Assembly: GCA_025823825.1 (NCBI GenBank)
Contig: GCA_025823825.1_4720.1
From: a phage
Direction: 5' to 3' (one strand)
Length of the DNA stretch: 64,000 bases
The notes beneath the pieces are model-generated. The model had not been told where the DNA came from. It did not search any database and worked only from the letters and a program-made list of their open reading frames with translations. Position numbers and translations under genes: made by a program. This document shows positions 1 through 64,000 of this stretch, one piece after another. Within the stretch, counting starts at the first letter, position 1; every line of letters starts with the position of its first letter.

Positions 1-1025
1 TAGTTCAATACATTTCCTAACCCAACCTGAGCCTTGGTTACCCCATGTGGGTTATTGGTGTTGCCGGTATGGGTTGTCAACGTAGCGTTAACGTTATCGA
101 TACGCGTGCTTAAGCCATCGGTGATTGCTTTGATTGCGGCTCGTACGCCCGCTGGTGTTGTGTACAGATTTGTGGCCGTACCGGTAATGGTTGTATTACT
201 ATCAGCTACACCGTAGTTCTCAACGTTTCCGAGTCCCACCTGGGCTTTCGTTACCTTGTGTGGGTTGTTGTAGTTGCTGATGTGCGCAGCAGCACTATCA
301 CCACTCAGGTTAGCGATCATCTTACGCGTCATCGCCAACGTCATGTACAGATTTTCACCGATGGTTTCCAGATCGCTCTCGGTCGCCGTTGTGAAGTTCT
401 GAACATTCCCCAATCCAACTTGAGCCTTGGTTACCCCGTGGGGGTTATCGCGACGATTCTCGTGCTGCAGCAATGCGGTCATTGCTTTATTGAACCCTTC
501 TTCAAGCGGTTCTTTCAATGATTCGATTGCCGCCACCACATCGTCCCACGTCATTGTGTCGGTTTCGACATTATGTTGGTGGTTGATTGGTGGGAATACG
601 GAAGGAACGTCGGCAACCTTTTCCCAGAACGTAACGCGGGGATCGTAAAGGTTGTTGGCTAAAACGTTAAGAATTTGTTGTTGATCAAGTGTAAACTCAC
701 CCCCCAGTGAATAGTAGTTCAGTTGCAACTGTCCACTGAATGCGGTGTCCAACAGCATGATGGAACCGTATAATTCCAGGCCGGTCAGCGCAGCCATGGC
801 ACGGAAGGGGTGAGTGCATAAAAAGTCAACGCCTTCTTCCAGATACGCGTTTGTTTCATGGTTGTAGATCTTTAACCCATTACGGAAATATGGCGCGTAT
901 TTAGGAACGAGAAAGTTAAATCCGGTCCCCGTGGAAGGACGGACAGTGACGAGTTCTTCTGGAACCCATGCGCCATCCAAATTCCCCTGCGGGTTATACG
1001 GAAGGCGTTTAATTTCATCTGTCAT
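1..1025 (-). CDS. tail fibre protein, N-terminal ~340 aa (gene continues past window start)
   Basis: Manual translation from ATG at 1025-1023: MTDEIKRLPYNPQGNLDGAWVPEEL...; three copies of NPH[GK]VTKAQVGLGNV; absent from ORF track because the frame runs off the window edge. Confidence 0.6.
   Translation of the reverse strand, partial: MTDEIKRLPYNPQGNLDGAWVPEELVTVRPSTGTGFNFLVPKYAPYFRNGLKIYNHETNAYLEEGVDFLCTHPFRAMAALTGLELYGSIMLLDTAFSGQLQLNYYSLGGEFTLDQQQILNVLANNLYDPRVTFWEKVADVPSVFPPINHQHNVETDTMTWDDVVAAIESLKEPLEEGFNKAMTALLQHENRRDNPHGVTKAQVGLGNVQNFTTATESDLETIGENLYMTLAMTRKMIANLSGDSAAAHISNYNNPHKVTKAQVGLGNVENYGVADSNTTITGTATNLYTTPAGVRAAIKAITDGLSTRIDNVNATLTTHTGNTNNPHGVTKAQVGLGNVLN
21..450 (-). repeat. 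three ~45-nt in-frame coding repeats (approx 21-65, 211-275, 399-450) encoding the NPH-VTKAQVGLGNV fibre repeat
   Basis: Near-identical DNA segments ...gagccttggttacc(c/t)(c/t)(a/g)tgtgggtt... seen three times within the partial tail-fibre CDS. Confidence 0.7.
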
Positions 1026-1092
1026 GATGCGCCCTTTACAAGTTGTTAGTAAGTATGGGATACCCTGGGGTATCCTGTGTTAACAGCGGTAA

Positions 1093-1100
1093 AATATTAC
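1093..1100 (+). promoter_or_regulatory. AATATTAC motif about 30 nt upstream of the 1130 start (candidate phage promoter)
   Basis: aaaatattactgtaactataaaataagggggcctctccc then ATG. Confidence 0.3.
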
Positions 1101-1129
1101 TGTAACTATAAAATAAGGGGGCCTCTCCC

Positions 1130-2410
1130 ATGTATACATTGGTAAAAACTTACGGGTTACCCGTAGGTTCTGGCACGGCCTGGACAGCGCTTGAGGCGGG
1201 TGAAAGTGTCCTGAGTACGTTGTTCTCAACGTATCAAAAACTCAAGATCCAGGTCCACGAAAGCTATGCTGACCAGCAACAAGTTATTGATCTGTACACA
1301 TTTCAATCCGAGCTTCAAAACAGCAGCGATACGCTCAATGCGTGGTTGAAAGCGAAATCGGATGCGCATACCAACCTTCGTGGACAGCCCGGCGAGCTGT
1401 CGATTAAAACCCACAAGCTTTATTGTCACGACGCTATTACTGTAGGCTTTCTCCCTAAAGTCGGTAATAGTGGCTATCATCCGAGCAACGCGATCCCTGA
1501 GTCGGAACGCACTGATATCCTGTTGACGAAAGCGAATACGAATTACGAAAATATCGGCAAACACTGCTTGTTCACCGTAGGCGGTTATGTTCATCCTCAT
1601 GTTTACGGTAAAGACGTTGGTGTCTATATCCAGGGCGGGTTCAAGACGGCACAGCGCGGCCAAGAAAACGATATCGGCATGATTGATTTTAGCCGTATCG
1701 GGAGTTTGGAAATTCATGCTATCACAGAAGAGATGATTGCTGATTCCACGAAGCTCTTGCCGTATAAGGACGAGATGTATTTACGGCTACCGCGCAAGGT
1801 CGCCGAAGATGAAACCGTCGCGCTGGTGTTCGGGGGATATTTACATCTTCTTGACGATTGTTACACGATCGTTAGCGACACGACGGCGAAAATAAACTGC
1901 ATTAACATGTTTCTCTATGAACGATACTTCCGTTCCCGTAAATACCTTGATCTAACATCTCTTGGTATTCTGTTGAACGAAGAAGACCCACAGTCCGACA
2001 TTGTTGCCAATCGTTTATTGTCCGATAAAGCATTAAAAGCGTGGGTGACGCATCCTTGCAGTTTCTGGGTGTATATCAAAGCAACATCAATTCAGGTTAC
2101 GCAAGAACCTTTACCACGAAGTGGTGTACCAGGACAATATTTCTTAGGTAAGAAACCGGAAGGATTGATTCGAGCCGATCTTGGTGAGTTACCGGCTTAC
2201 GTGCAGACCTATGAAAAACCGTTATGGGTACTTCACTCGCGCTGGGGACTTCGTAAGAATATGTTGTTTGAAAATACGTTGTACAAACATACCCGCGTTA
2301 AGCGACTTAACGATACGCCTTATCTTCACCAGGTTTGGTTGGAAACGCATGCAACGTTGCAGACAGTACACAAGCTCGAATTGATCGATTCCAGTCAGAA
2401 AAACAAATAA
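1130..2410 (+). CDS. hypothetical protein (426 aa)
   Basis: Long ORF, ATG start, SD-like aaggggg upstream, AATATTAC motif about 30 nt upstream; ends at hairpin element. Confidence 0.7.
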   Translation: MYTLVKTYGLPVGSGTAWTALEAGESVLSTLFSTYQKLKIQVHESYADQQQVIDLYTFQSELQNSSDTLNAWLKAKSDAHTNLRGQPGELSIKTHKLYCHDAITVGFLPKVGNSGYHPSNAIPESERTDILLTKANTNYENIGKHCLFTVGGYVHPHVYGKDVGVYIQGGFKTAQRGQENDIGMIDFSRIGSLEIHAITEEMIADSTKLLPYKDEMYLRLPRKVAEDETVALVFGGYLHLLDDCYTIVSDTTAKINCINMFLYERYFRSRKYLDLTSLGILLNEEDPQSDIVANRLLSDKALKAWVTHPCSFWVYIKATSIQVTQEPLPRSGVPGQYFLGKKPEGLIRADLGELPAYVQTYEKPLWVLHSRWGLRKNMLFENTLYKHTRVKRLNDTPYLHQVWLETHATLQTVHKLELIDSSQKNK

Positions 2411-2415
2411 CCAAA

Positions 2416-2458
2416 CATAACCCTCCTCCAACCCATCAGGGAAGGAGGAGGGAATATG
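2416..2458. terminator. conserved palindromic hairpin element, copy 1 (between convergent genes)
   Basis: cata-aCCCTCCTCC-aaccc-atca-gggaa-GGAGGAGGG-aatatg. Confidence 0.6.
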
Positions 2459-2461
2459 CTG

Positions 2462-3367
2462 TTATGCTACATATAACGTTAGATAACCGTCGATGAGCGT
2501 ATTCATCACACTGAGTTGAAGTACGACAGCTTTACTAACATCCGTACGTACACCAAACGGGAGTGTTTTGAATTGCTCTGGATCGGCTATTACTTTCGCG
2601 TTCTGCAAGTTGAGTGGTCCAGGCATTGACGACAATACCCAGCGATCGTTGACCATAAGGCCGTCGATCTCTTCAGAGAGACCCAATTGCAGTGCGTTCA
2701 TTTCTGCGATTAGTGCCTCCGATTGCGTATCACCTGAGGTTAACGTATACCCATCGGTAAGTGACGCCAGAACACCAGCAGATACGAACCAGTTGTACGA
2801 AACAATAGCGCCTGGGAGTTTACTGCTATCTCGATCGATGATATAATTCAACCCAGCCAACATATTGTTGCGAACGAGGTTGTTGAGGTCGTTATGTCCT
2901 GAAGTTAACTCAACAAGTAATTGACCAACCCATACTTGGTTACCGGGTTTAGGTGTTATCGCAACCTGTATCGGTGACCTGGACTTATCCAGATCCGCGT
3001 CGACAATCTCGGTTTTGTTGAGAAGGATACCGTACGTCGATGCTAAGACAGGTAGGATCTCAGAGACCTTGGTTAATGCATCTAAGGTTTCGATCTCGAT
3101 GGGCCAGTGGTGCTGTCCGCCAGACCAAGTACCCAGTTTACCAAGATCGATGCGGTTATAATAGATGTCGACAGAGTTCACCAGCCCTGAACCAGGTTGG
3201 GGATGCACGGTTAACTTGCTGTTACGCTTGTACCCTGTGCTTTCAGAAGCTTCACCGATAACCAGTTTATCCAGCGTTACGCCTCGAGCATCGAAATCGC
3301 TATGCTTTCGAATCAGCCGAAAGAGGATTTCTTTCGATTCTAACCCCAGGATTTCACTGTACTCCAT
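2462..3367 (-). CDS. virion/fibre-associated protein, paralog family F member 1
   Basis: 301-aa ORF; shares YKRN..., YY(N/D)RI..., TDRWVL...NL(Q/Y)NAKV motifs with 4284-5135 and 5146-6081. Confidence 0.65.
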   Translation of the reverse strand: MEYSEILGLESKEILFRLIRKHSDFDARGVTLDKLVIGEASESTGYKRNSKLTVHPQPGSGLVNSVDIYYNRIDLGKLGTWSGGQHHWPIEIETLDALTKVSEILPVLASTYGILLNKTEIVDADLDKSRSPIQVAITPKPGNQVWVGQLLVELTSGHNDLNNLVRNNMLAGLNYIIDRDSSKLPGAIVSYNWFVSAGVLASLTDGYTLTSGDTQSEALIAEMNALQLGLSEEIDGLMVNDRWVLSSMPGPLNLQNAKVIADPEQFKTLPFGVRTDVSKAVVLQLSVMNTLIDGYLTLYVA

Positions 3368-3382
3368 TTAACACCTCTTAGG

Positions 3383-4267
3383 TTACGGTAGGATTTCTGC
3401 GCCCGTCGGGCCTGCCTTACGAGCTTCCAACGCACCAAGGTCGTATTTCAGTGTCAGCGTATCGTTGGTGGTATAAAGGTTGTGGTAAGTCGAAATCAGA
3501 TCGGTAACCTGCGCGCCGACGATTTCGTTCATGTCGAAGGTAGAACCTTGACCATCATCAGCACGAACGATTTTATCGCCAGCAGAGACCATCCCAATTT
3601 CAGAAATAACCGCGTACTCTTCACCACCTTCTGTGAGTTTAGCCACATTGAGATATTCGTTAATATCCCATGGCGTCCAAACCAAAGAGACTTTACAGCT
3701 GTAGTCGTAGTACTCCCCGGTCGCTACCAGAATTCCGGTTGTTGGAATATCCGGTCGGGCGGGGTTGAGGTTCGCGTCGGTTGGATGCCATTCGATGGTC
3801 TGAGCGACGCCGTCGACGTATTTGGTATAACGCATGGAGCGGACAACGTTATCGAAATCGATGCGACGACCGTAATAACAGATATACTTTTTACCGCTTT
3901 CCAGTGTCTCAATACGACGTAACCCAAATTTAGCGCGTTCGTCTGTGGTTAAGTCGTTACCAACCTCACGCATTACGAAAGGTTTGATTTTCCACGGTGA
4001 AAGATCGCTTGCTTCGTGAGCGATCGGCATCGAGGAAGGGATACCGTTAGCGTTGCGGATGAATTCGTGACCCTGGTTGCCGATACAGAAGTAACGTACA
4101 GCAGGATTACCCTCGGGGTAAACCTTTGATTGAATCTGAAGCTTTTCATTCAAGGTGCTGTGTTCTTCCCACGCATGAGGAAGACCGAGCGTAAGGTTAG
4201 TTTGTACTTGACCGCCGATAATCGTACGGACGATACGATCGGTAGCACGGATTTGTGTAGAAGCCAT
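3383..4267 (-). CDS. hypothetical protein (294 aa)
   Basis: Long ORF in tight tandem with neighbours. Confidence 0.65.
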   Translation of the reverse strand: MASTQIRATDRIVRTIIGGQVQTNLTLGLPHAWEEHSTLNEKLQIQSKVYPEGNPAVRYFCIGNQGHEFIRNANGIPSSMPIAHEASDLSPWKIKPFVMREVGNDLTTDERAKFGLRRIETLESGKKYICYYGRRIDFDNVVRSMRYTKYVDGVAQTIEWHPTDANLNPARPDIPTTGILVATGEYYDYSCKVSLVWTPWDINEYLNVAKLTEGGEEYAVISEIGMVSAGDKIVRADDGQGSTFDMNEIVGAQVTDLISTYHNLYTTNDTLTLKYDLGALEARKAGPTGAEILP

Positions 4268-4283
4268 GTCTTTTCCTATTTAA

Positions 4284-5135
4284 TCAGTTATATTGCATCA
4301 ACAGGATACCGCCGTAGTTCGTGCAGTAATCTTGGCTAAGCGTAACGATAACAGCGTTAGCGAACGCGGGGTTAACAGGATAACCCTGTGCGATAAGTTC
4401 TGTTGTTTTACCGGTTGCAAGCACGGTGGCTCCGTAAAGGTTGTTTTCGTCTTCACGGCCGTTATAAACCCACGGGGTTGGTGCAACGTTGTTGAATAAG
4501 CTAACCAATGCGCTTAAGTTACCACCAACTTTTAACCCAGCAAGATCGGAACGGATCGCTGTACAGTCTATAGCGTAACTGTAGACCAGTGCCTGGATAC
4601 GATTTGCGGTGTAGTACGGGAAATTGAGACCGGTCATCACCGTGGTCTTCATCATCCCCGCAATATCGTGGGCACTATCGAGAAGATAGAACGTAACGCT
4701 CCCCGTCCAAGCCAATCCGGTTGTTTTCAATTCTACGGTGTGTGGGAACGGATATTCATCGCCTCGTACAATCGGAGAATCGACGCAGCTATCCTGATCG
4801 ATAACGATACCGTACGTTGATTGAATCAGAGGGATAAGATCGTGTGTCGTTTTAACCCCGGCATCGATAGCAAGCTTCGGTTCCATCCCCAAGAAGAAGT
4901 CTTGAATAGGGATACGATCGTACCACACGTAGCTGCTTTCACGGTATTGTGCTGGTGTTACTGTTGCCGAAGGCGATACTTTCGCGCGGGTGTTCCGTTT
5001 ATACGCATGGTTTCCGTTTTCAGCAACATCCGTGATATCAAGTGCATCGAAGTTAAAGTCGAAGTCAGGATTGGCTGCCTGAATAAGTTCAGCGACCAGT
5101 ACTTTAGGACTTTTGTTTAACAATTTCTGACTCAT
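4284..5135 (-). CDS. virion/fibre-associated protein, paralog family F member 2
   Basis: 283-aa ORF; shares AYKRNT, LAWTGSV and C-terminal motifs with 2462-3367 and 5146-6081. Confidence 0.65.
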   Translation of the reverse strand: MSQKLLNKSPKVLVAELIQAANPDFDFNFDALDITDVAENGNHAYKRNTRAKVSPSATVTPAQYRESSYVWYDRIPIQDFFLGMEPKLAIDAGVKTTHDLIPLIQSTYGIVIDQDSCVDSPIVRGDEYPFPHTVELKTTGLAWTGSVTFYLLDSAHDIAGMMKTTVMTGLNFPYYTANRIQALVYSYAIDCTAIRSDLAGLKVGGNLSALVSLFNNVAPTPWVYNGREDENNLYGATVLATGKTTELIAQGYPVNPAFANAVIVTLSQDYCTNYGGILLMQYN

Positions 5136-5145
5136 TGTTTATTCC

Positions 5146-6081
5146 TTAGCCTTGTTCTTCTGGAGAACGACCCTGGAGGCTTGCGGTATGTCCGTCGACG
5201 TTGTAATAGAAAATCAATGGACCGCCAACGGCAGTACAGTAGTTTTCATCCAGACTGATCTCGATACCGTATTGGTAACCTGCTCTTGCTGGAATACGTC
5301 CGCCTAACTCACCGTTGAAAGCCACTTTAGCATTATACAGGTTATACGGTGCGACATTGTCGTCTAATACCCAACGATCGGTAGTCATTTCAGCCAGAAG
5401 ATCGGCAACCACCACATCGCTAATAACTGTACCTGTTACCAGCGAAGCCAGCAGTTCACCGTAATCAGAGGTATCACGACTGTAACTGTAAATCTCACCG
5501 CTAGCGCGTACGCCTTGACCAAAGAACTTAAGACCATCCAGCTCCTTGATCGCGATAATATCATCAAGATTCGGTACACGCGACTTCATCAAGATACGAA
5601 CGCTCCCCGTCCAAGCCAGGCAGTTAGATGCGACACGAAGCAATTGTCCGTTAACAGTATCCCAGTTAAGTTCGTCGTTGACGATTTCTTCCGCGGTAAG
5701 ACCAAGACCGAAACGTTCTTTGATGATAGGCCAGATATCACGCATCTTGGCGGCGTCTGGCGCATCGATAAGAATAGGAGCTACGTTACGCAGATACGCA
5801 CCGATGTTAATACGGTCGTAATACAGTGTCGTCGAACCTTCGTAATCGTCTAACTCGGTAAGCTTAGCGGTTGCTGTCGCCGTAATCTGGGTGTCGCGCT
5901 CATAGGCGCTTTGGTTGGTGGTTGGTGTTCCTAAAACCAATAATTCAGGGGTTAGGATATGCTCTCCGTTCTGAGGTGGGTTATCGTGGTTGATAAGACC
6001 ATACACGAGATCGGATGAGGGTAAAGAGACGTCGACCGGGTAAAGTTCGGTGTCGTCAATAGTTGTTACCGTATCACTCAC
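5146..6081 (-). CDS. virion/fibre-associated protein, paralog family F member 3
   Basis: 311-aa ORF; LYYDRINIG, LAWTGSV, TDRWVLDDNVAPYNLYNAKV shared with family. Confidence 0.65.
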   Translation of the reverse strand: MSDTVTTIDDTELYPVDVSLPSSDLVYGLINHDNPPQNGEHILTPELLVLGTPTTNQSAYERDTQITATATAKLTELDDYEGSTTLYYDRINIGAYLRNVAPILIDAPDAAKMRDIWPIIKERFGLGLTAEEIVNDELNWDTVNGQLLRVASNCLAWTGSVRILMKSRVPNLDDIIAIKELDGLKFFGQGVRASGEIYSYSRDTSDYGELLASLVTGTVISDVVVADLLAEMTTDRWVLDDNVAPYNLYNAKVAFNGELGGRIPARAGYQYGIEISLDENYCTAVGGPLIFYYNVDGHTASLQGRSPEEQG

Positions 6082-6140
6082 GGTGACCTCCTCGCCAGGA
6101 ATTAGATAAAAAAGACTTTACGATTTGCTGCGCTATCACG

Positions 6141-8621
6141 TTAAACGTCCTCGATAGGCAAAGGTTTAACAATCAAACGATTGAGCGGATTCGATAGACG
6201 CATACTGATAGGCTTATACGCAACATGATTCGTCTCACTTAGAGCCACTGATCTGAAACGACCGTTCAACCGTTTGTAAATCGGTTCTATCCAGAGACCT
6301 CGAAGATCACGTTTACGGAAACGTTGTTCGAACGGTTTGATTGGGGTTACGGTTAACCCACGCAACGACTCTGATGGCAGACGCTCACGAAGGTCGCGTG
6401 GTGCCCGACCTGGGAACGGTGCAAGCCACAAACCATCGAGCGGATTTTTACGGAAACGCAACGAGACAGGATCGCTAATGACTTGTGCCCAATATTGCGT
6501 ACTGAATCGAACGGTTTGGGTGTTCTCGTAACCACTACAATCACACCAGGTTGGTTTCGGAGGCGCTTCCAAACTTTCAACCGCCGATTCACGCCAGTTC
6601 GTCATCGGGTTGTTATCATGTACGAATTTGATAACTTCCGTAGCCTGGTTATCCGTATCATGAACGTTTGCCTGTGCCCAGTCTTCCCACAGTTCTTCAC
6701 TACCACTTACTAAACTCGAACCGAGACGAACGGCGATTTTATTTAGTGGTTTGATTGGGTCACTGTTGATTGTCTGGATAAAATGGATGGTGTAACTGCT
6801 CAATGTCTTAAGCAGCTGCAGCATTCCGTATTGAATATCCTTAAGACTGGTGACATCTTCCAAATCCTGGCCGGTGGCCTTTGTGAAGATATCGAGAGCC
6901 AGAATACCCGCCTCTTCTTGACTGATTGCGTCAAGCTCCCAATCCATCGATAAGAACCATTCCTTGTAAAGCTGTCCAATACCGAAGTCGACACCAACAT
7001 CCATGTAGAAGTTTTCAACGATTGCTTCAGCCATGCCTCGAGCTTGATAATGTTCTTGGAGCTGATACATGAACTGATGGCGACGCCAGCCCTGGTAAAT
7101 CTCGGTAACGGCGCTCAGAAACTCTTCAGTACTGACGACAGCACGCAGCGTCACTTGCTTATCCAAACACCACCAGATCAGTTTATCGGGAATGATAGCA
7201 GGATCGGTAATGCTACGGAGATGGTCGAATGTCGGTAGCGTTAACACCCTGACGTGGTTAGCATGGATCTTAGGTACTTCAATCAGCGTCATGCCCATCG
7301 AATAGTTCAGCAAATACAAGAACAGCTTGTATGCATCTTTCATCGACATCGTCATGGTATCACCCGTCACCGGGTTGGTTGTCGTTAACCGTGACTGATA
7401 CATGCCTATCGCGCTAAGATGAATCCATTCGTTCAGCAGGAAATCATACTTAGGATACAGTTCACTGTCTGTAAGGTCTTCGGCTTCACTTTCCAACACC
7501 TTGGTCGTTAAGGTATTGTTGTCATGCATCGACATCTTCTCTATCGTGCGGTTAAGCTCGGTATAATACTCCGCTTCGTTATCCCGCGCTAGAGGGAACT
7601 GTTGCTGCATCACGGTGGTGACCTTACGTCTTACCGTGCCATTACCGACGATCTCTTGAAGGTTAAGCGGTTTACGCTCCATGTAAACTGCGGGTTTTAA
7701 CGTCTGGGGTATCTCGGAAGCGTCTTGTTTGATCGAGAACGCACCGATTGGAATTCCACGATCGGTTAATACCTTTTGAATGAGCTTATCGTAGTTTTCC
7801 GTTCTGCCCATGTTTCTTTCAACGTAAGCGATGTTACGATAGAACCAGAGCATTTGGGATTCGGTCATGTATCGCTTGAATCGATCGAGACCTTGATGGC
7901 TTGCCAGATAACTCCAGATATGGAAGCTATGGGCATAATGGGTATGACAGTTTTCCCAACGAATACCTTTTATCATCTCAGGTATTTGTGTGAATAGGAT
8001 GGCGTATAGCGCAGGCCAATGAAGCATATCGACGCTCTCATATGCCGGATGTTCCCAGCGTCTGAAGTAATCGTCGATTTCTTGCTGTAAACGTGGAATA
8101 AGATTGGCCTCGCGTGACTCAACCTCTTGTGTATCGTACCAGAGAATCTCATGATTGCGTGCCGCAATTGCTTTCTCGATATCGATGGGGTTAAGGATAC
8201 CCAAGATCAACATACGTTGTTCCGGGTACCGCGCAATTAAACGATTGAAATAATCTCCACCATACGCGTATTCCCTTGCCGTCATGCGATGCCGTAACAT
8301 GTTTTCCTTGGTGAACTCGATCTCTTCGAGCGTATCCAGGGAATTTACGGTCATCATTGTCTGACAAGGATGATACTCGCCAGCGAGATTCATGTAGTAT
8401 AACCACGTGCGTGGGTCGTCCCCGACGGCCATCTGGTAGACTTCGGAAACCTTGAGGTTTAACCGTTCTGCCGTGATGTCGCTTTTAATAATCAGGGTGT
8501 CCGTTAGACGCTGCACGCTTTCCGAATAAAGCTGATAGTCAGTGTTGGACACGATCGGTCCTCCAAGGAGCCAGTGTAAATGAACGATATAAATAAAGGG
8601 CGCGTCGCCCTCGAACGTCAA
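6141..8621 (-). CDS. large hypothetical protein (~800 aa) with C-terminal triple R(F)RK-PLDGLW repeat
   Basis: Long ORF; track start overlaps the start of the divergent gene at 8580, so true start is probably GTG near 8552 (GGAGG 7 nt upstream). Confidence 0.7.
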   Translation of the reverse strand: MTFEGDAPFIYIVHLHWLLGGPIVSNTDYQLYSESVQRLTDTLIIKSDITAERLNLKVSEVYQMAVGDDPRTWLYYMNLAGEYHPCQTMMTVNSLDTLEEIEFTKENMLRHRMTAREYAYGGDYFNRLIARYPEQRMLILGILNPIDIEKAIAARNHEILWYDTQEVESREANLIPRLQQEIDDYFRRWEHPAYESVDMLHWPALYAILFTQIPEMIKGIRWENCHTHYAHSFHIWSYLASHQGLDRFKRYMTESQMLWFYRNIAYVERNMGRTENYDKLIQKVLTDRGIPIGAFSIKQDASEIPQTLKPAVYMERKPLNLQEIVGNGTVRRKVTTVMQQQFPLARDNEAEYYTELNRTIEKMSMHDNNTLTTKVLESEAEDLTDSELYPKYDFLLNEWIHLSAIGMYQSRLTTTNPVTGDTMTMSMKDAYKLFLYLLNYSMGMTLIEVPKIHANHVRVLTLPTFDHLRSITDPAIIPDKLIWWCLDKQVTLRAVVSTEEFLSAVTEIYQGWRRHQFMYQLQEHYQARGMAEAIVENFYMDVGVDFGIGQLYKEWFLSMDWELDAISQEEAGILALDIFTKATGQDLEDVTSLKDIQYGMLQLLKTLSSYTIHFIQTINSDPIKPLNKIAVRLGSSLVSGSEELWEDWAQANVHDTDNQATEVIKFVHDNNPMTNWRESAVESLEAPPKPTWCDCSGYENTQTVRFSTQYWAQVISDPVSLRFRKNPLDGLWLAPFPGRAPRDLRERLPSESLRGLTVTPIKPFEQRFRKRDLRGLWIEPIYKRLNGRFRSVALSETNHVAYKPISMRLSNPLNRLIVKPLPIEDV

Positions 8622-11489
8622 ATGAGCAATAATGACGTTGCGAAGGCACTCATGAACAAATTTGTCGCTCCTGCTCCGCAGTCACGTCTTTATAATACAC
8701 GTGATGCGGAAGGAGCGAACGGTCGTTTCGGGTTAGTTGTTCCCGACCAAATGACGATGAACACGGTTACGCGTGCGACCGCGACAAACATCGAGGATAA
8801 TAAAAACATCCTCGAGTTGTTCCCTGAACTTAAACGCGTGATGCAGATCTATGTTGCCGCGTTGACGAACCCTAACGATCTTAAGACGGTCGAGATGTTT
8901 ATCGACAGCGAAGATTTCCCCGGCAGAGTCGCAGAAATCGTTCAGCCGATGATCGATACCATCGACACGCATTTTAAGAATATCTATAAAATAAAGACGC
9001 TTATCCCTCGTATCATCGAAGACGTCTTCTTTATCAAGGGCAGTTATAACTTCGTTGTTCTGCCGGAAAGCACGCTCGACCGCGCCATTAATGGTAACGG
9101 TCAACTGAAACTTGAAGAATACGGATTTAAAGACAACCATTTTGCAAGTTGGGGGCTTCTAGGTAACGACAGTCGCAAACGCCACGAAAATCAATTACCT
9201 GCGACGGTTTCGATGGAAGATTATTTCTCGGGTGTTAATGAAACCATACCGTACGATCCTGTTGTTCGCATAGACAGCATCAAGTTTACCAATACCCTGC
9301 TTCGCGATAAGGACGGTAAATTCATTGAAGCGAAGATCGATATTCCGGATATGGTTACGGTTGTCGATAACCCAGACATCCTCCGCATGCCTATTCTGCA
9401 TCAACGTCGAGCAGCGACAGCAGTGCAGCGTGCGTTACGCGCAAACACGTTAGGAGGTAGTGGTTTGGTAACGCTGTCAGGCGATCCGACCCTAACCGCT
9501 AACCGACGTGAGCTGTCGCAAGAACAGGTTAACGAGATCTGGAATAAGCTCAACATCCAGCGCCACACCAAGGTATCGCCCGTTTACGCGCTGGCAACCC
9601 CAGATACGCTTGATCGTCAAAGCGTTGGCCATCCTGGCGTGATGCATGTACCACCTGAGGCATTAGAACCCGTACATGCGCCCGGTGATCCTGAGAACCA
9701 TATCGGGTATTTGGTTCAGTTGGATGAGTTTGGTTATCCAGTACGTTTGGTTGAAGATGCGGCGTATTACAAGCAGTTGGAAGGTCGGTTGTCGAAGATC
9801 ACCGCAGATATCGCAGGTACGTCAAGCAACGGCATGGCGAGCGAGATGATTGGTGCAGCCAAGAACATGATCCAAGGTACGTCATGTAATCAGGTAGACA
9901 TGTCGGCCTTCGTATCATCGTACGAATCGCTGATGCAACGTTACATTGTCGAACGTATCGTTAACGGTTATCTTGGCAGTGCGGTGGAGATCGGTGCGAC
10001 ATCGTCGTTTTATCTGTCGATGCTTGCTCGTAGCCTCGCTCACAAGCAGACCCGTGTTTTGTTTATTCCTCGAGAGATGGTGACTTACATCGCCTATGAA
10101 TACAACAAATACGGTATCGGTCGTTCGCTGCTTGAAAGTACGAAGATGATCTCATCGCAACGAGCCATGCTCATGGTTCAAGAACTGATGGCAAAAATCA
10201 AAAGTTCGTTGAACTATACGACGCTAAGCGTAATGCTTGAAGACACCGACAGAAACCCGGTCGATACCGTCGAACAAGCGCTGCATAGTTTCGCTCGTGT
10301 CTACCAGTCTGGTTTCCCGTTGGGTGAAACTAACCCGATGGATATCATCAACGCGTACGAACGAAGCTCGATTCGATTGAAGGTTGAGGGGAATAACCCA
10401 CGCTTCCCGAAATTGAATACAGACGTCAGTGTTGAGCAGCGTAACTATCAGTCTCCTGATAATGAGCTGATGGATCGTTACCGTCGTGACCATTTCATGG
10501 GCTTGGGTGTGTCTCCGGAGATTATCGATACTTCCTACCAATCTGAATTCGCAGCTTCTGTGATTACAGCTAACGCGATGCAAGAGAAACAGTTCACGGT
10601 TTGTCGTGAGGTGATCACGAATGGGTTATCGGACCACATCAAGAAATATACGGCATACAGTCCCGTGTTGTTGACGTCGTTACGAAACACGGTTCGTGCG
10701 AACATGTCTAAGCTTTCCCAGGCACAATTGAAGCAGCTTTTTGGTAGCGATTTCGAAAACGGTGTTATCCGTAACGTTAACGCCTATCAGGAGATTGACG
10801 ACCAATCAGCAACAATGGATCTGGATTACACTAAACCAGAAGTCCAGGAAGTTATTGCCGATGCTTATGTGTCCATGTTCTTAAACAGCCTGCGTGTGCG
10901 TTTACCGGATAGCAATGCTCGTCGCCTTGAAGATCAGGTACGTGAATATAATCAGTACAAGGAAGCGATTACTGCGCAACTTGATGATTATTTAACGCCC
11001 GATTACGTCATGGGTCTGGGTGGGGTTGATGAAACAACGCTGCAGATGATCCGCGCATGCATTATTGGTACCGCGATGCGTACGTGGGCAAAAGAGAACA
11101 ACTTCAATCAGGAGCTGGCTGATCTCTTCAGTCTTGACGATAAGAAGAATGCCGTGCAAGATTGGAAACGTATGTCCATGGAACATATTGAAGTCATGGG
11201 TAAATGCATGGGTGATTTTGCATTGTATATTCAGAATCTGACGAAGAAGATTGAAGAGAAGATGGGAGCTCAAGCACAGGACGGTAGCGTTTCATCTGAT
11301 GGTTCGTGGTCATCCGATTCAAGTAGCGATACCGGTTCTTCTGATGACTTCGGTGGCGGTGACGATTTCGGAGATACCGATTTCGATACCGAAACGATGG
11401 AGGAAACCTCAACAGAAGAAACAACCACATCTGAGGATACGACGACCGACACAACGTCAGAAGACGATACTTCAGGTGACATTGTCTAA
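8580..11489 (+). CDS. large hypothetical virion-type protein (969 aa) with acidic Ser/Thr/Asp-rich C-terminal tail
   Basis: Long ORF, AAGGAG 9 nt upstream of ATG; C-terminus SSDGSWSSDSSSDTGSSDDFGGGDDFGDTDFDTE... Confidence 0.75.
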   Translation: MNDINKGRVALERQMSNNDVAKALMNKFVAPAPQSRLYNTRDAEGANGRFGLVVPDQMTMNTVTRATATNIEDNKNILELFPELKRVMQIYVAALTNPNDLKTVEMFIDSEDFPGRVAEIVQPMIDTIDTHFKNIYKIKTLIPRIIEDVFFIKGSYNFVVLPESTLDRAINGNGQLKLEEYGFKDNHFASWGLLGNDSRKRHENQLPATVSMEDYFSGVNETIPYDPVVRIDSIKFTNTLLRDKDGKFIEAKIDIPDMVTVVDNPDILRMPILHQRRAATAVQRALRANTLGGSGLVTLSGDPTLTANRRELSQEQVNEIWNKLNIQRHTKVSPVYALATPDTLDRQSVGHPGVMHVPPEALEPVHAPGDPENHIGYLVQLDEFGYPVRLVEDAAYYKQLEGRLSKITADIAGTSSNGMASEMIGAAKNMIQGTSCNQVDMSAFVSSYESLMQRYIVERIVNGYLGSAVEIGATSSFYLSMLARSLAHKQTRVLFIPREMVTYIAYEYNKYGIGRSLLESTKMISSQRAMLMVQELMAKIKSSLNYTTLSVMLEDTDRNPVDTVEQALHSFARVYQSGFPLGETNPMDIINAYERSSIRLKVEGNNPRFPKLNTDVSVEQRNYQSPDNELMDRYRRDHFMGLGVSPEIIDTSYQSEFAASVITANAMQEKQFTVCREVITNGLSDHIKKYTAYSPVLLTSLRNTVRANMSKLSQAQLKQLFGSDFENGVIRNVNAYQEIDDQSATMDLDYTKPEVQEVIADAYVSMFLNSLRVRLPDSNARRLEDQVREYNQYKEAITAQLDDYLTPDYVMGLGGVDETTLQMIRACIIGTAMRTWAKENNFNQELADLFSLDDKKNAVQDWKRMSMEHIEVMGKCMGDFALYIQNLTKKIEEKMGAQAQDGSVSSDGSWSSDSSSDTGSSDDFGGGDDFGDTDFDTETMEETSTEETTTSEDTTTDTTSEDDTSGDIV

Positions 11490-11513
11490 ACGGATGTAAA
11501 AAAAAAAATAACA

Positions 11514-11563
11514 CATAGTTAACCTTCTCCCCAACCCGATGAGGGAAGGGGAGAAGGGCTATG
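11514..11563. terminator. conserved palindromic hairpin element, copy 2 (convergent); A10/T10 run adjacent
   Basis: cata-gttaaCCTTCTCCCC-aaccc-gatga-gggaa-GGGGAGAAGG-gctatg. Confidence 0.6.
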
Positions 11564-11574
11564 CGCTATTTAAT

Positions 11575-11850
11575 TTATTTCGAGGTTAACCACGATTCAA
11601 TTATGGTGAGTTTGCTTCTCAGTACGCGCCAACTAGGGTGTGGTGGGATCACAGCGCCATTGTCGATTACGGTTAGCTGAACCTGGTACTTCTGTTGCAT
11701 ACGCGCTACCGTGTCGCTTATCGAGAGGAAAAGCTGGTAACGTTCATATGCCGTCAGTTCACTGTCCTGTTGAACTGCGTTGGCTGCTAACGTAATTTCG
11801 CGTAAGTCCTTTGCATCCACAGAGACGGTAATGAGTTTATATTGACTCAT
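11575..11850 (-). CDS. small hypothetical protein (91 aa)
   Basis: ORF between hairpin element and the next gene; no recognisable motifs. Confidence 0.5.
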   Translation of the reverse strand: MSQYKLITVSVDAKDLREITLAANAVQQDSELTAYERYQLFLSISDTVARMQQKYQVQLTVIDNGAVIPPHPSWRVLRSKLTIIESWLTSK

Positions 11851-11911
11851 ACGGTTTCCTTATCAACTAGGGTATTGCAAATACAATACCCACCGTCGGA
11901 CGATAAGTTAA

Positions 11912-14470
11912 TTACTGCTCTTCACGTTCCAGCAGATACTCGGAAGCGGTAATACCGTTTACCGTACGTACTGCTTTCAGACGAGTATCATCGCTCAGAA
12001 TTACAGTAACAGATTGCAGACCTTTTACTTTGGTTTCGAAGGTCTTGAACACCTGATCCAGCATACGAGCAATGCTTGGGTTGGTTGCAGCCGATGCGTG
12101 AGTGTAACCGCTCTGATTCAGCTTCAGAATCTTGGCGTTGGTCGGTACGCGAACAACAACATGTGGGCGCATCGCGAATACGCTGTGATTGAACCAGTAA
12201 GCGTCGTTACTATCTTCGTCGGTAACGATGTCTGGATTAACACGCATATCCTCGACAGCCGCATCCGCCAAACGACGTTCGATTTCATCGGCGTCCAGAG
12301 AGCCATCTTTCTCCAGTTCTGCACGATACTCACTCATGGCAACCAGATGACGTTCACGATTCGCTGCAGATTTTTCGTGAGCGGCTTTCAGGTAGTCATG
12401 CATGTTGTACAGTTCAGCCATGGAAAGACGAATGTTCCACTGACCTTCGCCATCACGATTGCAGTAGAGACACTTCAGCATGTTGACCCAGGTGTAGTAG
12501 CAATTGGCGAATTCATCTTCAATGAACTTCTGGTCCATTTTAAGATCGTGAATCAGCCAACCGGACAGTTCTCCGATATCATCAACGAAGCTAGAGATGG
12601 TGGTTTCAGAGAAGTTCTTCGGTACGATACGTTTGATCAGCTTATTGACGTCTTTGGTCATGCTATCGTTCAGGAAATGCCAGATACGCAGAGGAATGAC
12701 ATCTCGATACTGTTGCATGATCTGACGATAAGCTTTGATATCGTCGCTACGACCTTTATCAATAGACAACGCATCCAGGAATTCATGGATTGCATCCAGC
12801 TCTTTGTCGGTATAGGTTCCCAGATAGGAATTGACGGTGGCCAGGAATGCTAATGCGTCGTTTTGGTTGACGTCGGTGTTGGTCTGCTGAATGATCGCCA
12901 CTGCAGCTTTAGTTTCAGCATCCTCAACGCTTGACGCTGCGATCGCGTCGGTGACGGTAAACAGTTTCATTTCGCGCTGTTCACCGACAACGATTGGCTC
13001 ACGCTGAACCGGCTTGTTAAGACTAACGCGAACAACTTCTGCTTGCGCGATACGATCCAGTTTTGCCATTTCCTGCTCTGCCATACGACGAGCGGTTGGA
13101 TCTGATTCAAGTTCGATGTATTCCACTTCTTCCTCCGTGAGGGATGTAATGTCAACAATGGTTTCATGAAGAATTCCGTTTTCGTCGATACGTGCCCGAC
13201 GAGCGAAGTGCCTGAAGTCATACAACGTCGGCCAACGACAATTAGGCGCATAGTCTTTGGCTTTCAGACGCATCTGCATAAATTCATCATGTTGAACAAC
13301 ACGACCGTAACGCTTAGCATCTTCGGTCGCATCAATTGGATTAACGGTCTTTGTTGCCGTAGCGGAACGAGCCGTACGAACCGGTTCCGGTTTCACCTGT
13401 GCCGGTTCAGGTTGAACGGGTTTCTGCTGTCCAGCCTTAACATGCCATTCTGGCTCTTCGTACTGTTCAGCAAATTGCTCAGCCGCTGCAAAGATATCGT
13501 TGATACCACCAATATCTCCTTCAGGATTTGTCGAGTAAATCCGTGGTTGCGGTGCCTCGTAACGCGGCGCTGTAGCAGCAGGTGCCTCATCAACGTTATG
13601 ATCGTCATCACCAACATCATACAAACGGTTGAACGCACAATCCTTCGAATCAATGTACGATGGTGTTTGTGGTTGGACAACCGTAGGCCGAGGTTGTGCG
13701 CCGTATCCTGGTGTTGTTGGAGCCATACCACGCATAACTGCCGGGTTAGGTTGGTATTGTGGTTGCGGGTAGGTTCCACCATACGTGGCGTACGCAGGCT
13801 GTTGCGGTTGACCGTATCCACCACCAACCATCGCACTTGCTTGCGGCCCACGATAAGTCATCCCCATCTGCATCACCTGCTGCTTCAAACCGCGTGACTT
13901 CTGAGCGATTTGCGCTAGGCTTCCGCTTTTATTCAGCTGCGTGTACTTATTCGCGGCTTCCGGGTTAATGCGTGATAATTCGATCGCGCGATAATATTCC
14001 GGGTACTGATTAGGTTCAAAGAGCCACGTTACAAGATGATACAGCGCAACTGTGCTCACAGCAGCAGAGACGATCTGGTCGTCGGACGCGTTCTGTGGCA
14101 TCGGGTTGATGTAAGAGAACACGTTCCAACAACAGTCTTCAACAAGCGATTCCATCATCATATCGTTATTGGTATAACGTGCGACGAACTCGGTTTGTAT
14201 TTTGTCTTGCTGAGCGAAGTCTTTCAGGACATTAAAGATGGCTTGACGGATTTTGACGATCGTCGCTTCTTGGGTGATGAAGTTATAGTTCTGCTGATAT
14301 GAGGGTTGTTGGTATTGTGGTGGTTGATAGGCGTTATTCGGGTATGCGCCGTACGGCGATTGCTGATACTGTTGCTGACGAACCTGTTCAGCCGCATGAT
14401 TAATCGTGCTCGTATAAGGGTTTTCGCTATAGCCCATTTGCTGATACATGTTGTTACTGCCATTATACAT
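11912..14470 (-). CDS. hypothetical protein (852 aa) with Q/Y/P/G-rich low-complexity regions
   Basis: Long ORF; N-terminus ...QQQYQQSPYGAYPNNAYQPPQYQQPSYQQNY... and internal GGGYGQPQQPAYATYGGTYPQPQYQPNP... Confidence 0.75.
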   Translation of the reverse strand: MYNGSNNMYQQMGYSENPYTSTINHAAEQVRQQQYQQSPYGAYPNNAYQPPQYQQPSYQQNYNFITQEATIVKIRQAIFNVLKDFAQQDKIQTEFVARYTNNDMMMESLVEDCCWNVFSYINPMPQNASDDQIVSAAVSTVALYHLVTWLFEPNQYPEYYRAIELSRINPEAANKYTQLNKSGSLAQIAQKSRGLKQQVMQMGMTYRGPQASAMVGGGYGQPQQPAYATYGGTYPQPQYQPNPAVMRGMAPTTPGYGAQPRPTVVQPQTPSYIDSKDCAFNRLYDVGDDDHNVDEAPAATAPRYEAPQPRIYSTNPEGDIGGINDIFAAAEQFAEQYEEPEWHVKAGQQKPVQPEPAQVKPEPVRTARSATATKTVNPIDATEDAKRYGRVVQHDEFMQMRLKAKDYAPNCRWPTLYDFRHFARRARIDENGILHETIVDITSLTEEEVEYIELESDPTARRMAEQEMAKLDRIAQAEVVRVSLNKPVQREPIVVGEQREMKLFTVTDAIAASSVEDAETKAAVAIIQQTNTDVNQNDALAFLATVNSYLGTYTDKELDAIHEFLDALSIDKGRSDDIKAYRQIMQQYRDVIPLRIWHFLNDSMTKDVNKLIKRIVPKNFSETTISSFVDDIGELSGWLIHDLKMDQKFIEDEFANCYYTWVNMLKCLYCNRDGEGQWNIRLSMAELYNMHDYLKAAHEKSAANRERHLVAMSEYRAELEKDGSLDADEIERRLADAAVEDMRVNPDIVTDEDSNDAYWFNHSVFAMRPHVVVRVPTNAKILKLNQSGYTHASAATNPSIARMLDQVFKTFETKVKGLQSVTVILSDDTRLKAVRTVNGITASEYLLEREEQ

Positions 14471-14504
14471 TTCTTACGATCCTTTTTATTTATTCGGTTA
14501 TGTG

Positions 14505-16304
14505 TCAATCGATTATGTCACGATCGTTAATTTCTACAATTTCTTCATCGAATCGACCGACGTCTTTCTTCAATCCTGCATTGGTTGCTGCAACGTCATT
14601 TGCAATTTGTGGGGTAATGATTAACCGACCACGTTCGTCGATAGGTGCGTACATACTGAACTTCTGACGTCCGGTTGGTTCGGAGTGTGGAAGATTCAGA
14701 TAGCTTGCACAGAACGGGATGGAACCACTAACCAAACGACTCTCGTCAGCCAATGCAGCACCGCCTGCGTTTTGGCTCTGGAGAACAACATGCGTGCTCA
14801 CTTTGAACAGCATGCAATCACCAGGTGACTGAATCGATGTTGCCACTTTCTCACGTTTATCACGATTGCTCTGGATATTGAGAATCGCTTCCGTTGCAAC
14901 TTGATTTCGCAACGCCTTCTGTACATCGCGATTGGTCATCTCTTTACGGTTGTTCTGTCGTTTACCACGTTCTGTGGTTTTAAGATGGAACCCCAGTTTA
15001 AAGATGCTCTTACGCACATCCTCCATGACATATTCCAACACCATCAATTCCTTACCGAACATCGTCGTGGTATCAACACGACTCATTTCGATAGTGACAT
15101 TGTCAATCAGATACGCCATAAATTCGTAGAAGTCGTCGCAAGGAATATTTTCCTGTTTGAACTTCTTCTGCTGAATCTCGTCAACGTAAAGATCGAGACT
15201 GTCGATGTGGTGGTTTACATCACGCAACAAACGTGCATCCGCGTTGTTGTTATTAAAGATAATCAAACCGAGTAATGTACGCCAATGGTCTGGCGCATTC
15301 GCGAACTCCTCAACCGGATAGTCTTCCGGAAAACGATCGTAATAACGGTCGATGAGATACAAGAATGCACCGACAAGGCCAAGAACAATACGTTCCGTGC
15401 CTCCACGTCTTACAGCAATTTGAATATCAGGATGTTTGTAACGTACAGCGCTAGCGCTACGGCTTTTACCGCTTTTGCTGATACTAAAACCTTTAGGAAT
15501 AACCCCCATGGTGCGATAGATTACCCATTGGTCACGCGGAAAATCACGTTCAGCAAGGTTCCGTCCGGTTACGGCTTCGACACCTGCAAAACGTCGGAAA
15601 CACTCACCCACACCGTACTTCGCAAAGAGATAGTGACCCAGTGTGGTTACGCTGGTGTGGTTGATGTTGTCACCGTTCACTTTACTTTGTTTGGTAAGAT
15701 GATAGATTTGTGACCAGGGTAATGACAGGTAATGACGATAATCGATACCGGTCGGTGTATCATTGCTCAGGAACTGATACGGCGTACGTTTAACCGTGAT
15801 TTTATCACGCGGAAGCATGATGAACGCCATGTCTTTCGTGTAACTGATTACGGGGTCAGCGAGTACCGCACTGAGAATGAAGTTCGCACCACGTAGACGC
15901 ATTTTACCACCCTGACCTACCGCGGGTAATAGGAGAGGATGTCGGATAATGCAGTAGTCCTTTCCTGGTTCACGACGGTCACCTGATTCCATCGCGCCGT
16001 ACCAGCGGAATTCCAGCATCACCATAAACACATCGGAAGGCGCAAGGTCGAAGGTCAGCTTACCGCTATCCTTCCCTTTGGTTTTCTTTCCTCCGCTTAA
16101 GTAGTGGAACTGTTCGCGGGCCATACAACGACGCAGGCCATGATACACCAGATCCTTAGGTAAACTATCTTTGCTGTTCCGCCAAAGACGATCAACATAG
16201 GACTCAACATCTTGCATCTTATCGACGACGATGTTGCGTGCTATCTTCTCGTTCATCTTCGGTGCAAGCTCAGCGACAGCTTTGCAGAATCTAGGATCCA
16301 TCAC
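14505..16304 (-). CDS. hypothetical protein (599 aa)
   Basis: Long ORF; no diagnostic catalytic motif recognised. Confidence 0.7.
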   Translation of the reverse strand: MMDPRFCKAVAELAPKMNEKIARNIVVDKMQDVESYVDRLWRNSKDSLPKDLVYHGLRRCMAREQFHYLSGGKKTKGKDSGKLTFDLAPSDVFMVMLEFRWYGAMESGDRREPGKDYCIIRHPLLLPAVGQGGKMRLRGANFILSAVLADPVISYTKDMAFIMLPRDKITVKRTPYQFLSNDTPTGIDYRHYLSLPWSQIYHLTKQSKVNGDNINHTSVTTLGHYLFAKYGVGECFRRFAGVEAVTGRNLAERDFPRDQWVIYRTMGVIPKGFSISKSGKSRSASAVRYKHPDIQIAVRRGGTERIVLGLVGAFLYLIDRYYDRFPEDYPVEEFANAPDHWRTLLGLIIFNNNNADARLLRDVNHHIDSLDLYVDEIQQKKFKQENIPCDDFYEFMAYLIDNVTIEMSRVDTTTMFGKELMVLEYVMEDVRKSIFKLGFHLKTTERGKRQNNRKEMTNRDVQKALRNQVATEAILNIQSNRDKREKVATSIQSPGDCMLFKVSTHVVLQSQNAGGAALADESRLVSGSIPFCASYLNLPHSEPTGRQKFSMYAPIDERGRLIITPQIANDVAATNAGLKKDVGRFDEEIVEINDRDIID

Positions 16305-16340
16305 ACACTCCTTTCAGAAAGTTGCTTAAGCAGATTAAAG

Positions 16341-17783
16341 TTACTTTTTCGATGACGCCTTCTCAAGAATCTTGAAAAAGGTCATACCTATACCGACAAC
16401 AGCCGCGGTTATGCTTGCAGCGGCTTTCCAAACATCGACGTTACGTTGACGTCGCGCTTCTTCCGCTTCACGTTGTCTTTTTGCCTCTTCATCACGTCGA
16501 CGTATCTCAGCAGCAAACTCGTCGTGCTTACGTTTGGATTCTTCGTCTCGACGACGAAGTTCAGCGACGAATTCTTCATGTTTGCGTTTAGCCTCGTCAT
16601 CACGACGTTTTAAATCAGCTTGATAATCTTCATGTATTTGTCTACGTAGATCATCTTGACGTTTCATTTCGGCTTGGTGTTGTTCCATCCTACGTTTTTG
16701 TTCGTCTTTAAGCTGATCGAGTTCGGCTTTATGTTGTTCATCACGCAGCTTTGCATCAGCGCGATGCGCCTCATGCATCTGTGCGATAACTGCCTTGTGT
16801 TCATCCGCCATACGTCGCATTTCAGCCATCACCCCTTTAAGGGTTTCTTCTGATGCCTTACGTTCGTAGCTACGCTGGTCGAAATCATTTTTGTAGGCTT
16901 CTTTTTGGATGGGGTCGCGCCAATGCAATGCCGACTCACGTGTCGGAAAAACATTGTACTTCCACATCTCTTTTTCCAAATCTTCGACCGGTACGAAGAT
17001 GGAGTCATTATTCCCGAAGGTAACCAACATACCTGGCGCGCCTGCTCCATTCGTTGGTTTTATTTCGAACGCTTTCCCCAACACGTTAACCCATAAGCTA
17101 TACGGATTATGAAAGTCGGGCGGCGTCCAATGGATAGTGAGTTGTGTTCCGAGAATCCGGAAACCCTCTGTTTTTCCCGTCAAGCTCCGCGCGCACGTTG
17201 CGATGTAGGGGTGATCAATCCCTTTCGTAACGTGGTCTGCGCTTTTGTATTCTCCTTTAACTTTTACGATTGCCACGTTGATTTGCGCGACATAAGCAGG
17301 TTGATTAAAGTTCAACGTGTTGAGGTCAATTTGACATATTTCATCCAGCGTATCGTACCAGTCTTGCTGGTCTAATAGACGCGGCATTTTCTCTGTGTTA
17401 ACAATACGACGGATATGCGGTTTCCTTATCGCATAACCTGTGCCGTTTTTAACACGGAGTATATCCCGACGTCTACCCGCGTAGACGAAGTTTCTGAATG
17501 CACCATTCGCATTAGATACGTCATGGCTGTCAACTATTACAGGACTACGAAATTTTGAACGTCGTACGATCCTGAATGTATTGCCGTCCTCAACCCTACC
17601 AGGAATGTACTGGAACATATTGTCGGAGGTGATAACCAACACGGTATGGCCAGATTCGTTAATACATGCCCATCCTAATTCCAGGTCATATAACGGTTCA
17701 GCATAACCGTCAATGCGATAAGCGTGCGTACCATCCCACGGTTCGAACGCGGTATCACATATTGGCATGGAGGGCATCGTCAA
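16341..17783 (-). CDS. hypothetical protein with E/R/K-rich charged helical repeats and C-terminal hydrophobic anchor
   Basis: ORF; probable ATG start at 17777 with GGAGG upstream; repeats RRRDEE(A/S)KRKH(E/D)EF(V/A)AE(L/I); C-terminal AAASITAAVVGIGMTFF. Confidence 0.7.
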   Translation of the reverse strand: MTMPSMPICDTAFEPWDGTHAYRIDGYAEPLYDLELGWACINESGHTVLVITSDNMFQYIPGRVEDGNTFRIVRRSKFRSPVIVDSHDVSNANGAFRNFVYAGRRRDILRVKNGTGYAIRKPHIRRIVNTEKMPRLLDQQDWYDTLDEICQIDLNTLNFNQPAYVAQINVAIVKVKGEYKSADHVTKGIDHPYIATCARSLTGKTEGFRILGTQLTIHWTPPDFHNPYSLWVNVLGKAFEIKPTNGAGAPGMLVTFGNNDSIFVPVEDLEKEMWKYNVFPTRESALHWRDPIQKEAYKNDFDQRSYERKASEETLKGVMAEMRRMADEHKAVIAQMHEAHRADAKLRDEQHKAELDQLKDEQKRRMEQHQAEMKRQDDLRRQIHEDYQADLKRRDDEAKRKHEEFVAELRRRDEESKRKHDEFAAEIRRRDEEAKRQREAEEARRQRNVDVWKAAASITAAVVGIGMTFFKILEKASSKK

Positions 17784-17978
17784 CCTCCATCAGATTGAAA
17801 ACTATCACGCATAATACATTTCCCTTTTTCTTGTTCTTATCAAGCCGACAGCCGACGGTTTCAGCATCGTTCCTAGCGCGAGAACGACCTTACGTGTTGT
17901 CTATGCCTTATTCATCGCAGGCGTCTGTCACCTAGGTAATGTAAGCGTCAAATTTTTTCTATTCGCAACGATAAACGG

Positions 17979-18026
17979 CATAGAAACCTCCCCCAACCCT
18001 TACGGGCTGAGGGAGGCTGACTTATG
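17979..18026. terminator. hairpin element, copy 3 (3' of the capsid-candidate gene)
   Basis: cata-gaaaCCTCCCcc-aaccc-ttac-ggg-ctga-GGGAGG-ctgacttatg; irregular inner loop. Confidence 0.5.
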
Positions 18027-18115
18027 TATCACGGTGCCGGATGAATGTCCGGTGCAATGAAACCATCCGCAACGTTGTCGTCAAGAATATCATCCAACGA
18101 AGCAGCTACGGTAGT

Positions 18116-20338
18116 TCAGTTAGTCTGAACCGGCAGCTTGATGTTTTCGGTGTAGACCTTACGCAGGTTCACAACGTTAATCAGACCCAGCAGCGGGCAG
18201 TTGTTAACGAAGCGGCAGCGCGGCTGAACCATGGTTTCTTTAGAAACCTGACCGTTACGGGTAACCTGAGCAACAGATACCAGTTCCGGTACATACAGGA
18301 ACATACCGAAGGTCAGCGGATCCGGAGAACCCTGGATACCACGAGACAGGGTCACGAAGATCTTATCGCGCAGCATGACGTTCGGGTTATCTACAACCAC
18401 GAAGTTGAAGCTTACACCAACGGTACGGAAATCGCCATCGGTCTGCAGGAACTGCGGGATGTAGTTGTCAGTTGCTACTACGCAACGCGGTTTCTCATCA
18501 GCGTTGGAAGACAGCAGCTGCAGAGCTGGCTGATAACCAGACTCGGAGTACATGCGGTATGCCATCTCACGAATCACGTTCATGATCGCAGCAGACACTT
18601 CAGCACGACGTTCTGCAGTGGTGGTACCCTGAACAGATTTCTCCAGGTCCAGATTGATTTCTTCGAACCACGGACGGATCAGGTAACGACCGAAACCTTC
18701 GATCTGGATGTCACCGAACTGACGGAAGCGAGAGGTCGCAACCGCTTTCAGTGCGTCTTTGTAGCTGAACAGTTTCTCAACCATCAGGTTGTCGAAACGT
18801 GCGTTAGCAGCTTGGATCAGAACGTCCAGGTCAGCAGCGTTTTCTTCCCAATCCAGCGGACGAGGAATGGAGAACGGAGCCAGCAGGCCGATTGCGTAAC
18901 GTTCTTGCTTCATGTTGAAGTCAAGGTGCTTACCGCGCTCACGACGGTTGCTGTTGTTACGGCGGATACGCAGTTCGTAACCAACCAGTTTGAAGCTCAG
19001 GTCTTCAGCCAGTTGTTTGAACTCTTCGCTCTTACGCGGTTGTTCGATGTTGTCCTGATCAACCAGGCGATACAGTTCAGCGTTAGCGCCGTTAACACGC
19101 AGACCCGCTTTCTCTACGTTGGAAGAACCGTAAACTTCGATCGCCAGCTGAGCAGCGGATTTCGCATCGATGATGTCCTGCAGCGCTTCAGCTTTCGCAC
19201 CTTTAACGTCTTTGGTGTTCTCATCAACGAAGATGGAGTGGGTGTCGAACGCCAGGGTCATTTTGCGGAAGTCGCCTTCCAGGGATTTCTGGAAACCGTT
19301 GGTGATCAGACCAGATACGTCGAACGGTACGTAAGAGGTTTTGCTGTGCTTGGTAGATTTGATTTCTACCAGGATTTTGGTCAGCGTGATCTGGGCGTCC
19401 AGCGCGTCGGTGTTGTCGCTGTAACCGTTAGCCAGAATGCTGTCGTCTTCAGCGATACCGATCATGTCGATCAGTTTATCAACAGCCAGGTAAGACGTTT
19501 TATAAGTTACGCCTTTAATTTCGATGTCGCGCGGAGCAACGATCGTTTTATCAACGAAGTACTGCGCGTTGGCATCGTCAGCACGATAGATCGGATGCAG
19601 ATCGGTCACGTCGTTGGACAGAACGTCGTTGTACATGAACGCATCCAGCAGCGGACGACGTACCCAATCAGCCGGAGTACCGTCAGCGTTACGACGCAGG
19701 TGGTTGAACACCAGCGGGCGACGGAAAGATACGTCGTAACCGATCTGGTTCGGAGCCAGAACGATGGTGTTATACAGTTCGTTACCCATGCGGCTCAGAC
19801 GAGAAGCCTTCACGTTGAACACAACGGAGTACGGCATCATGTCACGCAGTTCTTTCTGGTCGTAGGACAGCTGAACCAGTTCTTCAGATTCGCAACCGCA
19901 GGAATCAGCAGCCATCATGACGAAGTTAGAGCTGTCAACTTCACGACCTGACGGAGTGGTGCTGATGTTCATGGAACGTGCTTGTTTAGCATATTCTACC
20001 GGGTTACCATGAGCCAGCATGATCAGTGCTGCTGCACGAGCCTGCTGTGCGTTCATGGTGAACAGCTGTTCTTCAATACGCTGCTTCTCTTCCGGAGTGG
20101 TGGTTTCGAAGCCCAGCATGGACAGAACCGGTTCTTCGGCTTTACGGATGTCGCTGCTGAAGCTCTTAACATCCATTTCGTTAACCAGTTTGTCCATGGA
20201 TTTGAAATCAACCTTAGAAGCAGATTCCATAGACAGGAAGGTGTTCTCCAGACCTTTGTCTGCTGGTTTGCTACCATTAGCGGTCAGGAACTGGCGAGTG
20301 GCCGCGACCTGTTGGCTAAGAAGGGTTTTATCATTCAT
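18116..20338 (-). CDS. highly expressed virion protein, best guess major capsid protein (740 aa); tail sheath is the alternative
   Basis: ATG start with aagga RBS; strongest host-optimal codon bias in the window (CTG/CGT/GGT/AAC); size fits jumbo-phage capsid proteins; identity not verifiable without search. Confidence 0.6.
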   Translation of the reverse strand: MNDKTLLSQQVAATRQFLTANGSKPADKGLENTFLSMESASKVDFKSMDKLVNEMDVKSFSSDIRKAEEPVLSMLGFETTTPEEKQRIEEQLFTMNAQQARAAALIMLAHGNPVEYAKQARSMNISTTPSGREVDSSNFVMMAADSCGCESEELVQLSYDQKELRDMMPYSVVFNVKASRLSRMGNELYNTIVLAPNQIGYDVSFRRPLVFNHLRRNADGTPADWVRRPLLDAFMYNDVLSNDVTDLHPIYRADDANAQYFVDKTIVAPRDIEIKGVTYKTSYLAVDKLIDMIGIAEDDSILANGYSDNTDALDAQITLTKILVEIKSTKHSKTSYVPFDVSGLITNGFQKSLEGDFRKMTLAFDTHSIFVDENTKDVKGAKAEALQDIIDAKSAAQLAIEVYGSSNVEKAGLRVNGANAELYRLVDQDNIEQPRKSEEFKQLAEDLSFKLVGYELRIRRNNSNRRERGKHLDFNMKQERYAIGLLAPFSIPRPLDWEENAADLDVLIQAANARFDNLMVEKLFSYKDALKAVATSRFRQFGDIQIEGFGRYLIRPWFEEINLDLEKSVQGTTTAERRAEVSAAIMNVIREMAYRMYSESGYQPALQLLSSNADEKPRCVVATDNYIPQFLQTDGDFRTVGVSFNFVVVDNPNVMLRDKIFVTLSRGIQGSPDPLTFGMFLYVPELVSVAQVTRNGQVSKETMVQPRCRFVNNCPLLGLINVVNLRKVYTENIKLPVQTN

Positions 20339-20487
20339 TGAAAGTATCCTTTACAGAATTAACTTATATAAGTCGGTCGATAGACCATAGCGTACACGCG
20401 TGCATGCGCCACTATAGTATCAGTAAACACTTACCGTTATTGAGGTCGTGATACAACACTAAAAATGCCGCATAACTTTTCCCTACG

Positions 20488-21108
20488 TCATAAACGACGC
20501 AGGCGATAATGGATGGAACGATTGGTGCAATATGAACGGAACAGCGGCAATTGCGCAACTTCCGCAAGACTCATATTAATTCGCAGGTGTTCAATAACGG
20601 CGCTGTAGTTATCAGCAATACGATCGCTCAATAACTCTTCTGCCAATAAAGGAAGACAATCGACAACAATCGCGATCACATCCTCATTAACATAACGCAC
20701 CCGAACACTCAACGGACGTTTGTCTGGGCTGTAAGTTGGATCCGCCAAACGTCGTTCAATATCACGCGGATAGCTCGTCAGTAAATGGTAATAACCATTG
20801 TCATAACGATTGATGTACTCGCACAGCACATCAACATTCTTCTCTGGCGGCAAACCTGTTTCGTCATAGTGATACGCAAACATACCACCAAGCAGGTTGT
20901 TAAGATGAACTGCAGGGTTCGCTTGTTCGTGTTCTTTCGTGATGAAGAAAGGCACGTTTTGAGCTGCGAAATAAAAACCTACATCATTGGGCGATAGTAT
21001 GCCGAAAAGACTTTTAGGATCTAATAACACCTGTAAGTCATCACGCGCATTTCGAATGATCGCGTGTTCTACCCAATTCGGAACGACGAGATATCGGAGT
21101 TCCTTCAT
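20488..21108 (-). CDS. hypothetical protein (206 aa)
   Basis: ORF with ATG start and agagg RBS; divergent from the gene at 21148. Confidence 0.65.
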   Translation of the reverse strand: MKELRYLVVPNWVEHAIIRNARDDLQVLLDPKSLFGILSPNDVGFYFAAQNVPFFITKEHEQANPAVHLNNLLGGMFAYHYDETGLPPEKNVDVLCEYINRYDNGYYHLLTSYPRDIERRLADPTYSPDKRPLSVRVRYVNEDVIAIVVDCLPLLAEELLSDRIADNYSAVIEHLRINMSLAEVAQLPLFRSYCTNRSIHYRLRRL

Positions 21109-22758
21109 TATGATTACCTCTTTGCAAGTATCGAAAGGATTGAGTCGATGGACCCAAAACAGATAGCCATTAAGATTATTACGTTACTGTTTCGTAATGC
21201 ACAATTGAACCATCCCGATCCCAGTACGATCGAACATGTTAAATCCGTCTTAGATAAAGTCGAACCCCCGAAAAACCATCTCGCTACAGACGTAGATAGA
21301 GAGGTTTTCAGCAACCTGATGAACACCATTCATTGGATGCTGGAACAACCGTTATCGGAACCTTTCGATAAACAACAGTTGTTACAAAGGATACGTTTAG
21401 ATTGCCTTGAACAAAGCAATCTTTACGAGATTCTTGCCGACGGACTGTACGATATCGAAGACGACGCTCATATCAGTAAGGTCTGTTCGCTCTATTACAA
21501 TGAATTACGTAATCTGATTACTCGTCGTCGTGTTTTCGAAACCTTTAGAAACACGTACATGGATATCAGTAACGGGCGACTTGGGGATAAAGAATTTTTC
21601 GATGCGATGGCGAATTTGAAATTATCGCTAGACAGTATCGAAATGGATACCGAAAATCCCGAAGAGATGTCGTGTATGATTGACGGCTTTATCGCTGACA
21701 GCGAAGACGATATCGAGAAAGTTGAACGTATGTTCGTCAAAGCGATGGAACGTAACAGTCCTGAAGGTGGATTTGTAACCGGCTGGCAAGGCTTTAATAA
21801 AATGTTGGGGTCGGTCGGTGTTTTACGTCGCGGTACCTTAGGACTGATTGGTGCAATGCAGCACCGGAACAAGTCAGGTGTGTTGTTAAAACTGTTCACG
21901 CATCTGGCATTGTACAATAAACCCCATTTCTTTTTTCCGGAGCGAGCAAAGAAAGCACTACTGATTCACTTGTCAACAGAAAACGAAGTAGAAGAAAACA
22001 CGCTTCAGATATACAAGAACATGCGAGAACAGGAAACAGGCGAATATGTCGATATTCGTAAGATTGACCCTCGCGAGGCATCACGTTATGTGTTGAAGGT
22101 GTTCAACGATGCGGGTTTCTCTGTTTGTATGCGTCGTGTTGATGGGATGAGTTATAAACAACTCGCTAATCTCATCGACCATTTCGAACGCATGGGTTAT
22201 GAAGTCATGGCGTTGTTCATTGACTATCTGAAAATGTTCTCATCGGAAGGGTTGGATAGAAATGGACCGACCGGCGCATGGCTCCAAGAACTCTTCAACA
22301 AAGTACGTAACCTCTGCAGCGTTAAACGTATTTTAGGTATGACCGTACACCAGCTGTCATCTGATGCGAAGATGCGTGCGCGTGATGGCAACGATGAAGA
22401 GTTCGTTGACCAAGTCGCGGGTTTAAGTTACTGGGATGGTTGTAAAGGGATTGACCGTGAGATTGACCTCGAAGTGATTGTTGATATCGTTAAGGAACCG
22501 GGCAAACGTCAAAGCTGGCAAGTCTTTGCGTTAGGGAAAGACCGTCAACCGGATAACGGCTCAACGAAACCTGAAGACAAACACTTCGCGATGCCATTCC
22601 AAACCATCGGGATGCTTCCTGATGATTACGGTAAGAAAGCAGTGTATTGCCGCAAGGTTGGCGGACAACCTGTCTCCGAGGGAGGTAAAGGTCCGTGGAA
22701 CAAGTTCGATGAAAACGCAGCACCGAGTAATGAATTACAATTTGACTTAGAATTTTAA
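21064..22758 (+). CDS. hypothetical protein (~536-564 aa)
   Basis: Long ORF; track start is GTG and overlaps the divergent gene, likely true start is ATG at 21148 with aagga upstream. Confidence 0.7.
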   Translation: MFYPIRNDEISEFLHYDYLFASIERIESMDPKQIAIKIITLLFRNAQLNHPDPSTIEHVKSVLDKVEPPKNHLATDVDREVFSNLMNTIHWMLEQPLSEPFDKQQLLQRIRLDCLEQSNLYEILADGLYDIEDDAHISKVCSLYYNELRNLITRRRVFETFRNTYMDISNGRLGDKEFFDAMANLKLSLDSIEMDTENPEEMSCMIDGFIADSEDDIEKVERMFVKAMERNSPEGGFVTGWQGFNKMLGSVGVLRRGTLGLIGAMQHRNKSGVLLKLFTHLALYNKPHFFFPERAKKALLIHLSTENEVEENTLQIYKNMREQETGEYVDIRKIDPREASRYVLKVFNDAGFSVCMRRVDGMSYKQLANLIDHFERMGYEVMALFIDYLKMFSSEGLDRNGPTGAWLQELFNKVRNLCSVKRILGMTVHQLSSDAKMRARDGNDEEFVDQVAGLSYWDGCKGIDREIDLEVIVDIVKEPGKRQSWQVFALGKDRQPDNGSTKPEDKHFAMPFQTIGMLPDDYGKKAVYCRKVGGQPVSEGGKGPWNKFDENAAPSNELQFDLEF

Positions 22759-22781
22759 ACACAAAAAAAGATTGTACGGTT

Positions 22782-22819
22782 CCCTCCTCCAACCCGTAAG
22801 GGAAGGAGGAGGGGTTATG
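22782..22819. terminator. hairpin element, copy 4 (convergent)
   Basis: CCCTCCTCC-aaccc-gtaa-gggaa-GGAGGAGGGG-ttatg; A7/T7 run on left flank. Confidence 0.6.
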
Positions 22820-22829
22820 ACCGCTTTGA

Positions 22830-23156
22830 TTAACTTATTGTCGTGAATTCATTAGGTGAAAATTTCCAGCCGTTCTCAGTGAGAAGCGTGTTGAGTTTCG
22901 CTGCAACGATAAGCCATGCATGCATGGCCGTTACATCGTATTGGCGATTCACTCGACGTTGGTTTTCGATATTGATTTGCTCCTGTTCGGTGATGTTTGG
23001 ATAAAGTGCGATAGCGCTAGGTTTACCCAGCGCGCTAGTCATCACCGCCGTACATTCACTGATAATGTTGTTTAAGTGGTAGTTATACACCGTTCCACGC
23101 ATGACGCGATGACGGCATTCGATAATAGCGTCGTAAATGATTTCTCGAGTAATCAT
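22830..23156 (-). CDS. small hypothetical protein (108 aa)
   Basis: ORF immediately downstream of hairpin element; tight spacing with 23163-23564. Confidence 0.5.
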   Translation of the reverse strand: MITREIIYDAIIECRHRVMRGTVYNYHLNNIISECTAVMTSALGKPSAIALYPNITEQEQINIENQRRVNRQYDVTAMHAWLIVAAKLNTLLTENGWKFSPNEFTTIS

Positions 23157-23162
23157 GATAAT

Positions 23163-23564
23163 TTAAAACATACGGTCGTTTTTAGCACGGGCGTCCATTA
23201 CCAGATCGTAGATGCCTGCGGTTCGTAAGCACTCTTCGTAGTAACGATGTGTGCCTTCCTCAGCCATCCACGATAACCCTCGGCTATCCGCAACGATAAC
23301 CAGTTTGTTATTGTTGAACGCACACACCACACGGTAGGTCGCGTTGTTATTCGGATCGCGAGTGATAAGTTCGTAAACGCCGTTAACAGGTTTACTGAAT
23401 TCACCGTTTAACGGGATGAGTTCGGTAGTACCTTCAGCAAACGTTACGTTGATCGGTGATGGATCTTTGGCGATAACAGTATATTCCACATTGTGTTCTT
23501 TACTGGTCATGATACCGAAGTAAGAACTGACAGGGGAACGCGGTACACTAAGAATATTAAACAT
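23163..23564 (-). CDS. small hypothetical protein (133 aa)
   Basis: ORF with ATG start and aagagga RBS. Confidence 0.55.
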   Translation of the reverse strand: MFNILSVPRSPVSSYFGIMTSKEHNVEYTVIAKDPSPINVTFAEGTTELIPLNGEFSKPVNGVYELITRDPNNNATYRVVCAFNNNKLVIVADSRGLSWMAEEGTHRYYEECLRTAGIYDLVMDARAKNDRMF

Positions 23565-23633
23565 AAATGTTGTCCTCTTAATTGGATTTAGATTGTTGGG
23601 TATGTGATTGGAAATGAAAACGTTGTTTCGGTT

Positions 23634-24203
23634 TTAGACGATGAGCGACCAGGTGGTAAGCACCCCGCTTGCGAATTCGAGCTTAAGACGTTTACCGATA
23701 AGTTGTTGTTGGATCATCTTCTCGGTGATGCGTCGATCTTGCTGAACCGCTTTATCAAACGCTTCTTTTGCTTCAGCTTGGTAGAAGTTCGTTTCTTCGT
23801 TTTCGTCGATCTCTTCGAGCGTATCCTCGTCGATGTCGGCAAGTTTCACTCGACCGTTTTCATCAGGTTGTTCTGCAGGTTCATTGTCATACGGCGTGTC
23901 TTTTGTTGGTGCGACACGATGTTGCAACTCGACCTGTGTTAACATGATCTCCATCTCACCATCGATAGGAATGATTTCATCGGCGCTGCCGTTTTCGGTT
24001 AGCTCTCGACTTTCCAGTAATGTCGTGGTAACAGAGAACACCTCTTCAACAGGAACCTCGTCATCGTCGATGGTGTTAACCGTGTTGCTGGTAACTTCGG
24101 CAACGACCATCAAATCAAATGCGTGAGGGTCACCTGGCATTTTGATGCCTGGAAGTTTGTTGAGGTACCAAGGATCAAGAATCATGATTTCTGGATTAAA
24201 CAT
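23634..24203 (-). CDS. acidic hypothetical protein (189 aa)
   Basis: ORF; Asp/Glu-rich middle region. Confidence 0.55.
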   Translation of the reverse strand: MFNPEIMILDPWYLNKLPGIKMPGDPHAFDLMVVAEVTSNTVNTIDDDEVPVEEVFSVTTTLLESRELTENGSADEIIPIDGEMEIMLTQVELQHRVAPTKDTPYDNEPAEQPDENGRVKLADIDEDTLEEIDENEETNFYQAEAKEAFDKAVQQDRRITEKMIQQQLIGKRLKLEFASGVLTTWSLIV

Positions 24204-24272
24204 CGTATTTTACCTTTCTATGTTAGGTGGATTGCGGATAGAAGAATCAATGCATAGGTTGATCGTTCTTTG

Positions 24273-24719
24273 TTAGAAATTATTGCCGAACTGGTTATGG
24301 TTATATGGTTGGTAGTGTCCGTAATTACCTGGGAAGCCACCATACGGCACAGGCTCCGGTTTAGGGATTTCCATGGTCGGATTTTTGGAATTGATTGCCA
24401 TCACGTAAATTGTTACGGGTGATACCGCGCGATTCATTTCGACGGCCACACGACGGATGTAGCCAACGTATGCTGTTATTGCAGGCATTAGCTTGTCCCC
24501 TTCGGTAGTTATAACGGTACCATCAGAAAGAATCTCGCGAACCGCGCACCATTTACCAAGATGAACGCCTTGCTGCGGCTTTATTCCAGTAGCGATAGAG
24601 AGATAGGTATCGTACGTCGTTTGATGATTCGGATGGCTATAGATAGATTCTGCTTTGGTTTCGTCTTTTCCTAAGTATTCGCCTTGCATGGGGGTAGGAG
24701 TTGATGAAGAATGTGGCAT
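24273..24719 (-). CDS. paralog family C member (148 aa)
   Basis: AAGGAG RBS; shares (Y)xHPxxxTTYDxYL(S/T)I...G(K/E/A)W(C/R)(A/M/I)(V/I)REI...DG(T/R)(V/I)(I/V)T with 24831-25691 and 25745-26545. Confidence 0.65.
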   Translation of the reverse strand: MPHSSSTPTPMQGEYLGKDETKAESIYSHPNHQTTYDTYLSIATGIKPQQGVHLGKWCAVREILSDGTVITTEGDKLMPAITAYVGYIRRVAVEMNRAVSPVTIYVMAINSKNPTMEIPKPEPVPYGGFPGNYGHYQPYNHNQFGNNF

Positions 24720-24830
24720 GTTCGATTCTCCTTCGAGTTGTTTGATCGATTGTTCAACTGGTACTGATTACGATTGGTTGATAACAGTAGAGCTACCGCT
24801 TAAAAACTCTACCGTTGTTTAGATACCGTA

Positions 24831-25691
24831 TTAGGATATACGGTGCATCGTCGGTGCGATTGGTCGTTGACCAAGGTAGAATGTATATCTCGGACGATTC
24901 TTCGGTGCCTGGTTTGGTTGAGGATTCTTCGAATCGATAGCTAACACATAGTACTGAAGTGTGGGGTTGAGTGTCGTCAGATAGTTTCTGATGAACTCCT
25001 TGTTTAAACTTTCAGTCGGGGTTAATACATGTCCGTTGATTGTAACGACGGTGCCGTCGGAACGTATTTCACGAACAATGCACCAGGCCCCCGCACCAAC
25101 ATCGGTAGGGATAGTCGTGCTGGGTGTGATGGTTAGATATTTATCGAAGAATTCGCAGCAAAGAGGATGCTTATAGACCGTTACGGTATCATCTCCTGGC
25201 GAGGTTCTCTCTTTTGTTACAAGATCCATTGCTGGTACGAAAGTGTTGATTTTGGCAACCTTATCGGCATCTTCGTTCGCTTCGATATAAATCTCTGCTT
25301 TACCGTACACGCTCTGAACTAAACGACGTAACTGTTCGTATGTTTTCGGTGAGGTTAGCTGCACCCGACTGAGCAGTTCATCGTACCAAGCTTCGAAGGT
25401 GCTTGTTGGTATCTTAACGTATGCCTTATTCCCGGTTTCATTTTCATCCCGGAAGATAATCGCAACGGTATCAGGCTCGTCAAGAGAGTCCAGGTAAACG
25501 ATGTGCTCGACCAACGCAGAAAATGTCTTACGTCCAATTCCCCCATAGTACGGGATTGCTGAATGAACCAGCCGCCAGTTACATGAAGTTTGGATATGAT
25601 CGAAGGCGTTGATCATGTTTTTACTATAACGAAAAATTTCAGTAAAATATTCTTTACGTTCTTTACTAAGACGTTTGTATATCTTGGTCAT
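24831..25691 (-). CDS. paralog family C member (286 aa)
   Basis: gaggag RBS; conserved C-terminal domain GAWCIVREIRSDGTVVTINGHVLTP...YYVLAIDSKNP. Confidence 0.7.
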   Translation of the reverse strand: MTKIYKRLSKERKEYFTEIFRYSKNMINAFDHIQTSCNWRLVHSAIPYYGGIGRKTFSALVEHIVYLDSLDEPDTVAIIFRDENETGNKAYVKIPTSTFEAWYDELLSRVQLTSPKTYEQLRRLVQSVYGKAEIYIEANEDADKVAKINTFVPAMDLVTKERTSPGDDTVTVYKHPLCCEFFDKYLTITPSTTIPTDVGAGAWCIVREIRSDGTVVTINGHVLTPTESLNKEFIRNYLTTLNPTLQYYVLAIDSKNPQPNQAPKNRPRYTFYLGQRPIAPTMHRIS

Positions 25692-25744
25692 TTTTGTAGC
25701 TCCTCGATTAAAGTAAAGATGAACGCGATCATTTATTATCGCTT

Positions 25745-26545
25745 TTAGTTTTTACCATTCCCCCAGCTAGGTTCTTCGTAGAAATGATGCGGATAACCAG
25801 AGTAGGAACCCATGACACAAGAGGCCGTTTCTTTTCGTGAATCGATGACCAGCGCATAAAACTGTCTGAGGTTCGACAACATAGAGAAATAAGACGACAG
25901 CACTTTTTCGTTTAACGCATCGCACGGTAAGCAGGTGCGACCGCAAAACGTCACAATACGGCCATCAGGATAGATCTCACGAATCATTCGCCATTCACCG
26001 ATGTCGACCGGCGACGGTGTAGATGTACCGCCCGTTATTGTTAAATATCGGTCGTACGTAGTACGGCATTCAGGATGAACGTAAATCGGTTGGGCATCAA
26101 TACTATCGTTTTCTGTTTGATCTTTACTCACGTATACCTCAAGGTAGATTGTTGGTAACCCGGTTAGAACGCCAGTATCACGACGTTTTTTGGTAATCCG
26201 GGGACGGATATTATCGAGCACGCCTTCCAGTTTTTCTGCGACTTCGTCAGCCGGTAATATATACCCGTATGTTGGTTCTGGGTCATCATCGTGGCTAAAT
26301 AAGATACGACAGTCGTTTTTATTAAATTCTATATCTTCAGGTGGGAAGATGATGACGCGAACCGTATGGCGTTCTGCGATATAAAATCCTTCAGGCCCCT
26401 CAGTTTTGGTAAGTGTAAAGGACCAGGATGAATGATCTTCAAGTGACGTGCCTGCCAGGAAAAAGTCCGCCCGAATTGGTGCGTTCCATTTCGCGATCAT
26501 ATTGGCGTGACCAATAACGCCTAATTTTTGATAAATATCTGTCAT
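25745..26545 (-). CDS. paralog family C member (266 aa)
   Basis: gagga RBS; conserved C-terminal domain GEWRMIREIYPDGRIVTFCGRTCLP...FYALVIDSRKE; TATATTAC-containing element upstream. Confidence 0.7.
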   Translation of the reverse strand: MTDIYQKLGVIGHANMIAKWNAPIRADFFLAGTSLEDHSSWSFTLTKTEGPEGFYIAERHTVRVIIFPPEDIEFNKNDCRILFSHDDDPEPTYGYILPADEVAEKLEGVLDNIRPRITKKRRDTGVLTGLPTIYLEVYVSKDQTENDSIDAQPIYVHPECRTTYDRYLTITGGTSTPSPVDIGEWRMIREIYPDGRIVTFCGRTCLPCDALNEKVLSSYFSMLSNLRQFYALVIDSRKETASCVMGSYSGYPHHFYEEPSWGNGKN

Positions 26546-26608
26546 GATTGTATCCTCGGTTATTAAGAGAAATTTACAGTGATAACAGTAACCGTTGTCA
26601 TCACCTTA

Positions 26609-26632
26609 GTAATATAGCCATGAAATAAACTG
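26609..26632 (-). promoter_or_regulatory. conserved upstream element with TATATTAC (candidate phage early/middle promoter) for 25745-26545
   Basis: Minus strand reads CAGTTTATTTCATGGCTATATTAC; near-identical 24-nt element at 63139-63162. Confidence 0.45.
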
Positions 26633-26652
26633 GAGTAACGCGCTTAAGACAG

Positions 26653-26697
26653 CATAGAACCCTCTCCCAACCCATAAGGGAAGGGAGAGGGAATATT
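26653..26697. terminator. hairpin element, copy 5 (tandem minus-strand genes)
   Basis: cata-gaaCCCTCTCCC-aaccc-ataa-gggaa-GGGAGAGGG-aatatt; stop codon of 26696 gene in right flank. Confidence 0.6.
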
Positions 26698-28063
26698 AAA
26701 CGGTTGGACGAACGGTGTTGTCTTTTTCTGGTGCAAGCCATAACGTGACCGTACCATGACATGTCCACTGTGGTTCACGTACAGAAGAACCTGCCATTGT
26801 AACAGCGCAATCGGTACGCATGATAACCCCGTATGCTTCGCAGAGATTGTTATCCTGCATCCACACAACTTTAGCAGGCATGCCGGGATACAACATATCC
26901 ATGTTTGCGTACTCCCACACCAACTGCATTGTCCTGCCGCGTAATCCAGCAGTATTACTTAATTCACGCCATCGGTTATCGGTTACGCGTCCCATCCCTT
27001 TCGCCACCTTCACGTTATCGCTACGTTCTTCAGTTACGTACTCGCTAACGTTTACGGTACGACTGATTATTGTATCGCCCCCTTTTGATAATGTCATTCC
27101 CTGACTCATCTGACTTGCCGAAACAAAACGCCCACCCGCATTACCTAACAACGAAGCCGCGTTATTGATGTCGCTTACCGACGCCCCTCTCGTACAGGCG
27201 ATTTCCACGTATTTGTCACGATTGATCCAGGTCTTGTCCATACCCGGAAACATATCGGCAGGATAGTTGTAAAAGATAGCCGTACGGCGACCATCAGAGA
27301 AACGGGTTTCGTCGTAGAGAGGATAAATATACAGATACGGGGATTGATAATAACAACCGACGTCCGCTGAATAAATACCGACCTGGTTCTGGATTTTGTC
27401 TACGAGATCCATTGCGTTGGTGCCATGCGGAAGAATAAGCAACTTGAACAGGTTGTCGTTATTCGGTGCAACAATGTCTACACCCTGCATTTTGAATCCG
27501 GTGTCAGCTTCGACCGCAGAAAGTATCTTGCTGAATTCGAGTCGTAACACATCCAGAACTTTCGACCCAGTATAGTTTTCACCGGTTTCTGATTGCATGA
27601 AGCTTTCAAGAACAGGATCGAACAGTTGAAATTGAAGATCGACCATTTGTTCGTAGTCTTTCTTCGAAGAATCGGTTGCGGTACGTTCGTCGTTAGCAGA
27701 CATACGACTGTCTACGGTTGTTAAACAAACCGCTCGGTAGACGTAAGCTTGTGCAGCATCGTCTACGGTTTGGCGTTGTCCGCGCATCAGGCTGTACGCT
27801 TGCACGATGATGCGCATTTTAAGTTGTTGTTGGTACGGTAAGATGTATTTTCCGTAACTGCCTGGCGGGAACTTTACAGAGATATAAAGTTCATCTCCTG
27901 CGTTACGTTCATAGTCTCGATACGTGTGGACTTGAGTCACTAAAGGAACAGACACCGTCATTGACGGCGTGATTAATTCCGCGGTGACTTTATACGCAAC
28001 AGCAACTGCTTCCTGCGCAAATGTACCGATATACCGTCCTAACGGCGTCTGTTTGTAATCCAT
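26696..28063 (-). CDS. hypothetical virion-type protein (455 aa)
   Basis: Long ORF, first gene of a five-gene run with overlapping/abutting stops and starts (26696-31912). Confidence 0.75.
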   Translation of the reverse strand: MDYKQTPLGRYIGTFAQEAVAVAYKVTAELITPSMTVSVPLVTQVHTYRDYERNAGDELYISVKFPPGSYGKYILPYQQQLKMRIIVQAYSLMRGQRQTVDDAAQAYVYRAVCLTTVDSRMSANDERTATDSSKKDYEQMVDLQFQLFDPVLESFMQSETGENYTGSKVLDVLRLEFSKILSAVEADTGFKMQGVDIVAPNNDNLFKLLILPHGTNAMDLVDKIQNQVGIYSADVGCYYQSPYLYIYPLYDETRFSDGRRTAIFYNYPADMFPGMDKTWINRDKYVEIACTRGASVSDINNAASLLGNAGGRFVSASQMSQGMTLSKGGDTIISRTVNVSEYVTEERSDNVKVAKGMGRVTDNRWRELSNTAGLRGRTMQLVWEYANMDMLYPGMPAKVVWMQDNNLCEAYGVIMRTDCAVTMAGSSVREPQWTCHGTVTLWLAPEKDNTVRPTV

Positions 28064-28065
28064 GT

Positions 28066-28671
28066 TTAACGACCCCGTTGCTGTTGTTGAATAATGAATT
28101 CTTCGATCTTCGTACCACGGAATTCGCTGTGACGAACCGCCTGAAGTTGCTCTTCAACGGTTGGGCCTGCATTGAGACCGCCGCGACGTGCGCGGTTGAT
28201 ACCGATTTTACGGCGCTGGCCGATTTCACGTAAACGTGAAGATAATCCGCTCATTTCGGTTGGGTCTTTAATGCGACCGCGTGCAACGTTCCACAGACCA
28301 CCCATGAACTCTTCGAGAATACGGCTGGCTTCGAGAGACGGTACGCGCGCGTTGGGATCGTTTTCAAGATTGTATTTAACGTATTCCGTGTGTTCCAGAA
28401 GAAGCATGAACATCTTCATGGCGTTCACGTCGGGATTTGCAATACGCATAGGAACACCACGAGAATGTTTTTCAGCAGCCTGCGGTACGGTAAGCTGTGC
28501 GGGCACCTCTTCGTTCATGGCCATATCGTCGATTTCTGCAACCCCTGAAGAGTAGACGCCGCTGACCTCATTGGTGTAATTGTCCACCATGAATTTACGG
28601 GGGATCCAGAATTCGAATTTACGTTCAAATAGACGTTTGGTTGGGGTATCTTTAACGTGTTGTAGACTCAT
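28066..28671 (-). CDS. hypothetical protein (201 aa)
   Basis: ORF with start overlapping stop of upstream gene. Confidence 0.65.
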   Translation of the reverse strand: MSLQHVKDTPTKRLFERKFEFWIPRKFMVDNYTNEVSGVYSSGVAEIDDMAMNEEVPAQLTVPQAAEKHSRGVPMRIANPDVNAMKMFMLLLEHTEYVKYNLENDPNARVPSLEASRILEEFMGGLWNVARGRIKDPTEMSGLSSRLREIGQRRKIGINRARRGGLNAGPTVEEQLQAVRHSEFRGTKIEEFIIQQQQRGR

Positions 28672-29984
28672 GGTTCAATAGCTCCTGCTCGTAACAGCAT
28701 AATAACGAACGGTGTGAAATAATAACGATCTAGCGGAGAAAGCAATGGTAATGCGTCAACCATCTGTTTCAGTGCTGGATGGCTGATCGCTTTCTCATCG
28801 ACCATATCACGTACCATACTCTCAATGATTGTCATTGGGGCTTGATTGCGATAGAAAGCCTCTGTGAAAACATAGTACGGATCGTCCGCTACTGATGGAA
28901 ATAACGGAACGCCGTCATACTCCATCGATGTAAGGTTGGTCACCAACGGATTTGTCGGTGGTGTGTTTTCAGGTACAGCCAACTCTTTACCTACGTCTTC
29001 ACCGAGCGACGTGGTCGCAGGCCACATACAGAATCGCGCCCCGCTAAAACGAATCCCACCTGCAGCCGGGTACTGATAGAAACGCTTTGTTGACAACAGT
29101 GTGAATTTCACCGTCAACCGCGCCTCGTCTTCCCGACGTCCGTCCATGACCCATTCAAAGACAGAAATTGCGTTCGCTTCCTGGTTGTCGTCTACGTTAA
29201 GGCGTCCGAAGTTCCATGATGGTTTTCCTTCAAGCGACGACCATAATTTCGTAAACGCATTAACACACCAGGGATCGTAGGTTGCCGCATCCTGACCAGG
29301 AACAAGTAGTGTGTTTAGTTCACGACTGTAGAATTCATGGTAATACGCATGACAAAGTCCCAGTGCACGACGGAGATAATCATACTTACGATTGTATTTC
29401 TCCGTTGCCATTACAGGATGTTTTCCGTGCTTTAACTGGTCTTGGTCGTATAGCGTATCCTCAACGATTTTCGCTTCCAGTTCGATAAGCTGTTTTTCGT
29501 CAAGAATACGTTGGAAGGAAATGTCGCATTCGTAAGCAGGTGCTAAGCTGATGTTCTTCGGCGTGATTCGGGTGATCGTGTACACCGCGATACGATGATC
29601 GAGACCGGAGATTAACAGCATGTTACCTAAAAGAGGAACCGATACCGCCGGAAGTATACACGTACCCTCGGATTGAAAACGTGCGGTCCCGTTGTCGTAC
29701 GACGGCGTCAATGACGACATTAACTTGATAGGGTAATGTCTGATACGGCGGTACTGCTGTTCAGCGATATCGCGGTTAGCTTGAAAACTGCTTTGTTCAT
29801 CGTCGCGACCGAGAATCTGTTCGTAATAATCGCATTCTACGGAATAACCGGATGCGTAATTCACCAGTCCGATTTGACTATTGTATTGCTCATCCACCAC
29901 CGCAGAACGATAAACATCGTCGCGAGCCTTCGCGGGTTGTTGGGGGTTGATGATGGGTTTCGCGGGCTTCTTAGCGAGCGCCAT
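28668..29984 (-). CDS. hypothetical protein (438 aa)
   Basis: Long ORF; 4-nt overlap with downstream gene. Confidence 0.75.
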   Translation of the reverse strand: MALAKKPAKPIINPQQPAKARDDVYRSAVVDEQYNSQIGLVNYASGYSVECDYYEQILGRDDEQSSFQANRDIAEQQYRRIRHYPIKLMSSLTPSYDNGTARFQSEGTCILPAVSVPLLGNMLLISGLDHRIAVYTITRITPKNISLAPAYECDISFQRILDEKQLIELEAKIVEDTLYDQDQLKHGKHPVMATEKYNRKYDYLRRALGLCHAYYHEFYSRELNTLLVPGQDAATYDPWCVNAFTKLWSSLEGKPSWNFGRLNVDDNQEANAISVFEWVMDGRREDEARLTVKFTLLSTKRFYQYPAAGGIRFSGARFCMWPATTSLGEDVGKELAVPENTPPTNPLVTNLTSMEYDGVPLFPSVADDPYYVFTEAFYRNQAPMTIIESMVRDMVDEKAISHPALKQMVDALPLLSPLDRYYFTPFVIMLLRAGAIEP

Positions 29985-31563
29985 AGCGTTTCACTCCTAC
30001 GATGGTACCGACAAGAATTCTCGGTACGAATAAACTACGATGTTTGAACCATGAAGCGGTTGTTGGGATACGTTTGATGGCTTCGATAAGCCCGATTAGC
30101 GTATAGCATCCCCGACTGTTCTTCTTAGGCCAGTACTTTTTATCTAAACCTAATACCGCAAACAGTTCATCCACCAGATTGGGATAACAACACAATGCTT
30201 CAAGTGTTTCAACCTGTAACTGACTTAAATCTAACAGTATCGCCAGACGAACGTGGTAATCACTCCGTAGGTCTAATGGATCTTTCGCTTCAAGATCACC
30301 AACGTCGGTTAATGTCCACGCGTCTCTTGCGTAGCGGTATTTGCCCTTCCAAACCTCAAGGAAAAAAGGAGACTGGTAATGACATTTTGACCATTCCGGG
30401 TACTCACGGAACCACCGAACAAGATCGGGATGGAATTCACCTTCTTCGGCTAACGAGTCCAACGTCACCAACAGGTTAGGTTGTTCAGGATCGATGGCAA
30501 GCAGCGCGGTGAAAAGCGTGCTTGATGGAAGTTCGGTTTCCACACTTGATGGCGGTAGCCATTCATCCAAATCAGGATACCGATACGCTTGAATTGATGC
30601 ACCCTGTTCAGGCAAGAACGAATCACGAAGAATGTCCTGATACTGCACCACCATACCACCACGACGCGCACGGGATTTATCACGCACCGAAAGGCTCGGT
30701 TTGTAAAGGTACTCTTCGGGGAGTATCTGTTGGTGTACTTGAACAGGATACCGTGCTACGATATGTGTTGGTGTGTCGTATGTGTATCGGTAAGAGAAGG
30801 TTGCGTTGTACGAAGAACTGTTCTCATTCTTCTCGGGTTTCGGAGCGTCGGTGAAATCAAATTGACCAGAGATCTCTTCTTGCATTTCCCTGATAACCAA
30901 TTTAACGCTCTTACCGTCACCGGCAACTGTCGTCATGGTGGTTGCACGGTTGTCGAACCCGTCTCTAAGGTATTCGCTGAACTTATCCCCGTAACCCGCT
31001 ATTGCTTCTCGGTGTGTATGAATAACTTTTAACAACATGAGAAACTGTGTAGGGATCGCATAGCTGTATTCAGCACTAAGAAAGGCGGCGACATGCTGAC
31101 TTGTCAGCAAACGTTTCATGTCGTACCACCAACGTTCGGCAGTGACCTGATCTTCGAACCGTTTGGTGATCTGCATGGTTGCAACCATCGTACTGTAAAC
31201 AGGTACTAACGATACGCCAAGGTTACGGTCTTCAAATACGGGAAGACTGTTTCGTTTGTAAACGGTATCGTACATAGAGGCTTGTTCTTCGGGGACAATA
31301 TTAAGCTCAATTTGGATAAACCCATCAGCAGGCCCTTTTACATCCTGATCAACAACTTGCGGTGGTTGCTCGTTCGCAGCGCTCATTTTAGCGTGAAGCG
31401 CTTCCCCTCGAAAAAGAATGTTCTCCCGATTATAATCCCACCCGCAAAGCTCGCTGATCTGCCGTAACACCGCGATTGCAACCGGACGTGTTACCGTCGC
31501 GTATACGTCATTGATTTTTCGATCAAGTTTAGGCATCGGTGTCGTCCTCGCTAATTTCCTCAC
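29971..31563 (-). CDS. hypothetical protein (530 aa)
   Basis: Long ORF; overlaps neighbours at both ends. Confidence 0.75.
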   Translation of the reverse strand: MRKLARTTPMPKLDRKINDVYATVTRPVAIAVLRQISELCGWDYNRENILFRGEALHAKMSAANEQPPQVVDQDVKGPADGFIQIELNIVPEEQASMYDTVYKRNSLPVFEDRNLGVSLVPVYSTMVATMQITKRFEDQVTAERWWYDMKRLLTSQHVAAFLSAEYSYAIPTQFLMLLKVIHTHREAIAGYGDKFSEYLRDGFDNRATTMTTVAGDGKSVKLVIREMQEEISGQFDFTDAPKPEKNENSSSYNATFSYRYTYDTPTHIVARYPVQVHQQILPEEYLYKPSLSVRDKSRARRGGMVVQYQDILRDSFLPEQGASIQAYRYPDLDEWLPPSSVETELPSSTLFTALLAIDPEQPNLLVTLDSLAEEGEFHPDLVRWFREYPEWSKCHYQSPFFLEVWKGKYRYARDAWTLTDVGDLEAKDPLDLRSDYHVRLAILLDLSQLQVETLEALCCYPNLVDELFAVLGLDKKYWPKKNSRGCYTLIGLIEAIKRIPTTASWFKHRSLFVPRILVGTIVGVKRYGAR

Positions 31564-31912
31564 CTCCTTGTTGTCGATATCCGGTATAATGAATCAGACT
31601 GCTCTGTAGAAGCTCTTTAACGAGCCCTAGACGCGTTTTATCTGTTTCATTGGACGTTTCCATTAATGTTTCTATTTCGTTGTTTAAAACAGCGTATAGC
31701 GCTTCTAACGGCAATCCTTGGATGATTGGTTTGATGGTACCTTCCGGTAGTGCCGCAACAGGAATCTGCACGACGGTTTCGTGTGCGGTATGTGGGTTAA
31801 TACGGCAAATATACATACCGGGTACTGAATGTCGCGGGCACGCCGCTACCAAGCATGTCTGTTGCTGCGCACCGTTAAGTGCGAGTGAAAGAAATTTTGC
31901 TTCACGTGTCAT
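31529..31912 (-). CDS. small hypothetical protein (127 aa)
   Basis: ORF starting about 47 nt downstream of a hairpin element. Confidence 0.55.
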   Translation of the reverse strand: MTREAKFLSLALNGAQQQTCLVAACPRHSVPGMYICRINPHTAHETVVQIPVAALPEGTIKPIIQGLPLEALYAVLNNEIETLMETSNETDKTRLGLVKELLQSSLIHYTGYRQQGGEEISEDDTDA

Positions 31913-31958
31913 CGCAGATTCCTGTTTGAAAGATAAGATATCACATGATGGTCGACAG

Positions 31959-31992
31959 CATAAAGCCCACCCCGAAGGGCGGGCTGTTTATG
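31959..31992. terminator. hairpin element, copy 6 (shorter variant)
   Basis: cata-aAGCCCaCCCC-gaag-GGGCGGGCT-gtttatg. Confidence 0.5.
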
Positions 31993-32000
31993 CGTACGGA

Positions 32001-35000
32001 TTACTTGTAGGCACCGCAATGGGCTTTGATGAGGAAAAGCACCGCTTGCATCGGTTTATTGAACTGTTGCCATAACGTCAATGCCGGATGGAACAGCCAA
32101 TCTTCCAGGCCGAGAACAATACCGTAGTTAACGACATTATTAACATCGTTCTCAACGTTGAGTTCGCTGTCCAGGAATTTATCGATTGAACGCAGGGTCT
32201 GCATGGCGTTGTCAGCAATAAGCCAAGCTTCATGCGCTTCACGAGCCGCACGCAGCACTGCCTCCAGTTCGCTGATAGTAGCTACCGGTAATTCCTCGCT
32301 GGTGAGGTCGTCAGAAACCGTAAACTGGCGATTGATACCGGTGTAGATCCACTGCATCAGTTTCGCTGCTTCCTCGTTCGGGTTGTTACGCGTTGTCGCA
32401 TAAGTCGCGCTCACCTTCACGATGTGTGTTTCACCAAGATACGCTTTGGAACCAATGCCTTTACGATCGCTGTCTTTCCACGGTTGTACGGTAGCGACCA
32501 TGAGCTTATCCCATTTCTGAATAGGAATACGCTTCAGACCAACAACCGATCCGGCGGATGTTTCGGACTGGTTGCTCTTCCGCACGTCGCTGAGTTCACG
32601 ATCGATAGCAACGATTAATTCACGCGTCATGTTACCAAGCATTTTGATTTCACCCAACGCAGCGATGAGCTTCTTCACATCGGTAACAGGTTCACCATCG
32701 ATGGTAAGATGACGGATGAAACGTTTCAGAATAATCCGTTCTGCTGCTGGGTTACCGCGACGCGCTTTAGCCAATGCTTGCTGCGTTTCGGCGAACAGCT
32801 TATCCCATGGAGCCGTAGCGGCGGTATAGTAACGGTGGTTGGTTTCAATCCAGTTACCGATACGGTTGACCGCGCTCTTAACGGTATCCATGAATCCTTC
32901 CATCGCAATTTCGGTAGCTTCGACGTTACCCTGGAAGTTATCAGGACCGATCTCACGTGCCGCTACCAGAATACCTTCCACCGCGCTCACCGCATGACGA
33001 CCGATAGCCAGATTTCGCTGTGCTTCTTCAGCACGCTCAACGAATTCCACTACCGCAGGATCGTCGACGATTTCCGCCTCGGCAACAACACGAGTACCTG
33101 CATCGCCTTCCAGTGTTTCGATGGTGACAACCGGATCGTTTTCACCAGCAACATCCTGATACTCTTCCTGTTTGAGATCGCCATCATCGGCCGCTGCAAC
33201 AGCGGTGAGTATACGAACGGTAACATCGCCGAGTTCTTTTGCAGCGAATCCGTAAACAGTGCATGCGGTCGTTGCAAAGTTCATCAGAGTACGTGTGCGC
33301 TGCGTGACGTAGCGTGCGCCTGATTCGTTTTCCACTTTGTCTAGATCGCGGAGTAACTGCTCGGCCGTCTCCTGAAGTTGAGTAGCTGCTTTCAGGAGGT
33401 CTTCGTCAAACAGTTTCGTTGACGCATCGATCAGCATTTCAACGCTAACGTTGGACGGTACAGCATCATCCTGCTGTTTCATGGCGCTAAGTTCGTCACG
33501 GAACTCACGAATGCCGTTTAACGCATCGTCGATGGAATATCCGAACGCTTTCACGCCTGCCATTCCAAGAGCGGCTTTCATTTCACCTGGATGCTGAACT
33601 TGCTCGCCTTCCTTGCTGTTCTTTAACTCATCGAAATATTTCTTCGACGCGTCCGCAATACGTTTACTGTCTTTAACCGCATTTACGATCTTATCGACAG
33701 ATTTCGAGTCGTTTGCGAGCAGGGTATCCAGTTTATTCCACTCAACGTCAACCTTCTTGGTGTCGCTCGGCGGAGGAAGCAGTTTCATCACTGGTGCTGT
33801 GCGTTGTTCTTTGGTCAGCTTGTTGGCCTTCTCTTCGATTTTTTTCTTATTAACACCAAAGAGATTTTTCAAACGCGCCACGAGGGCTTTTAAGAACTTC
33901 GCGACCGCTTCGTAAACCGACTTCAGAATCTGTTTAAAGCGACCCGGCTGCTTTTCCCCGTCTTCCAGATTGAGATCGCTGTTCAGTGCGACATCAAGCT
34001 GTTTGTACGATTCCATGATGTATTCGTCTTTGATTTCAGGACGAATCTCGAAGCTTTCCATCGGACCTTCAGCCGGACGGAATTCCATTTTCAGTTCGCC
34101 TTGCAGGGTAGGGTCGACAATGGCGATCGCTTCACCCTGACCATCAGCGTTAAAGCGTTCAGCGTAACGAGTACGGCGAACAATAACACTCTTATCCCCA
34201 TCAAGACGACGTACTACCATGGTGCCAGGAATGTACGGTTGTTCTGTTTCAATGACGGTTACATCTGTTTCACCCTCACCGAGAATAACAGATGCACGCT
34301 GTTCAACAACAGGAACATCTAATACACCACGGGCTTCCAGCTCTTGATGAATTTCGAACGACTCTTGTTTCAGATCTTCATCTTCTTCGTTTTCGTCGCC
34401 TTCATCATCGTCACCTTTGGTGTTTTCATCACCCTTGGTGGTTGTGTCGTCGGTGGCACCAGCGTCAGCGTCGGTGTTAGCAGGTTCTTCGGACGCAGGT
34501 TCGGTGGTGTTGTCCTCCGTGGACGACCCGTCAATGTTATCGACATCAACATCACCTTGCAGTTCTGTTTCCTGAGCAACTGCTTCGGCTTTCTGCTCGC
34601 CGGTATTACCATCATTAGCGTCGACAACAGGTTGTTCGTCAGCGACGGTATCTTCAACCTTTTCTACTTTCTCTACGACATGTTTAATCACGGTGACTTT
34701 GATGGGTTCTTCCGTTGTTTTGGTTTCTGGCGTCACCTCGGCTGCCGCAGCAGCTGTTTCAGCAACAGGTTCTGCTTTTTCCGGTTCGACGACATTACCT
34801 TTAACGCCTTCGGTGGTTTCTGCAGGTTGCGCCGTCTGTTCGATTTGTGCCGGATTGGTCGGATCGATGGCGTTAGCCGCATCCTGAATCTTGTTCTTCA
34901 GGTTGTCACGGTCAGCGTTAACGGTCGGGTCATTGGTTACTTTCGGTGCCGGGGTTTCGGTCGGCGCGTTTGCTGGATATGGGTTCTTCGGCTCTTCGCC

Positions 35001-35378
35001 AGGTGCGGTTGGTACCGCGATCAGAACGAACGGTTGAACGTCGTTACCGTCTTCCATGGTTACGCCGCCGTTACTTGGCGTGAAACGAATTCGCAAACTA
35101 CCATCAATAGGACGGGTCACAATAACAGCGCGTACGACATCTTCACCGTTCTCATCCGTGCTACGAATCACACGAACGGCGTCATCAACAGTAGCCCCTT
35201 CCTCGAGCGTATCTGATTCGATCGTCGCTTCGATGCTGTCTGGCCGTGCCGCTGTAGGTAATGCGATCACCTGCTCTTCTTTATCAGTAGAAAGCGTCGC
35301 TTTGACTTCGATCGGTGTATCGCCGCTTTCCAGGTTAAGATGCGACTTACGCATCAGATCAGCTAACGATTTTTTCAT
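32001..35378 (-). CDS. large virion/head-type protein (1125 aa), paralog family D, acidic low-complexity N-terminal half
   Basis: Long ORF; central region (...SYKQLDVALN...KQILKSVYEAVAKFLKALVARLKNLF...) resembles other family D members. Confidence 0.8.
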   Translation of the reverse strand: MKKSLADLMRKSHLNLESGDTPIEVKATLSTDKEEQVIALPTAARPDSIEATIESDTLEEGATVDDAVRVIRSTDENGEDVVRAVIVTRPIDGSLRIRFTPSNGGVTMEDGNDVQPFVLIAVPTAPGEEPKNPYPANAPTETPAPKVTNDPTVNADRDNLKNKIQDAANAIDPTNPAQIEQTAQPAETTEGVKGNVVEPEKAEPVAETAAAAAEVTPETKTTEEPIKVTVIKHVVEKVEKVEDTVADEQPVVDANDGNTGEQKAEAVAQETELQGDVDVDNIDGSSTEDNTTEPASEEPANTDADAGATDDTTTKGDENTKGDDDEGDENEEDEDLKQESFEIHQELEARGVLDVPVVEQRASVILGEGETDVTVIETEQPYIPGTMVVRRLDGDKSVIVRRTRYAERFNADGQGEAIAIVDPTLQGELKMEFRPAEGPMESFEIRPEIKDEYIMESYKQLDVALNSDLNLEDGEKQPGRFKQILKSVYEAVAKFLKALVARLKNLFGVNKKKIEEKANKLTKEQRTAPVMKLLPPPSDTKKVDVEWNKLDTLLANDSKSVDKIVNAVKDSKRIADASKKYFDELKNSKEGEQVQHPGEMKAALGMAGVKAFGYSIDDALNGIREFRDELSAMKQQDDAVPSNVSVEMLIDASTKLFDEDLLKAATQLQETAEQLLRDLDKVENESGARYVTQRTRTLMNFATTACTVYGFAAKELGDVTVRILTAVAAADDGDLKQEEYQDVAGENDPVVTIETLEGDAGTRVVAEAEIVDDPAVVEFVERAEEAQRNLAIGRHAVSAVEGILVAAREIGPDNFQGNVEATEIAMEGFMDTVKSAVNRIGNWIETNHRYYTAATAPWDKLFAETQQALAKARRGNPAAERIILKRFIRHLTIDGEPVTDVKKLIAALGEIKMLGNMTRELIVAIDRELSDVRKSNQSETSAGSVVGLKRIPIQKWDKLMVATVQPWKDSDRKGIGSKAYLGETHIVKVSATYATTRNNPNEEAAKLMQWIYTGINRQFTVSDDLTSEELPVATISELEAVLRAAREAHEAWLIADNAMQTLRSIDKFLDSELNVENDVNNVVNYGIVLGLEDWLFHPALTLWQQFNKPMQAVLFLIKAHCGAYK

Positions 35379-35393
35379 AAAGCGTTATTCCTC

Positions 35394-36542
35394 TTAAAAG
35401 TAATATTTCAGCGCCTCGCGAGAGACATCAAGCATAGCCGCTGTTGAATTCGTAAAGAACTCGGCATAGCCCACAAGCGGCACCTTGATCCACGCGGTAT
35501 ACGCTGTAAGGTATCGAGAAAGGGCTACCATAGCATCATCAGAAGCAGTAGTAACTGACAACTGACCTTGTTGACGATAAACGTCGTTAAGTTTTGCTTG
35601 TAGATTCCCTGCGATTTCGAGTAACTCGTTGGCGTACTTTTTACGATGGTAACTAACCAGCAAATCAACACCCGTATTTACAGACTCGAGTAGCACACCA
35701 ACTTGTTCTAATGTTGGCGTTGTAACCACCATATCCAGTTCAACGGACGGTACATCCTGGACTTCAAACCGTGCAGATTGAATAGCGAGGGACTGTTGAA
35801 TTGAACCAGAACCTGAGGCGGTAACCTGATCGAGTCGTAGCGTACGGTTGCCCAGTAACGTTACGTTGACGAGTTTCGATTCGTTCAGCGTACTGTAGAC
35901 TTTATGCAATAACGTATACGCATCACGGTTAATCACATCGATTAATGCGGTATCCGTCTGTTTTAAGATAATGTCGAGCGCTCTATCTAACGTATTAGCG
36001 AACTGCTTGAAGTCATCACGGAACGACGAAGACAAGAGATATTCAGCGATTGCTAAATTCTGCTTGTATAACGTATTCCCGGTTGTGAAATCGAACCCAA
36101 AACTGTTCCCATACCGTAGGTGCGGAGCCAACGTCGACGAAGCTTCGAAGCTTTGCGCGATGGGTTTCCGACCAACGGCTTTTGTGTAATGACGGCGGAT
36201 GTTGCTGAGTTCGAGTTGTAGTGCGCGACTACGATCGATAAACCGTGCGATAAACGCGGTAATGTTCCGCAACGTTGTCCAGATCGCATCGATGATGGCT
36301 TTGATGATTTTCATCGCAAGCTGATTGTACGATTCCATCGTGAGGAGATCAGCACTTTCTGTGGTATAACCGGTTGCCGGAATACCGCCTGCTTGCTGAT
36401 AAATAAGCTGGTGAATTTGTCGTTGCGTTGCTGTCTCTGGCACAGGTAATGTTTTTAACAAGCTTAACGCTTGAATCTGTCCGTCATAGGTCTGCAGCAT
36501 TGCTGGTTTCCTCAAGTTCGAGATGCGCGTCAAGATAATCAT
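35394..36542 (-). CDS. virion/head-type protein, paralog family D (~370 aa)
   Basis: ORF; likely start at the second Met (about 36500); central helical region similar to family D. Confidence 0.7.
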   Translation of the reverse strand: MIILTRISNLRKPAMLQTYDGQIQALSLLKTLPVPETATQRQIHQLIYQQAGGIPATGYTTESADLLTMESYNQLAMKIIKAIIDAIWTTLRNITAFIARFIDRSRALQLELSNIRRHYTKAVGRKPIAQSFEASSTLAPHLRYGNSFGFDFTTGNTLYKQNLAIAEYLLSSSFRDDFKQFANTLDRALDIILKQTDTALIDVINRDAYTLLHKVYSTLNESKLVNVTLLGNRTLRLDQVTASGSGSIQQSLAIQSARFEVQDVPSVELDMVVTTPTLEQVGVLLESVNTGVDLLVSYHRKKYANELLEIAGNLQAKLNDVYRQQGQLSVTTASDDAMVALSRYLTAYTAWIKVPLVGYAEFFTNSTAAMLDVSREALKYYF

Positions 36543-37785
36543 TAAGACCGTCGATGACGTCGCAGACAGTTAACAGGAATCGGGCAAAAGCAACCGCCTG
36601 GAAGCCGACGACGTTACGCGCGATACCCACACGTTGAACGATAGCGGATGCGGTGGTATCGTCGTTGTCCATCTGTTGTAGCAAACGCTCGTAAGGTTGA
36701 ATCCATTCGTCCTGGTCGGCAAGGCTTGCTTCAAGACAACGTTTAAATTCCAACTGTCGTAGCGTAGACCATAACGTACTTAATGCGTTGATGATCGCGT
36801 TGGTTCCGTCGATAACATCGTTTAACGGTAAGAAACGGAATCCGTCTTTTGCTGATTGGAAAGATACGGCTTCCCACACAACACTGAACTGCGTTCCTGA
36901 TGCGTCTTCGATGTTGTGTAATTTAAGGTAGGAAGCACCAACAGGAACGTCAACGGCCAGATCGTCTGTTCCGGTAGGTGTTAACGGCTTCTCGCATAAC
37001 GCCTCGTTGATGGCCTCGAGAATATTCTCCCAATAGGCTTCGTTTTCCGCAGCGATACCTTCTTTGTTATCCGCTGATGGTGCTTTTAGTAGCTGCATTA
37101 ATAACGGATCAAGTTGACGGTGCCATGCTGCGAGGATTCCTGTGTTCGTTACGATGTTTTCTGCGGTTTGTCGTAAATCAGCAATACTGCTTACCGCACC
37201 GCCTTTCGGATGGAGATATCGCCAGTTGTAGGGAAAGTTCTCCCAGAATGCGTTATCTTCATCGACGTCGTATTCGGAAATATTTTTCAACGCAGCCGCT
37301 TTCTTTAATAACGGCTTCACCTGACGAACGAATCGACGATAACAACGATTACAGGTATCGATCGCGTAGCGGTATAACTCGTTCATGTAAAGCCATAACG
37401 CTCGGGTTGCTTCTTTTGCGGTCTTGTCAAAACTTTCCATGTTCAGACTCATCCCGCTGGAAGTTTCCTCTTCCAGACCCTCGATGATGTGGTTTGGATC
37501 CATCCCCATCCCGGCTGCTGCGGTCGATGCGATATGTTTGATGGTGTTGATATCGCGTTCCTCGACTTCAGCCATGTTTGGGATAATGTCCAGTCTGAGT
37601 TTATTTAATGTTTGAAGGTGTTGTTCACCTTCTTTCATCACCGTGTTTGTTTCGTCGATTGAGTGAAACTGATTCTCAATATTACCGGCATCGAGAATGT
37701 TGCCAGCGATACCGAACGATTCTACAGGTTCATCATCAATCCCTTGAAACAACGATGTCATGGGTTGTTGTAACACGTTTTCCAT
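36484..37785 (-). CDS. virion/head-type protein, paralog family D (433 aa)
   Basis: ORF; INTIKHIASTAAAGMGMD... and downstream helical segment align with 37935-39224 and 39234-40574. Confidence 0.75.
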   Translation of the reverse strand: MENVLQQPMTSLFQGIDDEPVESFGIAGNILDAGNIENQFHSIDETNTVMKEGEQHLQTLNKLRLDIIPNMAEVEERDINTIKHIASTAAAGMGMDPNHIIEGLEEETSSGMSLNMESFDKTAKEATRALWLYMNELYRYAIDTCNRCYRRFVRQVKPLLKKAAALKNISEYDVDEDNAFWENFPYNWRYLHPKGGAVSSIADLRQTAENIVTNTGILAAWHRQLDPLLMQLLKAPSADNKEGIAAENEAYWENILEAINEALCEKPLTPTGTDDLAVDVPVGASYLKLHNIEDASGTQFSVVWEAVSFQSAKDGFRFLPLNDVIDGTNAIINALSTLWSTLRQLEFKRCLEASLADQDEWIQPYERLLQQMDNDDTTASAIVQRVGIARNVVGFQAVAFARFLLTVCDVIDGLNDYLDAHLELEETSNAADL

Positions 37786-37885
37786 TTGGGACTCCTACGT
37801 AGGAAAATCTTGGCGGGTGATCATGTCCGCCATTTACCTTCTGAACCGTTGATTCAGAAGTCAAAAGATAACCGGATACCAATGC

Positions 37886-37939
37886 CATAAAACCTTCCTC
37901 CAACCCAACAGGGAAGGAGGAAGGGATATAGTGGTTATG
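37886..37939. terminator. hairpin element, copy 7 (tandem minus-strand genes)
   Basis: cata-aaaCCTTCCTCC-aaccc-aaca-gggaa-GGAGGAAGG-gatatagtggttatg. Confidence 0.6.
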
Positions 37940-39224
37940 CTTTTTCGGTCGCTGCGTTGAAGTATTTCGCTGCAGCAAATACAGCATCCGCATATTGGCG
38001 TATCGAAGCGCGAAGAATCTTGGTTGACAATACCGTACTTAAACGTGCCATTTCAGAAACCGCGCCTACATAAGGACGGATGGTTTCACGATCGGCTTCA
38101 GGCAGCTTGTCAAGCATGTCGCCCCACTTCGTTTTGATTTTCATACCGTTGAGTTTAGCGGTACGCTCCACAGAACCAGCCAAAGCTTCAACCATGTGGA
38201 AATAAGAGGGGTCGATCGTACGGAACACGTTAAGATAGGAAGTCAACGCACCTTTCAGTTCGTTATCGTCTTTGAAAATGTTTGCGTTCTCTATCTCACC
38301 GGTCACCGTCGTCTCGGCTTCAACCCGAATATTTTTCACCAACGTATAGGCTTTAATCGCGTCACGTTCGTTTTCGACGGCGTCGAGACCTTGAATAACG
38401 AAACGTTTCCCACCACTTTCTGGAAAAACAACTTTATTCAGAGCGGATTTGATAGCCAGCAGGTATTTGTCTAAGATAGACGGAAGCAGAGTTAGGTCGG
38501 TGAGGTCTGCGACCTTTTTATTGATATCGGCTACTTGCTTAAACAATGAATCCATCCCGCTTGCGCTTGCAGCGAGTTGTTCGATATGCTTGCTTGCAAA
38601 CATGGCATTCGCTGATTTCGCATTAGGGAACATATTGACCATATTTTCAGTGGGCTTATCCAGTTGTTTGATATGGCGTTCACCTTTATTCACGGCGGTT
38701 GCGATGCCGACAATTTTGTTGTATGCGACGACCAGGTTCTTGAACAGCATCTGGAGCAGTTTGAACAGTTGTTCAGCGATATTTGCAATGATTACCCAGA
38801 CGGCATATAACGCTTGCGCTGCGCGCTCTTTAAAGCCTTCCAGTACAATAGCTTGCCCTTCCACCAAACGATCGTCAGCTTGGAACATGTCTTCATCAGA
38901 CATCCCCAGGTTTGCTGCTGATGTCGAAGCAATCTGACGGATAAAGGCGACGTCGCTTGCACGTGCTTCAGGGATCGTGGGTGCGATCATATACGCTGTA
39001 TCTTCCAGTGTCGCTGATGTACGCACTGCAATCTCAGCCAGTTCGCTGGATTCATCGATTGCCTCGTCGGTACGTTGAATTACCAACTCAACTTCACCCT
39101 CTTCAATTTCTGCGTTAGGATCGTTCTGCTCCGCCGGAATCGTTGCGAGGAGATCTTCAGCACTCAGTAGAGAGAGTTCGAATGCGTTTTTATTGACGTT
39201 GTCAAAAAGAGAAATGCGGGCCAT
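37935..39224 (-). CDS. virion/head-type protein, paralog family D (429 aa)
   Basis: ORF; SDVAFIRQIASTSAANLGMS...VEGQAIVLEGFKERAAQALYAVW aligns with 39234-40574. Confidence 0.75.
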   Translation of the reverse strand: MARISLFDNVNKNAFELSLLSAEDLLATIPAEQNDPNAEIEEGEVELVIQRTDEAIDESSELAEIAVRTSATLEDTAYMIAPTIPEARASDVAFIRQIASTSAANLGMSDEDMFQADDRLVEGQAIVLEGFKERAAQALYAVWVIIANIAEQLFKLLQMLFKNLVVAYNKIVGIATAVNKGERHIKQLDKPTENMVNMFPNAKSANAMFASKHIEQLAASASGMDSLFKQVADINKKVADLTDLTLLPSILDKYLLAIKSALNKVVFPESGGKRFVIQGLDAVENERDAIKAYTLVKNIRVEAETTVTGEIENANIFKDDNELKGALTSYLNVFRTIDPSYFHMVEALAGSVERTAKLNGMKIKTKWGDMLDKLPEADRETIRPYVGAVSEMARLSTVLSTKILRASIRQYADAVFAAAKYFNAATEKA

Positions 39225-39233
39225 GTTAGTTCC

Positions 39234-40574
39234 TTAACCTTTGGTATAAGCGTTAACGAGAGTATTGATAAATGAAGTCAGTGCGCGAAGATATTGGTAA
39301 GCGAATTGGTTTTCAATGCGGTTCTCTTTACCACAAAGCAGAATCGCGCGCTTAACGAGCTTAGGATAGATCTCGACATACGGTTGGTAGCTTGCGTCAA
39401 AATTCTGCTCGTTGAAGCGTTTCATGGTGATTTCCTGGATACGCTCCATGGTGCGAATTTTATTGCGAGAGAATATCTCAGAGAAAGCACGTCCGCGTTT
39501 TGTTACCATCAACAAATCTTTCGCGAACGTAAGTTGTCGAACGCTACGCAAATCGTCAGGTGTTGGTAGGACGTACGTTTCTGGATCGTTATCCCATTCA
39601 ACATCTTCAACGACAATATCCAAGTCGAGGTAACGTTTAACAGCATCGATGATATTGTCTTTTGACGCATCGAATTCTTTCAAGAAGACTGCACCGTTGA
39701 CGTAGCGGATGCGTTTCCCGGAAACCGTTGGGGTGATAACATCAGCACCTTCCACGGAACCGCGATTTTCCAGTGTCGATTTGACAGCGTGCAAGAAAGA
39801 CAGATAATCAACAGGAAGTTTTTCAACCTTATCTAAATGGAAGTCGATGATGTTTAACCCTAAACCATCAATAACTGAATAACCGTCCGATTTAAGGAAC
39901 ATCTGATTGAAGGTATCAATGTTGCTTTTCAGCGCGTCTACACCACCAACGTTGTTACGGTTAGGGAAAAGCGTCCGCCACTCCGCTTTAAACGCAACTT
40001 CTTTATTTTCCTCGTATTTGCCTTTGGGCATCTGTTCGAGGGCTGCAACGGCTTTCTGAAAATTACGTGTCTCGTCGTAAACAAGACGGGTAAGCTTCTC
40101 GAAAGCTGCTGCCAGTGTCAGGGCAATATCAACAATGATATCCCAGATCTTTTTCATGGCTTTTACAACGGTGTCCTTAAACCCTTCAACAACCAAAGCT
40201 TCTCCAACTTCAACACGATCGGTTGGAGCTAACAATGTTTCAGAGGGTAGACCCAAAGCAATCGATGCGGATTCTTGAACGTTACGAACCAATGCAACGT
40301 CGCTGTAATTAGCCGATTCGATAGTCGGGGCAACATCAAAACTGATTTCCCGTAATGCTTCAACAGCAGGGAAAGCACGATCAAGTGCATCTTCATGTTC
40401 GTCGATTGTTGCCAAACGTAATTCAACACCGTCCGCGTCGATGACCTCAGCTGTCGGTTCCGCAGCAAGCGCCTCAGCAACAATAGGATATTTTTCAAAC
40501 GCCTCAAGGCTGATATCGCCTTGCGACCCAAATAGCGGTATGTGTACCATGTGTTGTCTCCAGTAATGATTCAA
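39234..40574 (-). CDS. virion/head-type protein, paralog family D (~438 aa)
   Basis: ORF; track start is TTG, likely ATG near 40550 (MVHIPLFG...) with ggag RBS; SDVALVRNVQESASIALGL...VEVGEALVVEGFKDTVVKAMKKIW. Confidence 0.75.
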   Translation of the reverse strand: MNHYWRQHMVHIPLFGSQGDISLEAFEKYPIVAEALAAEPTAEVIDADGVELRLATIDEHEDALDRAFPAVEALREISFDVAPTIESANYSDVALVRNVQESASIALGLPSETLLAPTDRVEVGEALVVEGFKDTVVKAMKKIWDIIVDIALTLAAAFEKLTRLVYDETRNFQKAVAALEQMPKGKYEENKEVAFKAEWRTLFPNRNNVGGVDALKSNIDTFNQMFLKSDGYSVIDGLGLNIIDFHLDKVEKLPVDYLSFLHAVKSTLENRGSVEGADVITPTVSGKRIRYVNGAVFLKEFDASKDNIIDAVKRYLDLDIVVEDVEWDNDPETYVLPTPDDLRSVRQLTFAKDLLMVTKRGRAFSEIFSRNKIRTMERIQEITMKRFNEQNFDASYQPYVEIYPKLVKRAILLCGKENRIENQFAYQYLRALTSFINTLVNAYTKG

Positions 40575-40591
40575 AAGATAAACCTGAGCGG

Positions 40592-40636
40592 CATAGAACC
40601 CTCTCCCAACCCGTGAGGGAAGGGAGAGGGAATATG
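40592..40636. terminator. hairpin element, copy 8 (tandem minus-strand genes)
   Basis: cata-gaaCCCTCTCCC-aaccc-gtga-gggaa-GGGAGAGGG-aatatg. Confidence 0.6.
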
Positions 40637-40652
40637 TCAGTTTATTAACTGA

Positions 40653-41984
40653 TTATTTCTGTTCTGCGTCAGCCGGTTTCTCAGCCGTCTGGCCGCCGTA
40701 CTCTTTCAGCATTTTAGCAACGCCATCCAGAACAGCATTACCTGCCTGAACACCGTACTTCATCAGGCTAACCTGCGGGTTGATGTAGCAAGAACGTGCG
40801 TCTTTCAGTGCAGACAGCACGGTTTTAACACGCTGTTTTTCCTGAGCAGAAACTTCGCCTTTCTTAGACAGTTCAGCTTCCATATCGTCGCCGAATTTAA
40901 CGGCGTCTTTGAAGCCCTGGGATTTCTTACCGATGTTACCTTTCGCAGCCAGCAGTTTATCAGCCAGTGCTTCAACACTGTTGATCACCGCAGCCAACTG
41001 GTTCGGGGACAGTACATCAGCTTCCTGTTCCATCGCGGTGATTGCGTTATTACCGCGTTCCCAGGTAACTTTACCGTCGGTGGTTTTGAATCCCCAACCG
41101 TTCGGACCTTTCACATCAGCGATCGCAGGTGCGTTCAGTTTGTCGGTGTACTCAGTATGTGATTTAGACTTAACGAGTTCAACGAATTTATCCGCACGAT
41201 CGTCAGCCGCCTTCATTGCTTTCTCGAAGGTATCTGCGATTTTGCTTGATGCGCCAGCGATATCGGTATCGCCAATGTAACCGGTAACAGTGGTGCCCAG
41301 TTTAACTTTCGCGTTCTTCGGAGAGCCTTTACGTTTGGCGATCATTTCTTTCAGTTTAGCCGCACGCGCTTTCAGTTTGGTTGCACCGTCGAAGATACGA
41401 TCGATGAACTTCACGAAGTTGTCCCAGGTGGATTTCAGGAAGTTCTTAATTGCGGTCCACAGTTTCTGCCACCATTTTTGTTCTTCCAGGAAGATCATGT
41501 TGGTTGCATCGTAACGGGAAGCGGAACCGCCGAAGCTTTCGAAGGACGGCATGGTTTCCGGCAGTTTGAAACCGATAGTACCACACAGACGTTTCAGATT
41601 ACGCATGTGTTCCTGAGCGGTTTGTGCAGACATACCGCCGTCTTTCAGGTAGCTTTCGGTCGCAACAACGGTTTCCGTCAGTTCATCCATGGCTTCGTCC
41701 ATGGCTTCTGCGGTTTCGTCGTCTTTTGCAATTTCGATAACAACGGCATCAACCTGCTCGATATCACCACGAACTTCGATAGCCAGTTCGGTTTCAGCTG
41801 CGGTATCTTCAGCAATTTCAGCACGTTCGGTCAGTTCAGCGACAACGGTTTCATCCGCTGCTGCAGCATCAGCTGCCGGTTCTGCTTCAACGGTTGCCGC
41901 TGCATCCGGATCGATTTCAGCAGCAAGTTGAACCAGCTGTGCGTTAGATGGATTTGCGACAAGACGATCAAAAATAGAAGGCAT
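40653..41984 (-). CDS. abundant virion/head-type protein, paralog family D (443 aa), A/E-rich acidic N-terminal region
   Basis: ORF with host-optimal codon bias like the 18116-20338 gene; N-terminal propeptide-like region with many A-x-E motifs. Confidence 0.8.
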   Translation of the reverse strand: MPSIFDRLVANPSNAQLVQLAAEIDPDAAATVEAEPAADAAAADETVVAELTERAEIAEDTAAETELAIEVRGDIEQVDAVVIEIAKDDETAEAMDEAMDELTETVVATESYLKDGGMSAQTAQEHMRNLKRLCGTIGFKLPETMPSFESFGGSASRYDATNMIFLEEQKWWQKLWTAIKNFLKSTWDNFVKFIDRIFDGATKLKARAAKLKEMIAKRKGSPKNAKVKLGTTVTGYIGDTDIAGASSKIADTFEKAMKAADDRADKFVELVKSKSHTEYTDKLNAPAIADVKGPNGWGFKTTDGKVTWERGNNAITAMEQEADVLSPNQLAAVINSVEALADKLLAAKGNIGKKSQGFKDAVKFGDDMEAELSKKGEVSAQEKQRVKTVLSALKDARSCYINPQVSLMKYGVQAGNAVLDGVAKMLKEYGGQTAEKPADAEQK

Positions 41985-42049
41985 AATTTTGTTTCCTTTA
42001 CAATAAATTGCACATTAGCTAATGCGGCTTAAGTGAACCGTCAGTTCAC

Positions 42050-42712
42050 TTAAAAGCCCTTAAAACCCGGTGCCATAGGTTGCCCAAACACCGCATTCAA
42101 AGTACATATGATGTCCTGGATACCATTGTCCCAATGGAGCCAAGTACGCACCATCTCTTCGTCTGACAACGCGATATAACTCATAAGTTTACCGCTGCTT
42201 TCCAGACGTTGGTGTGAACTTAACGATTGACGATCTGACCAGTTATCAATCAGTTGTCCAGCAATCTGAACGTTTGTGTCTCGTCTACCCGTGTGAATGA
42301 ATCGTAGCGTATCACGGATAAACTCCAGACTGGTGAAGTTCAGATTTGGGTTATGGCTGTTCATTTCCACCCAATCGGTGATGGGGTACATCAAACGATA
42401 AAGGGTAGAAAGAACCTGACGCTCATATTTCCAATCATCGAGAGGAGTACCGTCGACCAAACGCTGATACAAACTAACAACGTCACGATCGTAGTTCTCC
42501 TGGCGTTTTACGCCGTTAACCGGAAATCCAAAGAACCCGGTACCGTATAACGTTAAAGGGACGTCACGAAGTGCACTCATACAGCCGCCTCTTCTTTTCG
42601 TTTGATGTCGTAACGAAGTTTCTTCAGCCTGTCTTCGTGATATTCGATCTGCTGCTGGATTTTTGGATCGTTGCCCGCATTCTGTTGCTTTTGCTTCAGT
42701 GACAAAATCCAA
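42050..42712 (-). CDS. hypothetical protein (~175-220 aa)
   Basis: ORF; track start overlaps upstream gene, probable start at internal Met near 42580. Confidence 0.6.
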   Translation of the reverse strand: MDFVTEAKATECGQRSKNPAADRISRRQAEETSLRHQTKRRGGCMSALRDVPLTLYGTGFFGFPVNGVKRQENYDRDVVSLYQRLVDGTPLDDWKYERQVLSTLYRLMYPITDWVEMNSHNPNLNFTSLEFIRDTLRFIHTGRRDTNVQIAGQLIDNWSDRQSLSSHQRLESSGKLMSYIALSDEEMVRTWLHWDNGIQDIICTLNAVFGQPMAPGFKGF

Positions 42713-43479
42713 TACTCCAGCGCTTGGGCTTCTTCTTTGGCTGCTTGTAATGATGCTTCTTCACGTTCGCTGCGCCAGATACGGAAACGGTAAACAAGCG
42801 TGTCGGTTACATCGCCGTTAGCCCACGAACCCATACGCATCGGGTCAGTATTACCCGCATTGTACAATCCGTTACCAACACCGTCTTCATCAGAAACCAC
42901 GACATCCGGGATTTTATCCAATCCAGCAAGGATCTGTTGTTTCTGTCCACATAGCACCTCGGTGGCAACGGCGAAACCGTACATATTGGCGGTCAGGTAA
43001 GCAATCTCGTTTTTGGTGAAGAACTCACCAAGTGCTTTATCACCACCCGGCATGCTTTCGCAGATGACCGTCGCACGAAGCAGCGTACGAGCGTAGCTAA
43101 CGTAGAAGCCCAGAGACTCAACAAGACGTACCAGAGCGGCTTCTTTGAAACTCAGACCGTCAGCAGCAACATCGATTTCCAGGTTTTTGTTAACGCGTTT
43201 AACAATTTCTGGAATCAGATCAACAGCATTACGTAGCGCTAAGTGAACGTTTTCTACCCAGCTTCCAGAGCGAACGCGGGTTAAACGCTGGTGCAGATCC
43301 TTATCAGCAAGTTTCCATAGGGCGCTTTCACCCTTTTGGAGAAGCGAAGCGGATGTCTCGTAGTAAGGAATCGCGGTGTTGTTGATTTCGTCACGGATTG
43401 ATTCGAGTGCGTCAGCAACACCTGTGCGTTTAAAAAGCGGCTTCAAACCGCGAATGAATTCTTTAAAATCAATTGCCAT
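42577..43479 (-). CDS. hypothetical protein (300 aa)
   Basis: ORF, ATG start. Confidence 0.7.
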   Translation of the reverse strand: MAIDFKEFIRGLKPLFKRTGVADALESIRDEINNTAIPYYETSASLLQKGESALWKLADKDLHQRLTRVRSGSWVENVHLALRNAVDLIPEIVKRVNKNLEIDVAADGLSFKEAALVRLVESLGFYVSYARTLLRATVICESMPGGDKALGEFFTKNEIAYLTANMYGFAVATEVLCGQKQQILAGLDKIPDVVVSDEDGVGNGLYNAGNTDPMRMGSWANGDVTDTLVYRFRIWRSEREEASLQAAKEEAQALEYWILSLKQKQQNAGNDPKIQQQIEYHEDRLKKLRYDIKRKEEAAV

Positions 43480-43518
43480 GAGTGAGCACCTATGCTATTT
43501 CGAAACAGGTTGCGAGTG

Positions 43519-44625
43519 TTAACGAATCTGTGGGACGTTTCCGGTACGGAGCGCCTGGAGGATCGTCAGGAGATCGGAACCCGAGGTTGACGAACTGTTG
43601 GATTTTTCCAGTTGCTTGAAGCTTACGGTGGTCCCTTGATCCAAGCTGTGGAAATAGAAGGTCACCATCTCTTCAGCTTCGTCGATGATGATCAACTGCA
43701 TTGCGAGGGCTTCAGCCATGACTTTCTGACGTGTGTTATAGTCAGATAAACGACGTCCGATCTTACGCTCGATGGCTTCCTGGTTAGCCTTAGAGATGAT
43801 ATAGGTGGAGGCGATTGCTCCAGAAGAAGGGATCTTTGTGCTCGCTGCAGCTTTTGCGGCATTGATGCGCGCAGCATTAACAGCCTTGCGGATACCCTCT
43901 TTATCCATACGTGAGATTCGTTTATGCTCACGAACCAGATCGCTAAGCAGGATCATATCGCTCCAGAAAGACAGCTCACCAGCCATCATGCGATGCCAAC
44001 GTGCTCGCCAGGTGTTCTGTGGGCCACCGATCGCTAAAATCGCTGCAAGCACTTCCGCCGGTGAACTCGCGATACGCATGCTGATGTTCAATGGCATTTT
44101 CATCGTTGCCTGACCATCGGTCAGCGTCACGGTTAAGAACTTGCCGGTGACCGCGTTCGCATCTTTGTTCAGCAATTCGATCGCTGCGTCGCTGGCTCCA
44201 ACATCGGTGCTATTTTTTTGTTTCCCCAGCAGGTTGAATCCTTTGTCATCAAGGAAAACAAGGCTTTTGCTATCCGCACTTTCCAGTGCTAATTTGACAG
44301 CCTTATCCATCAGATTAGCGTTACGATTTGGGTTCACACGACCCAGCGTTTTATCGACACTGATATTACCCACCTGCATGATGGTGTTCAACGCCAGTAA
44401 ATAGAACCCGGTATACATGTTTTCAGCGGTGCGCATGCAGTTGCCTAACGCATTGCGTGCGTCGCTATAATACAACTCACGTTCAAAGATCAGCGGTGCG
44501 ATAACGCGTGAAGGTTGTGAGAGTTCAACCAGCGAACCTGGCTGGATAAGTTTATTAACTTCGTAGACTTTAGCGATACCGGACGCAACAACGTTAACAG
44601 CGTCGGCAATTTCTGATGCTACCAT
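43519..44625 (-). CDS. hypothetical virion-type protein (368 aa)
   Basis: ORF, ATG start; divergent from the plus-strand gene pair at 44660. Confidence 0.7.
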   Translation of the reverse strand: MVASEIADAVNVVASGIAKVYEVNKLIQPGSLVELSQPSRVIAPLIFERELYYSDARNALGNCMRTAENMYTGFYLLALNTIMQVGNISVDKTLGRVNPNRNANLMDKAVKLALESADSKSLVFLDDKGFNLLGKQKNSTDVGASDAAIELLNKDANAVTGKFLTVTLTDGQATMKMPLNISMRIASSPAEVLAAILAIGGPQNTWRARWHRMMAGELSFWSDMILLSDLVREHKRISRMDKEGIRKAVNAARINAAKAAASTKIPSSGAIASTYIISKANQEAIERKIGRRLSDYNTRQKVMAEALAMQLIIIDEAEEMVTFYFHSLDQGTTVSFKQLEKSNSSSTSGSDLLTILQALRTGNVPQIR

Positions 44626-44626
44626 A

Positions 44627-45865
44627 TTGAAATCCTTATTTACAAATAAAGGAAAGAAAATGTCTAATTACTACGACCAAGCTATTCAAACCATTCAGGA
44701 GAATAATGCGTCGTTAACACCCGAAGCTGTGGAGGCAGCGGGCAATGCGGTGTTATTCACTGATTCGGATTGGGCAATAGCGCGGAAGAATATTCGTACC
44801 AGTGTCGGTCAAGGGACATACGAGGACAGTATCGCCAGACGGTATCGGAATGTGTCACCTATTCCAGGGAACAGCCCGATTCCGATTAACCGCGATCATG
44901 CCGGTATTACCTTCTTTACACGACCTAATTTACATCTTACCGACGCGAACTTAAAACGAGATCGACGTTTGTGGTCGTTACGCACGGATAACCCTAACAG
45001 TATTCAGGCTGTTGTCCGCGACTACTTGGACCCTGTGGGTGCCAGAAAGCGGAACCATCGAGGACGTGCCATCGTCGATGAGCGCAATCCATTCATAAGT
45101 ATACTGACGGACAACCTGACGGATATCAGCGGTTTCAATGACATGGAAATGCAGGTCTATCAGGGCAAACCGGGATTACGCCAAGAAACCGTTGTGATGG
45201 CTGACGGTTCAGTGGATATGTTTCAACCCTATAACCTGAACGCGACGTTCAAGAACATCATGGGTAACCCCATCATGTTCCTTCATTATATTTGGTTGAT
45301 TTACATCGCTGGTGTGCATAATGGCGAACTGACGCCAAGCCCTCAGGCCATCATTGATAATGAGATGGATTACTGGACAAGATGTTATCGTATCATCTTG
45401 GATCCGACTGGGATGTATGTTCGTTATATCTTCGCACCGACCGCGATGTTTCCTGTCGGACTACCGATTGGTAATATGGCCAACTACAGCATCGATAAAC
45501 CCTTCACGCAAGATAACGAACGTATCACTATTCCATACCAAGCGGTTGGTAACAACGCATTTGATGAGATTCTGAAGGATGAATTCAATCGACTTGTCCT
45601 GATGTTCTATTACGGTGAGAACGATACCCGTACGTTCCTTGAAGATGAGGAGTTGGTACCTATCTCACCCTACGAGCGTCGAATCATGTCGTATCGTGTC
45701 GATATGTATCCATTTATTCATCCGTTGACCTCAGAGCTTCTTTGGTTCGTACCCGCTGATGATTACAACGAATTCTATCTGGATCTTGAGCCGTCGGCGT
45801 TACCACCGGATACGTTCAGTCGCGATCTTGTCCGTACCACCATTCCGCAAAATTACGAGGGATAA
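44627..45865 (+). CDS. hypothetical protein (~400 aa)
   Basis: ORF; probable start ATG at 44660 (MSNYYDQ...) with aaaggaaag RBS. Confidence 0.7.
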   Translation: MKSLFTNKGKKMSNYYDQAIQTIQENNASLTPEAVEAAGNAVLFTDSDWAIARKNIRTSVGQGTYEDSIARRYRNVSPIPGNSPIPINRDHAGITFFTRPNLHLTDANLKRDRRLWSLRTDNPNSIQAVVRDYLDPVGARKRNHRGRAIVDERNPFISILTDNLTDISGFNDMEMQVYQGKPGLRQETVVMADGSVDMFQPYNLNATFKNIMGNPIMFLHYIWLIYIAGVHNGELTPSPQAIIDNEMDYWTRCYRIILDPTGMYVRYIFAPTAMFPVGLPIGNMANYSIDKPFTQDNERITIPYQAVGNNAFDEILKDEFNRLVLMFYYGENDTRTFLEDEELVPISPYERRIMSYRVDMYPFIHPLTSELLWFVPADDYNEFYLDLEPSALPPDTFSRDLVRTTIPQNYEG

Positions 45866-45868
45866 TAA

Positions 45869-48862
45869 ATGAGCGTAACCAACAAAGATCTTGCTGAACA
45901 GCTCAATCGCTATATGCTTTCACCTATTGAAATGCAGGCTGTTGCAAGCGATATGATCCGTTTGGCTTCTGATGGTGAATTAACCCTGGTTGATCCCAGC
46001 TGTCCGTTTGTTTATCTGCTGGAGGTTGCAACGGCGACGGCGGCGAACCAGAACGCGCGGGATGAGTCCCGTGTTCGCGAACTGTATCCAAAACTTGCGA
46101 CCAACTGGAGCCAGCTTTATCGTTGGATGTATGATGAGTCGTACGTTGGACGTTTCGCAATGCCGGGTAAAACGGAAATCATCTATTCGTTAGGGTATCA
46201 GGAAATCCTCGATCGTGCTGTAGAGATTCCCAACACCATCGCCTCCGATGATTTAAGCCGTTCTTACAGCCGTAAGTTAGTGATACCACGTACGACGGCG
46301 TTTACGGTGGCTGGGATGGATTTCGGGTTGCATTATCCCATCGAAATCCAAGTACAAGCGCACGACCAGATACGTGTCGTTTATAACACTGATAACATCA
46401 GCCCATTGCAAACCTTGGAGAGTAACCAAGTTGAGTATGGGGTTGTTCGTGTAAAAGCGGGTAAAGTGTTGGTGATGCGTATCCCGCTGTTCCAGTTTAA
46501 AACGCTGGTAAAAGATGTGCCGTTTAACAGCGTTCACGGGATGAACAGCAGCATTACCTTCGAAGATCAGTTTTACCATTGTCGTGCGTACATGTCGTCG
46601 GATAACGATACCTGGACGGAGATAGCGACAACACACAGTCAGCAGATCTACGATCCGTTAACACCAACTATCGCGTTACAAGTAGAAGGGAACAAACTTA
46701 ACTGGCGTGTTCCTGAAATTTATTTGTCTCAAGGTACGATGGATAAAAGCACCATTCGACTTGAGGTGTTGACGACGAAAGGGAAAATCAGCGTCGACCC
46801 GTCTGATTACGACGTGACCGATTGGAAAGATAACTACATCGATTTGTCACCAAAAGCTGAACAGAAATACAGTGCGCCGCTAAGTGCGTTCAACATTAAA
46901 GGGATTTATAGCGAAGGGGCATTGTCGGGTGGGCGATCTGCGTTAACGTTCGAGGAACAACGTGAACGTGTTATGGCGGGCGTGAACAAAACCAAGGTAC
47001 CGATCACGGGAACGCAGGTAGAGCTGGTGCTTCAAGATGCGGGCTATGGGATGGTGACCACCATCGACAACGTAACCAATCGTTCGTTCCTGGCAACCCG
47101 AGATTTACCGCAATTGAGCGACAGCGTGCCGCAAGCCGGTTCGTTGATGGGGTCTTTCTATACGTCAGCTGCAGCATTGGTGAAAAGTAAGTTTGTCGCT
47201 GATAACGGCGATCGTATTACGATTAAACCTGACTGCCTGTATCGTGACAGTAACGGAAGTATCACACTGTTGTCAGACGATGAAATTGACCGTATTAATG
47301 CAGGCAACTCCGATGCGAAGTTGAACGCGGTAAACAACGCCATGTTGTTTTACAGTCCGTTTCATTACGTATTAGACGCAACAAGCGATTTCGACATACA
47401 TGCTTATTACCTGGATGCCCCTAAGATCGGCACGCAAGCATTCCTCGACGCGAACGAGACAATCCCGTTAACCGCTATGGTGACCGGATACCGTCTGGAT
47501 CGTATCGCCGAAGGATATCGTCTAAGCCTCATTGTAGAAGGTAACGACGCATGGAAAGCGCTCGACGATAAAAACGTGCACATCCAGCTGGGGTTCAATC
47601 CGCGTGGTGAGGGTGATTACGCAACGATGTTAGCATCGCCTACAACCGATGAACAAGGTCGTCGTTTGTTCACTTTCGATATCACCACGAATTATGATTT
47701 TACACGAATCCTGGCCGATGATTCCACGGCGTATGAACCATATATCGCATTGACTTCGTTCTCGATGTATGAATCGACACCGCGGGATTATTGGGCATCA
47801 CTGCAGCAGTATTTGGAAATATTCCATGTGGTGACGGATTACGCGCCGGAAGATGTCGACGGTATCTTACACAGCGCTTCCGATAATTACCTGGTTAAGA
47901 AACTCACGCTTCAAAATGGGTATTGTTTCTACCGTGAACGTCTCACCGCAACCTTTGGTTATGATCTGGATGGTCTTTGGATGCGCTCACGTACGGTGGC
48001 CTCGGAGATTACGTATAAACGTTACACCGAGAACATTCCGTGGGTGTATGATGAAGATATCCCAGCGACGGATGAGACCGGTTCTGTTATCATCGAGCAG
48101 GGTGACGATGGTACGTTGTCGGTTAAATATCTGCATCGTAAAGGTGACCCGAAATTAAACAGTGATGGAAGCCAAGCCTATCGTTACTTGAAAGGCGACA
48201 TCATGAAAGATAATTACGGTAATCCGATCCCCGTCGATGAACGTGAGGTTCTGCGTAACCTGGACATGTTCTTTATTGATGCGTCGTATCTGTTAGCGAA
48301 CGATACAGACGTGATTGAGTATCGTAACGCGATTCCTACGCAGCTTATCGAATGGATCCAGAACGATATCGACACGTTCAGGAATTTCTGTTACGAAGAA
48401 ACAGAGATTTCATTGTATCCTAAGCAATCGCTGGGGTATGTGGATGTTATTGTGGAAAACGGATTGGAAACGACGCTTCCTGCCGCCCTCTCGTTCAACG
48501 TGACACTGTACTTACCAGCTAAGCAATACGCTGACCTGGATTTACGTCAAGTCCTTCAAGCGATGGTATCGAAAGTCATCAATGAATGCTTGACATCCCG
48601 TACAGTAGCTAAAGCAGAAATGATCGCGATGATTCGTGAGGAAGGAGGTGACGACATCCTGAACGTTGAAATCGATGATTTTGGACCAGGTAAGAACCTC
48701 AGTGTTTATACCGCGAAGAACGACGGTGTTCGTTGTGCGGTGAAGAAAGAGCTTTATGTGAAAGCGGATGGTATCTTGTCCGTACGTGAAGCGATCGATG
48801 TAAGTTTTGTGAAACATGCACAAAGCAACAGCACAGCGTTAGCGCAAGGCCTTCGTGTTTAA
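45869..48862 (+). CDS. large hypothetical virion-type protein (997 aa)
   Basis: Long ORF starting 4 nt after the previous stop; ends at a hairpin element. Confidence 0.8.
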   Translation: MSVTNKDLAEQLNRYMLSPIEMQAVASDMIRLASDGELTLVDPSCPFVYLLEVATATAANQNARDESRVRELYPKLATNWSQLYRWMYDESYVGRFAMPGKTEIIYSLGYQEILDRAVEIPNTIASDDLSRSYSRKLVIPRTTAFTVAGMDFGLHYPIEIQVQAHDQIRVVYNTDNISPLQTLESNQVEYGVVRVKAGKVLVMRIPLFQFKTLVKDVPFNSVHGMNSSITFEDQFYHCRAYMSSDNDTWTEIATTHSQQIYDPLTPTIALQVEGNKLNWRVPEIYLSQGTMDKSTIRLEVLTTKGKISVDPSDYDVTDWKDNYIDLSPKAEQKYSAPLSAFNIKGIYSEGALSGGRSALTFEEQRERVMAGVNKTKVPITGTQVELVLQDAGYGMVTTIDNVTNRSFLATRDLPQLSDSVPQAGSLMGSFYTSAAALVKSKFVADNGDRITIKPDCLYRDSNGSITLLSDDEIDRINAGNSDAKLNAVNNAMLFYSPFHYVLDATSDFDIHAYYLDAPKIGTQAFLDANETIPLTAMVTGYRLDRIAEGYRLSLIVEGNDAWKALDDKNVHIQLGFNPRGEGDYATMLASPTTDEQGRRLFTFDITTNYDFTRILADDSTAYEPYIALTSFSMYESTPRDYWASLQQYLEIFHVVTDYAPEDVDGILHSASDNYLVKKLTLQNGYCFYRERLTATFGYDLDGLWMRSRTVASEITYKRYTENIPWVYDEDIPATDETGSVIIEQGDDGTLSVKYLHRKGDPKLNSDGSQAYRYLKGDIMKDNYGNPIPVDEREVLRNLDMFFIDASYLLANDTDVIEYRNAIPTQLIEWIQNDIDTFRNFCYEETEISLYPKQSLGYVDVIVENGLETTLPAALSFNVTLYLPAKQYADLDLRQVLQAMVSKVINECLTSRTVAKAEMIAMIREEGGDDILNVEIDDFGPGKNLSVYTAKNDGVRCAVKKELYVKADGILSVREAIDVSFVKHAQSNSTALAQGLRV

Positions 48863-48878
48863 AACAAAATAGCGTGAG

Positions 48879-48921
48879 CATAACCCTCCTCCAACCCGTA
48901 AGGGAAGGAGGAGGGAATATG
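48879..48921. terminator. hairpin element, copy 9 (convergent)
   Basis: cata-aCCCTCCTCC-aaccc-gtaa-gggaa-GGAGGAGGG-aatatg; right flank aatatgctgttat identical to copy 1. Confidence 0.6.
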
Positions 48922-48924
48922 CTG

Positions 48925-51717
48925 TTATCTTACGTTATTGCTATTCTGTTGTTCACTGAACCAACCATACACCTTGAGATCGGTACCGTATTTCAATGCG
49001 ATATACGCATTCAGCGCAGCACAGAACAAAGACGCGAATGCCCATATCAGCGAAGGATCAACATCTTCCGTTACCACTGGGAGAGTATTATCCGGTTCCC
49101 ATGATGGTGAACTGTCCATGAACGTCGCGTACCATCCCCGCCGTTGTTCTTCGGTGGTAAAGTCGCTGTGGGGTTCCAATGCTTCTTTTGCCAGACGTCG
49201 ATATTCGAACATATGCGTTGCTAAAGCCGACGAGTTACCAGATTCGCCTTCATAGTTCGGATCCACCGCATAACAGAGTTCTGTTGAATCTAACAAAGCA
49301 ACCGCCTGTGTGATGCTGTCGGCAGTGCCTGCACCATAGAGCTCGATAGACCGCGAAAGCTTCTCACAGAACGCATTTAACGCGGAAGGATTGGACACCT
49401 GAAGGTCAAGGCCTAATGTCCACGGATAGTTACTGAATACACCCGTAAACCGTGGCATAACACCCAACAGATGCTGTCCGATTACAGCGCGGTTATAAAC
49501 AGCCCTGTTATAGACTTGAAACGCAGCCTCCAAGGCTTGGTTATAATGACGACGAAGTTCGTCACGCGAGTTGCGGAATCTGTTTGCCGCGAGACTCGTG
49601 GCTGCGACGCTACAAACATCGTAATTGGTGGACGAGAGCACAACCTCGTTAAGATCGAACGCTTCCTGTTTCAATGTTCCGCTAACAGCCACCGCTTCGC
49701 TGTTCGCTTTATCGACAACAGTACTCAAAGCGTTGATGTAACGCTTAGCCCGGACTTCCAGCCATTGTGCGATGCCGAGAATATCCACCGCAGCTTTAGC
49801 AAGATCGCGAGCATTCACGATTTCGTTCTTCAACGCCCCTAAATCTTTATTTTCAGGCGATGAGGCTTGTTGACGAATCATGCTGTTCAACATGGTAAGC
49901 AGATTATCCAACTCATGTCCACTGACCTTGTTACGTGCATCGGTAATCGGCCCTTGCAGGAATTTACGGCAACCATCGTTGTATCGAATCAGTTTATCCA
50001 CATCGATAGATTCGTTCGTGGATTCCTTGAACTGATTCTTCAATTCTTCACGGTAATCATGGATTTCACTTGCGAGATTATCGATAGTGATACCGTTATG
50101 TCCAAGAAGAACTTTATTGAAGTTACCTTTCTCGAATGCCAGAGCAAGACCTTCACGAATCTTAGCGAGTTTATCCTGATCGAGTTCACGACCGTTCGAT
50201 AGCTCTTTCACTTCCGAGCTGATTAATGCCGAAACGTTACCCAGATTGTCGGTAACCCCTTTGAACGCTCCCGACCAAATCGTTCCTGCTTCAGCGTATT
50301 TCGCAATGGTCTGAATACCGACGGTGTGCAGCGACGCTAAACGTTTCTTCGTGCCTTCGGTAAGCAGAGCGTCTTTAGCTCGCGTAAGCTGACTGTTATT
50401 AGCTTCTGCCTGCTGAATCGCTGCTTTCGCACTTCCATTACGCCAGCTCTTAACCAGCCAATCAACCAAACGTTTTAGGATATTGACGGTGTATTCCATT
50501 GTCCGCCGTAACGTTTCCCACGCGCTTTCTGCGGTATAGATGCCGTACCCTTCCATCTTCGTTGGGTCAAAGAAACCTTCCTGCATGAGATCAATACGGG
50601 TGTAGCCATCAGCAGCTTCTACTTCCGCCTGGGTTTTATCCCAGAAGTCGTCGCTCTTTGCAGCAACCGCTGTATCTTTAACGTCCAGGATGATCTGACC
50701 AACCGTTTGTGCAAACAGCAAGGCCGCACGTACCGATTGTGCGAACATCCGCTGATATTTGATTCGAACGCATTGCATCTGGGTTAGCAGATTCAGTTGT
50801 GCGATCCCATCCAAGGTGCTATCCTGAGCAAGCCCTTCGGCTTTAGCGATAACCTGTTTTACACGTTCAGCGACATCACCATACTGCTGGCAAACATCCC
50901 GCAGAATACGTGCCGCGAAGACCCCGGTACCGATATAGTTCAATAGGTCTTTTAACGACCATTCGGTCGGACAATCGGTCGGCGCAATAGGGAGTAAGCA
51001 ACCATCACCGTCCATGAATCTCTCTAATGCGCTAATATCCTGATTTTCTACGCTCATGGGGATATCGACATCAGCCGCTTGCAGATCCAGCATCTGTTGT
51101 AGGATGTTGGTATCGGCTTGTACAAGCGTCGCAAGCGCTTGGCTGTGTGCGATTATTGGTAACGCAGGTGACCATACTGCAGCAAGCTTGTCGGCGTGAC
51201 GTTGAATGGCATACCCCATATCCTCGATCACATCGGGATGCTCGATAACCCCCTGAAGCGTTTGATGTAGCTCACCGAGTTGCTGAGACAGATCGACCAT
51301 CATGGTGTTGAAGGTTTCGCCATCCTCTTTGTGGTTGTCCAGACGCTCGAGTTCATGTCGAAGCAATGTGACGAGCTGTCCGTTGCCTTCTTGCTTCAGC
51401 TTGCTTTCCATTAACGTAATGGCTTTATCGACGATCTGACACGCTTCACGAAAACCGGTTGTGGAAGGAAGCTCTGTCCATAACGCCAGCGGTTTACCGT
51501 CAAGGGCTTCCGGCATCGATAACGAAAGCATAGACAGTTGTTGACGTGATACTTGCTGTTCACGGTGTAGTGTTTCTTTTAACGCCAAGAGATCGTCAAG
51601 AAACGCGCCGTTAAGGGTGGTCGTACGCGGTGTTGAATTAATACCGTCAGTTAACGATTCAAGCACCAGGAGACCGTTATCAGCTGAAGAGAGTCCCGCG
51701 GCAAGATATTTGTTCAT
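48925..51717 (-). CDS. large virion/head-type protein (930 aa), probable paralog family D
   Basis: Long ORF; ATG lies in TTTATG right after hairpin with ggag RBS; helical central region resembles family D. Confidence 0.8.
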   Translation of the reverse strand: MNKYLAAGLSSADNGLLVLESLTDGINSTPRTTTLNGAFLDDLLALKETLHREQQVSRQQLSMLSLSMPEALDGKPLALWTELPSTTGFREACQIVDKAITLMESKLKQEGNGQLVTLLRHELERLDNHKEDGETFNTMMVDLSQQLGELHQTLQGVIEHPDVIEDMGYAIQRHADKLAAVWSPALPIIAHSQALATLVQADTNILQQMLDLQAADVDIPMSVENQDISALERFMDGDGCLLPIAPTDCPTEWSLKDLLNYIGTGVFAARILRDVCQQYGDVAERVKQVIAKAEGLAQDSTLDGIAQLNLLTQMQCVRIKYQRMFAQSVRAALLFAQTVGQIILDVKDTAVAAKSDDFWDKTQAEVEAADGYTRIDLMQEGFFDPTKMEGYGIYTAESAWETLRRTMEYTVNILKRLVDWLVKSWRNGSAKAAIQQAEANNSQLTRAKDALLTEGTKKRLASLHTVGIQTIAKYAEAGTIWSGAFKGVTDNLGNVSALISSEVKELSNGRELDQDKLAKIREGLALAFEKGNFNKVLLGHNGITIDNLASEIHDYREELKNQFKESTNESIDVDKLIRYNDGCRKFLQGPITDARNKVSGHELDNLLTMLNSMIRQQASSPENKDLGALKNEIVNARDLAKAAVDILGIAQWLEVRAKRYINALSTVVDKANSEAVAVSGTLKQEAFDLNEVVLSSTNYDVCSVAATSLAANRFRNSRDELRRHYNQALEAAFQVYNRAVYNRAVIGQHLLGVMPRFTGVFSNYPWTLGLDLQVSNPSALNAFCEKLSRSIELYGAGTADSITQAVALLDSTELCYAVDPNYEGESGNSSALATHMFEYRRLAKEALEPHSDFTTEEQRRGWYATFMDSSPSWEPDNTLPVVTEDVDPSLIWAFASLFCAALNAYIALKYGTDLKVYGWFSEQQNSNNVR

Positions 51718-51732
51718 AAAACACTCCGTTGG

Positions 51733-51764
51733 CCCAGGGGAAGGTTTTCAGCCTTCCCCTAGGG
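51733..51764. terminator. hairpin element, copy 10 (variant, directly upstream of RBS of 48925-51717)
   Basis: cccAGGGGAAGG-ttttcag-CCTTCCCCTaggg; about 13 nt from the ggag RBS of the next gene. Confidence 0.45.
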
Positions 51765-51776
51765 TTATAAACACAA

Positions 51777-54581
51777 TTAAGCTAATTTACCGAAACCGGC
51801 TTTCTGCAGTTTCTCGTTGATCAGTTTTGCTTCCGCGAAAACATAATCACGATACGCAGTCACTAACGCATCCACACGTGAACGCAAGGCTTCTTCGAAG
51901 CTATACCACGCAGCGATTTCACGAATCTGTGCGTTGATATAATCAACGGTTGAGCGAAGCTCGGTTGCGTTTTCTTGCGGGATGGCTTTCACCTGGCGAG
52001 CAACGTCATTTAAACGACGGAACTGCGTTTCGATTTCTTTAAACTTACTGTCGGCAAGTTTGCTGAATTCGTCACCGGAACGTGTAAATAACAGATAGCT
52101 GTTGCCGTCAAGTGCGGTCGCTAACTGCTGAAGTACGTTGGTGTCCGGATACACAGGAGTACCGCTTTGCAATACTTTCTCACCGAATTCCGCGAAGTCC
52201 TTCGGCGGTAAGTGCGCAGACGTTGTCAACTCGTTGAAACGGAAAGTCAGCGAATTGTCATACAGCATCCGGTACGCTTCCATGCCCTGTTTCATGGTAC
52301 CAGCCAGGTTGGCCAGACGCGGAGCAATCTCACCCTCTTTAGCGCGTTTCTGGTCTTCTAACGCCCCTTCCAGTTCTTTACACTGGTCATTCAGATACAC
52401 GATACGATCGGGACGCAGACGACGCATCTCACGAAGAATAGTATCCAGCTTACCTTCCTGGAAATAACCCAACGTTAAAGACGTACACGCTTGCTGAAGA
52501 CGATCGAAGACCGGTAAGGTCACCATCTCCTTACGGATACCATCAACAATCGCAGAAACAGCCGAAAGTTTCTGTTCTGTCGTTAATGGAACATCAGAGA
52601 CCGACTTGCTGGGCGCACCAACAACGTTACGCATTGCGTCGGTATCCTCGGTTTTATCAACCTCTTTACGAACATGCTCATCAGGAACATAAACGTTCGC
52701 ATTACGTTTCGCCTGCTTGATGGCATCGTTGGCCGCTTTTTCGGTGGCTGCTACGCTATCGGCACGTTTCTTCAAGAGTTCAATAATCCAGAGCACCAGA
52801 CGACGAATCGCAGTGTAGGCTGTCGTGATGATGACACCGATAACCGCCATCTTCATGATACCGAACGATTCCATGGTCGGCTCTAACGCCTGGTCGGGCA
52901 TATACCGTTCACGCAGCTCCAGATAGATCTGCTCATCCGGTTTGCTGATCTCGCCACGATGCGAAGTCCGATAGATGGCTTCGTCAATCTCAACAAGATC
53001 TTTGCGTGCCTGACGGTCTGTTTCGGTCAAATAAGCGCAGCCGGATACGTCGTCTTCAAAACTTTCGAACTTAAAGAAATCGACAACCATCTTGGCAAGC
53101 GCCTCTTTCTTAGCAGGATCGAGTGTCTTCGCATCTTCTTTTTGCTTATCCATTTTTTCCTTGAATTTCTCTTTGTAGTCATTCAAGGGTTTTACCGCTC
53201 TTGCTTTCAACGCGTTATAGATAGCTTTCCACTCATCGTTACGTTCGAGGACAATGAAATGGTTTTTGAGTTCGAAAGCGCGATAGCGTGCAACGAGCTG
53301 TTCTACCTGAATATGAGCGAGTTGGATATCCATTAACCAACGCGACATCGCCGAGATCAAACGGCTATAAGCGAACAACGTTTGGTAGGTTAACTTCATG
53401 TATGTTTCATACAGCTCAATATCGCCGCTCTGAATATTGGCTGTTGGATTCATTTCCTTTGTTGCCTTGAAGACCTGTTCTGCTTCTCTCAGCGTCTTTT
53501 CGAACTTAACGTCATTAAACGCAGTGAATGGTTCAGCCAACTCATGCATTTTATCGTGGAGTTCGCGGATCCAAGCTTCCTTGCTGTCGCGGATGGTGTT
53601 TTCATCATGGAGCACGGTTTGATGTTTTCGTACCCATTCTTCCACGATATCAGCAGCGGAAACAATCGGAACGCGATCTGAAATGAGCGGGACGATCGTG
53701 TGAAGCGCCCCGACACATTCTGGCGTGTCCCAGTGTTTCTGGAGTTCATCACGGAAACGGTTAATGTTTTCTAAGGTGGTACCTAAATCAAGGAAAGTGC
53801 CGCCATTATGACTCATCTGTGCAACCAGATCGGCAAATACCTTTTGTTTTTCGATGACAAAAGGAACCATCCGCATAAGCCATTCAGCAGTTGCTTTAGC
53901 CTTTTCTTTCAGGTTCTTATCAGCGATTTCCTTAAGGTTAATCGCGCTACCGTATCCAGCAAGTTCGTTGTAGACGTCGTTAAGCGTCATTTGTTTATCC
54001 AACATTTCTTTGAAACGTGGATAATCTGCACCTAACGCGTCGATGACTTCTTGGATGATGTCGTCTGTGGTAGCGATAAATTTATTTGTGCCGCCGTAAT
54101 GCTTCCAGATTTTCTGCAGCGTCTTCTTAAAGAATTCGAAGACGAATGTCCAGATACGTTTGATGAGTTCCCAGACTTTCTTCGCACCATCGACAAACAG
54201 TTTAGAGACCTTGGCAACGAATCCTTCCTGCACTAACTCAACGCCGTTACGTGATGGGATTTCCGTGAAGAAAGCATCTGGCAGTTGTTTCGGGAACGCA
54301 TCACCAAGACGCATACGCAATTCGGGTACATCGGCACGAGAAATACCACGCGTCGTTAGCTGCTCGTGAAGACGAACGTTTTCTTCACCAGAGGCTACGA
54401 ATTCGTTAACGTCAAATGAAACCAGTTCTTGATCTTCGGTGGTAACGACGCTTGAACCATCGCTGGTTTGGATGTCTTCGTCAGGGAACGCCATGAGCAT
54501 ACCGTGACGCATTTCAACCACTCCGTAATCGGTTGCTAAACCGAATTCGTTGTGATCGGGGGTAATAACTGGGATACTCAT
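51777..54581 (-). CDS. large virion/head-type protein (934 aa), paralog family D
   Basis: Long ORF; ...VELVQEGFVAKVSKLFVDGAKKVWELIKRIWTFVFEFF... aligns with the family D core. Confidence 0.8.
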   Translation of the reverse strand: MSIPVITPDHNEFGLATDYGVVEMRHGMLMAFPDEDIQTSDGSSVVTTEDQELVSFDVNEFVASGEENVRLHEQLTTRGISRADVPELRMRLGDAFPKQLPDAFFTEIPSRNGVELVQEGFVAKVSKLFVDGAKKVWELIKRIWTFVFEFFKKTLQKIWKHYGGTNKFIATTDDIIQEVIDALGADYPRFKEMLDKQMTLNDVYNELAGYGSAINLKEIADKNLKEKAKATAEWLMRMVPFVIEKQKVFADLVAQMSHNGGTFLDLGTTLENINRFRDELQKHWDTPECVGALHTIVPLISDRVPIVSAADIVEEWVRKHQTVLHDENTIRDSKEAWIRELHDKMHELAEPFTAFNDVKFEKTLREAEQVFKATKEMNPTANIQSGDIELYETYMKLTYQTLFAYSRLISAMSRWLMDIQLAHIQVEQLVARYRAFELKNHFIVLERNDEWKAIYNALKARAVKPLNDYKEKFKEKMDKQKEDAKTLDPAKKEALAKMVVDFFKFESFEDDVSGCAYLTETDRQARKDLVEIDEAIYRTSHRGEISKPDEQIYLELRERYMPDQALEPTMESFGIMKMAVIGVIITTAYTAIRRLVLWIIELLKKRADSVAATEKAANDAIKQAKRNANVYVPDEHVRKEVDKTEDTDAMRNVVGAPSKSVSDVPLTTEQKLSAVSAIVDGIRKEMVTLPVFDRLQQACTSLTLGYFQEGKLDTILREMRRLRPDRIVYLNDQCKELEGALEDQKRAKEGEIAPRLANLAGTMKQGMEAYRMLYDNSLTFRFNELTTSAHLPPKDFAEFGEKVLQSGTPVYPDTNVLQQLATALDGNSYLLFTRSGDEFSKLADSKFKEIETQFRRLNDVARQVKAIPQENATELRSTVDYINAQIREIAAWYSFEEALRSRVDALVTAYRDYVFAEAKLINEKLQKAGFGKLA

Positions 54582-55069
54582 GCATTCTCTCCTTGCAGTG
54601 CGTTAGCGAAAGCCGTTGCAAGTTGCGCAACCAGTTTCGGATCAACGCCTTCGATAACGTCAGGCAGCCCTGCGGTTTCTTGGTCACGAACAGCGGAGGC
54701 TAATAACAGCATGGTTTCAGGTGCGGTCGGCTCATGCACCATGCGGTAACGCAGGCACCAGAAGTAGCGAGCAACGTCTAACGCATCAGCCAGCCCGATA
54801 ACCAGTACCTTGTTCAGCTTATCCAGCCCTTCACGGATTTTAGGGAGATGTTCGCGAACGAAAATGCTATCTGCGGTCAGATCTTCTTTTTCAGCGAATA
54901 CCGGCATGCTGTAACCGGCGATGTAACCAGCGGCAATACTTAACGCGCGGGTCTGTTGTTCGGCTGGGAAGTCACGTACCAGGTCTTTCAGCTGAACGGC
55001 GAAATCAGAAATATTCATGTTAAATTCCTTTATAGTAAAATAGAAGAGATTAAGCGATAATGGAATCAA
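54578..55069 (-). CDS. small hypothetical protein (~145-163 aa)
   Basis: ORF; track start overlaps upstream gene, probable ATG near 55019 (MNISDFAVQ...). Confidence 0.55.
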   Translation of the reverse strand: MIPLSLNLFYFTIKEFNMNISDFAVQLKDLVRDFPAEQQTRALSIAAGYIAGYSMPVFAEKEDLTADSIFVREHLPKIREGLDKLNKVLVIGLADALDVARYFWCLRYRMVHEPTAPETMLLLASAVRDQETAGLPDVIEGVDPKLVAQLATAFANALQGENA

Positions 55070-56360
55070 GAGTCGCTGCGGTTTTGAACAGATCGCTGTT
55101 CATTGTAGAAGAAAGGACTTGCTGAATTTCTTCCTGTTTAACGGCTTTACGAACTCCAGGACGAAGGATAAGCGTAACAATCTGCATAAATGTACGGTTG
55201 TTGTTCATCGCGCTTAACGTTTCATCAATTGTTTTGATGGTATCTAACGTAGTGGAGCGTATGTCGCTAGGGAGGTCACGATCTTTCAGACGTATAATCA
55301 AATCTTGTTTGATTTTTCTGAATCGTTCCATATCGTTGTCATAGATGCTGTATGTCGGATCTAACCAAACTGCAAGCGCCATAGCAGCAACAAATATTGC
55401 CATACCAAGAATATTAACCGAGGTGAAGCTGATCGCTATCAAAATTGTCACGGCTGCATCTTTAATGAAGGAGAGCCAGAACATCGTTTTTGACTTCATG
55501 GAGTTGGTGCCATAAAGTCGAAACATTTTAGCAAGCCCGCTAACGAGATACTCCCCACTGCCGTGACGCGTAGCGAACTGATCGGCCATGAATTCGGAAG
55601 CAACGTCGGTATATCGTCCAGCGTTGTTTACATTTCTTAACTGCATCGCTTTGTTAGACACGTAAACCGTGTACCAGACACTACCGTCGTCTGAATCACT
55701 GATTTTGTCTACGTCGACGTTGGTATCCAACGTTTTGTTTAACGCTTTCGCCAGTTCGATACGTTTTACCTTATCGGTTGTTCCCAACAGTTCGCGCTGC
55801 ACGGTCATGATTGAGGCTTCGACACGAACCGTTTCCGACAATGTTTCAAGGAAGGTAAATGCGTGCCCGATTTCATGCAGCATTATGGCTGCTTTTTCTT
55901 CCGGAAGAAAGGGTTCTGTTGCTGTTAGCAATTCATACGTGATGGCAGAACGAATCTTCAATTCTTCAAAGATACCGTAAACACGACCTTTTTCTAAATC
56001 GACGTAACCGACAGGTGTATCTTTAATCTTCTTAAGGAGCGTAACACCATCAGCACCACGCATCCATAACCGGTGATAGTCTGCCAGGATTGTGTTGTTT
56101 GTCGAAATATCCGGCGGGTATACGTAGGCATTCATCTGACCCATTTTCACGTCGACCGAGAATTCGATGTTCAACCCCGTATAGCGTTTGACCATCTTGG
56201 TTAAATGACCGTCCTTGAAAACGTTTAAAACATCTTTTTTATCCAGTCCCTGTTTGCTTCTGAAGAACTCGGTCATTTCCTTGAACAAGGAACCATCCTG
56301 AAACTTGATGGCCTCCATCGTTAATTCGTCATGACCATACACGCGTTGTAGTAATGACAT
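55050..56360 (-). CDS. putative membrane zinc metalloprotease (HExxH, M48/M56-like)
   Basis: 436-aa ORF; IMLHEIGHAF motif; downstream acidic ...EFMADQFATRHG; two hydrophobic segments (...VTILIAISFTSVNILGMAIFVAAMALAVWL). Confidence 0.65.
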   Translation of the reverse strand: MSLLQRVYGHDELTMEAIKFQDGSLFKEMTEFFRSKQGLDKKDVLNVFKDGHLTKMVKRYTGLNIEFSVDVKMGQMNAYVYPPDISTNNTILADYHRLWMRGADGVTLLKKIKDTPVGYVDLEKGRVYGIFEELKIRSAITYELLTATEPFLPEEKAAIMLHEIGHAFTFLETLSETVRVEASIMTVQRELLGTTDKVKRIELAKALNKTLDTNVDVDKISDSDDGSVWYTVYVSNKAMQLRNVNNAGRYTDVASEFMADQFATRHGSGEYLVSGLAKMFRLYGTNSMKSKTMFWLSFIKDAAVTILIAISFTSVNILGMAIFVAAMALAVWLDPTYSIYDNDMERFRKIKQDLIIRLKDRDLPSDIRSTTLDTIKTIDETLSAMNNNRTFMQIVTLILRPGVRKAVKQEEIQQVLSSTMNSDLFKTAATLDSIIA

Positions 56361-56581
56361 TGTACACTCTCTAAATTTACGTAAATTTAAGGGCTAATGG
56401 ATCGGCTGGCCGCACCAATCACAATGTGTTCGTTGCTATGCAACGGCATTCATAGAAATACCTTTTGACGGTAACATCACCCATCACACCCCAAGCAATA
56501 AGAGTGGTCGGTTAAAAACAACAGAACGTGAGGATGATATAGAAATTCACCTTTTAACACCTATTACGAGTTTAGCAAGCC

Positions 56582-58333
56582 ATGAGCGAACAAGAACGAA
56601 AACCTAAGAAGAAACTGCTCGGTATTCAATGTCGACACATCAGTTATAACGAAGCGAACGATGGCAGCAAGAACGACCTCATGATCGCAAAAGAGATCAT
56701 GTTCTTTGATGACAATACGCAAGCGACGAACCTTCGCTTCTTTGAGAATTACAAACGTCCGTTTTGGGTGACGGTAGAGAGTAAACGTAAGAACAAATAT
56801 AAAAAGGAAAGCGAGAAGCTCTCGCATGTGCGTCGCTACGATGTCCGCCAAAGCGAACTGGTTGAAAAGATCAGCTCGGTACTTTATAAAAGACGTGCTG
56901 ACGATAACACCCGTTTACAGCAGCTTGCACGGAGTCCATACCTCTATGGAACGGACGTTAGCGCCAGCTGTTATTTAAAAACCCAGTACAACACAAAATG
57001 GCCGGAATACGTCGATAAATTACCCGCTTCCATTGCCTGTTTCGATATCGAAACCGACGTTGTCCACGGACACGGTAAGATCGTTTGTATGTCTATTACA
57101 ATGGGATACAATGCGATACTTTGCTATACCAAGGACTTCGTTGGTCATATTCCGAATGCCATTGAGAAAACCCATGAGAAGATTCGATATTACCTGGCCG
57201 AACGTCTGAATACCAAAGAAGATCCCCACGCATTCGAAAAATATCAGTACGATGTTCGAATCGTAGAAAGCCCGGCACAAGCGGTCATCCAATGCATGCA
57301 GAAGGTTCACGAATGGCAGCCGGATTATCTCCTTGGCTGGAATATCGCGTTCGATATTCCGCGTATGCTCCAGGCACTGAACGAGGAAGGGTATCGTCCC
57401 GAGGATGTTTTCTCCGATCCTCGCGTACCACCTAAGTATCGTATTGCTCGCTGGGTGCCACCGAAGACCGACAAGGTATCTGCTTCAGGTCGTAAAACCA
57501 ACCTTACCCTCGAGCAAACCTGGCCGATGTTTTATACGATGGCTACGTATCAGGTTATGGATGCGATGTGTGGTTATAAGTTCGTTCGTTTAGGAAGACC
57601 GGATGAAGGACGCTATTCACTCGATGCGGTATTAGAGCGAAATAAATGCCATACGAAATTAAAAGCAATTCCTGGTACAGAAGGGTTCACGGAGCTCGCC
57701 TGGCACGAAGAGATGCAAACGAACCATCAAATCGACTACGGCGTATATAACCTTTGGGATAACCAGGGTATTGAGGCGTTGGACCAGAAAACAAAAGACT
57801 ATTCGATGACCATCCCTATCCGTTTAGCGGCGTCGGATTTGAAAGATTTCAGTTCTAACCCTAAACGTATCTGCGATAAACTTTTCTTCGTTTATCTTAA
57901 CCGTGGGGAAGTCATGGGATGTACCGCTGACGACATGACCCAGGAAGAAGATAAGTGGGTTATCTCACGAGCTGGACATATCGTCACATTACCATGCGAT
58001 CTCATGGCTGACAACGGCATTCATCTCTTCTGGGATATGCCGAACCTGAGAAGTTATATCCGTCTATTCGTTGCAGACCTTGACATTAGCAGTTCATACC
58101 CAAATGGGCAGATCCTGTTGAATCTATCCAGAGCATGTGTTTTTCGTGAGCTCTCGCGCATTGAGGGCGTCTCTGACTATCAATTCAGGAAGTTAGGTAT
58201 CAACTTTATTACCGGAGGTAAAACGAACGCTGTAGACTTCTGTAGAATCGTTTATAAAGCACCGTCGATGTTTGAACTTTTAGAACATTTCGATGCGACG
58301 CGTCCAAAAGAGGAAGCGCGGACCATCGAATGA
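56582..58333 (+). CDS. family B DNA polymerase, N-terminal part (3'-5' exonuclease domain plus polymerase motif A)
   Basis: 583-aa ORF; Exo I CFDIETD, Exo II GWNIAFDIP, Exo III YNLWD, motif A-like DISSSYPNG; no motif B/C before stop. Confidence 0.7.
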   Translation: MSEQERKPKKKLLGIQCRHISYNEANDGSKNDLMIAKEIMFFDDNTQATNLRFFENYKRPFWVTVESKRKNKYKKESEKLSHVRRYDVRQSELVEKISSVLYKRRADDNTRLQQLARSPYLYGTDVSASCYLKTQYNTKWPEYVDKLPASIACFDIETDVVHGHGKIVCMSITMGYNAILCYTKDFVGHIPNAIEKTHEKIRYYLAERLNTKEDPHAFEKYQYDVRIVESPAQAVIQCMQKVHEWQPDYLLGWNIAFDIPRMLQALNEEGYRPEDVFSDPRVPPKYRIARWVPPKTDKVSASGRKTNLTLEQTWPMFYTMATYQVMDAMCGYKFVRLGRPDEGRYSLDAVLERNKCHTKLKAIPGTEGFTELAWHEEMQTNHQIDYGVYNLWDNQGIEALDQKTKDYSMTIPIRLAASDLKDFSSNPKRICDKLFFVYLNRGEVMGCTADDMTQEEDKWVISRAGHIVTLPCDLMADNGIHLFWDMPNLRSYIRLFVADLDISSSYPNGQILLNLSRACVFRELSRIEGVSDYQFRKLGINFITGGKTNAVDFCRIVYKAPSMFELLEHFDATRPKEEARTIE

Positions 58334-58382
58334 ATCAAGTATGTTGATCCTCGTTTAACAAAAAAAGAAAACGCATGCGAAG

Positions 58383-58435
58383 CCCCTCCCCCTGGCGGAA
58401 GCCGGAGGGAGGGGTGGAGGTTTTATGCGTTTTTA
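58383..58435. terminator. hairpin element, copy 11, with T-run on plus strand (terminator of DNA polymerase fragment gene)
   Basis: CCCCTCCCCC-tggcggaagccgg-AGGGAGGGG-tggaggttttatgcgttttt. Confidence 0.6.
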
Positions 58436-58879
58436 ATTATTGCTGCTGGGGTTATCGCCCGGATTATATTCGATGCTGTAGGCGACGTCGCGGTCTGTCG
58501 TATGAACGACAAGCGTGACGGGGAAATCATAATGCGCGGTTTTGTCTCGAACGAACGGGGTAAAGAGATCCGTATAACGTATTAAGTCTTCCCTGGTGTA
58601 ATCGGAAGGGAAGAAGGCATCGATGGTTATTGAATCTTCATAGAGGCGTATGATCAGCTTATCCAGAAGGTTGCTATATTGGTTAGCTGGGGTGACGTTC
58701 AGGTGACAGAAGTCACCGTCTTCTGCTTCTCGCAATACCCATACCGTGGTATCCTGTAACGTATTTTCAAGGATCTCGAAAATGCAGTTTGCTGTAAGTC
58801 TTAGTTTATTTGTTACTTCATGGTTAGGGGAATAATGCTCACGAATGTTTTTCACTGCGTCTTTGATAGAGAAAGTCAT
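58433..58879 (-). CDS. small protein, paralog family A (C-terminal DFPVTLVVH...EYNPGD motif)
   Basis: Track ORF 58433-59110 trimmed to internal ATG at 58879 (MTFSIKD...) because a separate-frame ORF occupies 58893-59186. Confidence 0.55.
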   Translation of the reverse strand: MTFSIKDAVKNIREHYSPNHEVTNKLRLTANCIFEILENTLQDTTVWVLREAEDGDFCHLNVTPANQYSNLLDKLIIRLYEDSITIDAFFPSDYTREDLIRYTDLFTPFVRDKTAHYDFPVTLVVHTTDRDVAYSIEYNPGDNPSSNN

Positions 58880-58892
58880 TGCTGCTGCTCCT

Positions 58893-59186
58893 TTAAAAGA
58901 TATCAAGCCATGAGGATGGAGGAACCAGTTCGCTGGTAAAGTAATCGCCACTGATACCACTATCATCAAAGTGACGTTCGTTGTAACACTGGACGAGCTT
59001 ACCTCCACGTTCTTTCTGATACCATCCAAGGATACTATTAAGACCTCTGTCCACGCATTCGAATGCTTGAGTAATAACATCCTCAACGACGGAGGCTGCC
59101 GTGGGACCATTGAATAGACGATCTAAGCGCTTTTTCATCGATTTGGTTTTCTCGTTCATGATTTCTTTTCCTGTTATAATCGGCAT
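58893..59186 (-). CDS. small hypothetical protein (88-97 aa)
   Basis: ORF; first ATG coincides with hairpin-flank TATG; an alternative start 27 nt in has agga upstream. Confidence 0.45.
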   Translation of the reverse strand: MPIITGKEIMNEKTKSMKKRLDRLFNGPTAASVVEDVITQAFECVDRGLNSILGWYQKERGGKLVQCYNERHFDDSGISGDYFTSELVPPSSWLDIF

Positions 59187-59227
59187 ACAACCCTTCCCCG
59201 GCCTTGACGGCTAGGGAAGGGGCTATG
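59184..59227. terminator. hairpin element, copy 12
   Basis: cata-caaCCCTTCCCC-ggccttgacggcta-GGGAAGGGG-ctatg. Confidence 0.5.
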
Positions 59228-59235
59228 CTACGTTG

Positions 59236-59664
59236 TTATGCTTCGCAATCAGCTGAAGGCGTCGCGCCTTTCTTACCAGCGATACGCCAAATCCGACACG
59301 CTGGGTAATGGTTAACCTCTAGAGAGCAAGGAATGTTATATTTCTCTTCCAGCGCATAAAGACATTTCGTTAGCTGCTCCAGCGCGTTCTCGTCGTGTCG
59401 TAACGCGTGGTGACCTAATCGATGTTGGTCGTTCTTTATATACGCCTCGAAGAGAACATGTTGGCGATGTACGCTGACGTTTACAGCCTCGAGTATAGCT
59501 TGGTCGAGCATACGACTAAAGCACATCAACGAGTCAGATACGTTTTCTCGCTTAACCAGATCGATCATGGCGGGAATATACGAATGGTCGATGTTATCGA
59601 TGACCGCTTTAGCGACGGAATCAGCAACGTTCATCTTTTTAATCCCTAGTTTGTTATTGATCAC
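59236..59664 (-). CDS. small protein, paralog family B member 1 (142 aa)
   Basis: Shares V(A/V)KAV(I/N)DNIDH...MIDL(V/I)K...EEKYNIP(C/F)SLEVN with 59671-60066. Confidence 0.6.
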   Translation of the reverse strand: MINNKLGIKKMNVADSVAKAVIDNIDHSYIPAMIDLVKRENVSDSLMCFSRMLDQAILEAVNVSVHRQHVLFEAYIKNDQHRLGHHALRHDENALEQLTKCLYALEEKYNIPCSLEVNHYPACRIWRIAGKKGATPSADCEA

Positions 59665-59670
59665 GTATAT

Positions 59671-60066
59671 TTACTCTTTGACGTCAGTTGTCGTTTCGAC
59701 ATGCTTCTCACTACTGACGTACCAGAGCAGGTACGTTGGGAAAAGATTGACCTCTAAGCTAAATGGGATATTGTATTTCTCTTCCATTTTGCAGAGATGT
59801 TCTTTAAGTAAATTTCTCGCGTCTCTGTCACCACGAACAGAGTGCCAGTCTAGTTCTTTGTTCTCCTTTACCAGGATCTCTACGATGATACGTTGCTCGT
59901 GAACCTCGGTTTTCACAGCGGCAAGTAAATCGCTGCTATCAAAACGGGTAAAACGAATGTATGAACCAGGTGTTTTTTCTTGTTTAATAATATCGATCAT
60001 GGTAGAAATGCGCGGATGATCGATGTTGTCGTTAACAGCTTTAACGATGGATTCTACAATGCTCAT
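59671..60066 (-). CDS. small protein, paralog family B member 2 (131 aa)
   Basis: Tandem duplicate of 59236-59664 by protein similarity. Confidence 0.6.
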   Translation of the reverse strand: MSIVESIVKAVNDNIDHPRISTMIDIIKQEKTPGSYIRFTRFDSSDLLAAVKTEVHEQRIIVEILVKENKELDWHSVRGDRDARNLLKEHLCKMEEKYNIPFSLEVNLFPTYLLWYVSSEKHVETTTDVKE

Positions 60067-60098
60067 TTTTTATCCTTAATGTTATCGATTTGGAAATA

Positions 60099-60866
60099 TT
60101 ACTTATTTTTGCTTTCTTTATAGACAGTTGTTACCCACGATGGGAAAGCCGGATGGAAACAGAGCGTGAACGTAACTGTCGTATCGTATTTAAACGCACA
60201 GTTCACTAACCGGGTATCTAACGTTTTCCTTAATCCGTCATCATCGTTATCGATGATGGTCATATCTCTTAATATCCCAAGCACGTTAACGCCATCGGGT
60301 GTCTGGGTTACGACAAGTCGTCGTAATGGCCCGCATGTATAGTCACGTACAAATCCTTTCTTCGGGTCCGATACCCTGTTTAACGCATCGTGATTTTTGA
60401 TGAATTCATCGGCGATACAATAGGTTTGTTCCCTTGCTTTATCGGGATCGTATTCTGCTAATAGTTCCTTCGTGTCGAACGTTATCATGTTATTATCATT
60501 CGATTCAGAAGGGAAACATAAAACTAAACGAACAGGGTATTCGTATTGATCTGTTCTTGTTTCGAAAGCATTAGCTAGACACGGCTTGTATGCCTTTGCG
60601 TCGACATTGTCCAAACATGGATGCAATAATGCATGAATAACGGCACCATCGTCAGTTAAACCGAATTCCAGAAATTGTACCCTATCAGTATCCGCTACGG
60701 TTTTCTGAAGGTACGCTTTACCGTTAACAATATCGGTATCCCACATATCGTCGTTTAACGATTCTTCAAACTTATCGAATATATGGTTTACGAGATTGAC
60801 GAGTTCATCAATACGGCACTGTTGGTTGAATTCGATTAATCGTTGAACTTTATCTTTGATAGACAT
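60099..60866 (-). CDS. small protein (255 aa), probable paralog family A
   Basis: ORF; YEYPVRLVLCFPSESNDNNMITFD resembles the family A C-terminal motif. Confidence 0.65.
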   Translation of the reverse strand: MSIKDKVQRLIEFNQQCRIDELVNLVNHIFDKFEESLNDDMWDTDIVNGKAYLQKTVADTDRVQFLEFGLTDDGAVIHALLHPCLDNVDAKAYKPCLANAFETRTDQYEYPVRLVLCFPSESNDNNMITFDTKELLAEYDPDKAREQTYCIADEFIKNHDALNRVSDPKKGFVRDYTCGPLRRLVVTQTPDGVNVLGILRDMTIIDNDDDGLRKTLDTRLVNCAFKYDTTVTFTLCFHPAFPSWVTTVYKESKNK

Positions 60867-60868
60867 GA

Positions 60869-61327
60869 TTACCCATTAGCTCCTTCTTCGTCTGGAGAGT
60901 ATTCCATCGTGTAGAATTCATAACCATCGGAAAACTTGAGTGTTAATGTAATAGGGAAATCGCACGGCATAGCTGATTTCGTAAATGCGTTATTAGCAAC
61001 ATCGGCCAACCGACGTATAGCATCAGTCCCGCTGACGCTGAACGGTAGTTGTATGTTGATAAGGATGCGGTGCTTGTAAACATGGAAAACAACGGTACTG
61101 TCAAGATAAACGCTATGGAACGGTATTGTTGGGATGCGTTCCACGATGGTAAAATACGTCCCGTCATTATCGCTATGTCCCACCGACCAAATATCGGATT
61201 TGCGTAGATTTTGTTTGAGAGATTCGATGCTTCGAGTGACGGTCTCATCAACAGGCGTGACGTAAGTGTCTTTATGCGAGTCGAAAAGTTCGTTGACGTT
61301 AGATTCGAATGAATACATTGTTGCCAT
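60869..61327 (-). CDS. small protein, paralog family A (152 aa)
   Basis: C-terminal CDFPITLTLKFSDGYEFYTMEYSPDEE. Confidence 0.6.
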   Translation of the reverse strand: MATMYSFESNVNELFDSHKDTYVTPVDETVTRSIESLKQNLRKSDIWSVGHSDNDGTYFTIVERIPTIPFHSVYLDSTVVFHVYKHRILINIQLPFSVSGTDAIRRLADVANNAFTKSAMPCDFPITLTLKFSDGYEFYTMEYSPDEEGANG

Positions 61328-61393
61328 TATTCTACCTCAATGGTTTAACCGATACGTGCCCCACCTAACAAGGGACACGTTATCGTTGATTAA

Positions 61394-61894
61394 TTACTCT
61401 TCTGTGTTTTCATTATCGGGATCGTAGTGGAATTCGAACAGCCCTGAACCGTCGTGTCCGTTGATTGTTAGTATAACGGGCATATCGAATCCTCGGACGC
61501 GCGAATGAAAACATTGTGCTAATTTTAGTTTGGCGTATGCCGCTATTTCATTGACGGCAATACACGACTCACCTGTTATACTCAGTATAACGTCGATACT
61601 AACAACGTTGTCGTGCAACGCAAAACGCCAGCGATCGATACGATTATTATCTTTATCGGTTGTCTCGTTTACGAGATAGACTTTATCGTCAACCGACAAA
61701 GCGGGACTCCAGCAACGATCGTTTATTAAATTCGCCTGGAGTTTTAGTATCGTCTGATCGATAATATCCCAACACGTAACCAGCGTGGTGTCAGGCACTG
61801 AGTAGAGAAGGGCGTGCACTTTATCCTTTATTTTAAGTGCTTCCGCAGGACGTCCGCAAATACCATGCATTTCAACTTTCTTATTCATATTCAC
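61394..61894 (-). CDS. small protein, paralog family A (166 aa)
   Basis: C-terminal FDMPVILTINGHDGSGLFEFHYDPDNE. Confidence 0.6.
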   Translation of the reverse strand: MNMNKKVEMHGICGRPAEALKIKDKVHALLYSVPDTTLVTCWDIIDQTILKLQANLINDRCWSPALSVDDKVYLVNETTDKDNNRIDRWRFALHDNVVSIDVILSITGESCIAVNEIAAYAKLKLAQCFHSRVRGFDMPVILTINGHDGSGLFEFHYDPDNENTEE

Positions 61895-61931
61895 TTCTTT
61901 CTTAATCTAAATGTTAGTTGGGGTGGGATGC

Positions 61932-62564
61932 TTACATGCTTTCTAGCATATTGACGATCATGGAACCCATACCGAAACTCGGTCTTTCACCGATGTACTC
62001 AGCAAGCTGGCGATGGACGTCTTTTGGATTTCCTTCTTCACCATCGGCATCGATGTAAACCGAAAAAGAAACCGAATCGGAATCCACGCTGATAACCAGA
62101 CGACGTTCATTGCGTTCCTTGAGCGTGTCGACGATAGATGCTTTCAGTACCGGGATCGCATTCATCGCGTGCAAGATATCTCCATCGGGTTTCGGCAGAT
62201 CGATCTTTTCTTTCAGGTCGATATTGATGTTGGTTACAATTGGGTTGAGGTCGACCTTGACGTAATCGTTAGGGTACATGCGAATAATCGCACGATCGAT
62301 ATCTGAACCGTAAAAGTCAACACGTGGCTTTAACACTTCTTTGTTTGGATCCATGTTTTCATCCATACCCGCCCGCAAGAAACGTTCTACGTTATCCAGT
62401 TCACGATAAACTGACGCTTCGATTTCTTTCAGATAGTTGGCTGCGGTTTCATGTTCTTTACGCAGCTCGTCTTTAAGGAGCTGTACGGTGGTTTCACTGG
62501 AACGAATGCTGTTCGCGAATTGGGTAATTGACATATCGAATTCCTTAAATTCTCTTGAGTTCAA
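61932..62564 (-). CDS. small hypothetical protein (~200 aa)
   Basis: ORF; probable start at internal ATG near 62534 (MSITQFANS...) with aagga RBS. Confidence 0.6.
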   Translation of the reverse strand: MNSREFKEFDMSITQFANSIRSSETTVQLLKDELRKEHETAANYLKEIEASVYRELDNVERFLRAGMDENMDPNKEVLKPRVDFYGSDIDRAIIRMYPNDYVKVDLNPIVTNINIDLKEKIDLPKPDGDILHAMNAIPVLKASIVDTLKERNERRLVISVDSDSVSFSVYIDADGEEGNPKDVHRQLAEYIGERPSFGMGSMIVNMLESM

Positions 62565-62582
62565 TTAATGATGAAAAGCTGT

Positions 62583-62612
62583 AAAAAAAAAAAAGGTGGG
62601 GCGAACCCCACC
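62583..62612 (-). terminator. canonical intrinsic terminator for the minus-strand gene 62638-63063
   Basis: ggtgggg-cgaa-ccccacc hairpin preceded on plus strand by A12, so the minus-strand RNA ends hairpin + U12. Confidence 0.75.
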
Positions 62613-62637
62613 AAAACGTCAGACACACGCGGGAAAA

Positions 62638-63063
62638 TTAATTCAGTGATGCATATAAGGCATAACGACTGTAGATCTCAACCGCCGGTCCGTTATGCGT
62701 TAACAGACCGTCTCGGCTGTAATACTGGAAAAATGAATAACGTTTGTCGAAGTGATAAACAAAAGCAATGTCTTTGCCGTCAAAACCTGTGATGCGTGGT
62801 CTGTTTTTATCTAGCAATGCTTTGACTTTTAACAGTGTTGCCGCACGTGCTTTAACGTTAGGGATCAAGCCATCACAATCGATATAAACAGTGTAACCTG
62901 TTTCAGATGTTGCGACGGTCGTATTGCGATTGACGCGGAAGATTTTTGTTTCGTATGTACTATCTTCAAGAATTGGGTTTTGTTTTTCGTATTTTCGTTT
63001 ACGCAGAAATTCTACAACGGTGATATAGTTAGCGGTAATATGCCCGGTTATAGCTTGTATCAT
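62638..63063 (-). CDS. small hypothetical protein (141 aa)
   Basis: ORF followed on its 3' side by a canonical hairpin plus T-run terminator; conserved upstream element shared with 25745-26545. Confidence 0.6.
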   Translation of the reverse strand: MIQAITGHITANYITVVEFLRKRKYEKQNPILEDSTYETKIFRVNRNTTVATSETGYTVYIDCDGLIPNVKARAATLLKVKALLDKNRPRITGFDGKDIAFVYHFDKRYSFFQYYSRDGLLTHNGPAVEIYSRYALYASLN

Positions 63064-63138
63064 CTTGACATCCTCTTATATCGGATTGGTTGCAATTGTC
63101 TTAAATAGATGATAAGATATTTTGCTCTTATCACTAAG

Positions 63139-63162
63139 GTAATGTAGTCGTGAAATAAACTG
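63139..63162 (-). promoter_or_regulatory. second copy of conserved upstream element (CATTAC variant) for 62638-63063
   Basis: Plus strand gtaatgtagtcgtgaaataaactg versus gtaatatagccatgaaataaactg at 26609-26632. Confidence 0.45.
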
Positions 63163-63184
63163 CGTTAACAAGAAATAAAAAACA

Positions 63185-63240
63185 GCATAGAAACCTCCTC
63201 CCCCATCCTTCAAGAGGACGGTGGGAAGAGGGAGAGATTA
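63185..63240. terminator. hairpin element, copy 13 (degenerate)
   Basis: cata-gaaaCCTCCTCCCCC-atccttcaagaggacggt-GGGAAGAGGGAGAG-attaaatg; imperfect stem. Confidence 0.4.
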
Positions 63241-63639
63241 AATGTCGTGGACGGCAATGCCGTTTAACCAGCAATACAGCTTAACGCGACACGGATACCG
63301 CTTCGTTGCAGCAACCATTTCATCACGTAAACGCTGGTAGATTTCATCCTGGTGTTCACGTTCAATGGGGTAATCAGCCCAACATTCGATCATGACGTCA
63401 CCATTCGTCAGAATCGTCGTACGCATCCTGTCCTGGATACGGCGGTCTTTCCCGGCGTTAGGGAAATACATTCCTTCAGTACGAATAAGGTCGCCGCAGG
63501 GCATGACTAACCATTCGTTCGTTTTGCCGGTATTCTTATAATCCATTACAGCTTGCATTGCGGTGTCAACGCTAAAAGAAACATAATTCCAAACGGATGT
63601 CCAACGATAGATTGCGGGTTGTTCGAGTGTTTCGTTCAT
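63238..63639 (-). CDS. small hypothetical protein (133 aa)
   Basis: ORF flanked by hairpin elements on both sides. Confidence 0.6.
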   Translation of the reverse strand: MNETLEQPAIYRWTSVWNYVSFSVDTAMQAVMDYKNTGKTNEWLVMPCGDLIRTEGMYFPNAGKDRRIQDRMRTTILTNGDVMIECWADYPIEREHQDEIYQRLRDEMVAATKRYPCRVKLYCWLNGIAVHDI

Positions 63640-63686
63640 GGAGTGCTTTTCCTATTTTTATTTTCTGCACAGGATAAATTCAACGG

Positions 63687-63731
63687 CATAAAGCCCTTCC
63701 CTGCCCTTATATGGGGCGGGAAGAGTTTATG
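63687..63731. terminator. hairpin element, copy 14
   Basis: cata-aaGCCCTTCCCtGCCC-ttatat-GGGGCGGGAAGAG-tttatg. Confidence 0.5.
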
Positions 63732-63858
63732 ACCGCAGTGAGAATCTCTCACGACAAGCTCACGACGATTATCGCATCACCCCGCGAGTGAGGGAGATCA
63801 GGATCACCTCCTACGTCGTAATGACAGCAATCCTGTTACGTCGCCTTAGACGTTATGC

Positions 63859-64000
63859 AAAGCGACGCATGTAACCTGCCAGATAGTTACGCGTATCGAA
63901 GTAGGCAATTTCAGGAATTGCGATATTAAGGTCGATAGCACGGATTTCAACTTGGCGACGGCTTTCATCATAGATCGCATCCATCAGACGCAGTACTGTC
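63859..64000 (-). CDS. C-terminal end of a gene entering from the right window edge
   Basis: Manual translation gives open frame ending ...NYLAGYMRRFA then TAA (plus-strand tta near 63859-63861, inside a TTATGC context). Confidence 0.4.

Follow-up and report, generated by a model that had tools for sequence, protein, structure and literature searches.

The window (the whole 64,000-nucleotide stretch of phage DNA analyzed here) is about 91.6% identical at the nucleotide level to Escherichia phage Goslar and keeps its gene order; judged from the sequence, the source phage is a Goslar-like chimallivirus (nucleus-forming jumbo phage). The eight open reading frames (ORFs) of the original prediction are all present, all lie on the minus strand, and are orthologs of Goslar gp53 to gp58, gp64, and gp65, the names used below. 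The gp53 ortholog (32001..35378) encodes 1125 aa, of which the C-terminal third (residues ~760 to 1125, window 32001-33101) is a domain of the type of Pfam family PF12699. The neighboring gp54 (35394..36542) has 382 aa as listed, with the Goslar-annotated start 14 codons downstream, gp55 (36484..37785; 433 aa) has gp56 and gp57 as its nearest relatives, gp56 (37935..39224; 429 aa) is a divergent allele, and gp58 (40653..41984; 443 aa) is a bona fide PF12699 protein. For gp57, listed as 39234-40574, translation probably begins at the ATG at 40550, which follows a GGAG and is the start annotated in Goslar, giving a gene at 39234..40550; the listed TTG at 40574, overlapped by a copy of an upstream leader (40571-40584), is probably spurious. 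The last two genes encode a near-orphan virion protein, gp64 (48925..51717; 930 aa), and a vertex-binding-complex protein homologous to phiKZ gp86, gp65 (51777..54581; 934 aa). The locus is syntenic with phiKZ gp84-gp101 and with the corresponding regions of SPN3US, PhiEaH1, RAY, PhiPA3, 2050HW, and RP12. The gp53-gp58 array sits between gp59 (gp91-like) and gp51 (gp98-like), and gp64 and gp65 lie outside it, in the gp86 slot.

These genes had been proposed to form one paralogous family of eight with a shared core. Pairwise alignment supports this for gp55, gp56, and gp57, whose pairs gave BLASTP E values of 5e-18 (gp57 against gp56) to 3e-7 and phmmer E values of 1e-17 to 1e-9 (about 1e-9 for gp55 against gp56 or gp57). 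Every other pair had E>0.1 by BLASTP and phmmer, so an eight-way shared core is invisible to simple comparison. Profile methods indicate that gp53 to gp58 are real paralogs belonging to PF12699 (phiKZ_IP, phiKZ-like phage internal head proteins), and the family proposal stands for these six; gp64 and gp65 have only an N-terminal module in common with them. When we ran hhalign in local mode against an independent 32-sequence profile of internal head proteins (IP), with eight virion families as controls, the IP core was matched by gp53 residues 760-1125 at a probability of 95-96% (E 2e-8 to 3.8e-9, 274 columns), by gp54 at 95% (E 3.5e-8), by a joint gp55/56/57 profile at 91% (E 1.3e-6), and by gp58 at 99% (E 4.6e-17).

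The Pfam model itself, which has a gathering score of 27 bits, gave 73.7 bits for gp58 and fell slightly short of the cut-off for gp57 (25.8 bits) and gp54 (22.3 bits); a PF12699 search at E<0.1 returned no match for gp53, gp55, gp56, gp64, or gp65. Near homologs of gp58 bear a precomputed PF12699.14 assignment, and a PHROG assignment as "internal head protein" also supports membership. An iterative, phmmer-seeded HMM search of 591 ORFs recruited only ORFs at IP-cluster and gp86 positions, with gp54 entering at E 3.6e-9; iteration from a single-sequence hmmbuild model recruited nothing. When gp58 was compared by tblastn with 50,697 phage records, the only matches were Goslar and a weak one to a Pseudomonas phage, showing that the family diverges too fast for this method. 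The AlphaFold2 (AF2) model of gp58 (pTM 0.63) had 111 BFVD matches at E<=1e-3, all of them chimallivirus virion or internal head proteins. For the Goslar gp54-57 proteins, AF3 predictions show the same fold as PF12699, and all six Goslar proteins, gp53-gp58, have already been reported as virion proteins with this fold (10.64898/2026.04.21.720040).

The two remaining proteins are of a different kind. gp65 is a vertex-binding-complex protein of the phiKZ gp86 type: it occupies the gp86 slot by synteny, and the Goslar protein, a gp86 homolog, has been modelled in the capsid as a component of that complex (10.64898/2026.04.21.720040; PDB 11fg). The protein in the window is 99.4% identical to the 11fg chain "PVC protein gp65" of the Goslar penton complex; a second PDB chain of gp65, 36za, starts at residue 134. 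In hhalign comparisons with the gp86-position proteins of five phages, gp65 reached 77-84% (E 8e-6 to 2e-5). Neither gp65 nor gp64 had a match at E<0.1 in a search with PF25617 (PhiKZ_gp86 vertex-binding protein; gathering score, 26 bits), a model that appears narrow: phiKZ-type gp86 and PhiPA3 gp89 score >500 bits and 2050HW gp14 only 20.7 bits. gp64 is a divergent, near-orphan neighbor, with only 4 representative clusters of relatives among 1.84e9 proteins and with relatives only at Goslar-like loci in a scan of viral contigs; its AF2 model is poor (pLDDT 46, pTM 0.36). Thus, the assignment of all eight genes to an inner-body or ejection protein family of phiKZ-like phages holds for the six that match the PF12699 profile and does not extend to a structural vertex protein and a near-orphan.

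What gp64 and gp65 appear to share with the internal head proteins, a conclusion that we hold with moderate confidence, is only a short N-terminal module. In gp65 this module consists of the block GISR...TEIPS at residues 77-113, followed by LVQE(119)↓GFVAK...KKVWELIKRIW (the arrow marks the known or candidate cleaved bond throughout). In gp64 a block at residues 53-96 (VSR...WTELPSTTG) resembles gp65 and the gp86-type proteins; next comes a hypervariable cassette (residues ~100-350), with an insert of about 280 aa, and beyond it lie a second block, LMQE(380)↓GFF...YTAE(397)↓SAWETLRR, a Trp-helix, and a conserved C-terminal part. Residues 53-96 of gp64 align with residues 77-121 of gp65 at 74% (E 2.8e-5), the N-terminal block of gp64 aligns with the gp65 N-terminus and with gp86B at 74-75% (E ~2.5e-5), and the gp64 Trp-helix aligns with the IP core at 80% (E 1.5e-5, 32 columns). 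Against the gp86-type N-terminal block gp64 gave 62-75%, its only other tie to the vertex-binding protein being its position next to gp65. Direct comparison of gp65 with the IP core gave only 24-51%, and comparisons of both proteins with PF12699-type profiles gave 24-81% over 29-46 columns, confined to the N-terminal module. The links of gp64 and gp65 are short (32-63 columns), come from thin profiles, and have probabilities of 62-84%. We also asked whether gp65 consists of two PF12699-like modules in tandem and rejected this, since its C-terminal half reached only 2-8% with every profile. The two-module idea survives solely as a motif-level observation, a second internal motif, PTME(571)↓SFG, followed by a hydrophobic helix.

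The central helical core originally described, for which the example peptides occur only in gp56 and gp57 (residue 121 in both), calls for another reading. Alignment with hmmalign placed one conserved column on the cleavage sites mapped by mass spectrometry (MS) in SPN3US gp53 (AQE-125↓GWKETL) and gp54 (ARE-137↓SLWDDIK) (PMC10052503) and on the site of phiKZ gp86, which is cleaved at SQE-122 (PMC5694885). By this alignment, the core is a predicted maturation-cleavage site (...x-x-E↓G/S-aromatic) joined to the Trp-containing helix with which the mature protein would begin. The column holds AME↓GF in gp53, TME↓SY in gp54, VLE↓GF in gp56, VVE↓GF in gp57, FLE↓EQ in gp58, and TAE↓SA in gp64, so that P1 is Glu in 6/6 window proteins aligned there. 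The predicted sites are IAME(827)↓GFMDTV in gp53 (E codon 32898-32900), IVLE(129)↓GFKERAAQALYAVW in gp56, and LVVE↓GFKDTVVKAMKKIW in gp57 (E130 in the ORF numbering, E122 from the ATG); the aligned sites in gp54, gp58, and gp64 are LTME(70)↓SYNQLA, IFLE(167)↓EQKWWQKLW, and YTAE(397)↓SAWETLRR. gp55 carries the motif but is aligned differently by the HMM, and its candidate sites are HIIE(102)↓GL and LNME(117)↓SFDKTAKEATRALW. gp65 is aligned only through the helix after the site, with its LVQE↓GF lying upstream, so that its predicted mature N terminus is G120. For gp58, S150 is a candidate alternative to E168 as the mature N terminus, and for gp64, G381 is one to S398.

We infer that the window proteins are cleaved at these aligned Glu residues. 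The expectation that processing would follow an S/A/G-x-E rule agrees with gp53, the only one of the aligned sites that fits A-x-E, and fails at P3 in the others, which have T (gp54 and gp64), V (gp56 and gp57), or F (gp58). Because P3 is S, A, or G only in gp53, the rule is not simply transferable; protease specificity may differ here, or cleavage may take place at other positions. Further [SAG]-x-E motifs are present upstream, at 0-5 per N-terminal 120 residues, with 4-5 in the gp56-58 propeptides.

The regions upstream of the column had been described as acidic and A/E rich. This is clear for gp58, gp56, gp55, gp57, and gp65, whose first 120 residues carry net charges of -27, -19, -18, -15, and -15, respectively, and moderate for gp53 (-10), but it does not apply to gp64 (-3) or gp54 (+5), the window background being about -3. 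Among 50 Goslar-like variants, the gp58 propeptide (residues 1-167) has 1.0% non-consensus positions compared to 9.3% downstream, a pattern that fits a conserved assembly signal on a faster-evolving cargo domain. The N-terminal region would act as a targeting signal. Divergence of gp56 from its Goslar ortholog is higher than that of neighboring genes, with a dS of 1.2 against 0.07-0.3.

Upstream of gp55 and gp57 we found the repeated leader that had been noted as a duplication, a 13/14-mer at 37861 and 40571. It belongs to an intergenic module of about 75 nt common to both sites, also on the minus strand, in which a hairpin is followed by a TATG motif and the leader. In the gp55 copy (37861..37925) the hairpin is CCTTCCTCC-N14-GGAGGAAGG (37925-37893), followed by TTTTATG (37892-37886; putative +1 G at 37886) and the leader GGTTATCTTTTGA (37873-37861). 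In the gp57 copy (40571..40631) these are CCCTCTCCC-N14-GGGAGAGGG (40631-40599), TTCTATG (40598-40592; putative +1 G at 40592), and GGTTTATCTTTTGA (40584-40571). The two stems differ by compensatory substitutions, and both modules are near-identical in Goslar. Late promoters of phiKZ have the consensus TATG, whose G is the +1 position (PMC4666361), and the leader is best read as part of a conserved hairpin-plus-TATG element of the late-promoter type and not as a relic of duplication. No third copy of the 13/14-mer occurs in the window at <=1 mismatch, and we rejected the 14-mer as a widespread motif, since 3-mismatch matches are at chance level (15 found, 12 expected). Scans for sigma-70 promoters and intrinsic terminators gave counts at or below shuffled expectation, as expected when a phage relies on RNA polymerases of its own. 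The terminator annotated in Goslar in the gp55 spacer is another hairpin, further downstream (Goslar locus 16812-16833, window 37811-37832).

The proposed role of the eight as virion or head proteins is borne out by published data on Goslar, in which all eight orthologs are found in purified virions: gp53-58 by LC-MS/MS (10.64898/2026.04.21.720040), gp064 in the supplement of the same study, and gp65 in the capsid model (PDB 11fg). Copy numbers per virion for gp53-58 are about 330, 70, 50, 60, 50, and 2,150, and gp064 is present at ~110 copies (supplement of 10.64898/2026.04.21.720040). gp58 is the dominant internal protein and was shown to be injected, and cryo-EM of Goslar revealed no ordered inner body (10.64898/2026.04.21.720040), which leaves a structural "inner body" unproven in this phage. 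PF12699 paralogs are known from the literature to be injected and to associate with the early infection vesicle. Cleavage by gp175 in phiKZ leaves the N-terminal arms of gp93 and gp162 behind on the capsid and sets the helix-rich domains free (PMC11297242).

We consider it likely that a Goslar-like chimallivirus carries its internal head protein genes at this locus and that the locus works as follows. The six late genes from gp58 through gp53, arranged in tandem, encode PF12699 paralogs, and the adjacent operon encodes gp65 and gp64. The N-terminal ~70-170 residues (a longer stretch in gp53 and gp64), in most of the proteins acidic and A/E rich, would bind the inner capsid surface or core and so bring each protein into the prohead during assembly. 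The prohead protease would then cut after the conserved Glu, and the G/S-aromatic dipeptide and amphipathic Trp-containing helix directly behind it would become the N terminus of the mature protein. The freed helix-rich domains of gp53-gp58, each of ~300 residues, would occupy the head in high copy as internal ("inner body") proteins, and gp65 would remain fixed beneath the capsid vertices in the vertex-binding complex.

This interpretation can be questioned at the level of the family, of its outlying members, and of the function of the mature domains. Ala/Glu/Lys-rich helical or coiled-coil sequences could, with iterative profile drift, produce an apparent family as an artefact. The eight control virion families come from the same loci, and several are helical, but they gave <=4% in every hhalign comparison, and 0 of ~540 unrelated ORFs were recruited by the iterative search. 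In addition, the 73.7 bits of gp58 come from a curated model, its BFVD matches reach a TM of 0.74 exclusively among chimallivirus proteins, and the matches are position specific, sharing a column with mapped cleavage sites. For gp53-gp58 we therefore regard a composition artefact as largely refuted and very improbable. For gp64 and gp65, their alignments with the internal head proteins suggest a shared ancestor, and the competing explanation is that only gp53-gp58 are paralogs, gp64 and gp65 being unrelated alpha-helical capsid proteins. Their N-terminal likeness (GISR...TExPS, xxE↓G-F, Trp-helix) would then be convergent, one prohead and one protease demanding a similar targeting and cleavage signal. 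The likeness is limited to 30-60 columns at E ~1e-5, both proteins lack Pfam hits, and their dN/dS of 0.03-0.05 is structural-like compared to 0.07-0.25 for the internal head proteins; gp65 has a fixed structural role, and gp86 is absent from published lists of PF12699-fold paralogs. These points make convergence a possible, if rather unlikely, account.

The mature helix-rich domains might also be membrane-active, ClyA-like modules that insert into or remodel the early-infection vesicle, that is, membrane effectors and not a DNA-organizing inner body. ClyA-family alpha-pore-forming toxins make up most of the weak top Foldseek PDB matches of the gp58 model, which has very long helices with a small beta insert at 297-323; PF12699 proteins co-localize with the lipid vesicle after injection, and hydrophobic Trp-helices follow the cleavage site, where a TM helix is predicted in SPN3US gp47. 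Even with these similarities, we judge this reading improbable. A broader proposal, which we put forward tentatively and as doubtful, treats the N-terminal block (G-I/L-S...; x-x-E↓G/S-aromatic; Trp-helix) as a portable cassette for prohead loading and cleavage, uniting PF12699 and gp86/gp65/gp64 in one superfamily. The cassette would stay constant while the cargo (the gp58 mature domain, the whole of gp56, and gp64 residues 100-350) turns over by allelic replacement, and this cargo would be injected, host-facing effectors in an arms race, like T4 IPI*, instead of inert DNA packing.

The locus is mostly known: it represents a largely already-described system, and much of our analysis rediscovers a published family. 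The virion presence of the eight orthologs, the copy numbers, gp58 injection, and the capsid position of gp65 come from published experiments on Goslar or its relatives. From the present analysis come the membership of gp53-gp58, the N-terminal module of gp64 and gp65, and the finding that the conserved column falls on the MS-mapped SPN3US and phiKZ sites; a targeting/cleavage module common to the gp86-type proteins is a modest new point. PF12699 proteins are present in thousands of copies per virion and enter the early infection vesicle together with the DNA. What is gained are residue-level predictions of the cut positions in Goslar-type proteins, the proposal that the vertex-binding gp86/gp65 and gp64 use one N-terminal loading and cleavage module, and a separation of constant parts (the propeptides) from fast-turnover parts (the gp58 mature domain, gp56, and the gp64 cassette). 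These points could also be of use to anyone designing cargo-loading tags for jumbo-phage capsids.

Compared to Goslar (10.64898/2026.04.21.720040), the locus has the same Pfam family, predicted fold, and virion packaging, with gp58 injection reported there. Orthologs correspond gene for gene in the same order at 77-97% amino acid identity, but some are distinct alleles here (gp56, 77%; gp58, 87%), while flanking genes are 98-100% identical. The Goslar preprint contains no mapped cleavage sites and does not place gp64 or gp65 in the family. Relative to phiKZ gp92-gp97, gp162, and gp163 and to SPN3US gp53 and gp54 (ejection proteins, paralog family A), the gp53-gp58 array fills the same slot between gp91 and gp98 homologs and has the same architecture, with a long N-terminal propeptide, cleavage after Glu (predicted here), and a mature helix-rich protein of ~300 aa. 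Sequence identity to those proteins is <25%, the number of IP genes varies (2 in SPN3US, 6 here, and 7-8 in PhiPA3 and RP12), the aligned site has S at P3 in phiKZ, A in SPN3US, and for the most part V, F, or T here, and in Goslar one member, gp58, dominates the copy number. gp65 shares its genomic slot with phiKZ gp86 and with SPN3US gp47, an essential ejection protein cleaved at ALE-111, directly before a hydrophobic Trp-containing helix. The SQE-122 cleavage of phiKZ gp86 falls in the column common to the internal head proteins. gp65 is twice as long, with a second domain, and gp64 has no counterpart in phiKZ. The internal proteins IPI, IPII, and IPIII of phage T4 have an N-terminal targeting peptide removed by the prohead protease after Glu, are packaged in high copy, and are injected with the DNA. 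The likeness to T4 is functional only, with no relationship of sequence or fold, and T4 targeting peptides are ~10 residues long compared to 70-170 or more here. The same analogy has been drawn before (PMC10052503, PMC5694885).

Window positions 36000-42000 are 91.6% identical in DNA sequence to Escherichia phage vB_EcoM_Goslar. Goslar is a phiKZ-related jumbo phage of the nucleus-forming type (a chimallivirus). The eight ORFs that the original prediction assigned to one paralogous family, with exact coordinates, are orthologs of gp53-gp58, gp64, and gp65 in the Goslar annotation; all lie on the minus strand, and all eight are annotated in Goslar as "hypothetical protein." By synteny, window gp67, gp66, and gp65 correspond to phiKZ gp84, gp85, and gp86; gp63 and gp62 to gp87 and gp88; gp61, gp60, and gp59 to gp89, gp90, and gp91; gp58-gp53 to the internal-protein array gp92-97; and gp51-gp48 to gp98-101, with gp64 as an additional gene. 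Near-complete Goslar-like contigs (~235 to 247 kb) are also common in assemblies labeled as Salmonella enterica, E. coli, or Shigella isolates, which suggests that enterobacterial cultures frequently carry, or are contaminated by, such phages.

Iterative searches, controlled profile comparisons, and structural matches of a gp58 model together show that gp53-gp58 form a genuine array of paralogs in the phiKZ internal head protein family (Pfam PF12699, phiKZ_IP). Simple sequence comparison recovers part of this array. The two peptides originally quoted as a shared core are found in gp56 (37935-39224) and gp57 (listed as 39234-40574) only, and all-versus-all BLASTP of the eight proteins supported paralogy for gp55, gp56, and gp57 only (gp56/gp57, 5e-18; gp55/gp57, 3e-9; gp55/gp56, 3e-7), all remaining pairs having E values of >0.1. 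The PF12699 model matched gp58 (40653-41984) at 73.7 bits, with a cut-off of 27; gp57 (25.8 bits) and gp54 (22.3 bits; listed as 35394-36542) fell below it, and gp53 (32001-35378), gp55, gp56, gp64 (48925-51717), and gp65 (51777-54581) had no match in this search. PHROGs "internal head protein" families matched gp58 (2e-8) and, weakly, gp53 and gp54.

As an independent test of the family, we collected the syntenic loci of seven further chimalliviruses (the phiKZ strain fnug, SPN3US, PhiEaH1, RAY, PhiPA3, 2050HW, and RP12), extracted every ORF with a length of ≥100 aa (591 in total), and searched this set iteratively by phmmer/hmmsearch starting from gp58; being mostly unrelated or spurious, these ORFs double as decoys. 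Iterations 1 to 3 recruited the internal-protein arrays of other phages, and the third also recruited gp54 (3.6e-9 at first entry, as for all values here) and the proteins in the phiKZ gp86 slot (3e-7 to 3e-5). These were followed by gp56 in iteration 4 (1.7e-5), gp57 in iteration 5 (3.3e-9), gp65 in iteration 6 (1e-4), and the Goslar copy of gp64 in iteration 7 (8e-5), with zero ORFs recruited beyond the internal-protein-array and gp86 slots. Because iteration can drift, we built separate alignments and compared them by hhalign, in local mode, with a 32-sequence "IP core" made from other phages only. Matches were found for gp58 (99%, 4.6e-17, 322 columns), gp53 (95%, 2e-8, 273 columns), gp53 residues 760-1125 alone (96%, 3.8e-9, 274 columns), gp54 (95%, 3.5e-8, 124 columns), and gp55/56/57 (91%, 1.3e-6, 105 columns), while eight control families, the syntenic virion homologs of phiKZ gp84, 87, 88, 89, 90, 98, 99, and 101, never exceeded 4%. 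Global mode gave the same ranking. When an AF2 model of gp58 (pLDDT 69, pTM 0.63) was compared with the BFVD viral structure library, 111 entries matched significantly, with TM values as high as 0.74, and every one was a chimallivirus virion or internal head protein.

Extending the family to eight equal members went too far, since what gp64 and gp65 confidently have in common with it is an N-terminal module rather than the whole protein. gp65 is 99.4% identical to the PDB 11fg chain "PVC protein gp65," a component of the vertex-binding complex beneath the capsid pentons and the homolog of phiKZ gp86 (bioRxiv 10.64898/2026.04.21.720040). By hhalign it matched the gp86-slot proteins of five other phages (77 to 84%, E 8e-6 to 2e-5, 46 columns) and, weakly, the IP core (24 to 51%); its C-terminal half gave no significant match to the family (2 to 8%). 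gp64 is a near-orphan, for which 1.84 billion proteins yielded four representative clusters. Its residues 53-96 (VSRQQL...PLALWTELPSTTG) matched gp65 residues 77-121 (ISRADV...PDAFFTEIPSRNG; 74%, E 2.8e-5) and the gp86-slot family (75%, E 2.5e-5), and its residues 396-428 matched the Trp-helix columns of the IP core (80%, E 1.5e-5), with controls for these blocks at 0%. The two blocks occur in the same order as in gp65 but ~280 residues apart. Tandem paralogs also occupy the gp86 slot in RP12 (6e-10 between neighbors), and a neighboring pair in the RAY slot is linked via shared relatives. Given these colinear blocks and tandem paralogs, an origin of gp64 and gp65 by duplication is plausible; the gp64 structure model (pLDDT 46) is too poor to test it. 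The link of both proteins to the family is moderately supported.

Two further features of gp65 were observed. Residues ~568-605 (window 52770-52880), its most hydrophobic part, hold a second internal motif copy, PTME/SFGIMKMAVIGVIITTAYTAIRRLVLWIIELL, which resembles SPN3US gp47 ALE-111/SWANAGKVGLVVLIMTAIIKIIGWII, reported as a predicted TM helix. Chain C7 of PDB 36za corresponds in sequence to gp65 residues 134-934 (window 51777-54181) and is labeled "Inner-peripheral baseplate spoke gp32," so that either the label belongs to another molecule of the entry or the chain is misnamed; it starts 14 residues past the predicted cleavage site.

A predicted site of this kind is part of what was originally called a central helical core. 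SPN3US gp53 and gp54 are PF12699 proteins with maturation cleavages mapped by MS at AQE-125↓GWKETLKDLFER and ARE-137↓SLWDDIK (PMC10052503), and phiKZ gp86 is cleaved at SQE-122 (PMC5694885), its sole N-terminal SQE, which ends at residue 122 counted from the ATG start. In the IP-core HMM alignment, these three sites share one column, in which phiKZ gp92-95 have S-x-E and the predicted window sites are IAME(827)↓GFMDTV (gp53), LTME(70)↓SYNQLA (gp54), IVLE(129)↓GFKERA (gp56), LVVE(130)↓GFKDTV (gp57), IFLE(167)↓EQKWW (gp58), and YTAE(397)↓SAWETL (gp64). In gp65, LVQE(119)↓GFVAK lies 14 residues ahead of the aligned helix KKVWELIKRIW, and gp55 has a candidate site, NME(117)↓SF. Because the window motifs share a column with experimentally mapped sites, the gp56/gp57 peptides, though real, are best described as a predicted maturation site followed by an amphipathic helix that contains Trp and is the first in the mature protein. 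Processing at S/A/G-x-E was transferred too literally: P1 is Glu in all six aligned proteins, but P3 satisfies the rule in gp53 only. Either V, T, or F is acceptable at P3 to the protease of this phage, or cleavage would occur among the other [SAG]-x-E motifs upstream, of which gp56-58 have 4 to 5 each. The "acidic A-x-E-rich" description of the N termini holds for about half of the set: residues 1-120 carry a net charge of -27 in gp58, -19 in gp56, -18 in gp55, -15 in gp57 and gp65, and -10 in gp53, and Ala plus Glu reaches 26 to 38% in gp56-58, but gp64 (-3) and gp54 (+5) do not fit (other window genes, ~-3).

In phiKZ, cleavage by gp175 leaves the N-terminal arms of gp93 and gp162 on the inner capsid surface and sets their helix-rich domains free, and gp86 is likewise a cleavage product (PMC11297242). 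The SPN3US authors inferred a prohead-targeting role for the gp47 propeptide (PMC5694885). Injected PF12699 paralogs associate with the lipid vesicle of early infection, and gp064 is listed at ~110 copies in the Goslar virion MS table. Taken together, the N-terminal region would load these proteins into the prohead and the protease would cut at the conserved Glu, after which the mature gp53-58 domains would be high-copy internal cargo ejected together with the DNA, and gp65 would stay as a structural vertex component. Among 50 Goslar-like gp58 variants, which are top database matches and therefore biased to close relatives, non-consensus residues make up 1.0% upstream of the predicted site versus 9.3% downstream, a pattern that fits a constrained assembly signal joined to more freely evolving cargo.

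The proposed duplicated leader is real as a sequence: the 13/14-mer GGTT(T)ATCTTTTGA occurs at 37861 and 40571 on the minus strand, with no further copy in the window. It is the downstream end of a ~75-nt module common to both sites, in which a 9-bp G+C-rich hairpin is followed by TT(T/C)TATG, ~15 nt, and the 14-mer. The late-promoter consensus in phiKZ is TATG, with G as +1, and extra downstream sequence is required (PMC4666361). The simplest reading of the module is a terminator-type hairpin and then a putative late promoter, with the "leader" within the 5' UTR. The two stems differ by compensatory changes (CCTTCCTCC/GGAGGAAGG versus CCCTCTCCC/GGGAGAGGG), and both copies are almost invariant between this phage and Goslar; on this reading the module would be under selection, not a mere leftover of gene duplication. 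Three further hairpin-then-TT(C/T)TATG arrangements, at 56457 (with the gp67 start, 56360, ~97 nt downstream), 60523, and 63192, lie on the minus strand upstream of minus-strand genes and may be additional phiKZ-type (TATG) junctions of a terminator and a late promoter. Of the two module copies, that upstream of gp57 alone has a short inverted repeat rich in A+T, TCAGTTAATAAACTGA, between the gp58 stop codon and the hairpin (40632-40652). The TTG at 40574, listed as the gp57 "start," overlaps the 14-mer (40571-40584) and is probably too far upstream; a rival ATG at 40550 has a GGAG ribosome-binding site and matches the start annotated in Goslar. The listed gp54 start (36542), which overlaps gp55 by 59 nt, is probably also too far upstream, the Goslar start being 14 codons downstream.

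Relative to Goslar, dN/dS is 0.07 to 0.25 for gp53-58, 0.03 to 0.05 for gp64 and gp65, and 0.007 to 0.03 for gp48-51, gp62, gp63, and gp66. The region's highest value, 0.46 from few substitutions, is that of the gp52 ortholog (31529-31912, 127 aa), which separates the internal-protein array from the gp98 homolog. Since gp56 is 77% identical to its Goslar ortholog with a dS of 1.2, against 94 to 100% identity and a dS of 0.07 to 0.3 for its neighbors, it looks like an allelic replacement by a distant allele, not local drift. gp64 residues ~100-350 are a hypervariable cassette, with 20 to 48% identity in two other Goslar-like contigs, L009 (gp64 at 9151-11964) and L011 (10001-13597), whose flanking genes are mostly 91 to 99.8% identical (gp65, 85% in L011). 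In L011, gp64 is additionally interrupted after residue 386 by 264 inserted aa, shortly before the motif at which cleavage is predicted.

Overall, the original prediction correctly recognized a known kind of gene family. Knowledge of PF12699 goes back to the proteomics papers on phiKZ, 201phi2-1, and SPN3US, and for Goslar the array, its abundance in virions, and what gp65 does are already published. In the published lists of PF12699-fold paralogs consulted here, gp86-type proteins are absent, and Ali et al. regarded the gene in the gp86 slot as separate and fast-evolving. To this our analysis makes a modest addition: cleavage sites predicted to residue level, a map of the segments that turn over between close phage relatives, and evidence for an N-terminal module and cleavage column common to the internal head proteins, gp64, and proteins of the gp86/gp65 type.

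What the first reader, a model, noticed from the sequence alone, without database searches (positions are those of the whole stretch)
51717..51764. Hairpin element abuts the RBS and start codon of the next gene
For gene 48925-51717 the start ATG sits inside a TTTATG about 13 nt after the hairpin (minus strand: hairpin, ccaacGGAGtgtttt, ATG). For ORF 58893-59186 the first ATG is the TATG of the element flank. Separately, the right-flank TTATG(C) often contains the stop codon of the upstream minus-strand gene, which then ends GCA-TAA (2462, 37935, 59236, 63859). If the hairpin is a full terminator these genes need a promoter overlapping it; otherwise the hairpin acts as an attenuator, a processing site, or a translational regulator that occludes the RBS.
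Basis: seen in the sequence. Interest (0 to 1): 0.5.

Follow-up and report, generated by a model that had tools for sequence, protein, structure and literature searches.

The report
Conserved hairpin between two phage genes
The window comes from a giant E. coli phage close to Goslar; most of its "hairpin + TTATG" elements are the transcription terminators already described in phage phiKZ, while the flagged hairpin is a conserved but atypical stem-loop between two co-transcribed virion genes, and it does not hide the ribosome-binding site.

Summary
The window is 97.6% identical to Escherichia phage Goslar, a nucleus-forming jumbo phage. The hairpin is real: a 12-bp GC-rich stem with a 7-nt loop at 51733-51764 (minus strand). 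It starts 12 nt after the stop of gp65 and ends 15 nt before the ATG of gp64, with an exposed GGAG between. Eleven related genomes keep it fully paired, with two compensatory pair changes and one U.G.

It is not a typical member of the phage's hairpin family. Thirteen other window loci, and 52 strand-sites in Goslar, have a pyrimidine-rich arm, loop, purine-rich arm, then TATG-C-Y-G-T within 0-3 nt. This matches the terminator motif mapped in phiKZ and 201phi2-1. TATG is equally frequent at convergent gene ends, so it belongs to the terminator. It is also the core of the phage RNA polymerase's late promoter.

The flagged hairpin has neither that tail nor a U-tract, and there is no room for a promoter. 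gp64 must therefore be read through. The most likely role is an RNA stability or processing boundary, or a leaky terminator. RBS occlusion is not supported. The ATG-in-TATG and GCA-TAA details are at or near chance level.

The parts
51733..51764 (-). Flagged stem-loop. The 12-bp stem pairs 51763-51752 with 51744-51733; the loop ctgaaaa is 51751-51745.
   Evidence: It is 100% paired in 4 distinct haplotypes, with 2 compensatory pairs and 1 U.G.
51724..51727 (-). Shine-Dalgarno GGAG of gp64. It lies 5 nt after the stem and 6 nt before the ATG, outside the stable helix.
   Evidence: The stretch CAACGGAGTGTTTTATGAACAAATA is identical in all 11 relatives.
51715..51717 (-). Start codon of ORF 48925-51717 (homologue of Goslar_00064, 930 aa).
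   Evidence: Synonymous-type differences begin right after it.
51777..51779 (-). TAA stop of ORF 51777-54581 (homologue of Goslar gp65, an inner capsid vertex-binding-complex protein). It lies 12 nt upstream of the stem.
48879..48921 (.). Canonical bidirectional terminator that closes the gp64 transcription unit. It sits between convergent genes and carries TATG on both strands.
56451..56454 (-). Hairpin-less TTTCTATG, 90 nt upstream of the start of the gp67 homologue. It is a candidate late promoter core for the gp67-gp66-gp65-hairpin-gp64 unit (inferred).
2416..2458 (.). Canonical terminator-type element (CCCTCCTCC..GGAGGAGGG + TATG on both strands) between convergent genes.
   Evidence: Annotated as a putative terminator in Goslar (27746-27777).
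11523..11566 (.). Canonical element between convergent genes, with TATG on both strands.
17975..18022 (-). Canonical element downstream of the major capsid gene; hairpin followed by TTTCTATGCCGT.
22781..22819 (+). Canonical element; hairpin followed by TTATG.
26649..26691 (-). Canonical element; hairpin followed by TTCTATGCTGT.
31955..31993 (-). Canonical element in which GCATAAA and TTTATGC extend the stem.
37882..37924 (-). Canonical element; hairpin followed by TTTTATGGC.
40588..40630 (-). Canonical element; hairpin followed by TTCTATGCCG.
58378..58428 (+). Canonical element after the plus-strand polymerase-like gene; hairpin followed by GTTTTATGCG.
59180..59226 (-). Canonical element; hairpin followed by TTGTATGCCG. 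Its ATG (59186) is not the gene start; the real start is at 59159.
63182..63231 (-). Canonical element; hairpin followed by TTTCTATGCTGT.
63683..63730 (-). Canonical element; hairpin followed by CTTTATGCCGT.
61350..61385 (-). Second TATG-less intercistronic hairpin in the window. It abuts the SD (GAGG) and the ATG at 61327 of the next gene.

Best explanation

The phage's main hairpin family has a pyrimidine-rich arm, a loop and a purine-rich arm, followed 0-3 nt later by TATG-C-Y-G-T. This is the conserved intrinsic terminator already mapped in phiKZ and 201phi2-1.

The flagged hairpin at 51733-51764 is a different, atypical member of the intergenic hairpin population. It is a conserved 12-bp RNA stem-loop between gp65 (a capsid vertex-complex protein) and gp64. 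Both genes lie in one late transcription unit: candidate TATG promoter at 56454-56451, then gp67, gp66, gp65, the hairpin, gp64, then the bidirectional terminator at 48879-48921.

The hairpin has no TTATG or U-rich tail, and no promoter can fit between it and the SD. The polymerase must therefore read through it (inferred). The hairpin most likely acts on the RNA as a decay barrier or processing boundary. It would protect the 3' end of the gp65 segment, or the 5' end of the gp64 segment, and so set unequal amounts of the two messages (inferred, not shown). It leaves the GGAG and AUG of gp64 accessible.
For: Identity of the phage: (97.6% to Goslar).

The family is the known terminator:
- The published phiKZ motif is BCCYCCCCHWWDGGGRRGGBYTTATKYYGT, from 61 mapped 3' ends (PMC10914365). 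201phi2-1 has the same motif, and eight of its terminators were shown to work in vivo (PMC11512511).
- In Goslar, 52 of 103 strong intergenic hairpin strand-sites carry TATG near the stem end, against a 7-8% background (p about 4e-29) and 3 of 48 genic hairpins.
- The spacing from stem to TATG is 0-3 nt in 42 of 52 sites, and the consensus is TATG-C-Y-G-T.
- The 3' half of the phiKZ consensus hits 6 window sites at 2 mismatches or fewer, against 0.7 expected.
- The same hairpin+TTTATGYYGT elements are visible in 50 kb of phiKZ itself.
- TATG is present at 22 of 30 strand-sites at convergent gene ends, so it is part of the terminator.

The flagged hairpin is real and maintained:
- Searches show the fold.
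- Eleven related genomes fall into two intergenic haplotypes. The stem is 100% paired, with G-C changed to U-A, A-U changed to G-C, and one U.G that pairs only in the sense-strand RNA.
- The distance to the ATG (15 nt) is fixed, while the sequence upstream of the hairpin differs.

It is not a terminator of either known type:
- The tail CCAACGGA contains no U, it is not called by the hairpin+T-run scan, and it has no TTATG.

There is no promoter room:
- The only TATG is the start codon.
- Four other Goslar loci show the same 'hairpin directly abutting SD-ATG, no adjacent terminator-type TATG' layout. There is one more in the window.

The SD is not in the stem.
Against: - No transcript data exist for Goslar-like phages in the literature I could search. 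Read-through, 3'/5' ends and stability effects are all inferred.
- The termination requirements of the phage polymerases are unknown, so a tail-less hairpin could still terminate part of the time.
- The compensatory changes come from only two haplotypes. They could arise without selection on RNA, through template switching within a DNA palindrome. The loop is found in both orientations among close relatives (ccaataa / ttattgg), which shows that such DNA-level events do occur at this site.
- A TATG inside the gp65 coding region about 125 nt upstream (near 51847) could be an internal promoter. That would make the hairpin a 5'-UTR element rather than an intercistronic one.
Confidence: 0.5

Rival explanations
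1. Leaky terminator or pause site for the phage polymerase. The tail-less hairpin stops a fraction of polymerases, so gp64 is transcribed less than gp65. This would be a constitutive step-down, not a regulated attenuator.
For: - It sits where terminators sit, 12 nt after a stop codon.
- The stem is as stable as those of family members (-23 to -27 kcal/mol).
- In 201phi2-1, 32 mapped terminators have no recognised motif, and many are not classed as intrinsic.
- A U-rich stretch (UGUUUUAU) begins 9 nt after the stem.
Against: - It lacks the TATG tail that is strongly selected at family terminators (46 of 103 sites carry TATG, against 7 with TATT and 11 with TATA).
- It lacks an adjacent U-tract.
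- gp64 has no promoter of its own, so termination cannot be efficient.
Confidence: 0.25
2. Translational control. A helix between the hairpin's upstream flank and the start-codon region closes around the hairpin and sequesters the AUG, so gp64 translation depends on opening of this structure.
For: - In a 91-nt context, UGUUUAUAA pairs with UUAUGAACA.
- The other haplotype has a different upstream flank (UUGUUCA) that is again complementary to UGAACAA at the start codon. That helix appears in the minimum-energy fold of 3 of 4 type-B sequences.
Against: - The helix has 7-9 AU-rich pairs across a 13-15-nt one-sided bulge.
- It disappears from the minimum-energy fold of the window and Goslar sequences when 10 more nt of context are added. 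There the AUG is 60-74% unpaired.
- The SD is never inside the stable stem.
- Flank inverted repeats (CATAA..TTATG) are a general by-product of bidirectional terminator elements.
Confidence: 0.1
3. A DNA-level palindrome with no RNA function. It would be a degenerate former bidirectional terminator, kept perfectly paired by intrastrand template switching, or a binding site for a dimeric DNA-binding protein.
For: - The loop is inverted between close relatives, which indicates palindrome-mediated DNA rearrangement.
- On the plus strand of type A the hairpin is followed by TTATAAAC, which resembles a decayed TTATG tail.
Against: - The stem sequence changes while pairing is kept, which argues against sequence-specific protein binding.
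- The single asymmetric change in the window gives U.G in the sense RNA, but a C.A mismatch in the antisense RNA.
- The position relative to the gp64 start is fixed in both haplotypes.
Confidence: 0.1
4. Full terminator with an overlapping promoter at this site.
For: The phage late-promoter core is only TATG with +1 at the G, so terminator-promoter overlap is possible in principle at the canonical elements. There, the G lies at least 16 nt upstream of the next start in nearly all tandem cases.
Against: At 51733-51764 the only TATG is the start codon, so a transcript starting at its G would lack both the AUG and the SD. No other known promoter motif fits in the 15 nt.
Confidence: 0.05

Closest known systems
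phiKZ-type conserved intrinsic terminator (5'-BCCYCCCCHWWDGGGRRGGBYTTATKYYGT-3'; Putzeys et al. 2024, PMC10914365; motif A of 201phi2-1, PMC11512511)
   Same: - Thirteen window loci and 52 Goslar strand-sites share its features: a Y-rich 5' arm, an R-rich 3' arm, a short loop, then (T)TTATG-Y-Y-G-T within 0-3 nt.
- They lie in intergenic positions after stop codons and are often bidirectional between convergent genes.
- The flagged hairpin shares the position, stem length and stability.
   Different: - The flagged hairpin has mixed arms (CCCTAGGGGAAGG / CCTTCCCCTGGG) and no TTATG tail on the sense strand.
- The Goslar-type stems are longer than those of phiKZ, usually with an internal UU/UU mismatch.
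- No 3'-end mapping exists for this phage.
phiKZ non-virion RNA polymerase late promoter (5'-TATG-3', +1 at G, read by the beta-like subunit gp123; PMC4666361, PMC12809450)
   Same: The tetranucleotide after the family hairpins is exactly TATG. G is strongly preferred over T, A or C at the fourth position. In tandem gene arrays it lies upstream of the next gene's SD.
   Different: - The TATG tail is just as common at convergent gene ends, where there is nothing to promote.
- It carries an extension (CYGT) that hairpin-less intergenic TATGs lack.
- The model promoter p119L has no upstream hairpin.
- At the flagged site the TATG is the start codon.
Intercistronic stem-loops that set differential mRNA segment stability in polycistronic operons (for example REP/stem-loop barriers in malEFG, and 5' stem-loops such as that of ompA); from general knowledge, not tested here
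   Same: A stable GC-rich hairpin between two cistrons of one transcription unit, without a terminator tail, with an AU-rich single-stranded spacer upstream of it.
   Different: No decay or processing data exist. These mRNAs are made in a phage nucleus and exported, so exposure to host RNases occurs only in the cytoplasm.
Phage T7 RNase III processing sites (R1.1-type; from general knowledge)
   Same: A possible upper stem (12 bp), an asymmetric internal loop and a lower stem (7-9 bp), located between genes of a late operon in an E. coli phage.
   Different: The lower helix is weak and context-dependent. The internal loop is one-sided and 13-15 nt long. There is no sequence similarity and no Rfam match.

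Membership tests
phiKZ-type conserved intrinsic terminator | Stable GC-rich stem-loop in an intergenic region shortly after a stop codon | tested here: met
   The stem has 12 bp and folds at -22.9 kcal/mol. It starts 12 nt after the TAA of gp65.
phiKZ-type conserved intrinsic terminator | Pyrimidine-rich 5' arm (CCYCCCC) and purine-rich 3' arm (GGGRRGG) | tested here: not met
   The flagged hairpin has arms CCCTAGGGGAAGG / CCTTCCCCTGGG, which are of mixed composition. Thirteen other window loci do meet this feature.
phiKZ-type conserved intrinsic terminator | 3' tail YTTATKYYGT directly after the stem | tested here: not met
   The sense-strand tail is CCAACGGAGT. The consensus search gives no hit at this site, and the census places it in the class with TATG on neither strand (Goslar 74839-74869). 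The plus strand has TTATAAAC in type A only.
phiKZ-type conserved intrinsic terminator | Mapped RNA 3' end at the tail | not testable with these tools
   No Goslar transcript-end data were found.
Canonical bacterial intrinsic terminator | U-tract (at least 5 T in 8) starting 0-2 nt after the stem | tested here: not met
   The site is not reported by the scan of 45000-64000. Only 62612-62595 has a clean T-run.
nvRNAP late promoter (TATG, +1 = G) | TATG positioned so that the transcript includes the SD and AUG of the downstream gene | tested here: not met
   The only TATG between the hairpin and the gene is the start codon itself. The feature is met in position at canonical tandem elements, where the G-to-start distance is at least 16 nt.
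nvRNAP late promoter (TATG, +1 = G) | Initiation by the phage polymerase | not testable with these tools
   This needs in vitro transcription or mapping of primary 5' ends.
RBS-sequestering translational operator | SD and/or AUG lie inside the conserved stable helix | tested here: not met
   GGAG lies in the single-stranded spacer. The AUG is touched only by an alternative weak helix; P(unpaired) is 0.6-0.74 in the window and Goslar sequences.
RNase III site (T7 R1.1-like) | About 20 bp of coaxial dsRNA with an internal loop | tested here: inconclusive
   The structure offers 12 bp plus an optional lower helix of 7-9 bp, which is present in some folding contexts only.
Any curated RNA family (Rfam 15) | Match at gathering threshold | tested here: not met
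   There are 0 matches in the whole window.

The most novel reading that the evidence does not exclude
The TATG tail of chimallivirus terminators may not be a stand-in for a U-tract. It may be read by the same pocket of the phage non-virion polymerase (the beta-lobe of the gp123 homologue) that reads TATG on the non-template strand at late promoters.

Capture of TATG in the transcription bubble would pause the enzyme 5-8 nt after the stem. That is the geometry needed for hairpin-driven release, so one 4-nt signal would serve both termination and, in tandem arrays, immediate re-initiation at the G.

On this reading, tail-less hairpins such as 51733-51764 are the designed read-through version of the same module.
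Probability: 0.2. Interest if true: 0.8.

Novelty: new member of a known kind. Interest (0 to 1): 0.38.

Why it matters
The immediate gain is annotation. The hairpin+TTATG elements can be marked as phiKZ-type terminators in Goslar-like phages. Several small ORFs or start codons placed on the tail's ATG are probably wrong. The gp67-gp64 block can be read as one late transcription unit with an internal RNA element.

The wider interest is a coincidence not pointed out in the papers I could read. The terminator tail is specifically TATG in E. coli phage Goslar, and the TATG tail is also seen in Pseudomonas phage phiKZ. TATG is also the late-promoter core, whose insufficiency for promoter specificity is an acknowledged open problem (PMC7598289, PMC12809450). 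Templates with hairpin +/- TATG, and tail-less natural hairpins such as this one, give a direct in vitro test of how these sigma-less polymerases terminate and choose promoters.

Tried and rejected
- Exact or 3-mismatch search for further copies of the flagged hairpin found none. It is unique, not a repeat copy.
- The sigma-70 promoter and T-run terminator scan does not see the family or the flagged hairpin. Sigma-70-like sites are depleted, 17 against 31 expected.
- Rfam gave no match.
- 'ATG inside TATG' as a sign of leaderless or flank-initiated genes is rejected: 22% of starts, which is chance.
- GCA-TAA gene ends as part of the element show weak enrichment only (7 of 247, p about 0.06).
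- gp64 and gp65 as paralogues is not significant (E = 0.01).
- The flank-AUG helix as an RBS/AUG occluder is context-dependent and weak.
- A shared extended motif at hairpin-less TATGs in divergent promoter regions was not found.
- I looked for experimental overlap of TSS and TTS in phiKZ and 201phi2-1. The supplementary tables are not held, and Ceyssens 2014 is not held.
- Goslar transcript-boundary data were not found.
- Depletion of TATG on the antisense strand of coding regions (1.57/kb against 3.31/kb on the sense strand) was noted. It is not interpretable without a codon-usage control.
Full report
**What the window is.** Bases 48000-56000 are 97.6% identical over their full length to Escherichia phage vB_EcoM_Goslar. 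Goslar is a 237-kb nucleus-forming jumbo phage (Chimalliviridae). The window corresponds to roughly 25.3-89 kb of that genome. The two genes that flank the finding are homologues of Goslar_00065 (ORF 51777-54581) and Goslar_00064 (ORF 48925-51717). gp65 is a protein of the inner capsid vertex-binding complex and a homologue of phiKZ gp86, and gp66 just upstream is a homologue of phiKZ gp85 (bioRxiv 10.64898/2026.04.21.720040). gp64 has no assigned function.

**The observation.**
- On the minus strand the sequence reads: TAA (51779-51777), ttgtgtttataa, CCCTAGGGGAAGG-ctgaaaa-CCTTCCCCTGGG (51764-51733), ccaacGGAGtgtttt, ATG (51717).
- The stem has 12 bp and folds at -22.9 kcal/mol on its own.
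- The 91-nt region folds better than all 200 shuffles, z = -3.2.
- The gap between stem and ATG is 15 nt, not 13.
- The ATG is the true start. Goslar annotates it the same way. Among relatives, the differences that begin right after it are mostly synonymous third-position changes.

**Conservation of the hairpin.**
- Searches with the gp64 protein recovered ten further genomes. Together with the window they form two intergenic haplotypes.
- Type A (window, Goslar and three others) has the stem above.
- Type B (six genomes, 76-98% protein identity) has CCCTAGGTGGAGG / CCTCCACCTAGG, a different loop, about 28 extra nucleotides with a second small hairpin upstream, and the same CAACGGAGTGTTTTATGAACAAATA downstream.
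- On the four distinct sequences all 48 pair cells are standard pairs. Two pairs changed on both sides (G-C to U-A, A-U to G-C). One pair is U.G in the window only, and that change pairs only in the sense-strand RNA.
- The type-B loop occurs as ccaataa or as its reverse complement ttattgg in otherwise near-identical genomes. The loop sequence is therefore free, and the DNA palindrome occasionally flips.
- That flipping is a caveat. Palindrome-driven template switching can also create 'compensatory' changes without selection on RNA.

**The hairpin family.**
- A sliding-fold census found 15 intergenic loci with dG <= -20 in the window and 58 in the whole Goslar genome.
- Intergenic DNA is 7% of the Goslar genome but holds 103 of the 151 strong strand-sites that are clearly intergenic or genic.
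- Thirteen of the 15 window loci share one design: a pyrimidine-rich arm (for example CCCTCCTCCTTCCC), a 4-6-nt loop and a purine-rich arm, followed by TT(C)TATGC(C/T)GT.
- In Goslar, TATG lies within a few bases of the stem end at 52 of 103 intergenic strand-sites. The background is 7-8% of intergenic windows (p about 4e-29), and only 3 of 48 genic hairpins have it.
- The spacing is 0-3 nt in 42 of 52 sites, and the consensus continues C-Y-G-T.
- The fourth base is specifically G: 46 TATG, against 11 TATA, 7 TATT and 2 TATC.

**This family is already known.** ONT-cappable-seq of phiKZ defined 61 intrinsic terminators with the motif BCCYCCCCHWWDGGGRRGGBYTTATKYYGT (PMC10914365). 201phi2-1 has the same motif, and eight of its terminators were validated in vivo (PMC11512511). 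The 3' half of that consensus hits six window elements at 2 mismatches or fewer, against 0.7 expected, and TATGCYGT occurs 13 times against 3.6 expected. Folding 50 kb of phiKZ shows the same hairpin+TTTATGYYGT units, for instance right after the major capsid gene. The Goslar GenBank record already labels some of these sites 'putative transcriptional terminator'.

**Terminator tail or promoter?**
- TATG with +1 at the G is the late-promoter core of the phiKZ non-virion polymerase. It is necessary but not sufficient in vitro, and it is read on the non-template strand by the beta-like subunit (PMC4666361, PMC12809450).
- The census nevertheless shows that the tail is first of all a terminator feature. 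At convergent gene ends, where nothing lies downstream to be promoted, 22 of 30 strand-sites have it. In tandem arrays 22 of 38 sense-strand sites have it, and no tandem locus has it on the antisense strand alone.
- Hairpin-less TATGs in divergent promoter regions lack the CYGT extension. The model promoter p119L has no upstream hairpin.
- A second role as promoter is not excluded. In tandem arrays the G lies at least 16 nt upstream of the next start in nearly all cases.
- None of the papers I could read points out that the terminator tail and the promoter core are the same four bases.

**The flagged hairpin is not a family member.**
- Its arms are of mixed composition.
- Its sense-strand tail (CCAACGGA...) has neither TATG nor U's.
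- Neither the T-run scan nor the consensus search reports it.
- It belongs to a minority class of hairpins that directly abut an SD and start codon without the adjacent terminator-type TATG tail: five tandem loci in Goslar and one more in the window at 61385-61350.
- The only TATG here is the start codon, so a transcript starting at its G would lack both the SD and the AUG. gp64 must therefore be transcribed through the hairpin, and the hairpin cannot be a full terminator.
- The likely unit is: candidate TTTCTATG at 56454-56451, then gp67, gp66, gp65, the hairpin, gp64, then the canonical bidirectional terminator at 48879-48921.

**Mechanism.**
- GGAG lies outside the stem. Only AU-rich alternative helices of 7-9 bp between the upstream flank and the start region touch the AUG.
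- Such a helix is present in a 91-nt fold and in most type-B folds, but it is lost in the window sequence with slightly more context. There the AUG is 60-74% unpaired. RBS occlusion is therefore not supported.
- Ribosome-dependent attenuation is implausible, because these mRNAs are made in a compartment that strictly uncouples transcription from translation (PMC12908238 abstract).
- I therefore favour an RNA-level boundary element at about 0.5. It would be a decay barrier or processing site that gives the gp65 and gp64 segments different stability.
- The main rival is a leaky terminator or pause site, at about 0.25. Both readings are inferences, because no transcript-end data for Goslar-like phages were found.

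- A T before the ATG occurs at 22% of Goslar starts, which is chance.
- The real start of the ORF at 58893-59186 is the ATG at 59159.
- GCA-TAA gene ends are only weakly enriched (7 of 247, p about 0.06) and lie 9 nt or more from the stems.

**Verdict.** The hairpin is real and conserved. The element family it was grouped with is a known kind of terminator, seen here in a new phage group. The flagged site is an atypical read-through variant whose function remains untested. The most interesting lead is that the terminator tail and the late-promoter core are identical, which can be tested directly in vitro.

Noticed in passing
L007, L013, L014 versus L009, L011, L012: the loop of the hairpin upstream of the gp64 homologue (locus positions about 2965-2975 in L007/L009): The 7-nt loop is ccaataa in some genomes and its exact reverse complement ttattgg in otherwise near-identical genomes. 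This is a hairpin-loop inversion and implies palindrome-mediated DNA template switching at this site.
   Followed up: partly
window 56582-58333 (+) versus Goslar 79690-82469: The window has one 583-aa polymerase-exonuclease-like ORF. In Goslar the homologous ORF stops at 499 aa and is followed by a NUMOD1/HNH endonuclease gene (Goslar_00069). That gene and Goslar_00070 have no match in window 56000-64000. This looks like a presence/absence polymorphism of a homing endonuclease.
   Followed up: partly
window 61350-61385 (-): A second TATG-less intercistronic hairpin (CGATAACGTGTCCC..GGGGCACGTATCG). It ends 22 nt before the ATG at 61327 and is followed directly by a GAGG Shine-Dalgarno. The layout is the same as at the flagged site.
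   Followed up: partly
window 62595-62612 (-): The only clean host-type terminator in 45-64 kb: GGTGGGGTTCGCCCCACC followed by T10. The phage therefore carries two terminator styles, T-run and TATG tail, possibly for different polymerases or expression classes.
   Followed up: no
window 45000-64000: Sigma-70-like promoter matches are depleted (17 found, 31 +/- 5 expected). This is consistent with a phage that does not use the host polymerase.
   Followed up: no
Goslar whole genome (L002-L006): TATG is rarer on the antisense strand of coding regions (1.57/kb) than on the sense strand (3.31/kb) or in intergenic DNA (5.0/kb). This could reflect avoidance of spurious antisense promoter cores or simply codon usage; it was not controlled.
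   Followed up: no
window 2455-2467 (+); Goslar 27741-27783 and 93440-93482 (+ strand): On one side of some bidirectional elements the tail is duplicated (TATGCTGTTATGC). The second copy supplies the GCA-TAA end of the neighbouring minus-strand gene.
   Followed up: partly
Goslar_00047 (49584-49772), Goslar_00167 (152177-152272), Goslar_00183 (166088-166924): The annotated start codons of these genes are the ATG of a terminator's TATG tail. The purine-rich arm plus TATG mimics an SD-AUG, so the two tiny ORFs and the one long N-terminus may be annotation artefacts.
   Followed up: no
window 56451-56454 (-): A hairpin-less TTTCTATGAATGCCGTTG lies 90 nt upstream of the gp67 homologue, in a divergent intergenic region. 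It is a candidate late promoter for the gp67-gp64 unit and is conserved in Goslar (79562).
   Followed up: partly
type-B relatives, about 25-45 nt upstream of the main hairpin (for example L009 2925-2945): Type-B genomes carry an additional small hairpin (GCGTAC-CGTATAACC-GTACGC) between the gp65 stop and the main hairpin. Type A lacks it. Two adjacent hairpins could separately cap the upstream 3' end and the downstream 5' end.
   Followed up: no

Follow-up and report, generated by a model that had tools for sequence, protein, structure and literature searches.

A predicted M48-like zinc metallopeptidase encoded by a core virion gene of a Goslar-like jumbo phage

Gene order and orthologues

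The window, by which we mean the whole 64,000-nucleotide stretch of phage DNA analysed here, is ∼97% identical to the E. coli jumbo phage Goslar (96.9% DNA identity). The part of it considered below contains the following genes and intergenic region.

51777..54581, minus strand: Goslar gp065, 934 aa, the next gene after the small one, with a TM-like segment at residues 574-597 (ORF list)
54578..55018, minus strand: small downstream gene, Goslar gp066, 146 aa, with an ATG at 55018 and an AAGGA Shine-Dalgarno sequence (Goslar annotation)
55050..56360, minus strand: the predicted protease ORF, a complete CDS of 436 aa plus stop with an ATG start (ORF list)
56361..56581, no strand: divergent intergenic region of 221 bp between the protease and DNA polymerase genes
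56582-58333, plus strand: DNA polymerase gene, divergent from the protease gene

According to the Goslar annotation the ORF at 55050-56360 is the orthologue of Goslar gp067, and further orthologues are phiKZ gp84, 201phi2-1 gp145, PhiPA3 gp086 and SPN3US gp45 (names via the PhiPA3 annotation). These four are ∼24-25% identical to the window protein over the full length; the orthologues share its motifs, hydrophobic hairpin and synteny, with no difference of kind. The ORF matches PHROG 2767 with an E value of 7.6e-80 over positions 11-439 of 442. TBLASTN analysis with the protein returned matches in 265 jumbo-phage records, and the family spans 3,433 clusters at 50% identity in the sequence databases. 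The gene is a core gene common to all nucleus-forming jumbo phages, being cg22 of the Chimalliviridae, where it is labelled as a virion structural protein only (PMC10299810, supplement). Annotations in phiKZ-type phages, PhiPA3 and Erwinia phages read “virion structural” or “structural head protein”, and peptidase-type labels were seen in only a few GenBank records, namely “peptidase” in Erwinia phage AH04 and “beta-barrel assembly-enhancing protease” in Proteus phage 7. The literature searched yielded no description of the function of phiKZ gp84, Goslar gp67 or 201phi2-1 gp145, no functional description for M48 together with jumbo phage or for metalloprotease together with Chimalliviridae or phiKZ, and no case of a cg22 orthologue being called a peptidase. 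Most structural genes were left out of the phiKZ antisense screen, which makes no mention of gp84, and the accessible portion of the PCH45 Tn-seq literature does not list cg22 with the core genes it names as non-essential. Three fused relatives (825-1237 aa) have an N-terminal part without a recognisable family, so they provide no Rosetta-stone link. Two antisense ORFs on the plus strand inside the protease gene (55345-55515 and 55669-55980) were without support and were dismissed.

The protease gene, the small gene and the genes for two large proteins (934 aa and 930 aa, each with a TM-like segment) form a minus-strand unit in which the start of the 934-aa gene and the stop codon of the small one overlap, and no minus-strand terminators were detected from position 56700 down to 48700. 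We presume that 56361-56581, in which no sigma-70-like sites were found, is the promoter region for both the protease and the polymerase genes. Their divergent layout is kept in SPN3US, PCH45, phiKZ and a distant metagenomic relative. The preliminary description of this DNA had proposed a small gene at 54578-55069 as an upstream partner of the protease. Because the genes lie on the minus strand, this neighbour is in fact downstream, and its start is the ATG at 55018 and not the TTG at 55069; as a candidate partner it stands. Every locus examined has a gene of 138-154 aa after the one for the protease. A homology search with the small protein found one near-identical protein only, and its link to gp85 and gp46 needed profile comparison: hhalign against a profile built from phiKZ gp85, PhiPA3 gp087, SPN3US gp46 and the PCH45 neighbour gave a probability of 92% (E 5e-7). 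Its homologues phiKZ gp85 and PhiPA3 gp087 are virion proteins. We consider this conserved small gene a likely partner of the protease. At the locus position of the 934-aa gene, SPN3US encodes gp47, described in the accessible text of the SPN3US study as an essential TM-bearing ejection protein (PMC5694885). SPN3US 47(am1) particles look normal and are filled with DNA, yet they do not infect. When the 934-aa and 930-aa proteins were compared with each other and with SPN3US gp47, no significant similarity emerged, and it is from position only that we infer membership of the 934-aa gene in the same functional module as the protease.

Zinc-site motifs and affinity to M48 peptidases

The features of the protein that bear on its assignment as a peptidase, all on the minus strand, are as follows.

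55491..56312, minus strand: M48-like gluzincin catalytic domain, residues 17-290
55863..55877, minus strand: HEIGH, residues 162-166 (translation), with predicted zinc ligands H162 and H166 and general base E163
55560..55595, minus strand: EFMADQFATRHG, residues 256-267 (translation), with predicted third zinc ligand E256 in an M48-type E-x-x-x-D

The motif LHEIGHAF, reported earlier for this ORF, is present at exactly the coordinates given, and the acidic segment said to follow about 90 residues later corresponds to EFMADQFATRHG, where E256-FMA-D260 starts 94 residues past H162. HExGH and E-x3-D were found in 192/192 full-length relatives, and the H-to-E spacing is fixed at 94-96 residues. 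R265 and G267 follow the E-x-x-x-D, the arginine being kept in 189/192 relatives. In an alignment of 193 sequences, where conservation is otherwise low (∼20-50%), the residues G129, H162, E163, G165, H166, E256, D260 and R346 are invariant (100%). By an estimate from residue frequencies, a lone HExxH would occur by chance in ∼1% of proteins of this size. Since the two motifs are invariant in 192/192 relatives with fixed spacing, the isolated chance HExxH that the preliminary description had itself raised as an alternative is ruled out. These observations strongly support the prediction that H162, H166 and E256 form a gluzincin zinc site with E163 as the catalytic base, and likewise that the catalytic site, as judged from motif invariance across the family, is under selection.

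The catalytic domain is made up of helices and a five-stranded sheet, followed by a long active-site helix and then by a Glu-bearing helix; HEIGH sits in the long helix (153-193) of the AF2 model. The family profile aligns HEIGH to H335-E336-x-x-H339 of ZMPSTE24 and tssEflADqFA to RRFE415FQADAFA of the same protein, in which we take E415 to be the third zinc ligand of the published structure. When single sequences of E. coli HtpX and BepA were compared by hhalign, HEIGH paired with HEISH at probabilities of 77% and 49%, respectively, in alignments that covered only the region up to the HExxH and are supportive but weak. The window protein scored 11.6 bits (E 0.24) against Pfam M48 (PF01435), below the gathering cut-off of 20.3, so its kinship to M48 is remote and it is not a canonical member. 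Pfam M48 was nevertheless the sole recurrent Pfam family among relatives, matching 20/30 at E≤1 with a best E value of 2.5e-5. A single-sequence NCBIfam search with the window protein gave no match, nor did phmmer against PDB. At the level of the predicted model, M48 proteins were the best structural matches and the gluzincin fold superposes on solved M48 structures, with identities of 13-21% in the structural alignments; in an exhaustive search of representatives, the best 150 matches listed were all family members. Taken together, the identification of the protein as a divergent M48-like (Ste24/HtpX/BepA-type) zinc metallopeptidase is a strongly supported prediction.

The likeness to M48 proteins (Ste24p/ZMPSTE24, HtpX, BepA/LoiP/YcaL and Oma1) lies in the HExxH on an active-site helix, the Glu third ligand in an E-x-x-x-D on a later helix, and the gluzincin core of β-sheet and helices. 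In Ste24, seven TM helices surround a chamber, and HtpX has two N-terminal TM helices and two more between the HExxH and the Glu. The window protein, in contrast, lacks N-terminal TM helices, the Ste24 chamber and the inter-motif TM pair of HtpX. It also differs from M48 proteins in having one hydrophobic hairpin past the Glu motif and then a helical domain of 100 residues in which one Arg is invariant, and in being virus-encoded and apparently capsid-stored, with an N-terminal propeptide of the capsid-targeting type. The minigluzincins (proabylysin, projannalysin and selecase) are archaeal proteins of ∼100-110 residues without extra domains, to which the phage protein adds an N-terminal α/β subdomain, the hairpin and the C-terminal domain. 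Of the M48/M56-type resemblance proposed earlier, the M48 half is borne out by motifs, fold and profile alignment, whereas the M56 half is not: BlaR1/MecR1 rank below M48 proteins for the window protein, no Pfam M56 match was obtained, and both the four-TM N-terminal region and the extracellular or penicillin-binding sensor domain are missing. Nothing points to the signal-transducing protease that had also been suggested.

N-terminal leader, hydrophobic hairpin and C-terminal domain

Outside the catalytic domain three further regions were distinguished.

56313..56360, minus strand: predicted N-terminal propeptide, residues 1-16 MSLLQRVYGHDELTME, ending at the putative site T-M-E16/A17
55362..55490, minus strand: hydrophobic helical hairpin, residues 291-333 KTMFWLSFIKDAAVTILIAISFTSVNILGMAIFVAAMALAVWL, a putative membrane anchor
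55053..55361, minus strand: C-terminal helical domain, residues 334-436, with AF2 helices at 343-435

The propeptide is poorly conserved (0.25) apart from E16, which is kept in 99% of the 193 sequences. The leaders of relatives are 8-26 residues long and end in an (A/S/G)-x-E-type prohead-protease motif, the cleavage-site logo showing A/S/T/G at P3 (29/30), E at P1 (29/30) and A/S at P1′ (28/30). P3 is Thr in the clade of the window protein, which is outside the documented residues, and Ala in SPN3US gp45, whose E20 aligns with E16. In the available parts of the SPN3US reports, gp45 is a head protein listed by mass spectrometry as “Processed at ASE-20” (PMC5694885), its 20-residue leader being cut off by the prohead protease (PMC5694885), so that both head presence and leader cleavage are demonstrated for this orthologue (PMC5694885, PMC10052503). 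From the SPN3US data accessible to us, the spectral count per mass of gp45 is ∼2.9, compared with ∼1.0-1.2 for packaged RNA polymerase subunits and ∼0.8-1.1 for the prohead protease; in the same portion of their report the authors liken the length of the gp45 leader to that of T4 capsid-targeting sequences (PMC5694885). More generally, cg22 orthologues have been detected in purified virions and heads. We infer from the aligned sites that the protein of the window phage is probably cleaved at TME16/A17, and by analogy with its orthologues it is probably a packaged component of the phage head. A metalloprotease had seemed unusual in a structural-gene neighbourhood, an oddity that disappears when the SPN3US orthologue is a head protein with a cleaved leader.

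The T4 internal proteins IPI-III and Alt are comparable in having a short N-terminal leader cut after Glu by the prohead protease and in being stored in the head, but they have no sequence relationship to the window protein, and T4 is not known to package a comparable metallopeptidase or a protein with such a hydrophobic hairpin. T4 Alt does provide a precedent for an enzyme that is packaged via a capsid-targeting leader and ejected with the DNA.

The two hydrophobic helices noted earlier after the acidic segment were recovered as 19-residue Kyte-Doolittle windows at 294-312 (1.74) and 315-333 (2.31), and the AF2 model places two helices at 291-313 and 316-332. The same scan gave no hydrophobic segments before residue 290, and the window protein has neither a signal peptide nor an N-terminal TM segment. 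A hydrophobic segment scoring at least 1.6 follows the Glu motif in 154/158 sequences scored; the uncharged stretch has a median length of 32 aa and a mean Kyte-Doolittle value of 1.84, and in 91% Gly/Pro lies in the middle of it. Although the hairpin is the least conserved region by sequence (0.21; 193 sequences), it stays hydrophobic, a combination that fits lipid-facing helices, and from these sequence properties it could anchor the protein in a membrane. The C-terminal domain has several conserved residues, R346 at 100%, K359 at 96% and Y340 at 94% of the 193 sequences, and also Q413; no family matches were found for residues 334-436.

Possible roles of the packaged protein

The reading we favour, to which we would give a probability of about 45%, is that of a packaged M48-like head protease that is ejected with the DNA and anchored by its hairpin in the membrane of the next host. 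The 16-residue leader would act as a T4-like capsid-targeting sequence, and the protein would be built into the prohead core and then trimmed at TME16/A17. Tens of copies might be stored in the head, where the gp85-like small neighbour would perhaps shield the hairpin. At infection, the protease would be ejected along with the DNA and other internal head proteins, and the hairpin (291-333, Gly/Pro-centred, with ∼32-43 uncharged residues) would enter, from one side, either the inner membrane of the host or the early-infection (EPI) vesicle derived from it, after which the peptidase may cut host envelope protein(s) or co-ejected phage proteins. Ejected internal proteins of Goslar do reach the EPI vesicle. 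The virion RNA polymerase of N4, which is encapsidated and expelled into the host, has a conserved zincin HExxH C1 domain (PMC13434306), but unlike the window protein this HExxH domain lies within a 3,500-residue polymerase.

A bolder extension, which we regard as rather doubtful, is that, among enzymes of the chimallivirus EPI vesicle, the protease is the first membrane-active one to be identified, and that formation, remodelling or opening of the vesicle depends on its activity. Here a re-entrant hairpin would enter the inner-membrane-derived vesicle from the lumenal side, and the enzyme might clip host inner-membrane proteins, activate co-ejected channel-formers (e.g. the TM-bearing neighbours) or release the genome to the nascent phage nucleus. 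According to a 2025 review, it is still an open question how the vesicle forms, how transport across it works and how the genome leaves it, and no protein factors are known for these steps (PMC12908238).

Action on ejection has to be weighed against action in the assembling head, where, once the serine-type prohead protease has cut the large propeptides of capsid, portal and internal proteins, an M48-like peptidase could degrade the fragments or scaffold to sizes able to exit the capsid, or process specific internal proteins, the virion copies being leftovers. This is possible, if on balance unlikely. The protein is co-located with maturation substrates and is itself cut by the same prohead protease, the enzyme is kept in all phages with an unusually protein-rich head, and in the parts of the literature available SPN3US and phiKZ heads release propeptides of 111-254 residues that need clearance, with the authors pointing out the benefit of smaller fragments. 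Such a role, however, leaves a conserved hydrophobic, sequence-unconstrained hairpin unexplained in a lipid-free capsid; moreover, within the accessible SPN3US data all mapped cleavages follow A-x-E with no second specificity reported, and gp45 is more abundant in mature heads than the prohead protease (2.9 vs ∼0.8-1.1). That the protein acts late in infection in the membrane of the cell that makes it, for example to time lysis, exclude superinfecting phage or remodel the host envelope, its presence in virions being secondary, appears improbable to us. The hairpin could enter that cell's inner membrane, and the M48 relatives HtpX and BepA act on envelope proteins, but a cleavable leader whose Glu is kept at 99% marks proteins directed specifically into the prohead and not proteins carried along incidentally. 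The lack of a signal peptide and N-terminal TM segment, the position of the gene in a head/virion block away from lysis genes, and the substantial abundance of the protein in SPN3US heads, so far as the available data go, also speak against it.

Two readings deny the protein this enzymatic activity. The label of structural protein only, carried by every curated record, and a literature search in which no activity was reported, would agree with a pseudo-protease, i.e. a structural or scaffolding head component having an M48-like fold without a catalytic role. We judge this very unlikely, since three metal ligands, the catalytic Glu and D260 are strictly invariant in 193 otherwise variable sequences and pseudo-enzymes usually lose such residues, so that the pattern is that of an active enzyme. 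It is most improbable that the HExxH arose by chance or belongs to a non-peptidase HExxH enzyme (an α-ketoglutarate-dependent HExxH hydroxylase) or to a SprT/Spartan-type DNA-protein crosslink protease. The invariance of HExGH excludes chance. The third ligand is a Glu in an M48-type ExxxD, and the SprT-type reading was rejected as this Glu aligns to E415 of ZMPSTE24 where a SprT-type third ligand would be His. M48 proteins ranked above Spartan, and Pfam SprT-like matched 1/30 relatives compared with 20 for M48.

On the favoured reading of a packaged and ejected peptidase, the next cell would probably receive the protease together with the DNA. Only a small number of phage enzymes are known to be ejected, T4 Alt, virion RNA polymerases and transglycosylases among them, and an M48-like protease packaged in the head would add a new class to this cargo. 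If it acts instead in head maturation, giant heads would use a second, metal-dependent protease besides the prohead protease. Tools are in place for Goslar, including CRISPRi-ART knockdown with dCas13d and the packaging of tagged proteins into virions, which has been done with gp58 and gp196. Recognised as an intact M48-type zinc protease, an anonymous “virion structural protein” core gene becomes a testable candidate enzyme, and one that could be put forward specifically to account for the so far unexplained membrane processes of the EPI vesicle.

Sequence features and probable peptidase identity of the protease ORF

The features of the ORF and of its predicted product are as follows.

Features of the protease gene and its predicted product
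55050-56360, minus strand: protease ORF, 436 aa, ATG start
Residues 1-16: predicted leader (N-terminal propeptide), poorly conserved, its terminal Glu 99% conserved in a 193-sequence alignment
Residues 17-290: catalytic domain
Residues 162-166: HEIGH
Residues 256-267: EFMADQFATRHG, at H162 + 94 residues
Residues 291-333: hydrophobic helical hairpin
Residues 294-312 and 315-333: two strongly hydrophobic stretches
Residues 334-436: C-terminal helical domain in the predicted model, with conserved Y340 and K359 and invariant R346

The preliminary description, which proposed a membrane metalloprotease of M48/M56 type with an HExxH motif, an acidic segment and hydrophobic helices, was accurate in these respects, since the ORF, HEIGH, the acidic segment and both hydrophobic stretches were all found as it described them. 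A hydropathy scan of the sequence detected neither a signal peptide nor N-terminal hydrophobic segments.

Used alone as a query, the protein matched M48 in Pfam at E 0.24 at best and returned zero matches from the NCBIfam and PDB searches. Single-sequence searches are nearly blind for it; the family-level evidence is consistent. When 30 relatives were scanned singly against Pfam, 20 matched Peptidase_M48 (best E 2.5e-5) and each other family was matched by at most 3. Comparison of a catalytic-domain profile using hhalign gave 77% probability for E. coli HtpX (E 2e-5, over a strand-plus-HExxH segment) and 49% for E. coli BepA. In an alignment of the 30-relative profile with PDB sequences, residues 324-340 of ZMPSTE24, which contain H335-E336-x-x-H339, paired with 'ftpeEiaAilLHEiGHa', and residues 412-443 paired with 'tssEflADqFAtRhGaG', so that E256 falls on E415; in the published ZMPSTE24 structure H335, H339 and E415 bind the zinc and E336 serves as the catalytic base.

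HExGH and E-x3-D are universal among 192 full-length relatives, 94-96 residues apart, and the only 100% invariant positions of the 193-sequence alignment are G129, H162, E163, G165, H166, E256, D260 and R346. We conclude from these sequence comparisons that the protein is most probably a gluzincin of M48/minigluzincin type with its catalytic site intact; an M48-like zinc site kept intact under strict selection is strongly supported. The protein is too divergent to be counted among the canonical Pfam M48 members, and to our knowledge its domain layout is unmatched in any described M48 subfamily. Conserved residues besides the zinc ligands are E172 (H162+10; 96%), R265 (98%), Y340 (94%) and R346 (100%). 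Y340 and R346 are located just past the hairpin, and they may fold back onto the active site, where they would act in substrate binding or in the transition state.

The hairpin has the lowest sequence conservation in the protein (mean top-residue frequency 0.21), despite which the region is hydrophobic in nearly all relatives. Among them the hairpin runs uncharged for 32 residues at the median (95th percentile 43, mean Kyte-Doolittle 1.84), and Gly or Pro is central in 91% of sequences. Since it is conserved in hydrophobicity and not in sequence, it behaves like lipid-facing helices, and its length would suit a tight or re-entrant hairpin.

Distribution and gene neighbourhood

The window region is 96.9% identical to vB_EcoM_Goslar, a jumbo phage of E. 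coli that belongs to the nucleus-forming chimalliviruses and whose counterpart of the ORF, gp067, is labelled 'hypothetical protein'. TBLASTN analysis identified the protease gene in 265 phage records, all of them jumbo phages (~210-320 kb) among the matches listed. Frequent labels are 'virion structural protein' and 'structural head protein', and isolated records read 'peptidase', 'beta-barrel assembly-enhancing protease' or 'membrane protein'. The PhiPA3 annotation gives phiKZ gp084, 201phi2-1 gp145 and EL gp52 as orthologues, and SPN3US gp45 is a homologue by position and sequence. A study that defined the core genome of the nucleus-forming phages equates, in its supplement, core gene cg22, a 'putative virion structural protein', with Goslar gp067, phiKZ gp084 and RAY gp286 (PMC10299810). 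Its status as a core gene of the family is strongly supported. An exhaustive profile search returned 3,433 clusters at 50% identity; among the matches listed, nearly all relatives have 402-490 aa, with the domain beginning 10-20 residues from the N-terminus.

The closest database protein (P0001) shares 99% identity and is encoded on a contig of 237,498 bp from a Salmonella enterica serovar Newport assembly (NCBI), which suggests that a Goslar-like jumbo phage was sequenced together with Salmonella or was infecting it. In three rare metagenomic relatives (P0158, P0178 and P0179) the M48-like protein is the C-terminal half of putative 825-1237-aa fusions, the N-terminal halves of which matched no PHROG family of known function. 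At the P0158 locus an SNF2/ResIII helicase gene is followed by the putative fused gene and then by a 138-aa gene.

The protease gene and the DNA polymerase gene (56582-58333) are divergently transcribed, and the former heads a minus-strand run in which no terminator-like sites were found down to 48925.

Genes of the minus-strand run, in order
55050-56360, minus strand: protease gene
54578-55018, minus strand: 146-aa gene, ATG at 55018, AAGGA ribosome-binding site
51777-54581, minus strand: 934-aa gene (Goslar gp065), TM-like segment at residues 574-597
48925-51717, minus strand: 930-aa gene (Goslar gp064), TM-like segment at residues 890-908, near the C-terminus

A small upstream gene had been put forward as a possible partner. 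The gene exists, but since it shares the minus strand with the protease gene its place is downstream, and it starts at the ATG at 55018 rather than at a TTG at 55069. A homology search with the 146-aa protein found only one homologue, near-identical, and the protein is fast-evolving. Against a profile of phiKZ gp85, PhiPA3 gp087, SPN3US gp46 and the PCH45 neighbour it gave 92% probability (E 5e-7); phiKZ gp85 and PhiPA3 gp087 are annotated as virion proteins. All loci examined, including those of the most distant relative (P0052) and the fused P0158, have a 138-154-aa gene immediately after the protease gene, so the gene pair is conserved, which backs the idea of a partner.

According to PMC5694885, the product of the next gene in SPN3US, gp47, is needed for ejection, is essential and bears a TM helix, and its position is taken by highly diverged genes in related phages. 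We found no sequence similarity between the 934-aa protein and gp47, its counterpart by position, and no significant similarity of the 930-aa protein to either. Apart from a weak tape-measure PHROG match of the 934-aa protein, neither has a family assignment.

On the other side, the window DNA polymerase is an uninterrupted 583-aa ORF matching PHROG 3011 over its full length. We compared window 56582-58429 with 14585-18190 of the Goslar locus (L001), where the annotated polymerase CDS ends at L001:16084, the start of a ~1.78-kb insert with a NUMOD1/HNH homing endonuclease (gp069), and homology restarts past the insert at L001:17862; the window phage thus has an allele free of the insert, lacking the intron or homing endonuclease. 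The stretch that follows the polymerase gene, 58430-60880, is non-collinear with Goslar and forms a variable island of small ORFs on the minus strand; within it only 58937-59244 aligns (78% identity), and its flanks are 92-97% identical to Goslar.

Probable head packaging and the predicted cleavable leader

The SPN3US mass spectrometry study lists gp45 as 'Head. Processed at ASE-20', with a spectral count per mass of ~2.9 versus ~1.0-1.2 for packaged RNA polymerase subunits, and singles it out among the processed head proteins as the only one with a propeptide (20 residues) as short as T4 capsid-targeting sequences (PMC5694885). A later study confirmed that the prohead protease, gp245, acts on gp45 (PMC10052503). 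The N-terminus of gp45 is MGHWQKHITSLADAKAVASE/SIGFQ (slash, leader end), and its E20 shares one alignment column with E16 of the window protein (...ELTME/AIKFQ). Leaders of the 30 relatives have 8-26 residues and end with A/S/T/G at P3 (29/30) and E at P1 (29/30), followed by A/S at P1' (28/30), in agreement with the head-protease specificities given for SPN3US (A-x-E) and phiKZ (S/A/G-x-E) (PMC5694885). We infer that the window-phage protein would be cut at TME16/A17, where Thr at P3 is not among the documented residues. For the characterised relative, SPN3US gp45, head packaging and cleavage at the aligned Glu are strongly supported.

Proposed role

We propose that the leader would steer the protein into the prohead and be removed there, and that the enzyme would be stored as tens of copies within the DNA-filled head, leaving it when the DNA and the remaining internal proteins do. 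Its hairpin would enter either the host inner membrane or that of the EPI vesicle, the inner-membrane-derived early-infection vesicle around the injected chimallivirus genome, and the peptidase would then work on host or co-ejected proteins. We assign this ejection-and-anchoring account a probability of roughly 45%; its enzyme identity and head packaging, taken jointly, are likely. Internal proteins that Goslar injects were found inside the EPI vesicle alongside its DNA, and the zincin motif in the C1 domain of N4 vRNAP is a precedent in an ejected phage protein (PMC13434306).

The main alternative, that the enzyme acts in the maturing head and clears very long propeptides, agrees with the location of the protein in the head but gives no account of the hairpin, and we consider it rather unlikely. 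That the enzyme acts instead in the membrane of the producing cell seems improbable, and a pseudo-enzyme, given a zinc site that appears intact, more improbable still.

Our search of the literature on the phiKZ gp84, Goslar and 201phi2-1 orthologues, and on M48 or metalloproteases in jumbo phages, found none naming a peptidase; a few GenBank records do carry peptidase-type labels for the family. The feature is no novelty as a gene, because its family is known and has been named before; what is new, among proteins of M48 kind, is the combination, in a virion-stored protein, of a leader of capsid-targeting type, an M48-like core, a post-catalytic hairpin and a helical tail. A 2025 review gives no known factors for EPI vesicle formation, transport across it or genome hand-over (PMC12908238). 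With the mechanism past enzyme identity being what we infer, a core gene gains a concrete, testable function and becomes a candidate for the open problem of the EPI vesicle.

Follow-up and report, generated by a model that had tools for sequence, protein, structure and literature searches.

A Two-Piece Family B DNA Polymerase in a Goslar-Like Jumbo Phage: The N-Terminal Subunit, Its Motif A, and the Predicted Split Point

The DNA Polymerase Locus

The stretch of phage DNA analysed here (64,000 nucleotides; referred to as the window) is ~95-96% identical to that of Escherichia phage vB_EcoM_Goslar, a nucleus-forming jumbo phage of the genus Goslarvirus, and its source is a Goslar-like chimallivirus. 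The hallmark context of the Chimalliviridae is found within it, namely genes for an nvRNAP subunit, a DnaB-like helicase, and a major capsid protein of the phiKZ type (Table 1). The gene under study encodes a protein termed here DNAP-N. It is flanked by the same genes as gp068 of Goslar (YP_009820753.1, annotated as "DNA polymerase", 499 amino acids), and its TGA stop codon at 58331-58333 is located 75 residues beyond N508 of motif A.

Downstream of the stop, a hairpin with a T-run, followed by minus-strand genes, had been described in the original prediction, and RNA folding bears this out. The structure reaches -42.9 kcal/mol (z = -5.86), a value that was attained by 0 of 200 shuffled sequences. 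Since an A-run precedes the hairpin, a T-run follows it, and the neighbouring genes are convergent, it would act as a bidirectional terminator. It was not flagged in a simple terminator scan, the T-run criterion of which is strict.

Table 1. Features of the polymerase locus and of its genomic context in the window
Feature	Position	Strand	Basis or remark
nvRNAP subunit, phiKZ gp123 homologue	14505-16304	-	PDB 7ogp, E 6e-41
Major head protein, phiKZ-type	18116-20338	-	PHROG 3231
Divergent DnaB-like helicase	21064-22758	+	PHROG 3213
DNAP-N coding sequence, complete, intron-less allele	56582..58333	+	ATG start, 583 aa (ORF list)
Exo I, FDIETD (D155, E157), residues 154-159	57041..57058	+	invariant; pairs with RB69 FDIEV
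Exo II, WNIAFDIP (N254, D258), residues 253-260	57338..57361	+	invariant; pairs with RB69 WNVESFDIP
Exo III, YNLWD (Y389, D393), residues 389-393	57746..57760	+	invariant; pairs with RB69 YNIIDVY
Motif A, DLDISSSYPN, residues 499-508	58076..58105	+	invariant D499, D501, Y506, P507; RB69 alignment
Empty group I intron homing site, codons D499|L500	between 58078 and 58079 (58076..58081)	+	blastn breakpoints
DNAP-N C-terminal tail, residues 523-583, conserved G529, R536, N541, N549, P561	58148..58330	+	no RB69 gp43 counterpart
Bidirectional intrinsic terminator hairpin, between convergent genes	58367..58434	.	RNA fold

Exonuclease Motifs and Motif A on DNAP-N

The three motifs of the family B 3'-5' exonuclease, Exo I (DxE), Exo II (Nx2-3[FY]D), and Exo III (Yx3D), had been read from the sequence in the original prediction, and they are present in DNAP-N in this order. 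Their acidic, Asn, and Tyr residues listed in Table 1 are invariant in 44 homologues of 33-66% identity, as are the four residues given there for motif A, and each motif is aligned with the corresponding exonuclease motif of RB69 gp43. The same prediction had pointed to DISSSYPN as being similar to motif A, with the proviso that the match might turn out spurious on alignment. The sequence follows the pattern DxxSLYPS with its catalytic Asp and steric-gate Tyr, and the match holds when the 44-homologue alignment is compared with RB69 gp43 by hhalign (probability 97.1%, E 5e-11). The alignment is collinear from Exo I up to and including motif A, pairing D501 with RB69 D411 and Y506 with RB69 Y416; after motif A, the segment NLSRACV (family consensus NISKETT) is paired with NISPETI of RB69. 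An HMM search against the PDB, in which RB69 404-430 was matched, gave the same motif A pairing. Judged by residue invariance and by these alignments, motif A of DNAP-N is a genuine motif and not a chance match, with D501 as the predicted catalytic metal-ligand Asp and Y506 as the predicted steric-gate Tyr.

In DNAP-N, the N-terminal domain, the exonuclease, and motif A follow one another collinearly with gp43 of RB69 and T4. An AlphaFold model of DNAP-N alone (mean pLDDT 84) is confident over residues 10-450, and its top PDB matches (Foldseek, E 1.5e-12) are RB69 gp43, Pol epsilon, and E. coli Pol II; T4 polymerase is also matched. Ten-residue means of the model confidence range from 34 to 61 over residues 451-550 and return to 73-85 only at the helices of residues 551-570. 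Low confidence past residue ~450 is to be expected, because half a palm domain has been modelled in the absence of its partner. Pfam recognizes the exonuclease domain only, and weakly so (E 0.008). Neither motif B (Kx3NSxYG) nor motif C (DTD) occurs in the DNAP-N ORF, as had been stated originally, or anywhere else in the window. DNAP-N alone is not a complete family B polymerase (PolB), because these two motifs reside on a separate protein, termed here DNAP-C.

A Natural Stop after Motif A

An ORF that ends between motif A and motif B is also what a truncated or frameshifted fragment would look like, be it due to a sequencing error or to a pseudogene near position 58333, with the remainder of the polymerase lying downstream in another frame. 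This was the reading by which the original prediction could have been overturned. Against it stands, above all, the conservation of the stop position. PHROG 3011 ("DNA polymerase") corresponds to DNAP-N from end to end, residues 8-576 being matched by positions 5-570 of the 576-position profile (E 5e-178), and hundreds of homologues have a length of 555-600 amino acids. The identical 583-amino acid protein is encoded on at least eight independent metagenome contigs, one of which measures 233 kb. The strong terminator beyond the stop and the opposite orientation of the genes that follow likewise argue against a fragment. Furthermore, no continuation was found in any frame of the window; there, the DNAP-C profile gave no match to the six-frame translation and tblastn returned nothing below E 1.9, and in Goslar the C-terminal part is a separate, remote gene. 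A broken gene at this locus has next to no probability. The stop of DNAP-N after motif A is natural, not a truncation, and DNAP-N is the intact N-terminal subunit of a two-piece family B polymerase of nucleus-forming, phiKZ-like jumbo phages.

The distribution of the protein is in line with this. DNAP-N is orthologous over its full length to the ~560-600-amino acid N-subunit family of phiKZ-like phages. Homologues are found in 291 phage records, 287 of which span at least 80% of the protein (~95% in those listed). In a search of 5.8 billion proteins, 209 clusters were obtained; most of the 120 listed clusters are 555-640 amino acids long, and a subset ends near residue 490. A profile search of 1.84 billion representatives gave 1604 hits, the best 150 of which comprise 450-894 amino acids, and among these 150 no fusion of DNAP-N to a C-terminal polymerase half was found. 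The sole long one among them (P0161, 894 amino acids) was considered as an unsplit polymerase and rejected, its additional length being an acidic low-complexity tail with no Pfam domain.

The Partner Chain DNAP-C

According to the original prediction, the catalytic C-terminal part would be encoded elsewhere or be missing. It is the former that is supported. In Goslar, a second gene annotated as "DNA polymerase", gp244 (174314-176467, minus strand), codes for a 717-amino acid protein that contains motifs B and C and matches the Pfam family PF20286 divDNApol ("Divergent Family B DNA polymerase") with E 2e-204. This gene adjoins the chimallin gene and is separated by ~95 kb from gp068, which lies on the opposite strand. 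DNAP-C was thus observed outside the 64-kb window, in Goslar with its 95-96% identical DNA and on Goslar-like metagenome contigs, on which it is likewise found next to chimallin, with a small SH3DP gene upstream. The genes for the two chains co-occur: the records with DNAP-N (291) and those with DNAP-C (308) show identical genus counts, for example, Pseudomonas 81, Erwinia 62, Salmonella 24, and Vibrio 23. Within the window, the minus-strand gene at 14505-16304, which belongs to a PHROG labelled "polymerase", was considered as the missing half and rejected; its product is the nvRNAP subunit of Table 1.

In an alignment of 40 homologues, the invariant residues of DNAP-C include R122 and K126; K152, N156, S159, and G160 of motif B (KxxNNSLSG; in Goslar KLDNNSLSG, residues 152-160); S404-D405-T-D407-S408 of motif C; and K484 and Y486 of the KxY motif. 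Upstream of motif B, no Asp is conserved in these homologues at even the 70% level. The interval that separates motif B from motif C has no invariant Asp either; D221 is conserved at 85% and position 283 at 90%, and both are situated in a helical insert of the AlphaFold model of DNAP-C. This model (pLDDT 89) shows two long finger helices (residues 110-163), the motif C hairpin (401-411), and a thumb; the insert, which separates motif B from motif C, extends from ~200 to 395. RB69 and T4 polymerase are its top PDB matches. The region of RB69 gp43 with which DNAP-C aligns comprises the fingers, motif C, KxY, and the thumb; DNAP-C differs from RB69 gp43 in the insert of ~190 residues, which has also been described in PMC7824862.

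Split Point and Proposed Composite Active Site

The alignment of DNAP-N to RB69 gp43 ends at RB69 residue 432 (DNAP-N residue ~522), and the profile of DNAP-C aligns from RB69 residue 434/435 onward, through the fingers. Although weak when taken alone (E 0.009; HMMER domain E 46), the start of the DNAP-C alignment is collinear and places invariant residues on functional ones. R122 and K126 of DNAP-C coincide with RB69 R482 and K486, and K152, N156, and G160 with K560, N564, and G568, which are the triphosphate-binding finger residues of the RB69 ternary complex. Motif C and KxY are better supported in their alignment to RB69 than is the finger region. When the sequences of the PDB were searched with either half, the phiKZ DNAP structures were not among the matches. 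From the ends of the two alignments, the chain break is predicted to fall at about RB69 gp43 residues 432-434, that is, past the strand-helix of motif A, with the other palm strands and the fingers lying beyond it.

In comparison with RB69 gp43, which is a single chain, a cut of this type at RB69 residue ~432 leaves the N chain with ~60 additional residues and the C chain with 74. Neither the C-terminal tail of DNAP-N nor the N-terminal head of DNAP-C (about 74 residues, 1-74) has an RB69 counterpart, and both are putative docking elements that would probably clamp the two chains together.

With the break immediately behind the helix of motif A, a composite polymerase active site is expected. 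The PolB N-terminal domain and the 3'-5' exonuclease for proofreading would reside on DNAP-N, along with the first strand-helix of the palm; this contains motif A and would supply one metal-ligand Asp as well as the sugar-discriminating Tyr. Fingers, thumb, and what remains of the palm would be contributed by DNAP-C, which carries R122/K126, motif B, motif C, and KxY; from this chain would come the second metal-ligand Asp (motif C) and the dNTP-binding residues. The two proteins would be the obligatory chains of the replicative family B DNA polymerase of chimalliviruses, and its active site would be complete in the heterodimer alone. That the replicase is a heterodimer whose polymerase active site is composite is very probable, and for the present phage we infer the composite site from the alignments.

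A different assignment has been made in the literature. The split in phiKZ-like phages was predicted in 2011 by Kazlauskas and Venclovas, who located both catalytic Asp residues (D229 and D398 of phage EL) on the C-terminal protein (PMC3201878). In our DNAP-C alignment set, no sequence has an Asp at the numbering of EL D229. In the work of 2011 as well as in that of Iyer et al. 2021 (PMC7824862), the N protein is treated as an exonuclease only, and in the latter study the exonuclease is called a stand-alone protein. DNAP-N would then be a separate proofreading exonuclease, its motif A a fossil or a look-alike, and the polymerase active site would be contained wholly in the C-terminal protein, a reading with which the Pfam result, confined to the exonuclease domain, would agree. 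Several observations speak against it. D499, D501, Y506, and P507 of DNAP-N are invariant even among homologues at 33-41% identity, and the segment can be matched to RB69 404-432 position by position, NISxET included. On the other chain, DNAP-C has neither a conserved Asp before motif B nor an invariant one between motifs B and C; were the Asp to follow motif B, the A-B-C order that is canonical for family B polymerases would be violated. Catalytic sites are the typical targets of homing introns, and in two distant lineages (Goslar and the locus L017, see below) it is the motif A codons that are targeted. A stand-alone exonuclease is, for these reasons, quite unlikely. Contrary to PMC3201878 and PMC7824862, the sequence evidence assigns both the Asp of motif A and the steric-gate Tyr to the N chain of the heterodimer, and the two computational papers look wrong in assigning the whole active site to the C-terminal chain.

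Since a cut after motif A makes polymerase catalysis, though not necessarily exonuclease activity, dependent on the heterodimer, it is conceivable that the split serves as a licensing device, by which chains encoded by distant genes would turn into an active replicase only after import of both into the phage nucleus. Such a role is considered unlikely.

Relation to Other Split Polymerases

The two-piece architecture as such is already known, from the prediction of 2011 and from a structure of 2026; the term "split subunit DNA polymerase" is used in PMC5105663. According to a preprint by Basu et al. 2026 (PMC13648687), DNAP-N and DNAP-C of phiKZ form a stable, active 1:1 complex, which was solved by cryo-EM at 2.1 A; the preprint also reports that the polymerase is stimulated by a third subunit, the RNase H/clamp-like Rhc. 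Goslar gp190, which is annotated as "ribonuclease", may be the counterpart of Rhc. The cryo-EM structure has probably settled the question of the composite active site.

The enzyme described here belongs to the same protein family as that of phiKZ, as the original prediction had suggested by its reference to the split polymerases of phiKZ-related phages. DNAP-N shows 39% identity over 95% of its length to proteins of phiKZ-group Pseudomonas phages (tblastn), and the two-gene layout and the partner family PF20286 are common to both systems. The difference is one of genus (Goslarvirus, with E. coli as host), with no functional distinction.

A family B polymerase in two pieces is also encoded by genes 43A/43B of some T4-like phages of Aeromonas, and Methanothermobacter has a PolB of two subunits. 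The split-intein PolB of MIJ3/PA5oct (PMC6892783) likewise consists of two polypeptides. In these cases, either a mobile element lies between neighbouring genes for the two halves or an intein links them, whereas in chimalliviruses the two genes are widely separated, the split is a fixed trait of the entire virus family, and splicing elements play no part.

For annotation, the gene is to be labelled "DNA polymerase, N-terminal subunit (exonuclease + motif A)" rather than "truncated polymerase", a change of modest importance. If the composite site is confirmed, it would represent a natural replicative polymerase whose catalytic centre is made up from two polypeptides, and this would bear on replisome assembly inside the phage nucleus. 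None of these findings is new in kind; worth recording are the refined split point, motif A as part of the N chain, and an unannotated intron with mosaic flanks.

A Group I Intron at Motif A

The annotated 499-amino acid product of Goslar gp068 ends in FVAD followed by a stop, and the next gene, gp069, encodes a NUMOD1/HNH endonuclease. The latter is carried by a group I intron that extends from 81187 to 82948 (7498-9259 of locus L001; 1762 nt; Rfam RF00028, E 8e-9, below the gathering score), past which the coding sequence resumes with LDISSSYPN. The corresponding gene in the window is devoid of the intron. Upon joining of the Goslar exons, the translated protein differs from that of the window in 2 of 583 residues. 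Two other group I introns are annotated in the Goslar record, and that at motif A is not; the RefSeq entry appears to be wrong, the protein being cut at 499 amino acids because the intron was missed.

The presence of this intron with its HNH endonuclease gene, together with the precedent of the split-intein PolB of phage MIJ3, might suggest that a mobile element (intron, intein, or homing endonuclease) has brought about the split of the polymerase, as it has in some T4-like or PA5oct-like phages, and that the parts are rejoined as RNA or as protein. The intron, however, is inserted within DNAP-N (D499|L500), not at the break between the two chains, and it is absent from the window. The two Goslar genes are remote from each other and lie on opposite strands, and Pfam finds no intein blocks at the C-terminus of DNAP-N or the N-terminus of DNAP-C. 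In phiKZ, the enzyme is a complex of two separate chains (PMC13648687). Rejoining by a mobile element is scarcely credible, and the polymerase is best regarded as a heterodimer of separately encoded chains.

The flanks of the homing site have a distinct pattern of variation. Between the genes of the window and of Goslar there are 81 nucleotide differences, and 28 of them are clustered within 50 nt of the intron site (Fisher p = 1.4e-16), all 28 being synonymous. The same protein is encoded by six further Goslar-like contigs that lack the intron, and their sites are mosaics of both synonymous haplotypes. Mosaic flanks of this kind would be expected if co-conversion accompanies homing, if the endonuclease target is under selection, or if both processes operate. 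Warfare by intron endonucleases among chimalliviruses has been documented for an RNA polymerase gene (PMC11620839); in a literature search, no report of it was found for the DNAP-N gene.

The intron site at motif A is used repeatedly. In L017, a locus with 39% identity, a group I intron lacking an ORF is found at motif A (RF00028, E 1e-4), and its second exon reads "...STYPNVQTILNISRETT". Among the 120 listed homologue clusters, ~17, L017 included, end at HVAD, at HVADLD, or at most four residues thereafter; the subset of homologues that terminates near residue 490 would be accounted for by an intron at the motif A site.

Group I Intron at Motif A of the Polymerase Gene

The DNAP-N gene of Goslar, gp068, is interrupted by a 1762-nt group I intron (Rfam RF00028, E 8e-9), which is inserted between the codons for D499 and L500, within motif A, and carries the NUMOD1/HNH gene gp069. 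The intron is unannotated in the Goslar record, and therefore gp068 in RefSeq is cut to 499 amino acids, with exon 2 left out. The window contains the intron-less allele, with the empty site at 58078|58079.

In the comparison of the window gene with the spliced Goslar gene, 28 of the 81 nucleotide differences lie no more than 50 nt away from the intron site (p = 1.4e-16), and all 28 of these (window 58028-58128) are synonymous. Six further intron-less alleles from Goslar-like metagenome contigs (L007-L012, positions 4448-4547) encode the same protein and are, at the intron site, mosaics of the window and Goslar synonymous haplotypes. Taken together, the clustering and the mosaic alleles suggest that co-conversion has left tracts here or that the target site of the endonuclease varies.

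Among the DNAP-N homologues, approximately 17 of 120 clusters (P0042, P0055, P0063, P0077, P0080, and others) end at HVAD or at HVADLD, or extend past this point by a few residues. On the contig of a distant homologue (L017; ENA ERZ28616137 scaffold_6), a group I intron devoid of an ORF (RF00028, E 1e-4) is located at motif A, and STYPN is where exon 2 picks up again. Motif A therefore serves repeatedly as an intron site in chimalliviruses that are distant from one another. A second site may be present at about residue 455-468, where clusters P0093, P0105, and P0113 end. The metagenomic homologue P0161 (894 amino acids) possesses a C-terminal extension, about 330 residues long, that is acidic and of low complexity and has no Pfam match.

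Genomic Surroundings of the Polymerase Genes

The polymerase gene is followed by a very stable hairpin with an A-run on its 5' and a T-run on its 3' flank, which is probably a bidirectional terminator; it was not flagged by a simple terminator scan and is not annotated in the Goslar record. Several translations from the small genes further downstream are alike, with shared "...YEFPVxLxL..." and "...EKYNIP[CF]SLEVN..." endings, and this recurrence suggests a paralogous gene family. Count and order of its members differ between Goslar-like contigs.

Coordinates of the features described
Feature	Location	Strand	Remarks
Goslar motif A intron	NC_048170.1 81187-82948 (L001 7498-9259)
L017 motif A intron	6480-7195
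Hairpin	window 58367-58434		between convergent genes; -42.9 kcal/mol, z = -5.9
Small genes	window 58433-63639	-	130-255 aa
SH3DP (PF20287) gene	L013/L014 5290-5703		137 aa; directly upstream of DNAP-C; Goslar-like contigs
nvRNAP subunit, phiKZ gp123 homologue	window 14505-16304	-	599 aa; PDB 7ogp, E 6e-41

Another window protein labeled "polymerase" in PHROGs and in Goslar (counterpart gp039) was rejected as part of the DNA polymerase, being homologous to a non-virion RNA polymerase subunit.

The neighborhood of SH3DP and DNAP-C, the partner chain, has been noted previously by Iyer et al. 2021 (PMC7824862), who suggested that SH3DP might be a polymerase accessory subunit. On L013 and L014, chimallin is encoded approximately 1.4 kb downstream of DNAP-C.
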